A DNA stretch of 34,020 nt from a virus (Duplodnaviria > Caudoviricetes). The notes under the pieces are model-generated. The model searched no databases. It had not been told where the DNA came from and was given only the letters and a program-made list of their open reading frames with translations. Below are positions 1-34,020 of this stretch, one piece after another. The position numbers and the translations under genes were made by a program. Position 1 is the stretch's first letter. The number at the start of each line of letters is the position of its first letter. The stretch lies in the IMG/VR virus record IMGVR_UViG_3300030372_003397, positions 1 through 34,020 of that record. One strand, 5' to 3'.

Positions 1-137
1 TATCAACCCTTAGTCCATAAGTTCTAATTTTTGCATTAGTAAGATTTCCACCATTTACAACTAATTGAACACCTGTAATAGAACTTAATTGTTCTAAGAT
101 AGCTATTTGTTTTATAGCTCTAAAATTAGTACCACTC
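1..137. repeat. Imperfect terminal direct repeat, copy 1
   Basis: Aligns without gaps to 33884-34020; first 46 nt identical, 13 mismatches in total by manual alignment. Confidence 0.92.
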
Positions 138-517
138 ATTTGCCCACTTTGCATTAGATAAAAAGTATAAGAACTTGATGAAAATGGATTGAACACATAT
201 CCTACAATACCATTTGAAGTTGCAGTATTGACTTGTCCAAAACCAACTTGTATATCACTATCCCCTGTTGAACGCACTTCATTAAAAGAACTATCTGCCC
301 TAACTCTTAAATAGGCATATTCATAAATGGAACTTGATATAACTGATCCACTTGAATTTATAAATCTCATATCTAAATCAGAAGTATTTGTATCTGAAAC
401 TGTATTAGATGAAACAATTTTATAAATATCAAAATCATTTGTAAATACATCTGTAACATTTACAGAAGTAACTGTACTACTAACTGTTGTTTCATTAATT
501 AATCTTAAGTTACTCAT
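1..517 (-). CDS. Tail-tip paralog array member S1 (173 aa when completed across the circular junction); missed by ORF track
   Basis: ATG at 517 overlaps upstream TGA (ATGA); MSNLRLINETTVSS...NAKIRTYGLRVDT; frame continues to TAA at 33879-33881, which overlaps the next ATG; same family motifs as its neighbours. Confidence 0.88.
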   Translation of the reverse strand, partial: MSNLRLINETTVSSTVTSVNVTDVFTNDFDIYKIVSSNTVSDTNTSDLDMRFINSSGSVISSSIYEYAYLRVRADSSFNEVRSTGDSDIQVGFGQVNTATSNGIVGYVFNPFSSSSYTFYLMQSGQMSGTNFRAIKQIAILEQLSSITGVQLVVNGGNLTNAKIRTYGLRVD

Positions 518-1113
518 ATCTCTTTTATCCCATAAAGTTTTATAGTGGCTTTATCACAAGCAACACTTGTTAAAACTTGTAAAGCATTTATAGTTTCTGC
601 AACTGCATAAACACCACCACCAAAAGCAATATCTGCACCCTCTTTCATACCTTGAAAAGTTGCAAATGAATAACTACTAGAGTTATTTAAGTTATATAAA
701 TAAACATAATTGTTACTCTGTTCAGTATTATTTGTGTAACTTAGTCCAATAGCACTATCACTTGTTCCTTTTATTTCAGAAAATGTACCACCTGTTGCAC
801 ATACTTGTTGTGCATTTTGATAGTTACTACTTTCATAAGTACTTCCACCATCATTTGAAAATCTTATTGACACCAATTCACTTCCACCACCATTAGTTTC
901 ATAACCTAAAATAGTTAAAAAATGAACATCATAATTTGTACCTTTAATGTTTGTGAAGTTTATAGATGAAGTTGCACCACTAATAGTTTCAGTTTGTATA
1001 AGTTCTAAACTACCACCCCAACTACCATCTTTTGTTAGTTGTAATATTTCACTAGGCGTATATAAGCCAATGTTTTGTTTTACGTTATTCGGTTGCGTAC
1101 CTAAGTAAGCCAT
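514..1113 (-). CDS. Tail-tip paralog array member L1 (N-terminal extension plus beta-rich domain), putative receptor-binding/virion protein
   Basis: Ser/Thr/Gly-rich, C-terminal KLYG motif, AGGAG RBS, located after tail-tip genes. Confidence 0.7.
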   Translation of the reverse strand: MAYLGTQPNNVKQNIGLYTPSEILQLTKDGSWGGSLELIQTETISGATSSINFTNIKGTNYDVHFLTILGYETNGGGSELVSIRFSNDGGSTYESSNYQNAQQVCATGGTFSEIKGTSDSAIGLSYTNNTEQSNNYVYLYNLNNSSSYSFATFQGMKEGADIAFGGGVYAVAETINALQVLTSVACDKATIKLYGIKEI

Positions 1114-1125
1114 AAATTAACTCCT

Positions 1126-1452
1126 TTAGGTTTGTCGCAAAAATGATACATTATATTCCGCACTTGACGCTGCCGAACATAGTCCTTGTAACTTATCTCC
1201 TGTTTCCAATGTAATTTTAGTTTGGATCTCAATTGTTGTTCCAAATGGTAATGACACATTATTTAAAATATGTCTTAGTGATCCACCTGACTTTGTTACA
1301 CTTAAATCAATAGTTACATCTGCGCTAGTTCCACTAACATTTGAAACTAAAATACCAATTACTGTTTCAGTAGTTGAGCTTGGTACTGCATCAACAATAT
1401 CTCCTGCTGAAGTTCCTAAAACTCCTTGGACTGAGTGTAAAGTATCTGCCAT
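1126..1452 (-). CDS. Small beta-rich virion protein, putative tail fibre adaptor
   Basis: 108 aa, xLETGDxL motif typical of small tail-associated proteins; position. Confidence 0.55.
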   Translation of the reverse strand: MADTLHSVQGVLGTSAGDIVDAVPSSTTETVIGILVSNVSGTSADVTIDLSVTKSGGSLRHILNNVSLPFGTTIEIQTKITLETGDKLQGLCSAASSAEYNVSFLRQT

Positions 1453-1466
1453 ATCTTATTCCTTTC

Positions 1467-1985
1467 CTAGCTAAGAGCTAAAACTAATCCTAATGTTACA
1501 CCAGCACTTGCGTTTAATTGACCTGATGAAGCAGTTAAATTGCTTCCTGCCATTGCAGTTGCTAAATCTGCAATACTTTCTTTTTTAGGATTATTACTAT
1601 CATCTGCGTCTATTATTACAAAACTATCGTTTGCTACATTTACTGCACCTGCACTTAATCCATTTGGTGTAAATGTTAATGTTGAAGTAAAAGCACCTGA
1701 AGTAGCAGTAGTACCACCTGACAAACCACCTGTAGCATTAGTAGTAATAGTTACACCTGTTATATCGCCGTCTCCTATAAAACTTGCCCAACTACTTCCG
1801 TTATAAAATTGTAAAGTATTAGAGTCTTTTAAAAAGCAAAACATGCCTTCCTCAGGCGAACTAACTGCACTATCTCTAGCAGATGAATCAGCAAAGCCCA
1901 TTATTACTTGCTCTTGAATATAATTATTGAAGTCGCTAGCATTAACTAACTCTCCAGTTGTCCATACTTTAAAACCACTAGGCAT
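1467..1985 (-). CDS. Minor tail / tail fibre anchor protein
   Basis: N-terminus FKVWTTGELVNASDFNNYIQEQV...ARD..P.EGM resembles actinophage minor tail N-domains; AAGGAG RBS. Confidence 0.7.
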   Translation of the reverse strand: MPSGFKVWTTGELVNASDFNNYIQEQVIMGFADSSARDSAVSSPEEGMFCFLKDSNTLQFYNGSSWASFIGDGDITGVTITTNATGGLSGGTTATSGAFTSTLTFTPNGLSAGAVNVANDSFVIIDADDSNNPKKESIADLATAMAGSNLTASSGQLNASAGVTLGLVLALS

Positions 1986-2014
1986 TTAAAAATCTCCTTG
2001 ATATATCTATTCTT

Positions 2015-2023
2015 ATCTTAGCA
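2015..2023 (-). promoter_or_regulatory. Extended -10-like motif TGCTAAGAT
   Basis: Intergenic; identical copy at 31680-31688 and variants at 30736-30744, 29413-29421, 26866-26874. Confidence 0.45.
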
Positions 2024-3286
2024 TTAACTATAAGCAAATCTAGTTCCCTCGCCTAACTTAGCTTGTCCAAGTACCCAAGCAGATGACCCTGCAGGACTAA
2101 GATTTAATTTATATTGCCATTTTTGATTACTACTATCAATATTATGAGTTATACTTTCTATCCATACTTCATCACTAAATGTTGAACTATTTGGATTTGT
2201 TATATTAACCTTTACTCTATCTCCGAATTCAAGTCCTAAAACTTTTGGCCATAAAGAAGTATTATCTCTTGGATCAATAGTTAAATTATCAATTCTTTCA
2301 ATCGGTGTTGAAGTTTCAGTTAATTTTTGTTGAATAATTGATAAAACATTAGAGTCTGATATATTTTTAGTAGTCTGTGTGCTAGTTTTTGCAGTATATC
2401 TATTTACACTATCAGCGTCTGCTACATACTGTTGTGATCCGCTATCTCTTGTCCACTCATAAACATTTCTAACTTCATTAGTATCAAAACTTGTTTCAAC
2501 ATTTTTAAAAGGTAAATTACTACCGCTATTATCAAAAGTTGCTTGTACTGTTGTTGCTTTAGCATTACTTAATTTATAATCTCTATTTCTAAATACTGCA
2601 TTGCCATTAGCACCAATAAAAAATTGAGCATTTTCAGCAGTTTCGCACTCTTGTAAGCCAGTTAAAAGATTAGTTGTTATAGCTTGTGTAATTATTTGTA
2701 ATGTTCCAGTACTAATTGTTCGCATTGAACTAGGAAAGCCAATAGAGTCTAATAACCTAGTTACTCTATTAGAAGTCAATTCTTGTACGTCATCATAACC
2801 TAATCTAGTAGAACTTCCTAACTCACTAAAACCACTTTGACCTATTTTCCAACCCACTGATTGTATTGTTTGACTTTGAAATATTTTAAATGCGTCAATA
2901 GCCCTAAATTGTGTAGTACTATCTGCACCTTTAGCAGGATATTTAACTGGAATAGTATCTAAAAAACCATAAAAAAGAACATAAGTAGCTGAATCATATG
3001 TAGCTGATACCTTTACTGTCTTTAATGGTTGTATTTTAGTCCTACCATTAGCGGAGTCATAATAATTTGTTGTTTGAGTAGGATTAAACCTATTATCAGT
3101 ATTTGATAATAATAACTCACAAGTCCCTGCAGTAAATTGTCCTAATTCATTACTTCTTCCGCGCGATATTGATATATTACGAACATATTGCGATATATCA
3201 GTAAAACTTTGGCTACTATCGAAAGGTTCGCTATCAAAACCTATTTGAACGGTTAAATTAACATTGCTATCAAAAGCAACACTCAT
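2024..3286 (-). CDS. Minor tail protein (tail tip/hub)
   Basis: Immediately after tape measure; ISISRGR...AGTC.L.L.N.D.RF.P motif of actinophage-type minor tail proteins. Confidence 0.75.
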   Translation of the reverse strand: MSVAFDSNVNLTVQIGFDSEPFDSSQSFTDISQYVRNISISRGRSNELGQFTAGTCELLLSNTDNRFNPTQTTNYYDSANGRTKIQPLKTVKVSATYDSATYVLFYGFLDTIPVKYPAKGADSTTQFRAIDAFKIFQSQTIQSVGWKIGQSGFSELGSSTRLGYDDVQELTSNRVTRLLDSIGFPSSMRTISTGTLQIITQAITTNLLTGLQECETAENAQFFIGANGNAVFRNRDYKLSNAKATTVQATFDNSGSNLPFKNVETSFDTNEVRNVYEWTRDSGSQQYVADADSVNRYTAKTSTQTTKNISDSNVLSIIQQKLTETSTPIERIDNLTIDPRDNTSLWPKVLGLEFGDRVKVNITNPNSSTFSDEVWIESITHNIDSSNQKWQYKLNLSPAGSSAWVLGQAKLGEGTRFAYS

Positions 3287-5688
3287 AATATAACCTTTAT
3301 ACCTCGCCTTTGGGCTTCTAATATAGCCATAGCAACTGCGTCTGGGTCATTACTTTGAATATTATTTTCTTGTTGTAAATGTAAAATAGTTGTTACTCCT
3401 GCTGTTTGGCCAATCCTATCCATTGCGCTAACTGGATCTACTACTGCAGGTGGAACATCACCACCACCTCCAAGACCTCCTCCAGTATCAAAGACATCTC
3501 CACCACCGCCATTATTACCACCACCACCAGTAGCAGTACTTGGTACTTCGCCATTAAATAAATTTAAAAACTGGCCCCTTAATCTATCTAATTGCATGCC
3601 TGTTTTATCTACCATAGCTTTAAATAGTTCCTCAAATGTTCCTAATGCCTCTGCGTCTGCCATAGCTTTATCTAGCTCTTCTTTAGCTAGTGCTATTTTT
3701 AATATATTTTCAGGTGTTTGAGCAGTAGCCTCGTTGTAATCTCTTGTTGCTTCAGTTAATAATTCCTGTGCCTTAGTTAAATTTTCCTCTGCTCGTTTTT
3801 GTTCATCTAATGCTCTTTCTAATTGCCTTTTCTTATCTAACTGCTCACTATCAGCACTAGTACTTGCTTTGATTAATTCAGTAAGTTTTTGTTTAGCTAA
3901 AGCTAGTTCAATTTCCTGTATTTTATTCTTTTCCTCGGCTTGTTCAAGGTCTTGAACTGCTTTTGTTTGCCTTAATATAGCTAATTCTTCTTCTAATGTT
4001 ACTTTTTTAGCTTCTTCCATTGCCCTTATATGTTCAAATTGTGCCTCCGTAACAAAGTCATTTGCGTCAGCTAGTTCCTTTTCTGCTTTACTTACTAACT
4101 TGCTAGCTTTCTTGCGATCCGTTAATAAATCTTCTTGCTCTTTATATATATCATTTAGGTTGCGTTGTGCTCTTTGTAATTTATCAAATGCACTTATAGC
4201 GTTTTGGTTAATGTTTTTAATTCTTTCCATTTCCGCTTCAGTTGCCTCTTTTACTGCTTCAGTATTTTCTTCAGTTTCCCTAGTGTGATTTTTTAAAGCT
4301 TCATTAATAATATCTTGTGTTGTAGCATAATTTGTTTGTACTCTATCTAATTCACGAGCCGAATCTATAGCTTTTTGTGTTGCACTTCTATGATCCGTTA
4401 CTAAATCAGTAGTTTTTTCAACTGATACTCCATAAGCATTGTATGCTCTTGGTAAATCTGTACCATATAGTCCTACATTCCTATCAATTTCATCAGCTGC
4501 TTCTTTCATCCTTTTATGTGTTTCTTTTTGTTTTGTTATAAATTTGCTAAATCCTTGAGTTACTTTAGTAATTTTTTGCACCATTGCAGTTAAGGCAGGA
4601 GCAATTATTTCGCCAATAAGTATTCCTAATTCAGAAAATGCGTTATTCATTAAATCTATTTGTGCCTTAAGCGATCCCATTTGTTTATCAGCAACCATTT
4701 CAGTTGTACCACCTGATTGCCTTAAATCAGCCTCATACTGTCTTATTTGGTCGCCTGCACCTGATAATATTTTAACTGCGTCAGCAACACCTCTATTAAG
4801 CCCTAATTGGTCTAAGGTGGCCGCTTTCATTTCATCAGACATTGGTCCTAATACTCCGTCTAGTTCCTCGACTATATCAGCAACATTTTTCATATTGCCT
4901 TGACTATCAAACATTTCTAAACCAAGTTTGGCAAACTCCTCACTATTTTTAGCAGTAGCTCTTGGTATATCTCTTAATACTTGGTTTAACTTTTCGCCAG
5001 CCTCAGCACCTTTAACACCTCTATCTGCAAAGGCAGCCAATACTGCAACACCTTCCTCAACATCTTTACCAACTACTTTTAAGGCAGCACCTGCTTTAGT
5101 AGTTAATGCTTCAGAAAACTGTTGCACACTTGCGTTAGCTAAGGTATTAGCTTTTACTAATACATCAGTTACTCTTGTTAAATTATTTAAGTTAGCTTGT
5201 GCGTCATCAACTGATAAACCTAAAGCAGATTGTGCGTCAGTTGCTAAGTCAGTAGCAGTAGCCATATCAAACATACCTGCTTGTGCAAATTTTGCAACTT
5301 GTGGTAAGGCAGCTACAGATTGTTCAGCATTTAAACCTGCTGACGCTAAAAAGAAAAATGCTTCAGCTGATTGGTCAGCACTAATACGAGTAGTCCTTGA
5401 AGTTTCAAGTGCAGCCTTTTTCATAGCCTCTTGTTGAACTACTGTTGTGTCCATAATGGCTAATGACTGTGTCATCTTATCATCAAAAGAAATAAATTCT
5501 TGAGTAGCTTTTGTTAAACCTTTAGCTAAACCTACTGCTAACGCAAGTCCTGCAACCTTTACGGCAGCACTAAATTTACCTAAACTTTTTCCTGATTTTC
5601 CACCTTGAGATCCAATACCTGCAAGTTGTCTTTTTGCTAATTCAGCACCTTTGGTAACTATATTTATAGCAATATCTGCCATTGCCAT
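3283..5688 (-). CDS. Tape measure protein (TP901-like core)
   Basis: 801 aa, Ala-rich helical; SAEAFFFLASAG, KGAEAGEKL, GNMKNVADIV motifs; follows chaperone genes. Confidence 0.93.
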   Translation of the reverse strand: MAMADIAINIVTKGAELAKRQLAGIGSQGGKSGKSLGKFSAAVKVAGLALAVGLAKGLTKATQEFISFDDKMTQSLAIMDTTVVQQEAMKKAALETSRTTRISADQSAEAFFFLASAGLNAEQSVAALPQVAKFAQAGMFDMATATDLATDAQSALGLSVDDAQANLNNLTRVTDVLVKANTLANASVQQFSEALTTKAGAALKVVGKDVEEGVAVLAAFADRGVKGAEAGEKLNQVLRDIPRATAKNSEEFAKLGLEMFDSQGNMKNVADIVEELDGVLGPMSDEMKAATLDQLGLNRGVADAVKILSGAGDQIRQYEADLRQSGGTTEMVADKQMGSLKAQIDLMNNAFSELGILIGEIIAPALTAMVQKITKVTQGFSKFITKQKETHKRMKEAADEIDRNVGLYGTDLPRAYNAYGVSVEKTTDLVTDHRSATQKAIDSARELDRVQTNYATTQDIINEALKNHTRETEENTEAVKEATEAEMERIKNINQNAISAFDKLQRAQRNLNDIYKEQEDLLTDRKKASKLVSKAEKELADANDFVTEAQFEHIRAMEEAKKVTLEEELAILRQTKAVQDLEQAEEKNKIQEIELALAKQKLTELIKASTSADSEQLDKKRQLERALDEQKRAEENLTKAQELLTEATRDYNEATAQTPENILKIALAKEELDKAMADAEALGTFEELFKAMVDKTGMQLDRLRGQFLNLFNGEVPSTATGGGGNNGGGGDVFDTGGGLGGGGDVPPAVVDPVSAMDRIGQTAGVTTILHLQQENNIQSNDPDAVAMAILEAQRRGIKVIL

Positions 5689-5882
5689 TATTTTTGTTTC
5701 CTTTTCTTATTTTCAGCTTCTTGCATAGCTATAACCTTATTTCTTTCCGTAATCTCCCAGTTGTAATATTTTATCCACTGGTTGTATTCCTTATTGCTCA
5801 TTTTAGTAGTTAGTTCGCCCACAGTCATGCCTAACTCTCTAGCAAGTTTAAATTGAAATAAGTTGTCGTTATTCGTTAGGAA
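5688..5882 (-). CDS. Tail assembly chaperone GT C-terminal part, probably reached by ribosomal frameshift
   Basis: Open frame FLTNNDNLFQFKLARELGMTVGELTTKMSNKEYNQWIKYY...KQK*, with the LAxELGxTVxEL..MS..E...W motif; stop overlaps TMP start (TAATG). Confidence 0.8.
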   Translation of the reverse strand, partial: FLTNNDNLFQFKLARELGMTVGELTTKMSNKEYNQWIKYYNWEITERNKVIAMQEAENKKRKQK

Positions 5883-6204
5883 AGTTATCTGCTTCCGCAG
5901 AACCTCCTATGCCGTTTACCTCGTTAATTATTAAAAATATTTTATCTATTACTTTGCTATCTTTTTTATAAAGTTCATCAATATCATCATCAGATAATTT
6001 GGGATCACTTACACAAACTTTTAATAATTCTTTTTGATAATCAAATGCGTCAGTATCGCCGTCCTCTAATTGCCTACCAAGTTCAACTTGCATAGCTTTA
6101 GAAATACCTTGCACTTCAATAGTGCAATTCCACTCGTCTATTTTTACTTCTTTTGTTGGGACGTCAGGCAAACTTTTAATGCCCTCTACACTTAATCTTT
6201 TCAT
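5869..6204 (-). CDS. Tail assembly chaperone G
   Basis: Acidic 111 aa protein between tail tube and TMP; V.IDEW...V and DP.L motifs. Confidence 0.82.
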   Translation of the reverse strand: MKRLSVEGIKSLPDVPTKEVKIDEWNCTIEVQGISKAMQVELGRQLEDGDTDAFDYQKELLKVCVSDPKLSDDDIDELYKKDSKVIDKIFLIINEVNGIGGSAEADNFPNE

Positions 6205-6224
6205 TTTACTCCTTATTTATAAAT

Positions 6225-6635
6225 TTAGTGAGTTCCGCGTGTTACTGCTCCTGTAACTTGTAAATCTGCTGAATATCCTACGACATCTCCAACAGGACTT
6301 GACTTAGAATAACTTGTCATTATTGCTTCGCCAGTATATTTAACTTTACCACTTGCAGTACCCTCTGGAGAGTATTCAAATGATAATGTTGCACTTTGGC
6401 CAACAACTGCACCGAATATTGCGTCTGCTGTTGCGTCCCATAGTCCTGATAATGAGATAGTTGCGTCTTTAAGTCCAACAATGTAGGTTTTATTGCTAGC
6501 CCCTAAAGTTGTTGTTTCAGCAACATCTGCGGTCTGAGGAAAATCAACATTATTTACATACGAACTTACATCAGTTAGTGATCCAGAACCATTGTCTAGT
6601 TTAAAAACCGAATCTGATCCATGTACAAATGCCAT
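6225..6635 (-). CDS. Major tail tube protein
   Basis: AETTTLG..KTYIVGLKDATISLSG motif, YSADLQVTG C-terminus, position before chaperone. Confidence 0.85.
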   Translation of the reverse strand: MAFVHGSDSVFKLDNGSGSLTDVSSYVNNVDFPQTADVAETTTLGASNKTYIVGLKDATISLSGLWDATADAIFGAVVGQSATLSFEYSPEGTASGKVKYTGEAIMTSYSKSSPVGDVVGYSADLQVTGAVTRGTH

Positions 6636-6643
6636 ATTTCTCC

Positions 6644-7360
6644 TTAATTGTTTCTTCCAAATCCTACTATAGCATTTATAGTAGGTGTTGAGCTACCACC
6701 AATAGTGTTATGTACTCTTACATAACGATTAATAGTAGTTCCTTTATCTACGTATTTTATTTCGCTTGTTGCCCCAGTTGCTTGCGTAAATGTAATCAAA
6801 TCAGCATAAGTAACATTATCTGCACTATGTTGTATTTTTACATCTCCAGTTGGACTTGTCCCACTAACTGAAGTAACAATTAAAAAAGCTCCTGCACCTG
6901 CGGTAGTACTTGAAGTATTATCTACTGCACTTCCTTGCGCACCTGTTGTTGTAAAAGCAGAATTAGTAATAACAACTCCCGAAAAAAGGCCATTATCAGG
7001 TTGCACATCAATACTTGTAGCAACTACATCGCCTACTGGACTAGATACTGCATAATTACTTATGTTACCTTTACCAAATGTATTTCTATCTCCTGTTGCT
7101 ACTCCGTCTAAACCAATAACTAAATTAAAATCAGCTCCACCTAATAAAGGTTGTAATACTCCGTCTGAAGTTGCGTCAAATAATCCACCTAAACTTATTG
7201 TTCCGTCTTTTTCTCCAGGTACATAAGTTTTATTACTATTACCAAATGTAGTTGTTTCAGCTATGTCCGCAGTTTGCGTACTATCTGCATTATTAAAATA
7301 TGTTGAGTAATTACTTGCATTAACATAAATAACTACATCTTTACCATGTACAAATGCCAC
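6644..7360 (-). CDS. Second tail tube paralog with ~110 aa C-terminal extra domain (GTG start)
   Basis: Shares MAFVHG, TAD.AETTT.G.SNKTY, KD.TISL.GL.DAT.D and SSPVGDVV with 6225..6635; GGAGGT RBS. Confidence 0.78.
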   Translation of the reverse strand: MAFVHGKDVVIYVNASNYSTYFNNADSTQTADIAETTTFGNSNKTYVPGEKDGTISLGGLFDATSDGVLQPLLGGADFNLVIGLDGVATGDRNTFGKGNISNYAVSSPVGDVVATSIDVQPDNGLFSGVVITNSAFTTTGAQGSAVDNTSSTTAGAGAFLIVTSVSGTSPTGDVKIQHSADNVTYADLITFTQATGATSEIKYVDKGTTINRYVRVHNTIGGSSTPTINAIVGFGRNN

Positions 7361-7398
7361 TATCTACCTCCGCAACAACCTTGACCACAACAGTCCAT
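7360..7398 (-). CDS. 12-aa Cys-rich micro-ORF MDCCGQGCCGGR
   Basis: Coupled on both sides (TAATG upstream, TAGTG downstream). Confidence 0.45.
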   Translation of the reverse strand: MDCCGQGCCGGR

Positions 7399-7478
7399 TA
7401 TCTCATACCTCGTCTTCTTCTCCTACGGCCACGCCTACGACGACCGCCACTTCCACTTCCATAACTACCTTTTGGCAT
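7398..7478 (-). CDS. 26-aa Arg-rich peptide MPKGSYGSGSGGRRRRGRRRRRRGMR
   Basis: TAATG overlaps at both ends, GAGGAGG upstream, mixed Arg codons. Confidence 0.6.
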   Translation of the reverse strand: MPKGSYGSGSGGRRRRGRRRRRRGMR

Positions 7479-7690
7479 TATTCCTCCTCAAATTCTGTAT
7501 CGTAATCATCTACTTTTAAATCTTTTTTAAGTTCCTCTTTAACAAATTCTTTTTTATCAAAACCTTTTGCAATTATTCCTTGGTCTAATAACCACTTTTT
7601 ACTTTTTTTAGGTATTTTATTTTCCGGCACAAGTGATCCAGCTTCAAAGTATTCTTTTCCTATTTCAATACCAACTTTAACTTCAAACAT
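7478..7690 (-). CDS. Small hypothetical protein in neck/tail module
   Basis: 70 aa, TAATG-coupled; WLLDQGII motif common in small structural-module proteins. Confidence 0.7.
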   Translation of the reverse strand: MFEVKVGIEIGKEYFEAGSLVPENKIPKKSKKWLLDQGIIAKGFDKKEFVKEELKKDLKVDDYDTEFEEE

Positions 7691-8097
7691 TATGCTATTA
7701 CCTCTACTGTAAATTCTACACCTAAATAATCTATGTTATTTACATTATACACACCGTAGTTGTCTGCCTCAATAACTCTAACTGAACTTGCAACGCCACC
7801 TAAAGTTAAATCACTTTCACATTGTGCTTTAATACTACTGGCCCCTGAACTGTTTAAATAAGCGTCTAAAGTCTCTTGGCTATCTTGTGCATCAACACGA
7901 CTTACATAGAGGAAAACAGGTATTTCGTAGGTGTCAGCACCTCTCTGCATGGTACTATCGTAATTAACATTATCTACTACACCAATTACCGCAGTAGGTG
8001 GTTCAATGCTATCTGGAACATATCCATATACTGATAATGAAGTAATGTTAGCTAAATTAGTTTTAATACCATTTCTAATATCAGTTAAACTAGCCAT
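7690..8097 (-). CDS. Tail terminator / tail completion protein
   Basis: Position; PDSIEPP and D.TLGG motifs. Confidence 0.72.
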   Translation of the reverse strand: MASLTDIRNGIKTNLANITSLSVYGYVPDSIEPPTAVIGVVDNVNYDSTMQRGADTYEIPVFLYVSRVDAQDSQETLDAYLNSSGASSIKAQCESDLTLGGVASSVRVIEADNYGVYNVNNIDYLGVEFTVEVIA

Positions 8098-8657
8098 TAT
8101 ATTTTACCTTTTCTACTTTTTTTAAAATTTGTTTCAATTCTTTTACTTGCTAATAACAATAATGTTTTTCTACTATCTTCGCTATTATCATAAGCAATTT
8201 TTAAAAATGGAACAATTGGAGTTCCTTTTATACTTATAGCTCTAGCAACTAAAAATGGATTAATTCCTTTTCTTTCAGCCCAACCTCTTAATGCCCTAAC
8301 TGGTGGAAAATGAGGCTTAGTTCTAGTCCAATTAGGACTTTCCTTATATTTTCCTGCAAAAGCTTTTTTAACATCTCCATGAACATAACTTGCGTGTTTA
8401 GCGGTAGCCATTACTTTAACACCTTTAGGTAAAGCACCAACTTGTGCAGTTCTACGAGTATATTTAATACTTGACTTTAAAGCTCCAGTATCATTTTTAT
8501 CATATTGGTCTAATACTGCTTTAGCCTCATCTTTTACTGCTTTGCCATATTCGTTATAAAATTTTCTAATTGGTGTATAAGCTAATCCACCTAATGCGAT
8601 CCGCTTTTTTAATTGACTTAAACCAGTAACTTTAACTGAAGTTCCAGTACCGGCCAT
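8097..8657 (-). CDS. HK97 gp10-like neck/tail completion protein
   Basis: Basic; V.GL..L, DTGALKSSI, YVH.G, PFL..A motifs. Confidence 0.75.
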   Translation of the reverse strand: MAGTGTSVKVTGLSQLKKRIALGGLAYTPIRKFYNEYGKAVKDEAKAVLDQYDKNDTGALKSSIKYTRRTAQVGALPKGVKVMATAKHASYVHGDVKKAFAGKYKESPNWTRTKPHFPPVRALRGWAERKGINPFLVARAISIKGTPIVPFLKIAYDNSEDSRKTLLLLASKRIETNFKKSRKGKI

Positions 8658-9271
8658 TATAAAGTTCTTTTAATATAGCCTTTAATTATTTTCATAGCGT
8701 CTGGATCAAATCTATTCAACAATTCAATATTGCCTGTTTGGTCCGAACCATAAACTGAAAAAGGGCTATCTTTGCGTTTAAATAATCTAGTAGCCTGTAA
8801 TAATGTAGCTTGTTTTATTGCGTCAGGTGGAGAGGAAAAACCAAACGCAGCAGTTACTTTTAATTGTTTAACTATACGAGGGTCAAATCTTTCACTACTT
8901 CTATCTTTTAAAATTTTTATACAAGTATAAGGTTGATATTGTAAATTAGTATCAGTTACATTAACTGGTGTTAAATAAAAATCAGTATCAATTGTTAAAG
9001 TTTTATTATGTGATCCATCATCATTATCATCTATTTTTACTACTAAACCTGAAGTTGTACTTATATCATCTACTAATACTTGATATTTTTCAATAGGTGT
9101 GTAATACCTATCTTGTGAGCTAGTTTGGTAAAATATACGATTGCATATTCTATCTATTTCACGACTTGCAGTTTCCACTGCGTTTTCTAAATTTTCATCT
9201 TGTCCGCTACCGCTAATGCCTGTATATGTTTTTAATTCTGCAAGTGAGCAATAGCCATTAACGATAGCCAT
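8657..9271 (-). CDS. Head-tail adaptor (gp6/gp15-like)
   Basis: YCSLAELK, ASREIDRICNR.F, P.AIKQATL motifs; follows capsid. Confidence 0.82.
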   Translation of the reverse strand: MAIVNGYCSLAELKTYTGISGSGQDENLENAVETASREIDRICNRIFYQTSSQDRYYTPIEKYQVLVDDISTTSGLVVKIDDNDDGSHNKTLTIDTDFYLTPVNVTDTNLQYQPYTCIKILKDRSSERFDPRIVKQLKVTAAFGFSSPPDAIKQATLLQATRLFKRKDSPFSVYGSDQTGNIELLNRFDPDAMKIIKGYIKRTL

Positions 9272-9277
9272 TACTTA

Positions 9278-9475
9278 TTACTTACCTTTATTTTCAACTG
9301 GCTTTTTAGCTTTAGTGTCTTTTAGTCCCCACTCTTTAGCTTGCATATCAGATACTTCTTGTCCTGCACGGCCAAGTAATTTACCTTTTCGCCAACCTTT
9401 AGGTATGTCGCCATTTGACTCGGCTACTTTGCCTTCATCATCTACCCAAACATCTTTTTTTAATGTAAATGCCAT
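9278..9475 (-). CDS. Small protein following capsid (start revised to ATG 9475)
   Basis: AGGAAAGGA RBS before MAFTLKKD...; ends KKPVENK as many post-capsid small proteins do. Confidence 0.7.
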   Translation of the reverse strand: MAFTLKKDVWVDDEGKVAESNGDIPKGWRKGKLLGRAGQEVSDMQAKEWGLKDTKAKKPVENKGK

Positions 9476-9491
9476 TTTATCCTTTCCTAAT

Positions 9492-9533
9492 GGTGCCTCG
9501 CCTGAATTAGTTGCCCAGTCCAAGCGAGTTACC
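9492..9533 (-). promoter_or_regulatory. RNA stem-loop downstream of capsid gene
   Basis: CUCGCUUGGA/UUCAGGCGAG stem with G-U pairs on the mRNA strand, capped by a GCAA tetraloop; no U-tract. Confidence 0.6.
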
Positions 9534-9549
9534 ATAATCTAAGTTTATC

Positions 9550-10797
9550 TTAGATATTTGTTATTGAACAGAAAGCAGTTGGTCTGTAGATAGGTAGTCC
9601 TAATCTAACAGAAGCTTTCATTACAACAATATCTTTTACAAAGTTTGCGTCATGGCTATCAGACATTGAAACTTCCATACCTTGTCTTGCGACAATATGA
9701 ATAGCTTGTCCTCCACCAAATACACCTACTAATGCAGTTCCTGCGGATAGTTCAGTAGTAGGAATTACTGGCAAGCCCCAAAGGGTTGCTGCAACTCCGC
9801 CACCAAAGTTTCCTGCACCAACAAATAATGGATTTAAAGCTCCACTTGTTGTTACTGCATTGACTTCAGTTACTATTTGATACCAGTCGCTAGGGTGCAA
9901 TAAAATTGCGTCAGGTTGCATGAATGCATCTTTCTGAATTTCAGTGATTGCTTCAAATACCTGGCCAATTCTTTTTAGGTTTCCTGAAAAAGAGGAATAG
10001 TTAAATGTATTTATTCCAGTTTTATTCAAGATACCTGTTAAGTTTGCTCCTGAACCTGATCCACCAATGATTTGGTCGCTAATGTTAGCTTGTACCATAA
10101 ATCTTAGTCTTGAATCAATATATCCTTGGGCAGCTGCCATATCAGCTAAAAGTTCCTCTGTCATTGGTATGAAAGAACCTAATTTTCTAATATTTTCAGT
10201 TCTTTCAGTAAATGCTAAAGTATCTTCTTGATATGTTCCTGCTTCAGCAATTGCTCCACCAGCATTAGTAAAAGTTGTTTCCTCGAGATACTTATATTGA
10301 TATTGGTCAGTTGTGATTGTATCAATTAAGTTAGGGATCGCAAAAGGATCATCTTGTGCGCTCTCTTGAATTCGAGGAGCTCTTACTACTGGAGGTGGCA
10401 TTGTTGATTCAGTTGTATCAGCTTTTGTACCCCAGTTATATGAGAGTTCAGATGTAATGTTCTTTTGTCCGTTATCAGCAAATGCCTTATAAGCGTCTGA
10501 ATCTAAAAACTGACCTCCAAGAGTTTTAGGTGCTTCTTGTTGCTTTTCAAAATGTATTGCTTTTGGCTCTACTGTTTTTCCTGCTTCAATTGCGTCTTCA
10601 ATCTCTTTCTTTTCAGCATTTATTTTTTCAGCTTCTTTTATGGATTGTACTAATTCAGACATTTTTTCATTACGCTTTGCCCACTCTTCTTTTTTCTCAG
10701 AGTCAAAATCTACTGTATCGACTTCTTTGAATTCGTTCATAGTGGACTCCCTAAGTGCATTGAGTTCTTTTTTCATTGCATTAAGTTTTTCACTCAT
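9550..10797 (-). CDS. Major capsid protein, HK97 fold with N-terminal coiled-coil delta domain
   Basis: 415 aa; TEELLAD, II.GSG..NLTGIL, LHPSDW, LWGLPVI, RPTAF motifs. Confidence 0.95.
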   Translation of the reverse strand: MSEKLNAMKKELNALRESTMNEFKEVDTVDFDSEKKEEWAKRNEKMSELVQSIKEAEKINAEKKEIEDAIEAGKTVEPKAIHFEKQQEAPKTLGGQFLDSDAYKAFADNGQKNITSELSYNWGTKADTTESTMPPPVVRAPRIQESAQDDPFAIPNLIDTITTDQYQYKYLEETTFTNAGGAIAEAGTYQEDTLAFTERTENIRKLGSFIPMTEELLADMAAAQGYIDSRLRFMVQANISDQIIGGSGSGANLTGILNKTGINTFNYSSFSGNLKRIGQVFEAITEIQKDAFMQPDAILLHPSDWYQIVTEVNAVTTSGALNPLFVGAGNFGGGVAATLWGLPVIPTTELSAGTALVGVFGGGQAIHIVARQGMEVSMSDSHDANFVKDIVVMKASVRLGLPIYRPTAFCSITNI

Positions 10798-10805
10798 AAT
10801 TTCTC

Positions 10806-11807
10806 CTATAATGTCTCGTCTAATGTTTCCATTAGTACTTTTTCTGTTTCCAGTAACAATGTCGTACTATCAATTTCGTCTATTTCAGGTCCTGCAACTG
10901 TTAATAAGGTATCTATATCTGCATATACTCCTTGTATTTCATCTTGTAGTTCCGTTAATGCCTCAACTGATTGTTTTGACAATGTCTTTTCTTTTTTAAC
11001 TCGCAAGGCAGTAAGCTCCTTAGCTCGTTTTACCAAAGCAACTAAAGTGATTAGCACCTTATTTACTTCTTCTTGAAAAGTCAGACCTTTTTGTTGTGAT
11101 CCGCTTTCCAAACTTGTATTGCTAGCAGATACTAAGGTCAATTCGCCCTCATCTGCGTCTTCATGTTCTCTTTCGGTTGCTGCAGTATAATCGTCCATAT
11201 TATTACAAGGCATATAAACTGTTACTCCGTCTTGTTCGTGTTCGTGATAACCATTACAACCTAACTCAATTGCTCTAGCCTCGGCCTCCTCAATTGTTGT
11301 ATAAAGGTCATCTCCTAATAGTTCCTTATTTTCATTTTTAACTGCTAATGTACGAGTGTTTTGATTAGCACCAACTAATACTGGACTAACCTCCCAAACT
11401 CTGACATCTTTAAGAAATCTTACTTCTTGTTCCTCATTGTCTTTCTTAAACATACCATTTTCAGACTCTTTAATTTCAAAACCAAAAGACCATTGTTGTA
11501 AATCTCCCATAGCTTTAACTGTGTTATAAGCGTCTCTGCCTCTTTCAGTGTCCATTATAAATTGGCCTTTAAAAACTGCTTTATCATCATCTTGTTCTAT
11601 TTCGCCACGCCCAATTACATCTTTCCAGTCATGAGCCCATACCATTGCAACTCCTTTATCGCCAAAGCCACTTTTAATGGATCCCGGAAGTACTACATCA
11701 TTATCGCTATCAATTTCATTAAATTTAGAAAAAACTGCTTCAACTTTACCCTCTACTTCATTAGTAGTTTTCAATTGTGCCGTTTTAAATTTTAAATCTT
11801 TTTTCAT
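10806..11807 (-). CDS. HK97-family prohead protease with C-terminal extension
   Basis: DSDNDVV.PG, WAHDW..VIG, WSFGF, EVSPVLVGAN motifs. Confidence 0.92.
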   Translation of the reverse strand: MKKDLKFKTAQLKTTNEVEGKVEAVFSKFNEIDSDNDVVLPGSIKSGFGDKGVAMVWAHDWKDVIGRGEIEQDDDKAVFKGQFIMDTERGRDAYNTVKAMGDLQQWSFGFEIKESENGMFKKDNEEQEVRFLKDVRVWEVSPVLVGANQNTRTLAVKNENKELLGDDLYTTIEEAEARAIELGCNGYHEHEQDGVTVYMPCNNMDDYTAATEREHEDADEGELTLVSASNTSLESGSQQKGLTFQEEVNKVLITLVALVKRAKELTALRVKKEKTLSKQSVEALTELQDEIQGVYADIDTLLTVAGPEIDEIDSTTLLLETEKVLMETLDETL

Positions 11808-13150
11808 ATTTTCTCCTCATGAAAAACTAAAGTACACCTACAATTACATACTAGTCCTGCAGGTGCTCCTCCGCTACTATCTCCCGGCCTTTTCATAGCA
11901 TAGCCTTGGACATTGAATACATCGTCCTGAGGTATTCTAACATTATCCATAAACAAATGCGCATCTCTAACTAATCCGTCCCTACGAGTTATCCACTCTT
12001 TACCAAGTATTAAATTAGTTGCTTTAGCAGATTGTTCCATACCCCAATTAGATAAGGCAGTTCCTTCTGTTCTTGCTATATTCATAGCCCTACCTAAGTT
12101 CTTTTTACCTAATACCTCACTTATTCCTTTCGTAACATATCTTTCAAAATCTCTACCTGTTAAGCCTAATTTTATTGCTTCATCATAACTTTTTCTTAAT
12201 GCCCTATTTACATTTGTTTTCATAGTTTTACTCATTTCTGGCAATAAAGTATCTAACCTATCCTTAACAAACGCATTTGCACTTCTGTTATATACTGTTG
12301 TATCAATTGGTAAAGGTACTCCTCTTTTTCTTAAAGGATAAAAGCCCTCTTGAATCACTTCATTTCTTGGCTTACGCCTCCTTGCTCTCATTAATTGTTC
12401 CTGCTCACTTGGACTAAATACTGTATTATCAACTGTTACTTTTAACTCTTTAGGCATTAATAATTCTATTTCAAAGTATGCAAAGTCAATTATTTGGCTT
12501 ATATATAAATCTATTAATTTATCGCTCCACTCTTTAGTTGTATTTCTATCGATATATGAATTAACAATACTTATAACACCACTTGTATTAGTTCCTTGTT
12601 CAGCAAATATTTTAGTTATACCTTTTACCTGTTTAGATAGTAATTGATAATATTCTTGACCTAATGTAAAGTCCCAATTTTCAAGTAACATATCATAACT
12701 AGTCCAAATCTTTTCCTTAACTTCAAAACTTTCAAACCTTGTAGTTCTTTTATCTATTTCTATTTGCCTTAAATGATTACGCCTATCAATTAACTCTAAA
12801 GCAGTATTTACTTTTTCATCTCTAGCATTCATAGCATTAACTAATTTACTACTCCACCTTTTACCTGCTTCGCCACCCCATAATGCCCAAGCTATTCGGC
12901 CATTACTTGGATATCCGTCCTCACCCGGACTCCAACCTTGACCTGTCTTATCGCTTTCGTGTCTTGGAAAATATTTAGCTATATGTCTTACTTTTTGAGG
13001 TCCAGCTTTTGAATTATTAAGTATATATCTAGCTGAATTCCTACCTACTGAAGTTCCACCTCTGTTATATTCGCTTACCCAATCTAGTCCTCTTCGTGCT
13101 TCCTCTTTAGCACCTTGAGGAATAGTAAAGTCTAAGTCATCATAAGCCAT
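11804..13150 (-). CDS. Head morphogenesis protein (SPP1 gp7/Mu gpF-like) with extra N-terminal domain
   Basis: IARTE, KEW....D..VRDAH, CNCRC C-terminal signature. Confidence 0.88.
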   Translation of the reverse strand: MAYDDLDFTIPQGAKEEARRGLDWVSEYNRGGTSVGRNSARYILNNSKAGPQKVRHIAKYFPRHESDKTGQGWSPGEDGYPSNGRIAWALWGGEAGKRWSSKLVNAMNARDEKVNTALELIDRRNHLRQIEIDKRTTRFESFEVKEKIWTSYDMLLENWDFTLGQEYYQLLSKQVKGITKIFAEQGTNTSGVISIVNSYIDRNTTKEWSDKLIDLYISQIIDFAYFEIELLMPKELKVTVDNTVFSPSEQEQLMRARRRKPRNEVIQEGFYPLRKRGVPLPIDTTVYNRSANAFVKDRLDTLLPEMSKTMKTNVNRALRKSYDEAIKLGLTGRDFERYVTKGISEVLGKKNLGRAMNIARTEGTALSNWGMEQSAKATNLILGKEWITRRDGLVRDAHLFMDNVRIPQDDVFNVQGYAMKRPGDSSGGAPAGLVCNCRCTLVFHEEKI

Positions 13151-14645
13151 AACGACTAATTTGGTTTAATCTATCTTTTGCTAACTCTTTAGTAGGATAA
13201 CAACCTAAATTTTTGCCTGTTTCGTTATCATAAACACAAAATTGGTTTTCTACTTTTTCAATTGTATGAATTGAACTGTTACTTGTATCTAAACTTTCAT
13301 CGTCGTCTTCTGTAATTGGTTGCGGATCACTTTGTGCTTGAGGTAGTTCAGGATTAGCAGGTGGCTCTAATTTGCCATGTATTATATTTACGTTCATAGG
13401 TATTAAATAAACTTCTTGGTCCGGAGTTGTTGGTAGTCCTACACTTTGTCTTGCTTCAGCAATAGTGATCCAACCGCCTTGAACTCCTACATCTAATCTT
13501 TGATACATATCATTAACATCAGCTTGTAATGCCCTTACTTCGCTAAAATCATATTCGGCACTTGTTGTACTATCTACTTCATATTCCTTAATTAATATTT
13601 GTTGTGTTAGTTCCTCTCCTACCATACGCCATAAAGGTATAAGTTTATTTTCAGTAAAAAACTCTCTTAGTTCTTTTGCATTACTATAAGTAGCATTTCT
13701 TAAACCTGCACCTAATCCGGCCAATATAGCAGGAACACCTAACACTGCTGATATTCTTTCTTCAGGTAATTGCCTTAATAATCCTAAATCTAAATCCTTT
13801 GGACTAAATGATAATTTTTCTACGTTCATTGCACCACTCATAACTAATGGCTTACCTCTATTTTTACCACCTACTTTTTGTTGGTATTTTTTAGCAATTT
13901 GTTCAGCTTCCTCTGCACTTGGTCCGTATTCATCTTTTGGTGTAATCATTACACTTGGAACACCCATATTAGCTAATAATGCAGTTGCCATTTGGCCAGC
14001 ACTTTCATCGCCATAAACTTCTCTTAATACTGTTTTTAATGGACTAAATCCTACTTTGTGGTCATTGGGATCCAAACCTAATCTTAAATGGACTAAATCT
14101 TGTTTTTGTATAATAACTTTTCCACTATCCATTTCGTAAATATAGTGAGTAATTAATTCTTCTTCATTACCTTTTGGTGTTACTTGTTCAGGCATTAAAG
14201 GATATAGTGCAACTAATTCGCCACTTTCATTTCTTTGCTTTAATAAATAAGCGTCGCCACAAACGTGCATAGCATTGATAATGTATTGTTGCACTACATC
14301 TCCCGACATATACATATTTGGTCTTCTCATTAATAAACTAAATGGATGATTAGGAATATCTTGTGTATTACCCTCAATATCTTTTGTAACTATTTTTAAT
14401 GTTGCTTCTGAAAAACTTATTCCTAATACTTGTAAACAAGCAACTGCTATTGAATTACTTTGACCATTTCCTAATCCGTCTAAATCAAATTCGCCTGCTG
14501 CAGTATTCCAACCTTGAATAAATGTATTGTTATTACCATATGTGCTATCACTAGCAAAAAAATTACCAGTATAATATTTGCGATCCCTATTATTACTAAA
14601 CCTAACTTGGTTTATTATATCTCTAAAACTTCGTCTTTCTGCCAT
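13140..14645 (-). CDS. Portal protein, HK97 family
   Basis: L..RPN.YM, GDAY, LYPL.P..V, GFSPL, GVP..L.G, T.AEAR...GLP motifs. Confidence 0.94.
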   Translation of the reverse strand: MAERRSFRDIINQVRFSNNRDRKYYTGNFFASDSTYGNNNTFIQGWNTAAGEFDLDGLGNGQSNSIAVACLQVLGISFSEATLKIVTKDIEGNTQDIPNHPFSLLMRRPNMYMSGDVVQQYIINAMHVCGDAYLLKQRNESGELVALYPLMPEQVTPKGNEEELITHYIYEMDSGKVIIQKQDLVHLRLGLDPNDHKVGFSPLKTVLREVYGDESAGQMATALLANMGVPSVMITPKDEYGPSAEEAEQIAKKYQQKVGGKNRGKPLVMSGAMNVEKLSFSPKDLDLGLLRQLPEERISAVLGVPAILAGLGAGLRNATYSNAKELREFFTENKLIPLWRMVGEELTQQILIKEYEVDSTTSAEYDFSEVRALQADVNDMYQRLDVGVQGGWITIAEARQSVGLPTTPDQEVYLIPMNVNIIHGKLEPPANPELPQAQSDPQPITEDDDESLDTSNSSIHTIEKVENQFCVYDNETGKNLGCYPTKELAKDRLNQISRYGL

Positions 14646-14655
14646 AATCTCCTTA

Positions 14656-14717
14656 GTGCAATACGAGGCTAAGCGAGTTGTCCCAACTTACTAAAGGAGT
14701 AGTACCCCATATTGCAC
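14656..14717 (-). promoter_or_regulatory. Structured RNA element between terL and portal
   Basis: 14-bp stem GUGCAAUAUGGGGU/GCCUCGUAUUGCAC (3 G-U pairs on mRNA strand) with inner AGUUG/CAACU hairpin; abuts portal RBS. Confidence 0.62.
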
Positions 14718-14722
14718 AAATC

Positions 14723-15970
14723 TTAGTAAGCGACATATCTCTTTTTCCTTATCGTTTCCGCTACTGCATACGCCAAAGCATCTACTTGGTCGTCATGTTC
14801 GCCTAAAGGAAACTGCAGTAACTCCCTTTCCAATTCAGAGTACCAACTAGCACTCCTATTAAAATAGACACTTCCTCCCTCCATCTTAGCACCTAAAGGC
14901 AATGCTCTGCTAACTTTGTCTTTATCAGCTCTTAATTCTTTTACTGGTATTCCTTGCCGTCTTGCCATTTGAATAATTGATAATTGAAAGCCTGCTTTTT
15001 CAATTCCTACAAATACTGGTTTATATTTATTAATAACTGTTCCTATTAATGGAATAATATCAGGTGCCTCTACTCTTGCTCTAGTAACATCTAAAACAAA
15101 TAGTTCATTATTTTTACTTTCGCCAACTGTAACTATTGCAGTATAATCAGCAGTTTCTTTTGTACTTGTTGCTAAATCTACGCAAGTATATATTGTAAGT
15201 TCTTTTTCTTTTACTTCTTGTGATCCAAATTTATAATAAGTATTTAGTTCCTCATTACCTCTAAAGTTATATTCAACTTTATCTTGTATTGTATAATACC
15301 TTAACCAATCAGGTTTAATTAATCCTCCTCCTGCTTCAACAAATTGGGCTTCATATTCTTGACTAAATAAAAAACTTCCTATTTCATTTTTTGCACTTTT
15401 TAATTCATCTTTAGGTATATAAGGATTTGTATTTGTATGAAATTGCCAACTTTTCCACTCTTCGTTATCTTGAGCTCTTTCAAATAGCCTACTAAACCAA
15501 TTAAAGCCACTAGGTGTGCTAATAAATAAAGCGTGTCCTTGTTTATCTGTTAAGGTTGGCCTTACTATTTCAGCCCAAGTTTCCTCTTTTATATATGCGC
15601 ACTCATCTAATACAACAAAGTCAAGTCCTGCACCTCTTAACCTTTGTGGGTTATCTGCTGACTTTATTTGTAATTGGCCACCACCAGGAAAATTAATTAA
15701 CTTTTGTGCCTCTTGTAATTCAGCACTTTCAATATCATATATCATTTGCCTTATATCTCGCCAACCCTCCATTGCCATAGGATAAGTAGGTGCGATCCAC
15801 CAAACACGGCCACCTTCAAGTGCATATTTAATAGCCATAGCAATACCTAATCTTGTTTTGCCCCAACGCCTACCTGCTACAACTATTTTAAATCTTGTAT
15901 CGTCTTCAGCTATTTGCCTTTGTAATTCGTGTAAGTCAGGTAGTTCAATTTCTATTTCTGGTCTGGCCAT
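14723..15970 (-). CDS. terL: Terminase large subunit
   Basis: Walker A GRRWGKT, Walker B VVLDE, ISTP, nuclease HDDQVDAL. Confidence 0.96.
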   Translation of the reverse strand: MARPEIEIELPDLHELQRQIAEDDTRFKIVVAGRRWGKTRLGIAMAIKYALEGGRVWWIAPTYPMAMEGWRDIRQMIYDIESAELQEAQKLINFPGGGQLQIKSADNPQRLRGAGLDFVVLDECAYIKEETWAEIVRPTLTDKQGHALFISTPSGFNWFSRLFERAQDNEEWKSWQFHTNTNPYIPKDELKSAKNEIGSFLFSQEYEAQFVEAGGGLIKPDWLRYYTIQDKVEYNFRGNEELNTYYKFGSQEVKEKELTIYTCVDLATSTKETADYTAIVTVGESKNNELFVLDVTRARVEAPDIIPLIGTVINKYKPVFVGIEKAGFQLSIIQMARRQGIPVKELRADKDKVSRALPLGAKMEGGSVYFNRSASWYSELERELLQFPLGEHDDQVDALAYAVAETIRKKRYVAY

Positions 15971-16362
15971 TGTAATTTAACTTTTAGAGGTTCATCATTA
16001 TCATTGCCAACTTTTACAATTTGCTTTGTTCCAAATTCATCAGGAAAGCGTCTTTCTAAAAACCACATATCTATTTGATGTTTGCCCTCTTGAGCTCCTT
16101 TATCTAATCTTGCTAATCGCCTACTTACTGCTTCTGAATTAGCTTTTCTTACAGTTAATGCTAGTTCCTTTAATAAGTTTTCATATGGAGTATTTAATCT
16201 TTTATTTTCCTCAATAAGTTCATTACCTTGTTTACGCCATTTACGGAAAGTTTCCTCACTTATTCCTAAATTTTCTGATACAAGTTTATAAGTTAAACCT
16301 AATATAACTAATCCTCTAACTTCAGAAATTATATCAGGAGTTAGTTTAGTTGGTCTTGCCAT
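15952..16362 (-). CDS. terS: Terminase small subunit
   Basis: RPTKLTP, HTH GISEETF.KW, WFLERRFPDEFG; directly upstream of terL. Confidence 0.82.
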   Translation of the reverse strand: MARPTKLTPDIISEVRGLVILGLTYKLVSENLGISEETFRKWRKQGNELIEENKRLNTPYENLLKELALTVRKANSEAVSRRLARLDKGAQEGKHQIDMWFLERRFPDEFGTKQIVKVGNDNDEPLKVKLQWPDQK

Positions 16363-16497
16363 AAATACCCTTTCTGCCCCAATTAACCATATTTACTTAT
16401 ACATTACCATATATTGGTAAAAAAACACCTCGCAGATGAAGTTCTAACGGTAGTAAAAATGTTTCGGCCATAGTTGTTAAGGACTAAAAGCTTATGT

Positions 16498-16983
16498 TTA
16501 TTGGTTATCTGCTTTATGCCAAGTTTCAATAAATGCTTGGATCACTTCATCTAACTTATCTAATTCAAAACAAATAAGCCCATTTGTTGTTCCGTCAGGC
16601 ATAGCAATATATATAAATGGCCTACTATCGCCTATTCTTGTATTGTGATCCGATTGTTCTTTAGCTTTTAGATACTTATTCCATAAAGGTTGTACTTGTT
16701 TACCTGCTTTAACTTCAGCTCTTATTTCACCTCGCCAATTTTCTTCATGACCCATTTGGCTTCTAAATTTAGTATCAGGAATACCTAACTTTTTTCGTGC
16801 TATATTTTGCTTTCTTCTGCCTTTATTTTTATTATTAAGCCCCATTTTTTGTTTAGGTGTCCAATTATCTTTATTTTTAACATTTTTTTGTCCCATACCT
16901 TGCAAGCCTCTTTCAGCGTGCTTACGAGTTTTAAACTCTGAATAAGTTTCATCATCTTTCCAATCAGTTATATCATTAGGCAT
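16498..16983 (-). CDS. Hypothetical protein, possible PD-(D/E)XK nuclease/resolvase
   Basis: N..KG, AEVKAGKQ and a P-hydrophobic strand reminiscent of Holliday junction resolvases; weak. Confidence 0.4.
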   Translation of the reverse strand: MPNDITDWKDDETYSEFKTRKHAERGLQGMGQKNVKNKDNWTPKQKMGLNNKNKGRRKQNIARKKLGIPDTKFRSQMGHEENWRGEIRAEVKAGKQVQPLWNKYLKAKEQSDHNTRIGDSRPFIYIAMPDGTTNGLICFELDKLDEVIQAFIETWHKADNQ

Positions 16984-16985
16984 AA

Positions 16986-17294
16986 TTACTGCGGATCACA
17001 ATAAGGACAATTAGAATATGGATTACCATAAATTATTTTTGAACAACACTCACTTACGTGCATATCATCAACTTCTAAAATCTCTTTTTTCATTTCTAAC
17101 GCTTCGACCTTTTGGTCAATTAATTCATCAATAATTAAATCAACTTCTTCTGACTTAATCATTATTGGTGTTTGTGCTAAGTTATGCCAAATATAAATAC
17201 TTACTTGGCCTAAATGTTCGGCTTTACCTATTGCTACTTCATTTCCGAAAATGTCTGTTATAATTTTCGGCTCTAAATTCTCTTGCCCACTCAT
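16986..17294 (-). CDS. Hypothetical protein with C-terminal Cys cluster (start uncertain)
   Basis: SECC...CPYC; upstream part of the ORF-track call overlaps the previous gene. Confidence 0.55.
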   Translation of the reverse strand: MSGQENLEPKIITDIFGNEVAIGKAEHLGQVSIYIWHNLAQTPIMIKSEEVDLIIDELIDQKVEALEMKKEILEVDDMHVSECCSKIIYGNPYSNCPYCDPQ

Positions 17295-17493
17295 AGTAAT
17301 ATGATACATGCTTTCTGCGACTAATACACTCTGAGTCCATACATTGCATAGTTTCAATTGGAAAGCCCCATTTTCTAAACTCATAAACTACTCTACGGAT
17401 ATTTGGATTAATATAAGAACAAATATCATTACCAACTCTTAATTCGTCTAATAAATTAACTTTCCCCTGCTTTGTTGTAATACTTTCAGCCAT
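17239..17493 (-). CDS. Winged-HTH-like protein, paralog of 17486..17872
   Basis: R.V.EFRK.GFPIET..C....C motif. Confidence 0.55.
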   Translation of the reverse strand: MAESITTKQGKVNLLDELRVGNDICSYINPNIRRVVYEFRKWGFPIETMQCMDSECISRRKHVSYYYEWAREFRAENYNRHFRK

Positions 17494-17872
17494 TTTTTAA
17501 CCTTATATCTAATCCTTTTTCAGCAAACATTTTATTTATATCGCTTATTTTTTCTTTTCGGTCTTGCTTATTATATTCCTGAACTATTTCTTTAGGACTT
17601 TCCTCTAATTCTTTTTCTAAAGGTTTAATAACAATATCGTTTGGAATATTATCTTCTTTTAAATAAATTGCAGACCAAACATATTTATATTGTTGGGACT
17701 TATGAAAACAATTTTCTAAATCACATTTATGAGTTTCAATATCCCAATTATCATTTCTTAAAGTCCAAATATGATGACCAAATCTTGGTATATGGTGCTT
17801 AAGAAAAGTAGTAGTACAAACACCATTAGGATTATTTTTAAGTAAAGCTCTAACTTCCTCTAATTGTGTCAT
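17486..17872 (-). CDS. Winged-HTH-like protein
   Basis: PRFG..IWTLR...WDIET..C....C motif. Confidence 0.58.
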   Translation of the reverse strand: MTQLEEVRALLKNNPNGVCTTTFLKHHIPRFGHHIWTLRNDNWDIETHKCDLENCFHKSQQYKYVWSAIYLKEDNIPNDIVIKPLEKELEESPKEIVQEYNKQDRKEKISDINKMFAEKGLDIRLKNG

Positions 17873-18972
17873 ACTTTAGCCTTTCTATTTTCCTCAGTTA
17901 ACCAATTCTTAAACTTTTTAGTCATTCTTGTACTACCATTTGCACAAGTCCTATTGCCTTTAGCATTTTTAAACATTGGATCACTTTCACTTATACCTGC
18001 TTTAGCTAAGCACTCTTGCGTATGAAAGAAGTTACCTAACCAATGAACATCATTTTCCTGATAAGATTTCAGGAGTAATATTTGTTGCTTATGACTTATG
18101 AATTGACCAACTAACATTAACATTTGGCTTGTAAAGTATTCGCTATGATTATTAGAGCAACCTCTACCTTGGTGCGATAACTCGTGCAATAAAGTCATAT
18201 CGTCTCCCCATTTTTTTAGGACTATCTCATTAGTCCATTTTTTATAATGAGAAGTTCCGTTATAGGAGTTTGGAATTGTAATAGTAATTTTATTATCAAA
18301 GTAAGCCTTATAAAAATAACTACTAAATATTTTTTCCTTAACTCTTTGAATTACTAAAGCCTCAATCTCTTTAGTAGTTTTATAGTCCATATTTTTAACT
18401 GTATAATGTCTAGTTCTTAAATTATGGACTGCTCTATCCCAATAATTTACATTTTGCATTTCAATTACTTTCAAATCAATATATGCCTCTGCTCTCAAAT
18501 AAGGTACATTTTCTTTATCAACATAACTACGACCATTACTTACAAAGTAACTCATATCAATTTCTAATTTGTGATCCGGATATTCTTTTGCAAGTCTTTC
18601 GGCTTGCTCCCAAATCCAACCTAAATAGTCAGTGTCATCATTTTTACCTAAAGGTGCATAATTTATTTCATTATGATTAAAATAAACTGCATTACCTCTA
18701 CGACTATAATGGCCAAAGTACTTTATAACATAATTAGCATTAGCTCCGTCTATCTCTCTTTCCTCATTATGAAATTCAGGAACTTCAAATTTATCCTTTT
18801 TAGGATTATATGCTTTTTCAATTACGCCTTGTGATCCAACACTAAAAACTAATTGCTGATTTTCGACCATATCTATTTTTCTAGCATTAAGTTTTTTAAC
18901 ATTAGGAAAAATATTATGAGTTCTAGGAACTTGCCTTTCGGCTTTATAAACTTTATGTTGTTGATTACGCAT
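17869..18972 (-). CDS. HEXXH zinc metallopeptidase-like protein (Rv0185/TIGR04338-like ends)
   Basis: N-terminal QHKVYKAE and C-terminal LLHELSH...HSEYF. Confidence 0.68.
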   Translation of the reverse strand: MRNQQHKVYKAERQVPRTHNIFPNVKKLNARKIDMVENQQLVFSVGSQGVIEKAYNPKKDKFEVPEFHNEEREIDGANANYVIKYFGHYSRRGNAVYFNHNEINYAPLGKNDDTDYLGWIWEQAERLAKEYPDHKLEIDMSYFVSNGRSYVDKENVPYLRAEAYIDLKVIEMQNVNYWDRAVHNLRTRHYTVKNMDYKTTKEIEALVIQRVKEKIFSSYFYKAYFDNKITITIPNSYNGTSHYKKWTNEIVLKKWGDDMTLLHELSHQGRGCSNNHSEYFTSQMLMLVGQFISHKQQILLLKSYQENDVHWLGNFFHTQECLAKAGISESDPMFKNAKGNRTCANGSTRMTKKFKNWLTEENRKAKV

Positions 18973-18974
18973 AT

Positions 18975-19217
18975 TTAATTTACCAATTCAAAATATTCAT
19001 TTAGTGTCATACCACTTAAATGATTACAACAAGGTGTTCTTTTTTCAATTGCACTTTTATTATCAAATTTAACCAATCTTACAGTTATATTATTTCTTTT
19101 AGTGCAATTATCTTTGTGAGTAAATCCTCCAAAGCCTGCCTCATTTTGAACTTGAATACTTGTAGGTATTCCTTGGACTTTATTTAGGTCTTTCCTAAAT
19201 ACTACTTTTGTTTCCAT
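18975..19217 (-). CDS. Hypothetical protein
   Basis: 80 aa, GAGGAG RBS, follows promoter cassette. Confidence 0.7.
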   Translation of the reverse strand: METKVVFRKDLNKVQGIPTSIQVQNEAGFGGFTHKDNCTKRNNITVRLVKFDNKSAIEKRTPCCNHLSGMTLNEYFELVN

Positions 19218-19283
19218 TTTAACTACTCCTCAATTTCTAATATAAGATAATTATATACCTATGCTCTGAAAGGGCAACTTCTT
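19218..19283 (-). promoter_or_regulatory. Sigma70-type promoter plus RBS cassette, copy 1
   Basis: AAGAAGTTGCCC...ATAGGTATATAAT...CTTATATTA...GAGGAGTAGT; matches 23929-23990. Confidence 0.7.
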
Positions 19284-19304
19284 TATCAAGTACTTTTGTA
19301 GTAG

Positions 19305-20510
19305 TTACTCTTCTTCTTCAATATTAGGAAACATCTCTGACACTTTTTTGGTTATATTAGTAATTGATAAAATTGTTGATAATGTTACATGACTCTTAAC
19401 GGATCCAACAGGATAATTCATTTCTTTGTCTAATCTTGCTAAAGTTCCGTCATCTAAAACATATTGACCAAATTCGCCAATTTTATAAATATAATTATTA
19501 TCAATTGAAATTACATCATCTCCAAAAAACTCTAAATATTGTAATTGCAATTTCCAACTACCACCTAATAAGTGAACAGGTCGGCCTTTAAATGCCTCAT
19601 AATTAACTTCAGTACCACCATAAGAAGTAGGAACAGAAAAACCTAATACATATTTTTCAGGAATTTTATCAATGCAATCATATTTAGGAATTAAAATTGT
19701 GTTTTCAGCATATTCATCAACTTCTTCTGCAAAGTCCATAATTTGTTCAAAAGTATAATATTCAATATCATTTTCTCTGCATTGGTCCGATGACATAATA
19801 TCTCTAGTTGTTGCATATTTAGGTTTAAAATGCGAAACTGCTTTAATATGTCTTTCATGATTATAACCTTTCCACTCGTTATCAATAAATTCAATTTTAT
19901 GGCTCCAGTCAAATCTATTTCTTATTTCAGGCTTATCAACATATCTATGGCACTCTTTACTAATGGATCCGCAAAGCCAACCAAATTCTTTAGCAACAAA
20001 TGTAGTAGTTGCATAAGGACTAAAACTATAAATTAAATCTAAAGGTAATTTTCTTTTAAAGTTTTTTGGCTTACTATCATCTACTGCTTTATTAGTATCT
20101 AAATCAAGAGGTGTTTCAAGTTCAGCTAATAATGCGTCTAAATCATCTCCGTCAAATCCTGTTCCAATTAATGTATCAGTTTTAGCAATATCAGTTAATA
20201 AATCCTTTAAAACATCATTATTGTACATACTTATGTCGCCAAGCCTATTATCTGCTAATACTATTTTTTTGGCAGTTATATCATCTACATCAACAAATTC
20301 AGCCTCTATTGTTTTATTGCCTAGCATTTTCATAGCTAAATAAGTATGATTTCCTGCAAGTATTTCCATAGTCCTTTTATTAACAACGATACTTCTAAAC
20401 TGGCCAAATTCCTCTATTGAAGTTGCAATTGCTCCTACATCTCCTTGATTTGGATTATCAGGATATAGTTTTAGTTCTGTTAGTTTTACTGTCTTTTTTT
20501 CGACTATCAT
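19305..20510 (-). CDS. ParB/Srx-like N-terminal domain fused to TGT/DpdA-like domain; candidate 7-deazaguanine DNA transglycosylase
   Basis: ParB-N motifs YPDNP, SIEEFG, ILAGNH, LADNR; C-domain FIDN...TTRDI...PVHLLGG...SIDNN resembles TGT-fold signatures (from memory DUF6610-like); start set at ATG 20510 after GAGGAAAGGA. Confidence 0.65.
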   Translation of the reverse strand: MIVEKKTVKLTELKLYPDNPNQGDVGAIATSIEEFGQFRSIVVNKRTMEILAGNHTYLAMKMLGNKTIEAEFVDVDDITAKKIVLADNRLGDISMYNNDVLKDLLTDIAKTDTLIGTGFDGDDLDALLAELETPLDLDTNKAVDDSKPKNFKRKLPLDLIYSFSPYATTTFVAKEFGWLCGSISKECHRYVDKPEIRNRFDWSHKIEFIDNEWKGYNHERHIKAVSHFKPKYATTRDIMSSDQCRENDIEYYTFEQIMDFAEEVDEYAENTILIPKYDCIDKIPEKYVLGFSVPTSYGGTEVNYEAFKGRPVHLLGGSWKLQLQYLEFFGDDVISIDNNYIYKIGEFGQYVLDDGTLARLDKEMNYPVGSVKSHVTLSTILSITNITKKVSEMFPNIEEEE

Positions 20511-20688
20511 TTTTAGTCCTTTCCTCATAACACTCTCTGCAACTTATTACAAAATATTCTCCTAAATTAAAAAAATATGTTTCCTTATGAATTATTTGAG
20601 ATCGCATAAAAAAAATTGTCTTTAATAATGTATTGCAAAAACTACAATTGTAATTTATAGGTTGTAATATATCTTGTGCATTTATCAT
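20458..20688 (-). CDS. Small zinc-finger protein
   Basis: CSFC...CREC; TAATG-coupled to the rep gene. Confidence 0.6.
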   Translation of the reverse strand: MINAQDILQPINYNCSFCNTLLKTIFFMRSQIIHKETYFFNLGEYFVISCRECYEERTKNDSRKKDSKTNRTKTIS

Positions 20689-21449
20689 TATTTACTCTTT
20701 TCCATTTTACAATGATTACAATAAAAAATTACATCTAAATCAATAAATCTATGGCCGTCAGTTTCACAATTATGCTTTTTAACTCTTTTAACTTCTGCTC
20801 TTTTCAATATTTGGCCAAAATTACTTGCAATACCAGTAGGAGTAATATCAATATCTTTCCAATTAGTTTTATACCACTCGCTAACTAATTTAATTTCATC
20901 AACAGTAGCTTTTACTTCTTTTAAATCTTTAGTAGCTTTTTGCACTCGTCCTAATTCTCCTCTTGGTGCTCTAGTCCAGTCAATACCGCATTGGTTACAT
21001 AACTCTTCAAAAATTAAATCTCTTTTCCTTTCCTTTTTTTGTGATCCGCTTGTTATATTGGTTTTTGTTCTATTGGTTATTGTTAGGTCATCCTTGAGGC
21101 TAACATCGGTGTTATTACTGACACTAGCAGGGGTATCATCACTGGTACTAGTAGGTATAGTTTTTAATGTATATAAATTACTTTGATTAGCTCCATTTTC
21201 TTTTGGAGGCCGTCTTGTTATTTGGATCGCATTTATTTTAACTAATTCTTTTAAACACCTATCTACTGAACTTGCATGACAATTAATATCTTTAGCTAAT
21301 CTTTTACGACTTGGAAAACATTTATTAGTATTTCTATCTGCATATTTCCATAAAGCACCATAAAGGACTTTTGCCTTATCAGAAATATTACTTAATAAAA
21401 TCCATTCAGGTATAATTACAAATCTATTATCTATATCTAATTTATCCAA
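20688..21449 (-). CDS. Replication initiator-like HTH protein (TTG start)
   Basis: AKVLYG.L, CFPSRKRLA, SVDRCLKEL, SNLY motifs followed by low-complexity linker. Confidence 0.78.
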   Translation of the reverse strand: MDKLDIDNRFVIIPEWILLSNISDKAKVLYGALWKYADRNTNKCFPSRKRLAKDINCHASSVDRCLKELVKINAIQITRRPPKENGANQSNLYTLKTIPTSTSDDTPASVSNNTDVSLKDDLTITNRTKTNITSGSQKKERKRDLIFEELCNQCGIDWTRAPRGELGRVQKATKDLKEVKATVDEIKLVSEWYKTNWKDIDITPTGIASNFGQILKRAEVKRVKKHNCETDGHRFIDLDVIFYCNHCKMEKSK

Positions 21450-21719
21450 TTTTACTAACTCCTATATCCTTAATGATTATAAGCTCCTAGGTCTTACCGT
21501 TTATGCCTGAATTATTTTTCCTCTTGTCTCAGGGCAACCTCAGGTATGTTTTTTCTAAAGTTGTTATAAATAGGCTATTTTTTAACTGCTAGGCAGGTGC
21601 GGAGTAGTTAATTCTTTTCCTGCCTAACAATTTTCTTTCTAGCTTGCGTTTCACTAAAGGGCTGAAATGAAGCTAAAAAGGTGTTCCGTACGTATGGAGA
21701 TTATATTCAATCTCCTTAA

Positions 21720-22055
21720 TTACTTACTTGTTTGTAATGCCTTTAGTTCAGTTATTTTTGCACTTGCTTGAGCTAAAGTATAATTAGACATATTTTCAGT
21801 TATATTAAGTTCTTCGCATAACTTATTTAACAAATATTCCTGTTTATCAGTCATAGGTACACTTCCTCCGGATCCAGTTTGAATTGGTTGAGAAGTGTAA
21901 TCAGAACTACTACTTTTATCCTCGCCAACAATTCTTATCATTGCTTGAAACAAAGTATTAGTTTCCGAACTAATATCTCCTACTTTAATTTTATCATTTA
22001 CTGCTAACTCCACAGCCCCTTTTAGTGCTACTTGCACCATAATTTCTTTGTTCAT
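21720..22055 (-). CDS. Hypothetical protein, possibly DNA binding/recombination
   Basis: QVALKGAVEL and MTDKQ...QASAKI..LK motifs; AGGAG RBS. Confidence 0.55.
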   Translation of the reverse strand: MNKEIMVQVALKGAVELAVNDKIKVGDISSETNTLFQAMIRIVGEDKSSSSDYTSQPIQTGSGGSVPMTDKQEYLLNKLCEELNITENMSNYTLAQASAKITELKALQTSK

Positions 22056-22069
22056 TTGAACTCCTTTAG

Positions 22070-22318
22070 TTACTTAATCGATATTATATTAGTTACTTGG
22101 GATAGATTTCCTGTTTTTACCCAATCAGTTATATTTTTTTTAGCCCATATTGGTTTATTATCAATATAACCAAAAGGGGCCGGCATTTTCTCGCTTGCCT
22201 TATATTGCCAAATAGTTCTTTCTTTTACTTTAAGTAAGTTTGCAATATCAGTAGCGGTCATAAAGTTATCAGTAAAGTCATTAAATAATTTTTCTAAAAT
22301 ATCATCAGCTAAATCCAT
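22070..22318 (-). CDS. AlpA/excisionase-like HTH regulator
   Basis: MTATDIANLLKVKERTI....MPAP......PIW...I..W. Confidence 0.75.
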   Translation of the reverse strand: MDLADDILEKLFNDFTDNFMTATDIANLLKVKERTIWQYKASEKMPAPFGYIDNKPIWAKKNITDWVKTGNLSQVTNIISIK

Positions 22319-22753
22319 TTAAGCCACCTCTAATTGCTCTTTATAATAAGCAATACTTTCTTTAGTGTCTTTTATAGCCTCATTAACAATATCAATAACA
22401 GAATAATAACTATCGGATTGATTATCTAAACAACTGCGGATCACTTCAGTTACTTTATCACTAAATTGGTCTTTATCATCATAATCTAATATTTGTACCA
22501 ATAAACAAAGTTCGTGCTCCCATTTCCATGGCTTTTCATAAAAGTCAATTACTGAGCTTGGACTATCTAAAATATCCCACTCAACTAAAGTTCTTGCACA
22601 AGTTTGCATAGTATCGCCACCAAAACCTGCAATTGAACTTCTAGCCCATAATAATTTTCTTTTACTTTTTCGTAAATAGTTCCTTTTAAATTGAACTAAT
22701 TCTCGATAATCATCTTTATGACTATTTAAAAAATATTCATCGTCAAATTTCAT
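22319..22753 (-). CDS. Hypothetical protein
   Basis: 144 aa ORF in a tightly packed operon. Confidence 0.7.
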   Translation of the reverse strand: MKFDDEYFLNSHKDDYRELVQFKRNYLRKSKRKLLWARSSIAGFGGDTMQTCARTLVEWDILDSPSSVIDFYEKPWKWEHELCLLVQILDYDDKDQFSDKVTEVIRSCLDNQSDSYYSVIDIVNEAIKDTKESIAYYKEQLEVA

Positions 22754-22898
22754 TTTTTATTTTCTCCAATCTTGCCGGTATTACTTTTGTTCTATTACAT
22801 TTATCGCAACATACTCCTATGCTTACCGGATCCGCATTATTAGGAATACCTCTTATAGTTTTTAAACATATCCAACAAGTGCTTAATTCTTTGGCCAT
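22743..22898 (-). CDS. Small zinc-binding protein (start revised to 22898)
   Basis: CWIC...NNADP....CCDKCN...VIPAR; TAATG coupling. Confidence 0.68.
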   Translation of the reverse strand: MAKELSTCWICLKTIRGIPNNADPVSIGVCCDKCNRTKVIPARLEKIKNEI

Positions 22899-23170
22899 TA
22901 TGCTACTTTCTTTTTTGATATATAATAAACATATTTGCAATCGTCCCAACTTGCTCTACCTATTGCAGCACTTTCTGCATATTGATAACCTTTATCAGTT
23001 TCAATTTGTGTATAAAATAAATCTCCTACACCTTTTTCTACTTGATAATAAAATGTATATCTCCATACATTTTTAGTTTTATTAATTAGAGGATAATGAC
23101 CTTGATTTTTTCTAACTCCAGTAACTTCTCTATGCGCTTGTCTTTTCACAGTTTTATATAAAATAGGCAT
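22898..23170 (-). CDS. Hypothetical protein
   Basis: 90 aa, GAGG RBS, operon packing. Confidence 0.65.
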   Translation of the reverse strand: MPILYKTVKRQAHREVTGVRKNQGHYPLINKTKNVWRYTFYYQVEKGVGDLFYTQIETDKGYQYAESAAIGRASWDDCKYVYYISKKKVA

Positions 23171-23172
23171 AA

Positions 23173-23379
23173 TTATATCCTCTCTTCATTTTCGCCAAAC
23201 ATATTAGTACTATGTAAGGTTTCGCCATTTTGCATACGGCCAATAAAGTCCGTATAATCTTTTTTTGGTTCTCGCTCTAACCATTTTTGTATCTCCCATA
23301 TAAGTGATCCAAACATTATGGTCATAAATATCATCATTATCCACTCATATAAGTTTGCACCATTGTATAAAGTGTCCAT
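23173..23379 (-). CDS. Small membrane protein
   Basis: One hydrophobic segment WIMMIFMTIMFGSLIW. Confidence 0.65.
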   Translation of the reverse strand: MDTLYNGANLYEWIMMIFMTIMFGSLIWEIQKWLEREPKKDYTDFIGRMQNGETLHSTNMFGENEERI

Positions 23380-23564
23380 TATATATCCTCTACTAATAGT
23401 CTTACTTCATCATTAGTAAGATATTTTCTAGCCTCTTCAGTTTCAGGATGAAACATTAATCTAGAATTAGCTAAACTCATAGCTAAATCTTGATTAACTT
23501 TTTGCCAATTCAAATATTTTGCACTTGTTATTGCAATTATTACTAACTTAATAAATAACTTCAT
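23379..23564 (-). CDS. Hypothetical protein
   Basis: TAATG-coupled on both sides, AGGAG RBS. Confidence 0.65.
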   Translation of the reverse strand: MKLFIKLVIIAITSAKYLNWQKVNQDLAMSLANSRLMFHPETEEARKYLTNDEVRLLVEDI

Positions 23565-23689
23565 TACTTTTCTCCTTTAATAAATCGTTCAACAATAATA
23601 TCATCTGCACACTTAGCAATTGTATGCAAATCATCTCTATCTAATTTTTTAGCGTTTTTTATAATGTATAATATATTTTCTAATTCCAT
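23564..23689 (-). CDS. 41-aa hypothetical protein MELENILYIIKNAKK...KGEK (not in ORF track)
   Basis: Exactly fills the gap with TAATG overlaps at both ends; GAGGT RBS. Confidence 0.65.
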   Translation of the reverse strand: MELENILYIIKNAKKLDRDDLHTIAKCADDIIVERFIKGEK

Positions 23690-23928
23690 TATCTAACACC
23701 TCGATTACCTCTAGGAATAGGCTTTGCATTATGGTTAAGACCAATTTCAGCACTATCACTAATTAACTCTAAGTTAATAGGGTCAGTTATAATAGGACTA
23801 TACAATTGCACTATTCTATCGGAACTAGCTACATGAGTTAAAAAAACTCTTGCACCTTTGATATAACCTACATATTCTTTGCCAGTAAGTAACATATCAT
23901 TATCATTTTTGGCTTTATATACTTTCAT
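23689..23928 (-). CDS. Hypothetical protein
   Basis: 79 aa, GAGGAG RBS, follows promoter cassette. Confidence 0.68.
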   Translation of the reverse strand: MKVYKAKNDNDMLLTGKEYVGYIKGARVFLTHVASSDRIVQLYSPIITDPINLELISDSAEIGLNHNAKPIPRGNRGVR

Positions 23929-23990
23929 TTACTACTCCTCGTTAATATAAGTTTATTATATACCTATATTAAGAAAAACAACAACTTCTT
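23929..23990 (-). promoter_or_regulatory. Sigma70-type promoter plus RBS cassette, copy 2
   Basis: AAGAAGTTG...ATAGGTATATAAT...CTTATATTA..GAGGAGTAGT. Confidence 0.7.
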
Positions 23991-24000
23991 GTATATTTTT

Positions 24001-24540
24001 TTATTTAACTAAACTAAGGAATTCAGCCCTAGTTTCGGGCTCTTTTCTAAAGGCTCCTTGCATTACGGAAGTAATCATTTGGCCGTCTGTTTTAATACCT
24101 CTTGCAACCATACATAAATGTTGCCCCTCTGCATAAACTGCAATATCTTTTGTTTCAACAAGTGATCCAAGTTCGTCTGCTATATCCTGTACTAATTTTT
24201 CCTGTAATTGTAATTTATGTGCATGTTTATGTGCAACTCTAGCAAATTTAGATAAACCTAAGACTTTCTTTTTTGTTATATAACCTATTGAAATAGTTGA
24301 ATTAAAAGGCATTAAATGGTGTTCACATAAAGACCATACTTTTATATTTTTTACTATTACCATTTGGTCAGCTTTTACTGCTTCAAATGTTGTTTCAATT
24401 TTTCCTGGTTCGTAATTAATAAATTCGTTCCAATATTTAGCAACTCTTTTAGGTGTTTCTAATAGTCCGTCCCTTTTTGGATTTTCGCCTAACTCTCTTA
24501 ATAATGAAACTATTAGTTGTTCTATCCTTTTTTGGTTCAT
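24001..24540 (-). CDS. folE: GTP cyclohydrolase I
   Basis: GLLETPKRVA, SLCEHHLMPF, GLSKFAR, LQE, HLCM..RG; ATGA-coupled start at 24540. Confidence 0.96.
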   Translation of the reverse strand: MNQKRIEQLIVSLLRELGENPKRDGLLETPKRVAKYWNEFINYEPGKIETTFEAVKADQMVIVKNIKVWSLCEHHLMPFNSTISIGYITKKKVLGLSKFARVAHKHAHKLQLQEKLVQDIADELGSLVETKDIAVYAEGQHLCMVARGIKTDGQMITSVMQGAFRKEPETRAEFLSLVK

Positions 24541-25274
24541 TTTGCTCTTTCCTTGTTCCATAATAAAGTATGCAACCTCGGGCTTAAATTAAAACCTGCC
24601 TTTAATATTTCAGGAGCTAAATTATACATATTTATAAATTGGTCTTTGTTATTACTACCCTCTGCCATAATATAAATATTTCTTAATTTATTTTCTTTTA
24701 CTATATTTTTAACTATGTCTAAATCTTGCGGATCACTTACTACAAACTTAAACATACAATTTTTTGCGTTACTTTGATATTGTTGCAAAACTTTAGGTTT
24801 AATAGTTTTATCTAAACTCATACCACTATTAGGTAACTTAGGGCTGCAATTTATATAATCAACATATTTAAAAAACTCTTCATCTTTTATTTGTACTGTT
24901 CCATTAGTTTCAATTTCTATTTTATATTTTTCTTGTTTTAGCATTTTCATAATAATTAACAACTTAGTTTGTTGTACCATTGGTTCGCCACCACTTATAA
25001 CAATATGACTACCTTTAGGTAATTTCATTTGACTAATTTGAAATAAAATTTGTTCAGGATACATACCGATAGTTTCCTTTTTTGGATCATATATAACTCC
25101 ATTTTTACCTTTCCAGTCCCATGTATAAGGAGTATCACACCAGCTACAAGTTAAATTGCAACCACTTGTCCTAATAAAAGCACATAACTTACCTACTGTT
25201 TGTCCCTCGCCTTGAAAAGTAGGTCCAAATATTTCATTAATCCTAATTAATGGCAACCTAACTGCATTAGTCAT
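24537..25274 (-). CDS. queE: 7-carboxy-7-deazaguanine synthase (radical SAM)
   Basis: EIFGPTFQGEG, CNLTCSWCDT, SGGEP, IETNG, SPKL, PRLH. Confidence 0.95.
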   Translation of the reverse strand: MTNAVRLPLIRINEIFGPTFQGEGQTVGKLCAFIRTSGCNLTCSWCDTPYTWDWKGKNGVIYDPKKETIGMYPEQILFQISQMKLPKGSHIVISGGEPMVQQTKLLIIMKMLKQEKYKIEIETNGTVQIKDEEFFKYVDYINCSPKLPNSGMSLDKTIKPKVLQQYQSNAKNCMFKFVVSDPQDLDIVKNIVKENKLRNIYIMAEGSNNKDQFINMYNLAPEILKAGFNLSPRLHTLLWNKERAK

Positions 25275-25645
25275 TATTGTTTATAACTAGCAAAAGTCTT
25301 TGGTGTTTCGCTAACTACTACCTCTTGTACTAATAAATTTTTATCTATTTGGCTAAAAGCTAATTTAAAATAATGATATAAATATTGTGCTAAGTTTTCA
25401 GCACTAGTTTGAAAGTCAAATATATCATTTAAGTTTTTATGGTCTAATTCATTATCAATATATTTTTTTATAAAGTCCATTTTTCCATAATCGAATACAA
25501 AGCCGTCATTATTAACTTCATTTGAACTTAATATAACTTCAACTTTATAATTATGGCCGTGCAACCTACCGCACTTATGACCCTCTTCTAAACCATGTAA
25601 TTGGTGCGCACTAGCAAATTCAAATACTTTACCAATTGTAAACAT
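25274..25645 (-). CDS. queD: 6-carboxy-5,6,7,8-tetrahydropterin synthase
   Basis: F.SAHQL, CGRLHGHNY, LDHKNLN, SAENLA, SETPKT. Confidence 0.95.
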   Translation of the reverse strand: MFTIGKVFEFASAHQLHGLEEGHKCGRLHGHNYKVEVILSSNEVNNDGFVFDYGKMDFIKKYIDNELDHKNLNDIFDFQTSAENLAQYLYHYFKLAFSQIDKNLLVQEVVVSETPKTFASYKQ

Positions 25646-25649
25646 TTAT

Positions 25650-26432
25650 TTACTTGCTTTCGGTCCACTCTTTTTCTAATTTAAGAGCATTTTCAAGTGC
25701 ATTATCCCAACCGTCAATATATTCAACTGGATCTCTACGACCTAATTTCCAAAAGGCTAATATTCTTTCGACATCGCTTCCTGTTTTACCATTAGCACGT
25801 CCTTTTTCATCAGGAGCATAACTTGTATTAGTATTAGCAAAAATAGTATTAAATTCTAAACCTAACTTATTGCAATTAGAATCACAATCTTGAAGTATTG
25901 TGAATTTATCTCCGTCAATATAAGGCAACTTTAATTGCACTAATTCGTTATCCCAATTTCCAATTCTAAAAGCATTCATAGCTTCGACATAAAATTCTGG
26001 TCTGCAATCAGGGTAAATTTCATGGTCTCCGCTATGAACACCTAAGCCAATATCTACTTGGCAGTTTTCTCTCGTTGCAATAGACAGGGCATATCCGGCT
26101 ATCATTGAGAAAAATATCATATTTCTATTTGGGACAACAGTCGCTTTCATATTATCTTGTTCGTAATGACCTTCAGGTACTTCAATATTATCAGTGACTA
26201 AAGCAGATTCATATATGTTACCTAATTGACTTACATCTAAAATAGTATGTTCAACTTGAAAACCTTTTTCTTTTAAATAAACTAAATTATCAGCTAATCT
26301 TTCCAGTTCTAATTTATGTTTTTGTCCATAATCAAAACTTAAAGCACTTACTTTATAGTCATTAGCTAAAAATGACACTAATAAAGCCGTACTATCCATA
26401 CCACCACTTAAACTTAATACTGCTCTTTTCAT
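25650..26432 (-). CDS. queC: 7-cyano-7-deazaguanine (preQ0) synthase
   Basis: SGGMDS, FDYGQKH, VPNRN, YPDCRPEF; ATGA-coupled start at 26432. Confidence 0.95.
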   Translation of the reverse strand: MKRAVLSLSGGMDSTALLVSFLANDYKVSALSFDYGQKHKLELERLADNLVYLKEKGFQVEHTILDVSQLGNIYESALVTDNIEVPEGHYEQDNMKATVVPNRNMIFFSMIAGYALSIATRENCQVDIGLGVHSGDHEIYPDCRPEFYVEAMNAFRIGNWDNELVQLKLPYIDGDKFTILQDCDSNCNKLGLEFNTIFANTNTSYAPDEKGRANGKTGSDVERILAFWKLGRRDPVEYIDGWDNALENALKLEKEWTESK

Positions 26433-26824
26433 TGTTCGCAATATCCTACTGAAGTAGTTTCAATACCGCCTCTTTTACTTTGTTTATTTGTAACTTTTAC
26501 CCATTTAGGATCCAAAGTATCAAATAATTTTTGTGCAATATCACTTGCTAATGCTTCGCAAAAATGACCAACTTCTCTAAATGTCCATAAATATAGCTTT
26601 AAAGATTTACTTTCAATACATAACTCATTTGGTTCATATAAAATCGTTAATTGGCCAAAATCAGGTTGCCCAGTCATTGGACATAAACTTGTTAATTCGT
26701 CTGTCCAAAACTCTACTGTTTTAGTATTTTTTGGAGTTGGAAAAGTTTCCAATTGCTCCATAGGATTTCGTGTCTTTTTGCCTAATATAGTTAGGTCTTT
26801 TGTATATTCAGGCTCATTAGCCAT
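26429..26824 (-). CDS. queF: NADPH-dependent preQ0 reductase, type I
   Basis: SLCPMTGQPDF catalytic motif, QueF motif ESKSLKLYL, RGGI. Confidence 0.93.
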   Translation of the reverse strand: MANEPEYTKDLTILGKKTRNPMEQLETFPTPKNTKTVEFWTDELTSLCPMTGQPDFGQLTILYEPNELCIESKSLKLYLWTFREVGHFCEALASDIAQKLFDTLDPKWVKVTNKQSKRGGIETTSVGYCEQ

Positions 26825-26881
26825 TATTCCTCCTAGTTTTAAAGGTTGTCTAGTACTTTTAATTAAATATAGCAGTTAATT

Positions 26882-27415
26882 TTAAACTATGTAGCGTTTT
26901 TGTGAATTTGGTAGAGGTGCTAAGTCTTCTAATAATAAGTCCCAATAAGTAAAAGGCAGGCCAGTTTTAGATAATCCGTGCCATTTATAGCCTAAACTTT
27001 CATAAAAACCAATACTTGGTTTATTAGCAAAAAATCTAAGGTACCTTACTTTGTTATCTAAAATTTCCTTACTTAAGTAACTCATCATTTCAGAGCCAAT
27101 ATTTTTTCCTCTATAATTTTCTAAAACAAAAAAATGTCTTAAAGTGCAATGTCTCGGCTCTCGTTTAGTAAAACTAATAAACATAAATGCTTTTTGGTCT
27201 AAATGTAGTACTTTTGCATTAGGACTATTCCATTGTTTTTCTATATTCCAGTCATAAATAGCATTTTTTAAATGACTTTTACTGCTTAGTGATCCACCTT
27301 TATAATCGTCAATACTTACTAATAATGCTTTGCAATAGTCCTCATCTACTTCTCCAAAGCCATAATTATCTAACTCATCATCTAAATCGTCTAATATAGG
27401 ATTATCAAATATCAT
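26882..27415 (-). CDS. GNAT-family N-acetyltransferase
   Basis: FVLENYRGKNIG (motif A) and N..SIGFYESLGY (motif B). Confidence 0.85.
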   Translation of the reverse strand: MIFDNPILDDLDDELDNYGFGEVDEDYCKALLVSIDDYKGGSLSSKSHLKNAIYDWNIEKQWNSPNAKVLHLDQKAFMFISFTKREPRHCTLRHFFVLENYRGKNIGSEMMSYLSKEILDNKVRYLRFFANKPSIGFYESLGYKWHGLSKTGLPFTYWDLLLEDLAPLPNSQKRYIV

Positions 27416-27516
27416 TTGTGGTGTGCGTGTCCATATTTATAGTTACATATTGTTATAAATGTACCATTATCTTTAACATAAGTTGTGCAATAACTTCTAT
27501 TTTTTATTTCTTTCAT
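27412..27516 (-). CDS. 34-aa peptide MKEIKNRSYCTTYVKDNGTFITICNYKYGHAHHK
   Basis: ATGA overlaps at both ends linking the SLT and GNAT genes. Confidence 0.55.
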   Translation of the reverse strand: MKEIKNRSYCTTYVKDNGTFITICNYKYGHAHHK

Positions 27517-27929
27517 TTAGGACCCCAACAATGCTTGCTACTATTCCAATGATGCCAGCCGTCATTATATACCAACCAACGCGCCACTTTAGTAGATAAA
27601 AGCGGATCCAATCTCGTTCCGTCAAATTTTAATTTTCCTTTCAGCCAAGCCCAAGTTTTGTCATTAAATTGCCAAAGTCCTATATCTTGTGTTCCATTAG
27701 TATTATTTCCTACTGCTTTACTTTTTCCTCTTGACTCGCAATATATTATTTGTAAAGCCTTAATAATATCTTCTTCGTAAAAATGTTTTTCAATAAGTGG
27801 TTGCCAAACTTGCACCACTTCTATTTGGTGCTCAACTACTTTGCAATTGCGATATTCGACTATTGTTGTTGGTGTAGGTTCAACTAACAATAGGCATGTT
27901 ATTATTGGCGAAAGTAAAAATGTCATCAT
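27513..27929 (-). CDS. Lytic transglycosylase (SLT/lysozyme-like), probably exported
   Basis: CES catalytic Glu, GLWQF, GW.HW motifs; hydrophobic N-terminus. Confidence 0.85.
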   Translation of the reverse strand: MMTFLLSPIITCLLLVEPTPTTIVEYRNCKVVEHQIEVVQVWQPLIEKHFYEEDIIKALQIIYCESRGKSKAVGNNTNGTQDIGLWQFNDKTWAWLKGKLKFDGTRLDPLLSTKVARWLVYNDGWHHWNSSKHCWGPK

Positions 27930-28053
27930 ACTCTAAATTTAATCTAATTATACCTAGAGGCAGGTCTTTACTTTCCATAATATCGCCATTTTCTATAAGT
28001 ACTTTTGGTCCATTACCAGTATTTTCAATACCGACAATTTTCTTATCTACCAT
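27880..28053 (-). CDS. 57-aa hypothetical protein MVDKKIVGIENTGNGPKV..., possibly leaderless
   Basis: Open frame filling the gap; TG-T-TATACT extended -10 ends 6 nt before the ATG. Confidence 0.5.
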   Translation of the reverse strand: MVDKKIVGIENTGNGPKVLIENGDIMESKDLPLGIIRLNLEYDDIFTFANNNMPIVS

Positions 28054-28194
28054 ATAAAAAGTATAACATAGTTATAAAATTTATGGTATTTTATGGCCCC
28101 TTTTCTAAAAGCCCATAAACATTGACTATTTAGACCCTTGAGAATGCCCTCAGACAAAAGTAAATTTAAGTATGGTACAAGTTACCATAGATAT

Positions 28195-29406
28195 TTATAA
28201 AATTTTTAAGTTATCCCAACCTTGTTTAGATAATGTGAAAGTTAATACTCCATGACTTGTAGTTAGACCTAATCTTGCTTCTAATTCTTTTGAAGTGTCT
28301 AAACTTGGACTTTGGATCCAAGTCCTACCTCTTTCAGTTAATACTCTTAAATGGTGGTAATGGCCAGTTATTAATAAATCAGAAGTTCCTGCAGGTAATC
28401 TAGCCATAGCTTGGTTTTTCCACCAATTAATTAATTTATTTTCAGCATTACCTCCACCTCCAGTCATATGGCCATGATAAAAAGTAATCCTTTTATCTTT
28501 TACTTCTAAAGTTAAATAAAAATCATCAGGTATAACAGTTTTAACATGCTTATATCTTTCTCTTCCTGAAATTATTTCGCCAACTATTTGAAATATTGCA
28601 GTATCACTTCCGTCTAATCTTGTAGTACTAATTGAAGTTTTACCACTTCTATATTCACTATGATTACCTATAACACCGCCAATAACTATTTTTGGTGCTA
28701 ATTTTATAAAGCCGTCTAATATTTCAATTACCATTAACCTTGCAATATGTTCTTGTTCGGTCCTAGTTAGCTCAACATTAAATGGTTGGTGGTCAAAAAA
28801 TCCATAACAATTTTCAATTAAGTCCCCAATTCCTATAATATATATCTCATCTATAAGTGATCCGCTTTTATTTAAGTGTTTTATTTCTTCTTGTGCTTTT
28901 TTTATGCTTTGTTTTATATATGCAACAGTTTCATCGCTACCCCAATCTGCGTTATATTCAGCTTTACCAAATTGCCAATCAGCACAAATATAAAAGTATG
29001 CATGTGTGCCTTTATATTTTTTAATTTGTATTAGTTTTTTACTTTTAACATACCTTTGTAACTCTTTAAAGTATTTATCGTGTTTAGGTTTTTTTCTTCT
29101 TATAGTTGCCTTAAAAGCATACATTTGCTCTATACGGCCACCTTTTAATTGCGTGTCCCAAGTGCTAAATTTAATACTTTCTTCTTCAATATAAAATTCA
29201 TCAGGATTAAAGCCCCAACTATTAAGTAGTGAGTTAAATTTAAAATTATCTGTTTCAGGTTGTATGTGCGTTACTTCGCCACTATTCGTATTATTATCCC
29301 AACTTCTTTGAGGTTTCCAACCACTTGGATAGTAATTATTGCCTAATTCGTCGTTGTGTAATACTTCTTTCTTGTTTTTTATTAACTTTTTAACCTTATC
29401 GGTCAT
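28195..29406 (-). CDS. Calcineurin-like metallophosphoesterase (Mre11/SbcD-like, actinophage type)
   Basis: ADWQ.GK, GDLIE, GNH, HGH, GHYHH motifs. Confidence 0.85.
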   Translation of the reverse strand: MTDKVKKLIKNKKEVLHNDELGNNYYPSGWKPQRSWDNNTNSGEVTHIQPETDNFKFNSLLNSWGFNPDEFYIEEESIKFSTWDTQLKGGRIEQMYAFKATIRRKKPKHDKYFKELQRYVKSKKLIQIKKYKGTHAYFYICADWQFGKAEYNADWGSDETVAYIKQSIKKAQEEIKHLNKSGSLIDEIYIIGIGDLIENCYGFFDHQPFNVELTRTEQEHIARLMVIEILDGFIKLAPKIVIGGVIGNHSEYRSGKTSISTTRLDGSDTAIFQIVGEIISGRERYKHVKTVIPDDFYLTLEVKDKRITFYHGHMTGGGGNAENKLINWWKNQAMARLPAGTSDLLITGHYHHLRVLTERGRTWIQSPSLDTSKELEARLGLTTSHGVLTFTLSKQGWDNLKIL

Positions 29407-29423
29407 AAGGTTATGTTAGCAAT

Positions 29424-29609
29424 TTAATTCAATAAAGAACTAAAACTAGCAAAAAGAACTGCAAATGCAGTGATCCAACCTGTTATTTCCATACGAGTTG
29501 GTCTTGTATTAACTAAATCAAATAGCTGATTAACTTCTTTTTGCAAATCCTCTTGCCCTTTTAAGAGCAAGTTAAGCATTTCTTTATTTGTATAACCGTT
29601 ATCGCTCAT
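29424..29609 (-). CDS. Small membrane protein, lysis module
   Basis: Short coiled coil plus C-terminal TM segment. Confidence 0.6.
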   Translation of the reverse strand: MSDNGYTNKEMLNLLLKGQEDLQKEVNQLFDLVNTRPTRMEITGWITAFAVLFASFSSLLN

Positions 29610-29745
29610 TTTCGTTTGGTCCTGTAATCCAATCCCACTCTAATTCTTGCGTAATTCTTTCAATTTTATCGACCTTTTGTAGTATAAAGTATATCATTTT
29701 TATTAAAAAATAAAGCGATACTATACTCATAAAAATATTTTCCAT
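29599..29745 (-). CDS. 48-aa membrane protein MENIFMSIVSLYFLIKMIYFIL... (not in ORF track)
   Basis: AAGGAG RBS, N-terminal TM segment, fills gap. Confidence 0.6.
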   Translation of the reverse strand: MENIFMSIVSLYFLIKMIYFILQKVDKIERITQELEWDWITGPNENER

Positions 29746-29756
29746 TATAAATCTCC

Positions 29757-30278
29757 TTAATGTCCATGATTCATTGCTTCTAAATATGCAATTCTATTTT
29801 TAATATCATCTAACTGCCATGTTTCAAGTTGGTTAGTTTCTAATATTGTTACTTTTTTTTGTAAATCTTGCCACTCCCATTTCATAAGTTCATATGATTG
29901 ACTATCTTGACTTGGATTATTTAAGTCAGATATATACCTATTTTGAAAGTCATCGACTTTCCACTCTAAATCCCTTACTTCTGTTTCTAAATTTTGGTAA
30001 TTTGCCCTTAATATTGTTAATTCATTTTCTAAATATTCGGCATTATATGCAACTTGTTCTAATTGATATATTTTTTCATAAAGTATTGCTATATCATTTG
30101 ATACCATAGTACTTTCTTTTAACTGGTAAAATTCATATTCAATATTATTCATACGTTCATCAATACCAGTTAAAGTATTAACTATATTTGAGACTGATTG
30201 AAAACCAGCACCAATTGAACCTAATAAAGTAATACCAGTTACTACTAAAGCTAAATTATCTTTTAATTTTTTAAGCAT
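29757..30278 (-). CDS. Membrane-anchored coiled-coil protein
   Basis: N-terminal TM segment then heptad-rich sequence. Confidence 0.68.
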   Translation of the reverse strand: MLKKLKDNLALVVTGITLLGSIGAGFQSVSNIVNTLTGIDERMNNIEYEFYQLKESTMVSNDIAILYEKIYQLEQVAYNAEYLENELTILRANYQNLETEVRDLEWKVDDFQNRYISDLNNPSQDSQSYELMKWEWQDLQKKVTILETNQLETWQLDDIKNRIAYLEAMNHGH

Positions 30279-30490
30279 TAACCGCCTACTTTAAACAATA
30301 TCTCTCTTATAACTTCTTCTATTATTGTTAAATTTTGATTAAAGCCTGCAATACTTTCTTGATAAGCTACTACTTGAGCCTTTAAAGTTGCTACTTCTTG
30401 TTGTAGGTCATTTACTGTTTTAAATAACCAAGCTACTAAGGCAGCTAAACCACCTTGTAATATTTGTCCTAAATTTACCTTAGCTTCCAT
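30278..30490 (-). CDS. Small TM plus coiled-coil protein, lysis module
   Basis: GGLAALVAWLF followed by heptads; TAATG-coupled. Confidence 0.65.
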   Translation of the reverse strand: MEAKVNLGQILQGGLAALVAWLFKTVNDLQQEVATLKAQVVAYQESIAGFNQNLTIIEEVIREILFKVGG

Positions 30491-30708
30491 TAATCCTCAA
30501 AGGTTGCCTTAGGCTTATACTGTTCTAATGCGTGTTGAATTACTGTAATAAATGAACTTAAAAATGCCACTCCTAATAATTCAAACAAGTCTGCGTCAAT
30601 TATTCCTGTACTATTTGCTAGGTATAAAGATATTGCAGATTGTAATCCTGTTCTAAATGCTTTTGAAAACATAAACTTCCAATAAGCTTTCCAATTATTT
30701 TTTTTCAT
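30490..30708 (-). CDS. Putative holin (r1t-like)
   Basis: KAFRTGLQSAI resembles the r1t holin RAxKTxxQ motif; two hydrophobic segments; follows endolysin candidate. Confidence 0.62.
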   Translation of the reverse strand: MKKNNWKAYWKFMFSKAFRTGLQSAISLYLANSTGIIDADLFELLGVAFLSSFITVIQHALEQYKPKATFED

Positions 30709-30765
30709 TTTTCTCCTAAAATTACTTTTTATATAATTTTAGCAATATAGTTACTCGGTTGGAAG

Positions 30766-31350
30766 TTATACTATTTTATTCTTTAAAACTGCTGATTTTA
30801 TTTGTTTTAAATCTTTAATTATTTTATTAAACTTATCATCTACTACTTGCGTTAGCATTAAATCATCAGTACTTTTATTGGAAACTTGCGGATCACAATT
30901 GATACTTGATATAGTTAATGTTACTTTTTCGCCATTAACCATAGGAACTGCAATCTTATCATACATTTTTTTATAAGCATTACGACTTGACCCTATAAAA
31001 CCGTCCTTACTTACATCTAAGTCTTGTTGTGTATCGCCAACTAGAACGCAACCTGCCGAATTTTCGTCGGTATTACCACTATGAAAAAGCACCCATTTAA
31101 AGTTAGGTATATCTTTTATTTCAAGCATTCCATAATGTGCATTTTTATATCTAGCCGAATACCTATTATGAAAACCACCCTCTTTTCTAAATTCAATAGG
31201 ATAAGTTCCTTCAGGTATAGCAGTTTCGCCATAAACTTTAACTTCTCTAACTTCGTCCTCTAAGGTATAACACTCAAATACACCATTAATAAATAACATA
31301 CCGTTAGTTGCGTCCTCGCCAAACTGCGTGCGGATCACATCAAGTTTCAT
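30766..31350 (-). CDS. DUF5675-like protein, putative endolysin (L,D-peptidase-like)
   Basis: T.G.L, YTLED, AIPEGTY, HSGNT..NSAGCVLVG, SRNAY motifs; next to holin. Confidence 0.78.
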   Translation of the reverse strand: MKLDVIRTQFGEDATNGMLFINGVFECYTLEDEVREVKVYGETAIPEGTYPIEFRKEGGFHNRYSARYKNAHYGMLEIKDIPNFKWVLFHSGNTDENSAGCVLVGDTQQDLDVSKDGFIGSSRNAYKKMYDKIAVPMVNGEKVTLTISSINCDPQVSNKSTDDLMLTQVVDDKFNKIIKDLKQIKSAVLKNKIV

Positions 31351-31670
31351 TATTCAGGCTTAGGATTATCGTCTTTAACTTTTTTTAATGTTTTATAAAA
31401 GTCGCTAGTTTTATCAACTTTGCCTGCGTCTATTGCCCAAAATAACATATCTAATTGTTCTGGTATTGCCGGATAACTTTGTTGTCTAGATTTTTTATAA
31501 CCATTATCTTGTTCGTCTAATTTAGATTGAGCTAAATCTTCAATAGCTTGGTCATATTCAGCGTCAGTAAATTCTCTTATATCATTATTTACTTGAGCTT
31601 TCATTGGCTTACGAGCTTCTATTTCAGAAGTTGCCTCTACTCTAAATTCCTCTATTGTTTTTAATGCCAT
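31350..31670 (-). CDS. Putative tail fibre assembly chaperone
   Basis: R...YP.I.EQLDML.W...VK..NPK motif; directly after paralog array. Confidence 0.62.
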   Translation of the reverse strand: MALKTIEEFRVEATSEIEARKPMKAQVNNDIREFTDAEYDQAIEDLAQSKLDEQDNGYKKSRQQSYPAIPEQLDMLFWAIDAGKVDKTSDFYKTLKKVKDDNPKPE

Positions 31671-31689
31671 ATCTCTCCTATCTTAGCAC

Positions 31690-32214
31690 TTATTTTTTGA
31701 TACCGTATAACTTAAATTCGCCACTTACAATATTTCCACTATTCATATAAAACTGCACTCCTTTTGTAGCAACTGCATTTTTGTACAATCCACCTCCGTG
31801 CATACCTCTAAGAATTGATGAGTTATTAACATAAGCAGTTTCTTGTGCAACTGAAGTATATTCGCTTGCATTATTAGCATTAAAAATATAATGTGATCCA
31901 TTGGCTACTTCGCCACTTGCAGTTCCTATATAATTATCAACTCCAAAGAAAAAAGTTCCACTTCCATAAGCATTTTCAGGTGTTGTATTTGCTCTAAATA
32001 CTGTCCATGAAACATTATAATTTGAATCAGTTAATGGATTATTTGAAGTATCTAATAACCTAAATAATAGTCCTTGAGTATCAGTTTGTGGTACGACATT
32101 AGCATTAGTAACTAAATAAACATTGTAACTATCGTCCCAATTAGCACCACCTAAGGTAACTGTTGCACTATTACTTGCACTTACACTATCAATTAAAATT
32201 AAACTACCTGCCAT
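31690..32214 (-). CDS. Tail-tip paralog array member S4
   Basis: Family motifs, ends FKLYGIKK. Confidence 0.7.
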   Translation of the reverse strand: MAGSLILIDSVSASNSATVTLGGANWDDSYNVYLVTNANVVPQTDTQGLLFRLLDTSNNPLTDSNYNVSWTVFRANTTPENAYGSGTFFFGVDNYIGTASGEVANGSHYIFNANNASEYTSVAQETAYVNNSSILRGMHGGGLYKNAVATKGVQFYMNSGNIVSGEFKLYGIKK

Positions 32215-32723
32215 TACTCAACACCATATATAGTCACTTTAAAAGTTTTAGTAGTATGATTAACAATTCTAACACCTGAAACTATTTCAGCAGTTTCGTG
32301 ACACCCACTTAATCTTGACCCGTCTAAACCACTATCCATAAAACTTGCACTCTGGACGGTAACAAAAGTGAATTGAGCTACATCTGCGTTAAAAATTTTA
32401 ATCAAAGCTCCACCACCCCGACTATCATCATTACTACCTACTAATATTGGTGCTATTTGACTTGTACCAGTACTCCTCCAAGTATTGTCGTATGATCCAT
32501 AAGCACTTAATTGCTCTCCACCGTATTGATATTCATTTCCGTCTATTAAAGTACCAGAATTATCATAGAACCTTAGTCCCATATATCCCCCATTAGCACT
32601 TGCATTTATCAAATCAATAAACATATAATAATTGGTATAACCTTTTCCAAATATATTTAACATATCCAAATTATTAACATTTCCGTCAGTTTCAAATTGC
32701 GATAAAAATTGTAAATTATTCAT
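32214..32723 (-). CDS. Tail-tip paralog array member S3
   Basis: Family motifs, ends VTIYGVE. Confidence 0.7.
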   Translation of the reverse strand: MNNLQFLSQFETDGNVNNLDMLNIFGKGYTNYYMFIDLINASANGGYMGLRFYDNSGTLIDGNEYQYGGEQLSAYGSYDNTWRSTGTSQIAPILVGSNDDSRGGGALIKIFNADVAQFTFVTVQSASFMDSGLDGSRLSGCHETAEIVSGVRIVNHTTKTFKVTIYGVE

Positions 32724-33370
32724 TAAGTCATTTCCATACCATAAAGAGAAAAATTTCCACCAGTAAAGTTAGTAGAACCATTTTGGTCTGGGTGAAACCT
32801 AAAACCGTTATCCATACGAGTTTCAGGTAAGCAACCACTTCCAAATTCGGATCCCTGAACATTTGCTTCAGTTTGATATAATCCGTGATAAGTAATATGA
32901 GTATATTTACTGCTATCTAATGCGTTATATACATAAATAATACTATTAGCTACTTCATTTGTATCACTACCGCAATTATCAGTTACTCTCATAGCAGGAT
33001 AATTAGTCCCTTTAACATCTGTAAAAGTTCCGTTAGATTGCTGAACCATACTTGTAACTTGATAACCAGTACCACTTGCAACTCCGTCACTTAATAGTTC
33101 TAATCCCATTAATTTATTATTGTTTTCAATAGTTATATCATTTAAAATAATGCAAAAAATATCATAAAAACCATATTGGTCTATTGAAGTAAAATCTAAA
33201 GTACTTACATTAGAAGTAACATTTGTAGTAAGCAATAAATTCATTTGGCCAAATTGAGTCCATTTATCTGCTCTTGTTAAATCATAAATATCAGTAGGTG
33301 TAAAGATACCTTTATTATTAAATGGACTTTGCTCAGGGCTTTCAGGTATATATCCTGATTCACTACTCAT
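32723..33370 (-). CDS. Tail-tip paralog array member L2 (with N-terminal extension)
   Basis: N.GIFTPTDIYDL....W extension like L1; ends FSLYGMEMT. Confidence 0.7.
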   Translation of the reverse strand: MSSESGYIPESPEQSPFNNKGIFTPTDIYDLTRADKWTQFGQMNLLLTTNVTSNVSTLDFTSIDQYGFYDIFCIILNDITIENNNKLMGLELLSDGVASGTGYQVTSMVQQSNGTFTDVKGTNYPAMRVTDNCGSDTNEVANSIIYVYNALDSSKYTHITYHGLYQTEANVQGSEFGSGCLPETRMDNGFRFHPDQNGSTNFTGGNFSLYGMEMT

Positions 33371-33372
33371 AA

Positions 33373-33879
33373 TTACACCACCTTATACAATGTAAATGTT
33401 CCATTTGTTATATTTCCTGTTGTATCATTTAAAAATTGTATTCCATTATGAGTTTCTGCAACTGTATAAACTGTCCCACCTTGATAACCTCTTGCTTCAC
33501 TTCCATTTTCAGTAACATTTTCTATTGTCATAAAACTAAATTCACTTGAATTATTAAAATTATATAAATAAAAAATGCCATTACTTCCCTCACCACCACT
33601 ATCTCCTGTGTTATTTAAAGCTCTTGTTTTTGTTTGGTTTGTATCACTATCATCTATAAAACTTGCACTTGCCCTTAAAAATGTATCTGCCCAATCATAA
33701 TTAGAAGTTGTTTGTGCAGTCCCACTAACTGTAAATCTTGCTCTAATTTCAGCAACAGGATTATCAACTGTTGCACCACTTACTGCAACCATATAAACAT
33801 CATCACTATCTATACCTGTTAAGGTTACATTTGCAACTGCACTTGATACTGTATTTGTTGATACTTGTAATAATCCCAT
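33373..33879 (-). CDS. Tail-tip paralog array member S2
   Basis: Family motifs (FYLYNFNNSSEFSF), ends FTLYKVV. Confidence 0.7.
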   Translation of the reverse strand: MGLLQVSTNTVSSAVANVTLTGIDSDDVYMVAVSGATVDNPVAEIRARFTVSGTAQTTSNYDWADTFLRASASFIDDSDTNQTKTRALNNTGDSGGEGSNGIFYLYNFNNSSEFSFMTIENVTENGSEARGYQGGTVYTVAETHNGIQFLNDTTGNITNGTFTLYKVV

Positions 33880-33883
33880 TATG

Positions 33884-34020
33884 TATCAACCCTTAGTCCA
33901 TAAGTTCTAATTTTTGCATTAGTAAGATTACCACCATTTACCACCACTTGAACACCTGTAATAGAACTTAATTCTTTTAATACTGCTATTTGTTTTAAAC
34001 TTCTAAAATTAGTGCCACTC
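33884..34020. repeat. Imperfect terminal direct repeat, copy 2 (variant allele of the S1 3' end)
   Basis: 124/137 identical to 1-137; same reading frame intact. Confidence 0.92.

Follow-up and report, generated by a model that had tools for sequence, protein, structure and literature searches.

The closest described counterpart of the enzyme considered here is gp69 of HVTV-1, a DpdA4 protein with the DUF6610 domain (Cui et al., 2023, PMC10516641; Hutinet et al., 2019, PMC6884629). According to the accessible parts of the Cui et al. paper, about 30% of G is modified in HVTV-1, DpdA4 is specific to archaeal viruses, and its activity could not be demonstrated in E. coli; those parts give no DpdA4 motif (PMC10516641). 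By our own counts, HVTV-1 has 0 GATC in 50 kb, and three mycobacteriophages also carry DpdA4. As far as the available parts of the reports state, dPreQ0 at GA and GGC blocks HaeIII in CAjan (PMC7544227), the modification motif of iggy is GA, and BamHI is not blocked by dPreQ0 at GA in either of the two (PMC10484667). Haloviruses are reported either to be devoid of GATC or to carry a Dam gene (PMC8651126). On the host side, DndFGH takes G6mATC in place of GpsATC (PMC6435447), mark-to-mark spacing has been proposed to be important for DndFGH and SspE (PMC8053081), and the phosphorothioate (PT) marks of Dnd/Ssp systems have been measured mostly 1.5-10 kb apart.

The window analyzed here, the whole stretch of 34,020 nucleotides, is rated a complete record (100%) and has a GC content of 32.4%. 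It resembles HVTV-1, as described in the accessible text, in carrying DUF6610 beside folE, queE, queD, queC and queF, with dPreQ1 as the predicted modification, but its DUF6610 is fused to ParB_N within a bacterial-type siphophage layout. With the DpdA systems of CAjan and iggy it would have in common a deazaguanine placed at specific sites, which protects restriction sites that overlap it, HaeIII GGCC among them; those enzymes, however, belong to another subfamily, use preQ0 rather than preQ1 and act at short, frequent motifs, and the available parts of the reports describe no context-filtered or spaced set of sites. As in haloviruses, purging of GATC appears to be the default, with retention where the virus can modify the site, yet the window represents a third state: GATC is kept in one flank context and spaced evenly at a set density, and no methylase was found. 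Dnd/Ssp systems are comparable in that GATC, GGCC and CCA are known motifs and self is told by sparse marks (PMC6435447, PMC8053081), but they are host systems, with the mark distances given above. Our literature search, which lay largely outside subscription journals, returned no description of a context-filtered, evenly spaced phage GATC set and no case of phage mimicry of Dnd/Ssp by a spaced site lattice.

Context and spacing of GATC in the window

An exact count over the whole window gave 58 GATC sites (345..32853), the first at 345 and the last at 32850-32853. As the earlier note had reported from a manual scan, 57 of these lie within GATCC or its complement GGATC. The sole exception is indeed AGATCG at 20600..20603, which lies outside the 48 ORFs used for shuffling and in a 76-codon frame without a homologue in relatives, and TGATCA, AGATCT, TGATCT and AGATCA each occur 0 times. 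The six-mers on the + strand are TGATCC (23), GGATCA (13), GGATCC (10), CGATCC (5), GGATCT (3), GGATCG (2), AGATCC (1) and AGATCG (1). GATCC is read on the + strand at 36 sites and on the - strand at 22, with GGATCC at 10. The consensus is WWG(T/C)GATCC(A/G); survivors favour GGATC(A/G)C, so that the preferred flanks extend beyond GATCC, a feature absent from the earlier note.

We compared these counts with 500 shuffles of the 48 ORFs that preserved amino acids and codon usage. Coding GATC in other contexts numbered 0 against 34.2±4.1 in the shuffles (minimum 24), a depletion beyond codon effects that is characteristic of restriction-site avoidance. GATCC/GGATC was enriched about twofold in coding sequence (53 observed, 25.6±3.7 shuffled, maximum 37), and GTGATCC (25 vs 3.4) and GGATCC (9 vs 1.2) exceeded their shuffled counts as well. 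The chance share of GATCC/GGATC, previously put at about 30%, is nearer 40% (0.39-0.41; 25.6/59.9 in the shuffles), which leaves the conclusion drawn from it unaffected. A twofold enrichment is not unique to GATCC, being seen likewise for GGCGA and ACGCA. HIP1-type iterated palindromes are over-represented octamers of the sequence GCGATCGC. Such a palindrome was ruled out, as CGATCG has a count of 0 in the window.

The surviving sites are also evenly spaced, which had not been noticed before. Gaps average 570 bp and reach at most 1645 bp, and their coefficient of variation (CV) of 0.576 compares with 0.96 under the null, where none of 20,000 random placements was as low (minimum 0.618). Both tails are depleted, with 8 gaps below 250 bp (18.9 expected) and 2 above 1100 bp (8.4 expected). 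A fixed periodicity was rejected, no convincing peak being found at 100-1500 bp or 9-12 bp. GATCC could be created silently at 337 coding positions, of which 54 are used. In control genomes, the best of about 17,000-20,000 patterns matches a similar evenness by chance.

Individual sites turn over freely. Five loci of the lineage that shares the GATCC context (C lineage) retain 19 of 43 window sites, compared with 38-47% for control 4-mers, and loci of a lineage with GATCT (T lineage) retain 1 of 14. The C-lineage loci with a kept site have gained 8 sites (7 distinct), each at least 425 bp from a kept site. Coding GATC density stays within 1.3-2.2 per kb at neutral expectations as different as 0.5 and 1.35 per kb, and the longest gaps are 1.0-2.1 kb in every GATC-bearing family genome compared. 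GATC spacing is under two-sided selection, with free turnover of single sites.

GGCC behaves differently in its spacing. Its 42 sites in the window (1..34020) are randomly spaced (CV 0.92), and the word is kept or enriched in the C lineage, where it is apparently a second shielded word; its release from avoidance falls in the same lineage as the GGATC filter. A general GGA shield was considered and rejected, as other GG words give no support: GGATG (2/23), GGGAA (3/20) and GATGG (4/32) are still avoided, and GANTC is not rescued by a 5′ G.

The ParB_N-DUF6610 fusion and neighbouring genes

The candidate shielding enzyme is a 407 aa ParB_N-DUF6610 fusion, a DpdA4-type guanine transglycosylase (19305..20528, - strand), with Pfam matches to DUF6610 (E 2e-34) and ParB_N (E 0.003) and a PHROG ParB-like match (E 1e-39). 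Homology to DpdA4 is indicated by 33% identity with HVTV-1 gp69 over 141 aa (E 1e-24). The structure model (pLDDT 94) contains a TGT-like TIM barrel whose best fold match is archaeosine TGT 1iq8 (Z 14.0, rmsd 4.4, 237 aligned), other matches including 3unt (Z 12.6) and DpdA 7ui4 (Z 11.6, 233 aligned); unrelated barrels also score up to Z 12.6, over fewer residues. ParB proteins were the sole matches in an alignment-based PDB sequence search. The closest named relatives are mycobacteriophages (44-46%), and an r1t-type holin and SLT in the window point to a bacterial host.

As in DpdA4 systems, 7-deazaguanine synthesis genes are co-encoded, at 24001-26824 on the - strand. They comprise folE, for GTP cyclohydrolase I (24001..24561; PF01227, E 2e-56), a queE-like radical SAM gene named from its context (24537..25274; PF04055, PF13353), queD (25274..25645; PF01242, E 5e-31), queC (25650..26441; PF06508, E 2e-41) and queF (26429..26824; PF14489, E 2e-23). 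Because queF is of the nitrile reductase type, with the NADPH motif described by Cui et al. (2023), the predicted product is preQ1. The adjoining GNAT acetyltransferase gene (26882..27415, - strand; PF13508, E 5e-10) possibly encodes a preQ1 acetylase. A six-frame search of this 100%-complete record found no match at E≤1 to the methylase families PF02086, PF01555 and PF00145. The earlier statement that no methyltransferase gene is visible therefore holds for these three families in this one genome, which encodes no orphan-methylase shield of their kind. No tRNA was found in the phage genome.

Host searches found no close terminase among GTDB representatives: the top match, at 46%, covered a short segment, and the top match near full length had 40%. 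Identity of folE peaked at about 43% in 401 Actinomycetota genomes, and one order, represented by 80 genomes, yielded a single weak capsid match. In the parts analyzed of two small low-GC genomes, G243 (120 kb) and G029 (60 kb), which are not shown to be hosts, GATC is depleted but unfiltered (119/364 and 50/155).

GATC states in related lineages

Purging is the family default, with at most one GATC in 51 of 80 terminase-relative loci. This agrees with the earlier attribution to host restriction, in which the GATC cutters themselves would be carried by the hosts. Three lineages retain GATC in a single flank context. Pooled, 89/91 sites are in context in the C lineage (mean gap 659, CV 0.53; DpdA4 identity 86-100%), 34/37 in the T lineage (mean gap 632, CV 0.40; 71%) and 52/53 in a lineage with GATCG (G lineage; mean gap 656, CV 0.56; 51-56%). 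The T and G lineages have GATC at new positions, yet at the same 0.63-0.66 kb pitch, and the permitted flank shifts with the DpdA4 clade. In or near the slot of the GNAT gene, the T lineage encodes a methylase of C5 type and the G lineage one of N6/N4 type, and these could shield the contexts of their own lineages.

Other relatives complicate this picture. A close DpdA4 lineage (61-66% identity, with que genes and GNAT) has 0 GATC in 38.9 kb against 80 expected. The best candidate for a replacement motif there, ATGAC (CV 0.74 in G001, 0.73 in L282), was not accepted, its CV being 1.0 in L209, 0.94 in L009 and 0.72 (p 0.08) in L007. Of the 77 DpdA4 loci that are non-redundant and hold 5 or more GATC, 65 lack the one-flank filter. 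In a PAPS-reductase/DUF3440 lineage, where no DUF6610 was found in contigs 34-57% complete, all 108 GATC overlap or touch CCA/TGG (40 vs 9 expected) and are evenly spaced at a pitch of 0.43 kb, so that the spaced element is GATC rather than one chemistry. TET/JBP lineages, which have ParB genes, lack GATC; the TET/JBP, TAGT, PAPS-reductase and DpdA4 cassette lineages each have their own GATC state. The idea that the first barrel loop encodes recognition (TLQ going with GATCG) was discarded, as many TLQ proteins occur without a filter; the DpdA4 tree was poorly resolved (4/24 branches supported).

The earlier note had equated the filtered context with the target of the 7-deazaguanine enzyme, and had proposed relatives with and without the modification genes as the comparison. 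The presence of a DpdA4 candidate and the shift of the flank with its clade favour that proposal, but GGCC also escapes avoidance in the C lineage, so the target of the enzyme may extend beyond the filtered word. The filtered and spaced PAPS-reductase lineage and the close DpdA4 lineage without GATC count in part against it. Together with the T- and G-lineage methylases and the 65 unfiltered loci, these lineages speak against a reading based on DpdA4 only.

Explanations for the spaced sites

In our preferred reading, with a probability of roughly 0.4, GATC confined to GGATC is shielded by ParB-DpdA4 and its spacing is selected by a host check for marked GATC. The family-wide purge would reflect hosts with GATC-cutting restriction enzymes. 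Given preQ1 genes and a TGT-fold DpdA4, with the three methylase families absent, DpdA4 would likely swap guanine for a preQ1-type 7-deazaguanine and so shield GGATC; we consider it probable that the base it modifies is a G within a target centred on GG, one that includes GGATC (at its best GGATC(A/G)C) and probably also GGCC. The observed two-sided selection on spacing, with single sites free to turn over, might tentatively be ascribed to a host sensor of mark density, akin to DndFGH/SspE. Such a sensor would attack DNA in which no marked GATC occurs over more than 1-2 kb, while each GATC would also be a risk, so the optimum would be a small number of shielded sites at even distances. Either the base made by the phage itself or one that the host adds at a kept GATC may serve as the mark. 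A shielded lattice with a site every 0.5-0.7 kb could then satisfy the sensor and evade GATC cutters, and a change of flank preference (GGATC, AGATC, CGATC, beside CCA) could see the whole lattice lost and then re-established elsewhere in the genome at an unchanged pitch. Against this reading, family members without GATC, the majority, thrive, and published PT spacings are mostly wider than 0.6 kb. The close DpdA4 lineage without GATC, the unfiltered DpdA4 loci, the absence of GATC from HVTV-1, the T- and G-lineage methylases, the other GG words that are still avoided, the lack of BamHI protection in iggy and CAjan, and the enrichment and evenness attained by other words and patterns weigh against it as well.

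Alternatively, ParB-DpdA4 could have GGATC(A/G)C as its narrow target or be loaded there, and the modified bases, recurring periodically, could be of use to the phage itself in clamp loading (sliding range a few hundred bases), in packaging self-recognition or as roadblocks to translocating nucleases. The 7-9 bp extended consensus, typical of a single protein footprint, would suit this, as would the position of the fusion, which lies about 3 kb upstream of the genes for the terminase, and a pitch common to three DpdA4 lineages, with 0.43 kb in the PAPS-reductase lineage. We regard it as somewhat unlikely, since GATC is lacking in a lineage with the same fusion (62-66% identity) and in the TET/JBP ParB lineages, is spaced even where CCA, a frequent word, is apparently the shield, and would be a poor private signal under GATC restriction.

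A shield by host methylases, of GGATC type here and of other types in the hosts of sister lineages, with DpdA4 acting elsewhere and its clades tracking hosts, would accommodate the close DpdA4 lineage without GATC and the many unfiltered DpdA4 loci. It is nonetheless quite unlikely: such protection would vanish on passage through a strain without the methylase, the cassette lineages differ in GATC state, and GGCC release falls in the same lineage. Similarly improbable is a DpdA4 shield combined with spacing for another GATC-requiring host process, such as DNA entry ratcheted by a binding protein, a Chi-like helicase-nuclease stop or a repair signal. Spacing does follow GATC across chemistries, with longest gaps limited as described above, but relatives with zero GATC are in the majority, so such a process cannot be essential, and our literature search found no such GATC system. 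The earlier view of a passive filter, in which shielded GATCC is neutral and tolerated, fits GGCC in the window and the distant phage G002 (87/90 GATC in GATCA, 68 vs 61 expected, CV 0.89), but it is highly improbable and contradicted here, because the surviving sites are enriched about twofold, depleted in both gap tails, and the pattern is replicated in the T and G lineages at unshared sites.

The putatively shielded GGATC sites provide the first sequence-level prediction of a DpdA4 target that we have found, with three natural specificity variants, and extend the range of DpdA4 to ParB fusions in bacterial-type phages. In their spacing, selection has left a quantitative trace that would make self/non-self discrimination by sparse-mark defences such as DndFGH and SspE testable, the pitch being predicted at about 0.6 kb and the ceiling at about 2 kb. 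If selection by a host check on marked GATC is the true cause, the genome reveals what DpdA4 targets as well as the range over which the host defence senses marks. The filter-plus-spacing test can likewise be used on the genomes of other uncultured phages to read their modification targets.

GATC counts and spacing in the window

The record (34,020 bases, GC 32.4%) is rated 100% complete by CheckV, yet is classed as linear. As an earlier note had counted by eye, it holds 58 GATC sites, 57 of them GATCC or GGATC, with AGATCG at 20600 as the sole exception. Compared with 500 shuffles that preserve each protein and the codon pool, no coding GATC lies outside GATCC/GGATC (34.2 ± 4.1 expected) and 53 lie within it (25.6 ± 3.7 expected). 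Since these counts deviate in both directions, GATC has been purged from other contexts and gained in this one. GTGATCC (25 against 3.4 expected) and GGATCC (9 against 1.2) are likewise in excess of codon shuffles in coding sequence, and the oriented sites share the extended consensus WWG(T/C)GATCC(A/G).

The GATC gaps (mean 570 bp, CV 0.58) were more even than in any of 20,000 random placements. Under a stricter null, which drew 54 sites from the 337 coding positions where a GATCC word can be silently created, the CV averaged 0.96 with a minimum of 0.618, and gaps below 250 bp (8 seen, 18.9 expected) and above 1,100 bp (2 seen, 8.4 expected) were both scarce. No fixed period was found among the window GATC sites. 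GGCGA, ACGCA and CCGTC match GATCC in enrichment over codon shuffles, yet they lack its even spacing. The best of 16,000–20,000 patterns in four control sequences reached z values of −3.9 to −4.8, compared with −4.2 for window GATC; the spacing claim therefore depends on the prior choice of GATC and on its recurrence in lineages that do not share the sites.

GATC state and site turnover among relatives

Among 80 terminase-relative loci, a redundant and mostly partial set, 51 have at most one GATC. GATC state varies with the ParB-linked modification cassette, which differs between lineages. Cassettes with a TAGT glycosyltransferase, TET/JBP, PAPS reductase or DpdA4 are swapped within one phage family (genomes G003, G412, G413 and G005; loci L013 and L019). 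TET/JBP lineages have no GATC, and TAGT lineages (G003, G412, G413, complete records in which DUF6610 was not found) carry it unfiltered at 1.4–1.6 times the Markov value, while GATC is filtered in the PAPS-reductase/DUF3440 lineage and filtered or absent in DpdA4 lineages. The family member L064 has 37 GATC in 1,798 bases, against 19 expected.

Where DpdA4 is 86–100% identical to that of the window (C lineage), 89 of 91 unique sites are GATCC (mean gap 659, CV 0.53). At 71% identity (T lineage), GATCT holds 34 of 37 sites (mean gap 632, CV 0.40), the gene being seen in L205 and L206, with L003, L004, L283 and L376 assigned by pattern and neighbouring genes. At 51–56% (G lineage), GATCG holds 52 of 53 (mean gap 656, CV 0.56), and at 61–66% there is no GATC, the complete genome G001 having 0 against 80 expected. 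In G002 (L123, L193–L195; 57% GC), with a distant ParB-DpdA4, 87 of 90 GATC read GATCA/TGATC, and they show no enrichment or even spacing. The 103 non-redundant DpdA4 loci include 77 with five or more GATC and 17 that are too short; a single flank holds at least 85% of GATC in 12 of the 77 testable loci, and 9 of the 103 have none where at least 8 are expected.

The pitch of GATC sites is conserved and individual positions are not. Of 43 window sites aligned in five C-lineage loci, 19 are retained, a share not above that of control 4-mers (38–47%), and all 8 gained sites (7 distinct) in loci with a kept site lie at least 425 bp from it; in T-lineage loci 1 of 14 window sites survives, alongside 15 of their own. 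The coding density of kept GATC is 1.3–2.2 per kb in all filtered sets, compared with 0.5 to 1.35 per kb expected under neutrality for the permitted context in low-GC lineages.

The PAPS-reductase/DUF3440 gene stands upstream of the terminase with two ParB genes and a sodium:solute symporter (L198 of G004, L360–L363, L074). In four overlapping loci of this lineage all 108 GATC overlap or touch CCA/TGG, CCA-adjoining GATC number 40 and 39 (9.0 and 9.9 expected), gaps average 432 (CV 0.69), and GGCC also overlaps or touches CCA/TGG. The motifs suggest a phage modification at CCA. G411 (L364, L443), with an enzyme 94% identical, does not follow the CCA rule, and DUF6610 was not found in the lineage, whose contigs are 34–57% complete. 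If CCA is the shield, its marks are already dense; GATC is nevertheless enriched and spaced, which points to a need for GATC itself.

The ParB-DpdA4 enzyme and its candidate target

The window has a siphophage gene order with the main genes all on the minus strand. By Pfam domains, 19305–20528 (−) encodes a ParB_N-DUF6610 fusion, 33% identical over 141 aa to the HVTV-1 DUF6610 protein that Cui et al. (2023; PMC10516641) named DpdA4. Its predicted fold, modelled from a 109-row alignment, is a TIM barrel (pLDDT 94) that most resembles archaeosine TGT (Z 14.0 over 237 aligned residues) and also matches bacterial TGT (Z 12.6) and DpdA (Z 11.6); unrelated barrels score up to Z 12.6 over fewer aligned residues. 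Pfam matches place folE, queE, queD, queC, queF and a GNAT gene at 24001–27415 (−). Because QueF has the NADPH motif described in Cui et al. (2023), the base made by this pathway is likely preQ1. In HVTV-1, about 30% of G is reported to be replaced by dPreQ1 (PMC6884629); its segment 15001–65000 (L136) has 0 GATC in 50 kb, where 220 are expected, despite DpdA4. The earlier remark that no DNA methyltransferase is visible agrees with a six-frame search of this one genome, in which PF02086, PF01555 and PF00145 were not found.

A 367-aa protein at 17869–18972 (−), without Pfam or PHROG match, has a C-terminal HELSH (zincin-like) motif and occurs in the C and zero-GATC lineages. In Mycobacterium phage Rinkes (L135:1–2560), gp1, annotated only as ParB-like, contains a DUF6610-type domain (45% to the window's) two genes before the annotated dpdA, giving two transglycosylases in one phage; the gp1 proteins of phages Funsized and Knocker share this domain.

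The C lineage retains GGCC or has it in excess (34/21, 35/19), whereas the other DpdA4 lineages are depleted of it (0/12, 3/16, 3/6, 6/10, 3/8). This release from avoidance suggests a GG-centred target that would take in GGATC and GGCC, resembling the CAjan DpdA, whose coverage of GA and GGC is reported to block HaeIII (PMC7544227). GGCC is also kept in TAGT lineages, and its spacing in the window is random (CV 0.92). A simple short target is disfavoured, since GGATG, GGGAA and GATGG are still avoided, a 5′ G gives GANTC no rescue, and BamHI cutting is described as unblocked by dPreQ0 at GA (PMC10484667), though as blocked by dG+ (PMC5567051). Near the que genes, in the region that GNAT occupies in the window, the T lineage encodes a small C5 methylase (L206:1433–2056) and the G lineage an N6/N4 methylase (L212:1918–2667); the flanks of these two lineages are thus not assignable to DpdA4 with certainty, and the methylases may act either as shields or in preQ1 tailoring. 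ACGT persists in the G lineage (77/78) and is nearly absent in the T and zero-GATC lineages.

Host, rival readings and proposed mechanism

No host was found in searches of GTDB representatives, 401 Actinomycetota genomes and 80 genomes of one order. Marine Actinomarinales, with GC given as about 32.5% (PMC7771536), are our guess, one that would suit the r1t-type holin, the SLT domain and the 32% GC of the phage. In two small low-GC bacterial genomes (G243:C1:1–120000; G029:C1:1–60000), GATC occurs at a third of the expected count and shows no flank filter. Many non-palindromic 5-mers (GGATG, GATGG, GATGC, GAATG, GGTGA, GAAGG, ACAGC, GGGAA) are strongly avoided in the window (1–34020), as are ACGT and CATG; such word avoidance would reflect a host range with many restriction systems. 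Deazaguanine shields and restriction-site avoidance are already known. The literature searched yielded no description of a flank-specific footprint for DpdA4, of a change in that footprint from one lineage to another, or of a 0.6 kb pitch conserved through full site turnover.

We propose three layers. GATC cutters would purge GATC, as its avoidance suggests (compare PMC8651126); DpdA4 would shield one GATC context (probability about 0.7); and, more tentatively and at somewhat less than even odds, a host mark-density sensor would favour at least one shielded GATC per 1–2 kb, each site beyond need being an added risk to the phage. The best-documented model for such a sensor is DndFGH, which is reported to function with partial modification, a GATC-type system taking G6mATC for GpsATC (PMC6435447). 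Inter-mark spacing has been proposed to matter for Dnd/Ssp defence, but the gaps measured there are mostly 1.5–10 kb (PMC8053081), compared with ~0.6 kb here; a counter-view holds that DndFGH is often decoupled from the mark (PMC10853773).

Among the rivals, internal use of the marks by the phage itself is unlikely but the strongest. We give still less weight to a host methylase as the shield, and equally little to a spacing that serves another host process. The passive filter of the earlier note, with survivors merely tolerated, is very improbable, as survivors stand at about twice the shuffle value and are evenly spaced.

Follow-up and report, generated by a model that had tools for sequence, protein, structure and literature searches.

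Why should a phage repeat one short word throughout its genes? The window considered here, a single stretch of 34,020 nucleotides, is a 34-kb marine siphophage, and an earlier note drew attention to the 9-mer GTGATCCGC as a protein-recognition site written into its coding sequence. The counts given there are correct (10 copies of GTGATCCGC, 27 of GTGATCC and 34 of WGYGATCC), as are the positions, with minus-strand copies denoted by their low ends: 2434..2442, 11096..11104, 21041..21049 and 28857..28865 on the plus strand, and 13322..13330, 16991..16999, 22436..22444, 24728..24736, 30888..30896 and 31330..31338 on the minus strand. Against 1,000 amino-acid-preserving synonymous shuffles (51 ORFs, 31,146 nt), the coding strand holds GTGATCCGC 6 times versus 0.09 expected, and its reverse complement 4 times versus 0.03. 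The earlier note accepted that its case would fail if the enrichment disappeared under a null of this kind; the enrichment persists, and therefore both selection on the DNA and positive enrichment remain supported. GC-rich codons do gather at such sites: of all codons, 2.4% lie within 4 nt of a GATC, and these include 7 of 18 CCG, 4 of 12 CGC and 11 of 29 ATC.

The 9-mer itself is not the unit, which is shorter; same-clade relatives contain few copies of it. In the window, 57 of the 58 GATC sites read GGATC (GGATC or GATCC), and [ACT]GATC[AGT] is absent from the CDS, where 34.5 occurrences are expected from the synonymous shuffles. Because of these two facts, purge and enrichment are one phenomenon, and GGATC is the sole context that escapes the purge of GATC. 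Thus the enrichment is indeed positive, but it is not independent of GATC avoidance, as had been claimed. On the coding strand, the same shuffles give GGATC 37 versus 12.5, GATCC 27 versus 14.4 and GGATCAC 18 versus 1.1. The flank preference is graded (BGGATC 56/57, GGATCNC 40/57, GGATCRCW 34/57, GCGGATC 14/57), yielding the graded consensus WWGYGATCC(A/GC), of which GTGATCCGC, as at 2434..2442, is the best-fit end. At 11096..11104 the core is kept in three relatives (L002, L081, L041) with flanks changed, and the same holds at 13322..13330 (L001, L002, L041).

The array extends from 344 to 32854, with 55 sites within CDS, in all three frames, and 2 intergenic. Its GATC tetranucleotides start at 345, 1225, 1280, 2272, 2436, 3435, 4116, 4392, 4673, 5609, 6003, 6580, 6616, 7635, 8598, 8704, 9012, 10058, 10336, 10347, 11098, 11680, 13325, 13467, 14069, 14582, 15222, 15794, 16540, 16647, 16994, 17979, 18573, 18833, 19402, 19966, 21043, 21225, 21871, 22439, 22829, 23306, 24164, 24731, 25085, 25730, 26509, 27291, 27605, 28315, 28859, 29472, 30891, 31333, 31895, 32494 and 32850. 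The lone GATC off the rule (AGATCG, 20600..20603) lies between the genes for DpdA4 and the replication initiator. Other words, among them GATGC, ACAGC, CCATC, GGTGA and ACGT, are also depleted. A plain GG-dinucleotide shield was rejected, since GGTGA, GGATG, GATGG and GAAGG are still depleted and the survivors follow no rule. GGCGA, GACGC and GACGG, which are enriched, were rejected as motif parts, being nearly all one-stranded; we read them as synonymous escapes from GGTGA, GATGC and GATGG. The window, a record 100% complete by CheckV, encodes no N6/N4, D12 or C5 methyltransferase (PF01555, PF02086, PF00145). A terminal repeat was also considered and rejected, the first and last 137 nt being identical at just 124 positions.

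The 57 sites are also evenly spaced, with a mean gap of 597 bp, a longest gap of 1,645 bp and a CV of 0.59 versus 0.97, an evenness matched by none of 20,000 uniform draws. Evenness holds as well when the reference is the 338 positions at which a synonymous change could create a site; these are occupied in 6–11% of cases when another site lies less than 300 bp away, and in 27–54% beyond that distance. The longest gap contains two near-miss words. For GTGATCCGC alone, evenness is not significant (P=0.14). Strand-specific spacing was rejected, as each orientation is even, though no more so than sites drawn at random from both orientations together (P 0.20 and 0.12). Among 1,979 words scanned, the degenerate 5-mer AGRTT (CV 0.77) equals GATC on evenness score. 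Pooling 16 locked loci, 13 of 190 gaps are shorter than 200 bp (49 expected) and none exceeds 1.8 kb (13 expected). From one relative to another, individual sites come and go but the spacing persists: each of the 7 scored new sites has its nearest shared site at least 400 bp away (3.6 such expected, P=0.008), and one relative (L272) shares 0 of 5 window sites and has 3 new ones 42–214 bp from those lost. Close strains were detected in marine samples (four runs).

Family members differ in their GATC: some have none, some have it in abundance and some have it locked to one context. Three DpdA4 clades correspond to three locks (GGATC, AGATC and CGATC), all with a mean spacing of 660–690 bp, and DpdA4 identity is 85–92% in the GG clade, 70% in the AG clade and 50% in the CG clade. 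Mean spacings in four locked groups are 659, 692, 681 and 684 bp. Sister phages with terminases 81% identical change the locked base along with clade-fixed DpdA4 loops; clade-fixed residues make up 35% of columns at 158–200 and 32% at 341–400, versus just 9% in the catalytic core (201–340). GGCC is released in the GG clade (34 vs 21; 39 vs 20) and absent from a fourth, sister DpdA4 clade (0 vs 12). In that clade, which is 63–64% identical and shares the Que and GNAT genes, GATC is all but absent and no other word is evenly spaced. The array is thus dispensable for DpdA4; the stretch containing the copy at 21041..21049 is missing from this clade. We have seen only four DpdA4 clades, three of them close kin. 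GATC is absent from 45 of 88 non-redundant family loci, and a need for spacing is therefore not universal. No spaced word was found in five near-complete GATC-free genomes (about 1,800–2,200 words each); GAGCC in one of them (G012) was rejected, being enriched yet not even (P=0.11). Among about 17 lineages that lack DpdA4 and whose cassette region is seen, one only is semi-locked. The CCAGATC lineage carries a ParB/PAPS-reductase cassette without DpdA4, and a search for the cassette of the TCGATC lineage did not find it. Seven distant loci with DpdA4, Knocker among them, are unlocked. The AG lineage also encodes a C5 methyltransferase and the CG lineage an N6/N4 methyltransferase, either of which could be that lineage's shield. 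One relative, G039, contains 454 GATC in 31 kb with neither a modification gene nor Dam, and has a similar gap cap; in three GATC-rich genomes, GATC-poor tail-gene blocks are broken into pieces of at most 1.9 kb.

The candidate writer of the GGATC lock is encoded at 19305..20528 on the minus strand, in line with the link to this protein drawn in the earlier note, which is plausible given that the clades track the locked base. It fuses a ParB/Srx-N region (about 9–137) to DUF6610, i.e., DpdA4 guanine transglycosylase (about 158–400; PF20314, E 2e-34, above cut-off). In its predicted structure (pLDDT 78), TGT and ParB folds are seen; the DpdA4 model aligns with archaeosine TGT 1iq8 (VIA-align Z 14.0, rmsd 4.3, 239 aligned) and DpdA 7ui4 (Z 11.7, rmsd 4.6, 235 aligned), with generic barrels reaching Z 12.5, and Foldseek returns TGT matches at E about 2e-5. 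Residues D216, D243 and D343, which we take to be the TGT catalytic aspartates, are invariant in 16 of 16 aligned DpdA4 rows. The ParB part has no HTH family match in Pfam, and ParB_N itself falls under cut-off. At what is presumably the position of the GxxR CTP (arginine) patch, 15 of 16 rows read AGNHT, with no arginine, the one exception being GNHR. The protein is 48–50% identical to gp1 of mycobacteriophages Knocker, Rinkes and Funsized, and Knocker gp1 is listed as DpdA4 in the supplement of PMC10516641. The preQ1 pathway is complete in the window, all on the minus strand: FolE (24001..24561), a QueE-like radical SAM protein (24537..25274), QueD (PTPS; 25274..25645), QueC (25650..26441) and QueF (preQ1 synthase; 26429..26824, above the TIGR03139 cut-off). 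Following QueF, a GNAT acetyltransferase (26882..27415, minus strand) is a possible preQ1 N-acetylase. The text of PMC10516641 mentions no acetyl group and its supplement no acetyltransferase, and a literature search on GNAT with preQ1 returned nothing relevant.

The host is probably an actinomycetote, the best cultured matches being actinobacteriophages. A capsid-alignment search of genome contigs gave no match. A lysozyme search gave one contig, without capsid, in a gammaproteobacterial MAG, where it is probably mis-binned; 9 genomes around that MAG contain 7–92 copies of the word in 2–7 Mb; an uptake sequence would number hundreds to thousands on the chromosome of a competent host. Two Actinomarina papers, in the passages available, make no mention of GATC.

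How might purge, lock, excess, even spacing, turnover with spacing kept and clade-wise change of lock be explained together? We give a probability of about one half to the reading that DpdA4 protects a single GATC context against restriction, while a host factor that scans DNA would accept it as self only if a marked GATC recurs at least every 1.7 kb. On this view GATC carries a cost through host restriction. ParB-DpdA4 would swap the guanine at GGATC for a 7-deazaguanine, protecting the site from GATC-cutting enzymes, and its variable barrel loops would set the permitted 5′ base. A reader reaching a few hundred bases to each side would reward isolated sites, and extra sites would therefore be lost and long gaps filled. 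This reader would be host-side. Its tag may be the phage's deazaguanine, or else an m6A or phosphorothioate placed on GATC by the host; the graded flanks (GGATCRCWW, GCGGATC) may represent the extended footprint of writer or reader. The GATC richness of G039 without modifiers and the split GATC-poor tail-gene blocks are taken as support for a host-side need. Counted against the reading are the GATC-free sister clade, the 45 family loci without GATC, the unlocked distant DpdA4 loci, the methyltransferases of the AG and CG lineages, the locks without DpdA4, the depleted GG words, the AGRTT tie, and the small number of DpdA4 clades with their three close kin. Moreover, in the only DpdA4 virus measured, about 30% of G is modified (PMC10516641), far beyond what a 5-bp target could yield, and this counts against the reading too. 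A bolder version, which we offer tentatively, is that the family writes a self barcode of one marked GATC per ~670 bp, that the DpdA4 target has switched (GG-, AG-, CG-ATC) with the genome re-edited each time, and that an undescribed host defence gauges how far apart marks lie, not each site singly. N-acetyl-preQ1, itself undescribed, is a possible candidate for the mark.

Both lock and spacing could instead be written by the host, through a GATC mark (phosphorothioate or methyl) that each host lineage places most efficiently within a single set of flanks and whose density is read, with DpdA4 incidental. We consider this unlikely, even though there are GATC-rich relatives without any Dam or DpdA4, one lock (CCAGATC) exists without DpdA4, one DpdA4 clade is GATC-free, and phosphorothioate marks are reported at just 10–15% of sites in the available text of PMC8053081. 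Against it, the sister phages switch base together with clade-fixed DpdA4 loops, and GGCC is released in the GG clade.

Another possibility, which we regard as improbable, is that ParB-DpdA4 lands or loads at the sites, with modification spreading a few hundred bases to each side and even spacing ensuring full coverage. A ParB/Srx fold is fused to the enzyme, the lock covaries with clade, the preference extends over 11–12 bp, and a range of about 300–800 bp suits spreading. However, the ParB part lacks an HTH, AGNHT replaces the arginine patch, the GATC-free DpdA4 clade and the ParB-bearing TET/ADDT lineages have no spaced word, and the gap cap also occurs in a genome without ParB; nor would loading account for a core that is invariably GATC, the purged word. 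The parS-like site suggested in the earlier note is likewise unlikely. The ParB-N fold is common to both systems, but the window has no palindromic 16-bp site, cluster or partner ParA; its 57 sites are asymmetric, evenly dispersed and 5–12 bp long. Furthermore, ParB-N genes are present in GATC-free relatives, and GATC is still over-represented in a relative without ParB or modifier. Of the earlier interpretation, DNA selection and the link to the enzyme are thus retained, and the 9-mer unit and the parS-like site are not.

Dam-directed repair typically has a limited reach, near 1–2 kb, and the word could be a host housekeeping signal: a mismatch-repair strand signal, an uptake sequence or a HIP1-like chromosome-organizing word. 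This seems quite improbable, in that the best cultured matches are actinobacteriophages and the Actinomycetota, to our knowledge, lack MutH. In addition, the word lacks a palindrome's symmetry, sister phages differ in the 5′ base, and the 14 GATC/kb of some relatives exceeds any repair need. HIP1 (GCGATCGC, of cyanobacteria) is, in the available text of PMC5861425, a GATC-core word in genes that is selectively kept and non-randomly spaced, with periods of 10–90 kb. The window's word is similarly over-represented, intragenic and kept by selection, and the CG lineage prefers CGATCGC, a part of HIP1. Unlike HIP1, it is asymmetric, phage-borne, tied to the purge of other GATC and spaced on a sub-kilobase scale; GCGATCGC itself has 0 copies in the window, and just 10 of the 57 sites are the palindrome GGATCC.

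Two-site type IIE enzymes (Sau3AI-like) cut nearby pairs best, and the array could have no positive function, with biased repair or mutation making shielded GGATC and such an enzyme removing close pairs. Short gaps are strongly depleted and new sites arise far from old ones, as this would predict, but it is very improbable in view of the 4-fold excess over the synonymous null, the multi-step and partly non-synonymous gains, the lack of any gap >1.8 kb, and a mean spacing shared by four groups whose words and neutral expectations differ.

Restriction-site avoidance shares the depletion seen here (non-GG GATC 0 vs 34.5) but by itself yields no excess, flank lock or even spacing: survivors would be neutral in number or fewer, and random, whereas BGGATC occurs 57 times in the CDS versus 14, with the CV given above. 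Among phage DpdA systems, the window shares the DpdA4 family and the full FolE-QueE-QueD-QueC-QueF set, and an anti-restriction role is expected. As far as PMC10484667 and PMC10516641 are available, the contexts described are GA for iggy and GA/GGC for CAjan, with DpdA4 in HVTV-1 and Knocker; known targets span 2–3 bases, and none is reported for DpdA4. DpdAs have distinct short targets and block some restriction enzymes (PMC10484667). Genome rewriting around one shielded word, even spacing and clade-wise lock switching are not described for known DpdA systems, and a literature search on a spaced, locked GATC pattern found nothing relevant. The Dnd/Ssp systems (DndABCDE-DndFGH/DndI, SspE) are alike in that a translocating nuclease is restrained by sparse marks whose spacing is proposed to be important, with reported spacings mostly of 1.5–10 kb (PMC8053081, PMC11662687, in the parts available). 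Phosphorothioate marks hinder DndFGH translocation (PMC11662687), and mark spacing is proposed, not demonstrated, for self-recognition by DndFGH/SspE (PMC8053081). In the present case the footprint lies in the phage genome, and any Dnd/Ssp gene or phosphorothioate mark would be hypothetical.

The new element here is the switching of the lock with DpdA4 clade. If our preferred reading is true, the family would provide genome-scale evidence of a defence that reads the spacing of DNA marks, as proposed but not shown for phosphorothioate systems, and would set its length scale, with a mean near 670 bp and a cap near 1.7 kb. The first targets for DpdA4 would follow, read off from genome sequence only, as would three naturally occurring variants in specificity and the loops that may determine them (about 166–198 and 345–352); the DpdA4 set could then serve as sequence-specific DNA guanine-exchange enzymes. 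More generally, avoidance is not all that shapes the restriction-site content of phages: a single family spans genomes that lack GATC, genomes that keep it locked and spaced, and genomes in which it is enriched five-fold.

Of the 58 GATC sites in the window, 57 lie within GGATC on one strand or the other, and GATC in other contexts is absent from coding sequence (0 versus 34.5 under an amino-acid-preserving null). GGATC/GATCC stands about 2.4-fold, and BGGATC 4-fold, above this null. An earlier note had singled out a WGTGATCCGC-type nine-mer. All of its motif counts were confirmed by recount, and the enrichment is real, remaining when amino acids are preserved; but the nine-mer proved too narrow, the rule being the wider GGATC one. 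The GATC observation is real, strong and more structured than that note described. Flanks among the 57 sites are graded (GGATCNC, 40/57; GGATCRCW, 34/57; GCGGATC, 14/57), and 55/338 synonymously reachable positions are in use overall, including 27/50 for GTGATCC, 7/67 for GCGATCC and 9/85 for GGATCC. Many further restriction-type words in the window show depletion only. There are also 42 GGCC sites, never as RGGCCY (0 versus 4); GGCC is enriched in the GGATC clade (34 versus 21; 39 versus 20), lacks even spacing (CV 0.91) and is absent from the GATC-free sister clade.

The 57 sites are evenly spaced, with a mean gap of 597 bp and a CV of 0.59 versus 0.97 for the null (0/20,000 draws as even); the longest gap measures 1,645 bp (P=0.005). 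Evenness also holds relative to reachable positions, use of which rises from 6–11% with another site nearby to 27–54% when none lies within 300 bp. When 1,979 words were scanned, GATC and GATCC came at the top, level with one degenerate 5-mer; in nine other genomes the leading words scored below that (2.2–2.8 versus 3.2 in the window). Taken by themselves, the ten nine-mers show no significant evenness (P=0.14). In relatives at 78–84% nucleotide identity the lock, that is, retention of GATC in a single flanking context, is kept (37 distinct sites, 1 exception). The sites themselves are shared only in part: the window and its relative L002 have 6 in common, with 9 window-only and 5 relative-only, and at several common sites the core is constant and the flanks altered. 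Scored new sites all lie at least 400 bp from any shared site (7/7 versus 3.6 expected, P=0.008), a scoring that left out the L002/L081/L131 duplicates, one non-GG site and L272, which has no shared sites and whose 3 new sites each fall 42–214 bp from lost ones. Four near-miss words lie inside the longest gap of the window, and two of them coincide with sites of relatives.

Among 88 non-redundant family loci of at least 4 kb (out of 206), 45 are GATC-free, 23 GATC-rich (1.3–5-fold), 13 locked (6 CGATC, 4 GGATC, 3 AGATC) and 7 other. The mean gap in the locked groups is 659, 692, 681 and 684 bp (CV 0.44–0.59; each P<0.01), and the gaps of these groups, when pooled (n=190), lack both extremes, with 13 versus 49 below 200 bp and 0 versus 13 above 1.8 kb. 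The AG lock is looser (5 exceptions, 40 sites). In a terminase tree of 84 sequences, the GG and AG lineages are sisters, followed by a GATC-free DpdA4 clade; the CG lineage lies apart. That CG lineage (L045, L148, L158, L260) prefers CGATCGC (6+6 versus 0.2+0.4), part of cyanobacterial HIP1 (PMC5861425). A second CGATC lock, with TCGATC preferred, occurs in L126, L130 and L055 (28/28 sites), a lineage in which no modification cassette was found. Two GC-rich metagenome loci outside the family, L281 and L282, carry a ParB-like gene and have GATC mainly as GGATC or CGATC.

DNA modification in the family is encoded by an exchangeable cassette, in most cases with a ParB-N gene. DpdA4 and Que genes accompany the GG lock in the window, L001, L271 and L272; the AG lock, with a C5 methylase, in L276 and L277; and the CG lock, with an N6/N4 methylase, in L158, L260 and L261. 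They also occur in one GATC-free clade, and seven distant DpdA4 loci have no lock. GATC-rich genomes are associated with TAGT without TET, GATC-free genomes with TET-based cassettes. Three near-complete GATC-rich genomes pair ParB-N with a TET-associated glycosyltransferase (L239:7304-9263, L241:2665-4102, L242:6705-8223), yet have no TET gene; a GATC-free relative carries a hypermodification cassette of TET, amino acid:DNA transferase, amidoligase and kinase (L247:4619-10336). A cassette of ParB, PAPS-reductase/DUF3440, sodium:solute symporter and ParB (L254:14764-18471, also L375 and L374) comes with a spaced CCAGATC semi-lock in L254 and L375, and with none in L374, where it is 95% identical. 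Genome G039 (L244/L245) holds 454 GATC and no methylase or modification gene; no cassette was seen there or in several GATC-free genomes. It and L146, L149 and L064 have 14–20 GATC per kb, about a 5-fold excess. No D12 Dam scored above cut-off in any of 23 records.

In the window, DpdA4 forms part of a ParB-N–DUF6610 fusion (19305-20528), and the other modification genes are FolE, QueE, QueD, QueC, QueF and a GNAT; no methylase of three families searched was found. DUF6610 is DpdA4 according to PMC10516641, the supplement of which names Knocker gp1 as DpdA4; the domain is 48–50% identical to gp1 of mycobacteriophages Knocker, Rinkes and Funsized. In a structure model of the fusion (pLDDT 78), the N-terminal part matches ParB/Srx and the C-terminal part TGT barrels, among them DpdA 7ui4. 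Residue roles are presumably those known from TGT. DpdA4 residues fixed within clades yet different between them cluster near the two opening strands of the barrel and near its final portion rather than in the core; by analogy with TGT structure these loops would face DNA. The GNAT, directly after QueF (26882-27415), best matches diamine acetyltransferases among solved structures and is a candidate maker of an undescribed N-acetyl-preQ1 in DNA. The GATC-free DpdA4 clade has a homologue of this GNAT (67%), as do the ADDT cassettes of L349/L350 (56–60%).

The phage is an HK97-type siphophage of 34,020 nt and 32% GC, 100% complete by CheckV, and its main genes all lie on the minus strand. Its ends (1-137 versus 33884-34020) overlap imperfectly, 124/137 bases being identical, possibly through strain mixture. 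At 17869-18972 lies a 367-aa protein, also present in several relatives, with an HExxH-like HELSH motif and no Pfam, PHROG or NCBIfam match. The runs best containing the phage are marine. The best cultured matches of its tail tube and lysozyme are actinobacteriophages, as are most hits of its capsid, so the host is probably a low-GC marine actinobacterium, e.g. Actinomarinales; a search for a host genome found none.

Every GATC site appears to carry a cost, as the purge and missing short gaps suggest, and the benefit per site appears to saturate within a few hundred bases, as the excess and missing long gaps suggest. Because the lock tracks the phage's own enzyme, we read it as a shield that DpdA4 would write. 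The GATC requirement itself seems host-side, since it shows in a modifier-free genome and GATC-poor tail-gene blocks are split into pieces of at most 1.9 kb. Such blocks, with 1–3 sites each, are few and come from three GATC-rich genomes (L244:15052-18246; G028 11588-14949; G031 31197-34183). The 3.2-kb block of G039 has one site, 1,673/1,521 bp from its ends, and its best matches are GATC-free phages. PMC11662687 gives a precedent, a translocating nuclease halted by DNA marks, and PMC8053081 proposes a role for mark spacing in such systems. Against this reading, a GATC-free DpdA4 clade exists, half of the family lives without GATC, the AG and CG lineages have methylases, and in the sole DpdA4 virus measured about 30% of G is modified (PMC10516641).

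It is unlikely, although conceivable, that the lock is written by the host, a view at odds with its tracking of the phage enzyme. We doubt more strongly that the sites are loading pads, which the earlier note had entertained as parS-like sites for its nine-mer; the parS feature used for comparison with the array is a palindromic site of ~16 bp. A housekeeping signal is slightly less probable still; Actinomycetota are not known to have MutH. Least probable is a drive combined with repulsion between site pairs; Sau3AI is known to behave as a type IIE enzyme. The enzyme family is already known; our search, thin on subscription papers and on supplements that may bear on DpdA4 targets, found nothing relevant on an evenly spaced, lineage-switching lock in the literature consulted. 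At roughly even odds (about 0.5), these phages would carry a DpdA4-written shield on locked GATC while meeting a host-side need for spaced GATC.

Follow-up and report, generated by a model that had tools for sequence, protein, structure and literature searches.

The founding member of the DpdA4 family is HVTV1_69 of Halovirus HVTV-1, a DUF6610 protein that was given the name DpdA4 on the basis of an HHpred match to TGT by Cui et al. (2023, PMC10516641). The authors describe the family as specific to archaeal viruses and report that a test of DpdA4 in E. coli failed; their Supplementary Data S1 also lists gp1 of mycobacteriophage Knocker as a DpdA4. Term searches of that paper and its supplement found neither 'ParB' nor 'acetyl'. 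In HVTV-1 DNA, dPreQ1 is reported to account for about 30% of G (PMC6884629), for which Hutinet (2019) offered a host DpdA as explanation. The catalytic set of Salmonella DpdA is Asp95/Asp130/Asp256, and the enzyme requires DpdB, a ParB-fold ATPase (PMC10164549). ParB activators are also described for phage T-dioxygenases and tolerate the loss of NTP-binding residues (PMC13229309), and the TGT-like Cap10 has the set D73/D122/K154/H226/D248 (bioRxiv 2025.04.06.647259).

We analysed a window of 34,020 bases, which is the whole of a virus record of linear class with an estimated completeness of 100% (CheckV). Its HK97-type head genes, tail genes, r1t holin gene and SLT lysozyme-like gene (Pfam) lie almost all on the minus strand and indicate that it is a tailed bacterial phage, the capsid protein matches having identities of only 24–32%. 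The datasets that hold the region are marine metagenomes; at least half of its words are found in 2 of 20, one of which is possibly the source of the window, and no RNA dataset is listed among the holders. Five alike S/T/G/N-rich ORFs (168–215 aa) are situated at both ends of the record (514–1113 and 31690–33879), which suggests that the genome is circularly permuted and that these tail-associated genes are paralogues. Two neighbouring major-tail-protein-like genes (136 and 238 aa) occupy 6225–7360. A scan for promoters and terminators gave signals at chance level.

The gene of interest encodes a ParB-N domain followed by a DUF6610 domain (Table 1). Its plus-strand reading is riddled with stops and was rejected. 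AGGA precedes the ATG at 20510, and close relatives of the protein are 402 aa long; a start at the alternative ATG at 20528, which is in frame, would lengthen the protein by 6 aa. Pfam places DUF6610 (PF20314) at residues 196–355 with an E-value of 1.9e-34 (119.5 bits, cut-off 27) and ParB_N at residues 24–88 with an E-value of 0.0028, which is under the curated cut-off; the ParB-like PHROG matches with an E-value of 3e-39. The fusion protein also matches HVTV1_69 (tblastn E 4e-18; BLASTP 33% over 141 aa) and, on sequence similarity, is a member of the predicted DpdA4 family, which comprises 862 domain clusters at 50% identity. An earlier, sequence-only reading had proposed a ParB-N domain fused to a divergent TGT/DpdA-like domain. 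Both parts of that fusion were found, and the TGT-like character of the second stands, but the family was already known by prediction as DpdA4, with the ParB-fused Knocker gp1 included. The archaeal-virus range given by Cui et al. does not hold for this protein, whose genome carries SLT lysozyme-like and r1t holin genes and whose relatives occur in Streptomyces and mycobacteriophages. The ParB-fused bacterial-phage form is thus listed in their table and, as far as the text and searched supplement of that source extend, not described in print. What is new here is that the ParB-fused forms fall into one bacterial-phage clade and are tied to queF genes or YhhQ/QueT.

Table 1. Features of the fusion gene and related genes in the window
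Feature	Positions	Strand	Basis
ParB-N + DpdA4 (DUF6610) fusion, 401 aa, predicted DNA guanine:preQ1 transglycosylase	19305..20510	-	Pfam, PHROG, models
ParB-N module, approximately residues 1-140, AGNHT replacing GxxR; likely activator or DNA-access module	20091..20510	-	PHROG, structure match
TIM-barrel DpdA4 domain, residues 150-401	19308..20063	-	Domain model, VIA-align
FIDN motif (208), D210 at end of strand 3, putative general acid/base	19878..19889	-	Analogy with DpdA Asp95
TTRDI motif (234), D237 after strand 4, putative guanine-edge contact	19797..19811	-	Analogy with DpdA Asp130
PVHLLGG motif (311), strand 7, invariant H313	19560..19580	-	Putative parallel to Cap10 H226
SIDNN motif (335), D337 at end of strand 8, putative nucleophile	19494..19508	-	Analogy with DpdA Asp256
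folE, GTP cyclohydrolase I, about 3.5 kb from fusion gene	24001..24561	-	Pfam, profiles
queE, radical SAM	24537..25274	-	Best models QueE, under their cut-offs
queD	25274..25645	-	Pfam, profiles
queC	25650..26441	-	PF06508, E 2e-41
queF, preQ1 synthase, unimodular	26429..26824	-	TIGR03139, 114.9 bits (cut-off 86.9)
GNAT acetyltransferase, candidate dPreQ1 N-acetyltransferase, directly upstream of queF	26882..27415	-	Pfam, neighbourhood comparison
Terminase small and large subunits	14723..16362	-	Pfam, PHROGs

The full-length model of the fusion protein has a pLDDT of 91, and the model of the DUF6610 domain, with eight alternating strands, has a pLDDT of 94.8. All 50 matches listed by Foldseek for the domain model are TGTs (best E 7e-6, TM by query 0.53–0.59). 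VIA-align ranks an archaeosine TGT highest (Z 14.2, rmsd 4.0, 237 residues aligned) and gives Z 13.1 for a bacterial TGT, 12.7 for PdxJ, 12.6 for Cap10 and 11.0 for DpdA (7ui4), with QTRT2 also among the matches; the lead of the TGTs over other TIM barrels is only about 1.5 Z, and the unrelated PdxJ outscores DpdA. According to the model, the DUF6610 domain is a TIM barrel, and TGTs are favoured by a small margin. Comparison with TGT and DpdA by both structure and profile had been proposed as a check; the structural half gave a TIM barrel with TGT matches, whereas the profile alignments are non-significant. These were hhalign runs against a 5-sequence TGT alignment, Knocker DpdA1 alone and a 21-sequence DpdA1 alignment, with probabilities of 0.3 for the TGT alignment and 0.5 for the 21-sequence DpdA1 alignment. 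In these two runs HLLG and SIDN align with their counterpart motifs, but the 21-sequence run misplaces D237. A search of the PDB sequences gave no match for the protein or the domain profile, TGTs and Salmonella DpdA included, and the ESM Atlas gave DUF6610 clusters only, with scores below 0.9.

The four motifs that had been noticed in the C-terminal part are present and in the order described. Two candidate catalytic Asp residues had been named; candidates of this kind are indeed conserved, but they number three (D210, D237 and D337). Across 147 distinct domains, D337 and H313 are found in all 147, D210 in 142 (five gaps), D237 in 144 (three gaps) and K276 in 144, and all three Asp residues are retained in HVTV-1, HF2 and Knocker. 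The catalytic Asp residues of TGTs are at strands 3, 4 and 8. Judged by strand order and motif rather than by superposed coordinates, D210, D237 and D337 would occupy the places of these residues.

As the sequence-only reading had stated, there is no stand-alone canonical dpdA in this genome (no PF01702 match in the six-frame translation), and neither another TGT-like family nor a DNA polymerase is found among 51 ORFs (Pfam) and 38 window ORFs (PHROGs). No tRNA gene was found in this genome. A 367-aa ORF (17869–18972), which is kept downstream of the ParB-DpdA4 fusion in close relatives, was considered as a hidden DpdA and rejected: it matches no family in Pfam, PHROG or NCBIfam, and its HELSH motif suggests a metallopeptidase. 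Palindromes (CATG, ACGT and others) are depleted in this phage; since sister phages without que genes show the same depletion, it yields no target motif.

Residues 1–130 match the N-terminal domains of ParB, PadC and KorB (PadC: Z 12.8, rmsd 2.9, 119 residues aligned). The GxxR of the CTP motif GxxRxxA is replaced by AGNHT here and in 69 of 121 members, and the position of its arginine is occupied by Thr in 80 and by Arg in 34 of the 121. Residues 98–140 are helical, and Pfam finds no HTH family in the fusion protein. The DpdA4 members of HVTV-1 and HF2 lack any ParB. By analogy with DpdB and the activators of T-dioxygenases, ParB-N is most likely a built-in activator or DNA-access module rather than a sequence reader.

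Related ParBs head other cassettes in the same region of sister phages. In sister marine phages (L193–L201, L284 and L285; e.g., L195:4339-8679), ParB-ADDT-GNAT-FAD oxidoreductase-kinase-Tet_JBP follows the same SLT gene, whose neighbouring site holds the GNAT-que genes in this phage and thus appears to be a swappable DNA-modification slot. Two terminase relatives (L265:3-1731 and L268:842-2756) have ParB with a TET-associated glycosyltransferase (PF20691), in L268 directly after the SLT gene.

In order to compare gene neighbourhoods, we collected DUF6610 loci from IMG/VR (best 80 of 103), GTDB genomes (21 of 21) and metagenomes (best 80 of 351), together with the window, Knocker, HVTV-1 and HF2. 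Removal of seven matches (duplicate loci and short pieces) from 193 domain matches left 186, which form 111 clusters at 80% identity; in this sample of the best 80 of 103 and best 80 of 351, 65 clusters are ParB-fused, 39 are without ParB and 7 are N-terminally cut. Neighbour genes were labelled by custom HMMs, and YhhQ/QueT representatives were confirmed in Pfam. A quick tree, built for 108 of these 111, places all 65 fused forms in a 74-row clade with Knocker (SH-aLRT 99), with HVTV-1 and HF2 outside it on long branches.

Within the same sample (best 80 of 103, best 80 of 351), all 50 ParB-fused clusters with at least 3 kb of downstream sequence have preQ genes or a transporter gene within 7 kb: 24 have the full pathway with queF, 8 have queF with a partial pathway or transporter, and 18 have YhhQ/QueT only, while none has a full pathway without queF. 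The next gene is queF, yhhQ or queT in 41 of these 50 clusters, and 41 have a TerL gene no more than 7 kb away, whereas a second DpdA (DpdA1) is seen in only two (again among the best 80 of 103 and 80 of 351). Eleven of the 15 ParB-fused clusters with shorter flanks also show a preQ or transporter gene, and the other four end at most 105 bases past the stop codon. The three control sets lack QueF/YhhQ/QueT: none is seen at 79 loci of terminase relatives, at 59 with a distant GNAT or at 19 that have ParB but no DUF6610. Many of these loci are short, and two hold DpdA4 and folE/queD/queE with queF beyond the fetched DNA. No preQ gene is seen in 23 of the 32 non-ParB clusters with flank (best 80 of 103, best 80 of 351). 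The co-occurrence with que genes that had been suggested as a check is observed for the ParB-fused forms, as is the distance of about 3.5 kb between the fusion gene and folE, which is followed by queE, queD, queC and queF. Since queF-containing genes or YhhQ/QueT accompany all 50 clusters, the linkage points to preQ1 as the substrate; this specific substrate and the GNAT are additions to the earlier reading.

DpdA4 is also found fused to DpdM-like and DNA-methylase domains: DpdM-like fusions occur in 2 of 245 proteins and GNAT fusions, likewise to an enzyme acting on an amine, in 5 of 245. In L029:9596-11185, P0231 and P0232, a DpdM-like CxxCxxCC domain and ParB-DpdA4 form a single chain, which YhhQ adjoins in L029. 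In L059:15289-17088, DUF6610 is fused to an N6/N4 DNA methylase, with a second DUF6610 gene and a GNAT 4.7 kb upstream. In Knocker (L081) and the Streptomyces loci L083 and L084, DpdA4 shares its cassette with DpdA1, a pairing suggestive of two bases or of two target motifs. The DUF6610 genes of L068/L095:9563-10255 and L090:9554-10927 are broken into two ORFs by a frameshift or an assembly error.

From the gene, its domains, predicted fold, conservation and gene linkage, we infer the activity, substrate and target of the protein and the role of its ParB part. Our preferred reading, to which we assign a probability of about 0.78, is that the fusion protein is a preQ1-inserting DNA transglycosylase, the ParB-fused bacterial-phage form of the predicted DpdA4 family. 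The DpdA4 barrel would swap guanine in the phage's own DNA for phage-made preQ1. By analogy with TGT and DpdA, D210 would protonate the leaving guanine, D337 would form the covalent ribose intermediate, and D237 and K276 would read the base edge, while the ParB part most likely activates the enzyme or provides access to DNA. The predicted TGT-like barrel, the conserved residues and the preQ linkage agree with the earlier proposal that the que cluster probably has its base-exchange enzyme in this protein.

The same proposal had the enzyme ParB-guided and sequence-specific, which would have ParB-N load at parS-like sites. Such 'directing' has been hypothesised (PMC13229309), and the fusion is stable across the 74-row clade. 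However, only the N-terminal part of ParB is present, no DNA-binding domain is detected by Pfam, the GxxR arginine is mostly replaced, HVTV-1 and HF2 manage without ParB, and sister phages have related ParBs in front of modification cassettes of other kinds; we consider guidance of this kind unlikely. The order of the reactions could also differ: preQ0 (or CDG), the former being the base that most characterised DpdAs insert, would be placed in DNA and reduced there later by QueF, with the same final base. The phage QueFs tested, however, use the free base like the bacterial enzyme, and the QueF encoded here passes the preQ1-synthase cut-off. Moreover, 18 of the 50 clusters (best 80 of 103, best 80 of 351) have a transporter only, in which case the base used by the enzyme is the one brought in from outside; a preQ0-first order is rather improbable.

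Insertion of preQ1 into phage DNA also has to be weighed against another target, either host tRNA or a protein that is deazaguanylated as with CBASS Cap10. The best structural matches are tRNA enzymes, and Cap10, according to the preprint, is a TGT fold with the same D/D/K/H/D set. Against this, the ParB fusion, the proximity of terminase in 41 of 50 clusters (best 80 of 103, best 80 of 351) and the DpdM-like and DNA-methylase fusions all point to DNA, the genome lacks a PF01702 match and a tRNA gene, and HVTV-1 DNA carries dPreQ1, which makes a non-DNA target very unlikely. Least probable is a protein without catalytic activity that reads modified DNA or assists with it, for instance in packaging, while another enzyme inserts the base. 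Non-catalytic TGT paralogues such as QTRT2 exist, and Knocker, L083 and L084 encode DpdA1 in addition, but the three Asp residues are near-invariant, this genome shows no other TGT-like gene, and most compact cassettes contain no other unlabelled ORF of at least 150 aa between the DpdA4 gene and TerL.

The preQ1-inserting reading leaves a place for the GNAT, which is encoded with a pathway yielding an aminomethyl base and might acetylate the aminomethyl group of the inserted base, a step that we put at slightly under even odds. Its relatives (more than 40% identity) are found next to queF in the close phages L002-type, L004 and L111, in 12 loci of one lineage with an FAD gene, 11 with ADDT, plus Tet_JBP, inside the unrelated queF clusters L288 (phrog_887 DpdA) and L290 (a protein 35% identical to KVP40-type proteins), and in four loci with no que gene seen. 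L290 also holds a weak GATase gene, which could indicate another end product. PaMx11 is reported to make 5-acetylaminomethyl-dU through an ADDT/GNAT/FAD-type gene set (PMC8989533). The window GNAT has no match to PaMx11 gp48 at E ≤ 1 in a collection that may not include PaMx11, and the GNAT tree leaves the origins of the gene unsettled. Nei-Gojobori dN/dS values of the GNAT are 0.11–0.18 among L002, L004 and L111 and 0.28–0.35 against the window, and those of DpdA4 in these pairs are similar. A GNAT occurs in only 6 of 65 ParB-fused clusters and never together with a neighbouring DpdM (7 of 65; small numbers), and a separate GNAT family adjoins 17 and is fused to 6 of the 39 non-ParB clusters (all among the best 80 of 103 and 80 of 351). 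In the nearest relative, L109, and in L007, the slot of the GNAT holds DNA methyltransferases.

A GNAT of the separate, DpdA4-linked family is found beside dpdA and queF in the cultured phage vB_DshS-R5C (L352), where gp079–gp095 comprise folE, queD, queE, queC, queF (annotated as GTP cyclohydrolase), dpdA and the GNAT gp088. In L353:3908-5085, a Thermocrinis Great Boiling Spring virus, a GNAT of the same family directly precedes a phrog_887 DpdA-like gene, and a gene with a SAVED domain lies upstream. In L291:1-901, near terminase, a window-type GNAT is followed by genes for a DpdN-like formyltransferase relative (phrog_9240) and a sulfotransferase-like protein. In L286:5258-6037, L287:7034-8020 and L289:7013-7987, which have no que genes, a window-type GNAT adjoins a 325-aa protein of no clear family with an N-terminal D-x-H motif, presumably amidohydrolase-like; this pair is possibly another amine-generating DNA modification.

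Because cassettes of the aminomethyl-uracil type and unrelated queF clusters both contain relatives of the GNAT, acetyl-dPreQ1 is a possible product. We tentatively propose, with a chance somewhat short of one half, that the phage makes 7-(acetylamino)methyl-7-deazaguanine: ParB-activated DpdA4 would insert preQ1 and the GNAT would acetylate it. The GNAT family may move between thymine and deazaguanine cassettes since both expose an aminomethyl group, and a second, separate GNAT family may have taken on this role next to DpdA4 and DpdA1, vB_DshS-R5C included. Our literature searches found no acetylated preQ1 in DNA, and the available text of the R5C publications (PMC5454422, PMC11806900) reports no base analysis.

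DpdA4 has so far been proposed by prediction from a halovirus, and the bacterial-phage clade offers non-halophilic enzymes; its cultured carriers Knocker, Funsized and Rinkes could settle whether DpdA4 inserts preQ1. The single-chain fusion is also a way to ask what ParB-N does for phage DNA-modifying enzymes. Acetyl-dPreQ1, should this less than evenly likely proposal prove true, is the part that would surprise specialists: it would extend the 7-deazaguanines of phage DNA by a base whose mass is predicted and which could be sought in a cultured phage (R5C).

Compared with the described systems, the fusion protein shares with HVTV1_69 its Pfam family, the three Asp motifs and a place beside folE/queDEC/queF, whereas HVTV1_69 lacks ParB-N, comes from an archaeal virus and has a long branch outside the clade of the fused forms. 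Knocker gp1 (QWY84440.1) is closer, with ParB and DUF6610 (38.7% identity over 87% of the length) followed by queF and que genes; however, Knocker also encodes DpdA1 and DpdM, whereas DpdA4 is the sole candidate here and a GNAT stands beside queF. DpdA-DpdB of Salmonella Montevideo is likewise a TGT-fold DNA transglycosylase with three Asp residues that needs a ParB-fold partner, but is made up of two proteins, uses preQ0 and has a DGQQR ATPase motif (PMC10164549). The ParB activators of T-dioxygenases resemble the N-terminal module in having a ParB nucleotide-binding domain, no obvious DNA-binding domain and a tie to a post-replicative modifying enzyme, and differ in being separate proteins that serve another enzyme (PMC13229309). 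Finally, the reaction proposed for the GNAT would parallel those of PaMx11 gp48, a 5-aminomethyl-dU acetyltransferase (PMC8989533), DpdM and DpdN, in which a major-groove aminomethyl group is acylated or alkylated, and the likeness to gp48 extends to its setting, since relatives of the window GNAT sit in ADDT-GNAT-FAD-kinase-Tet_JBP cassettes.
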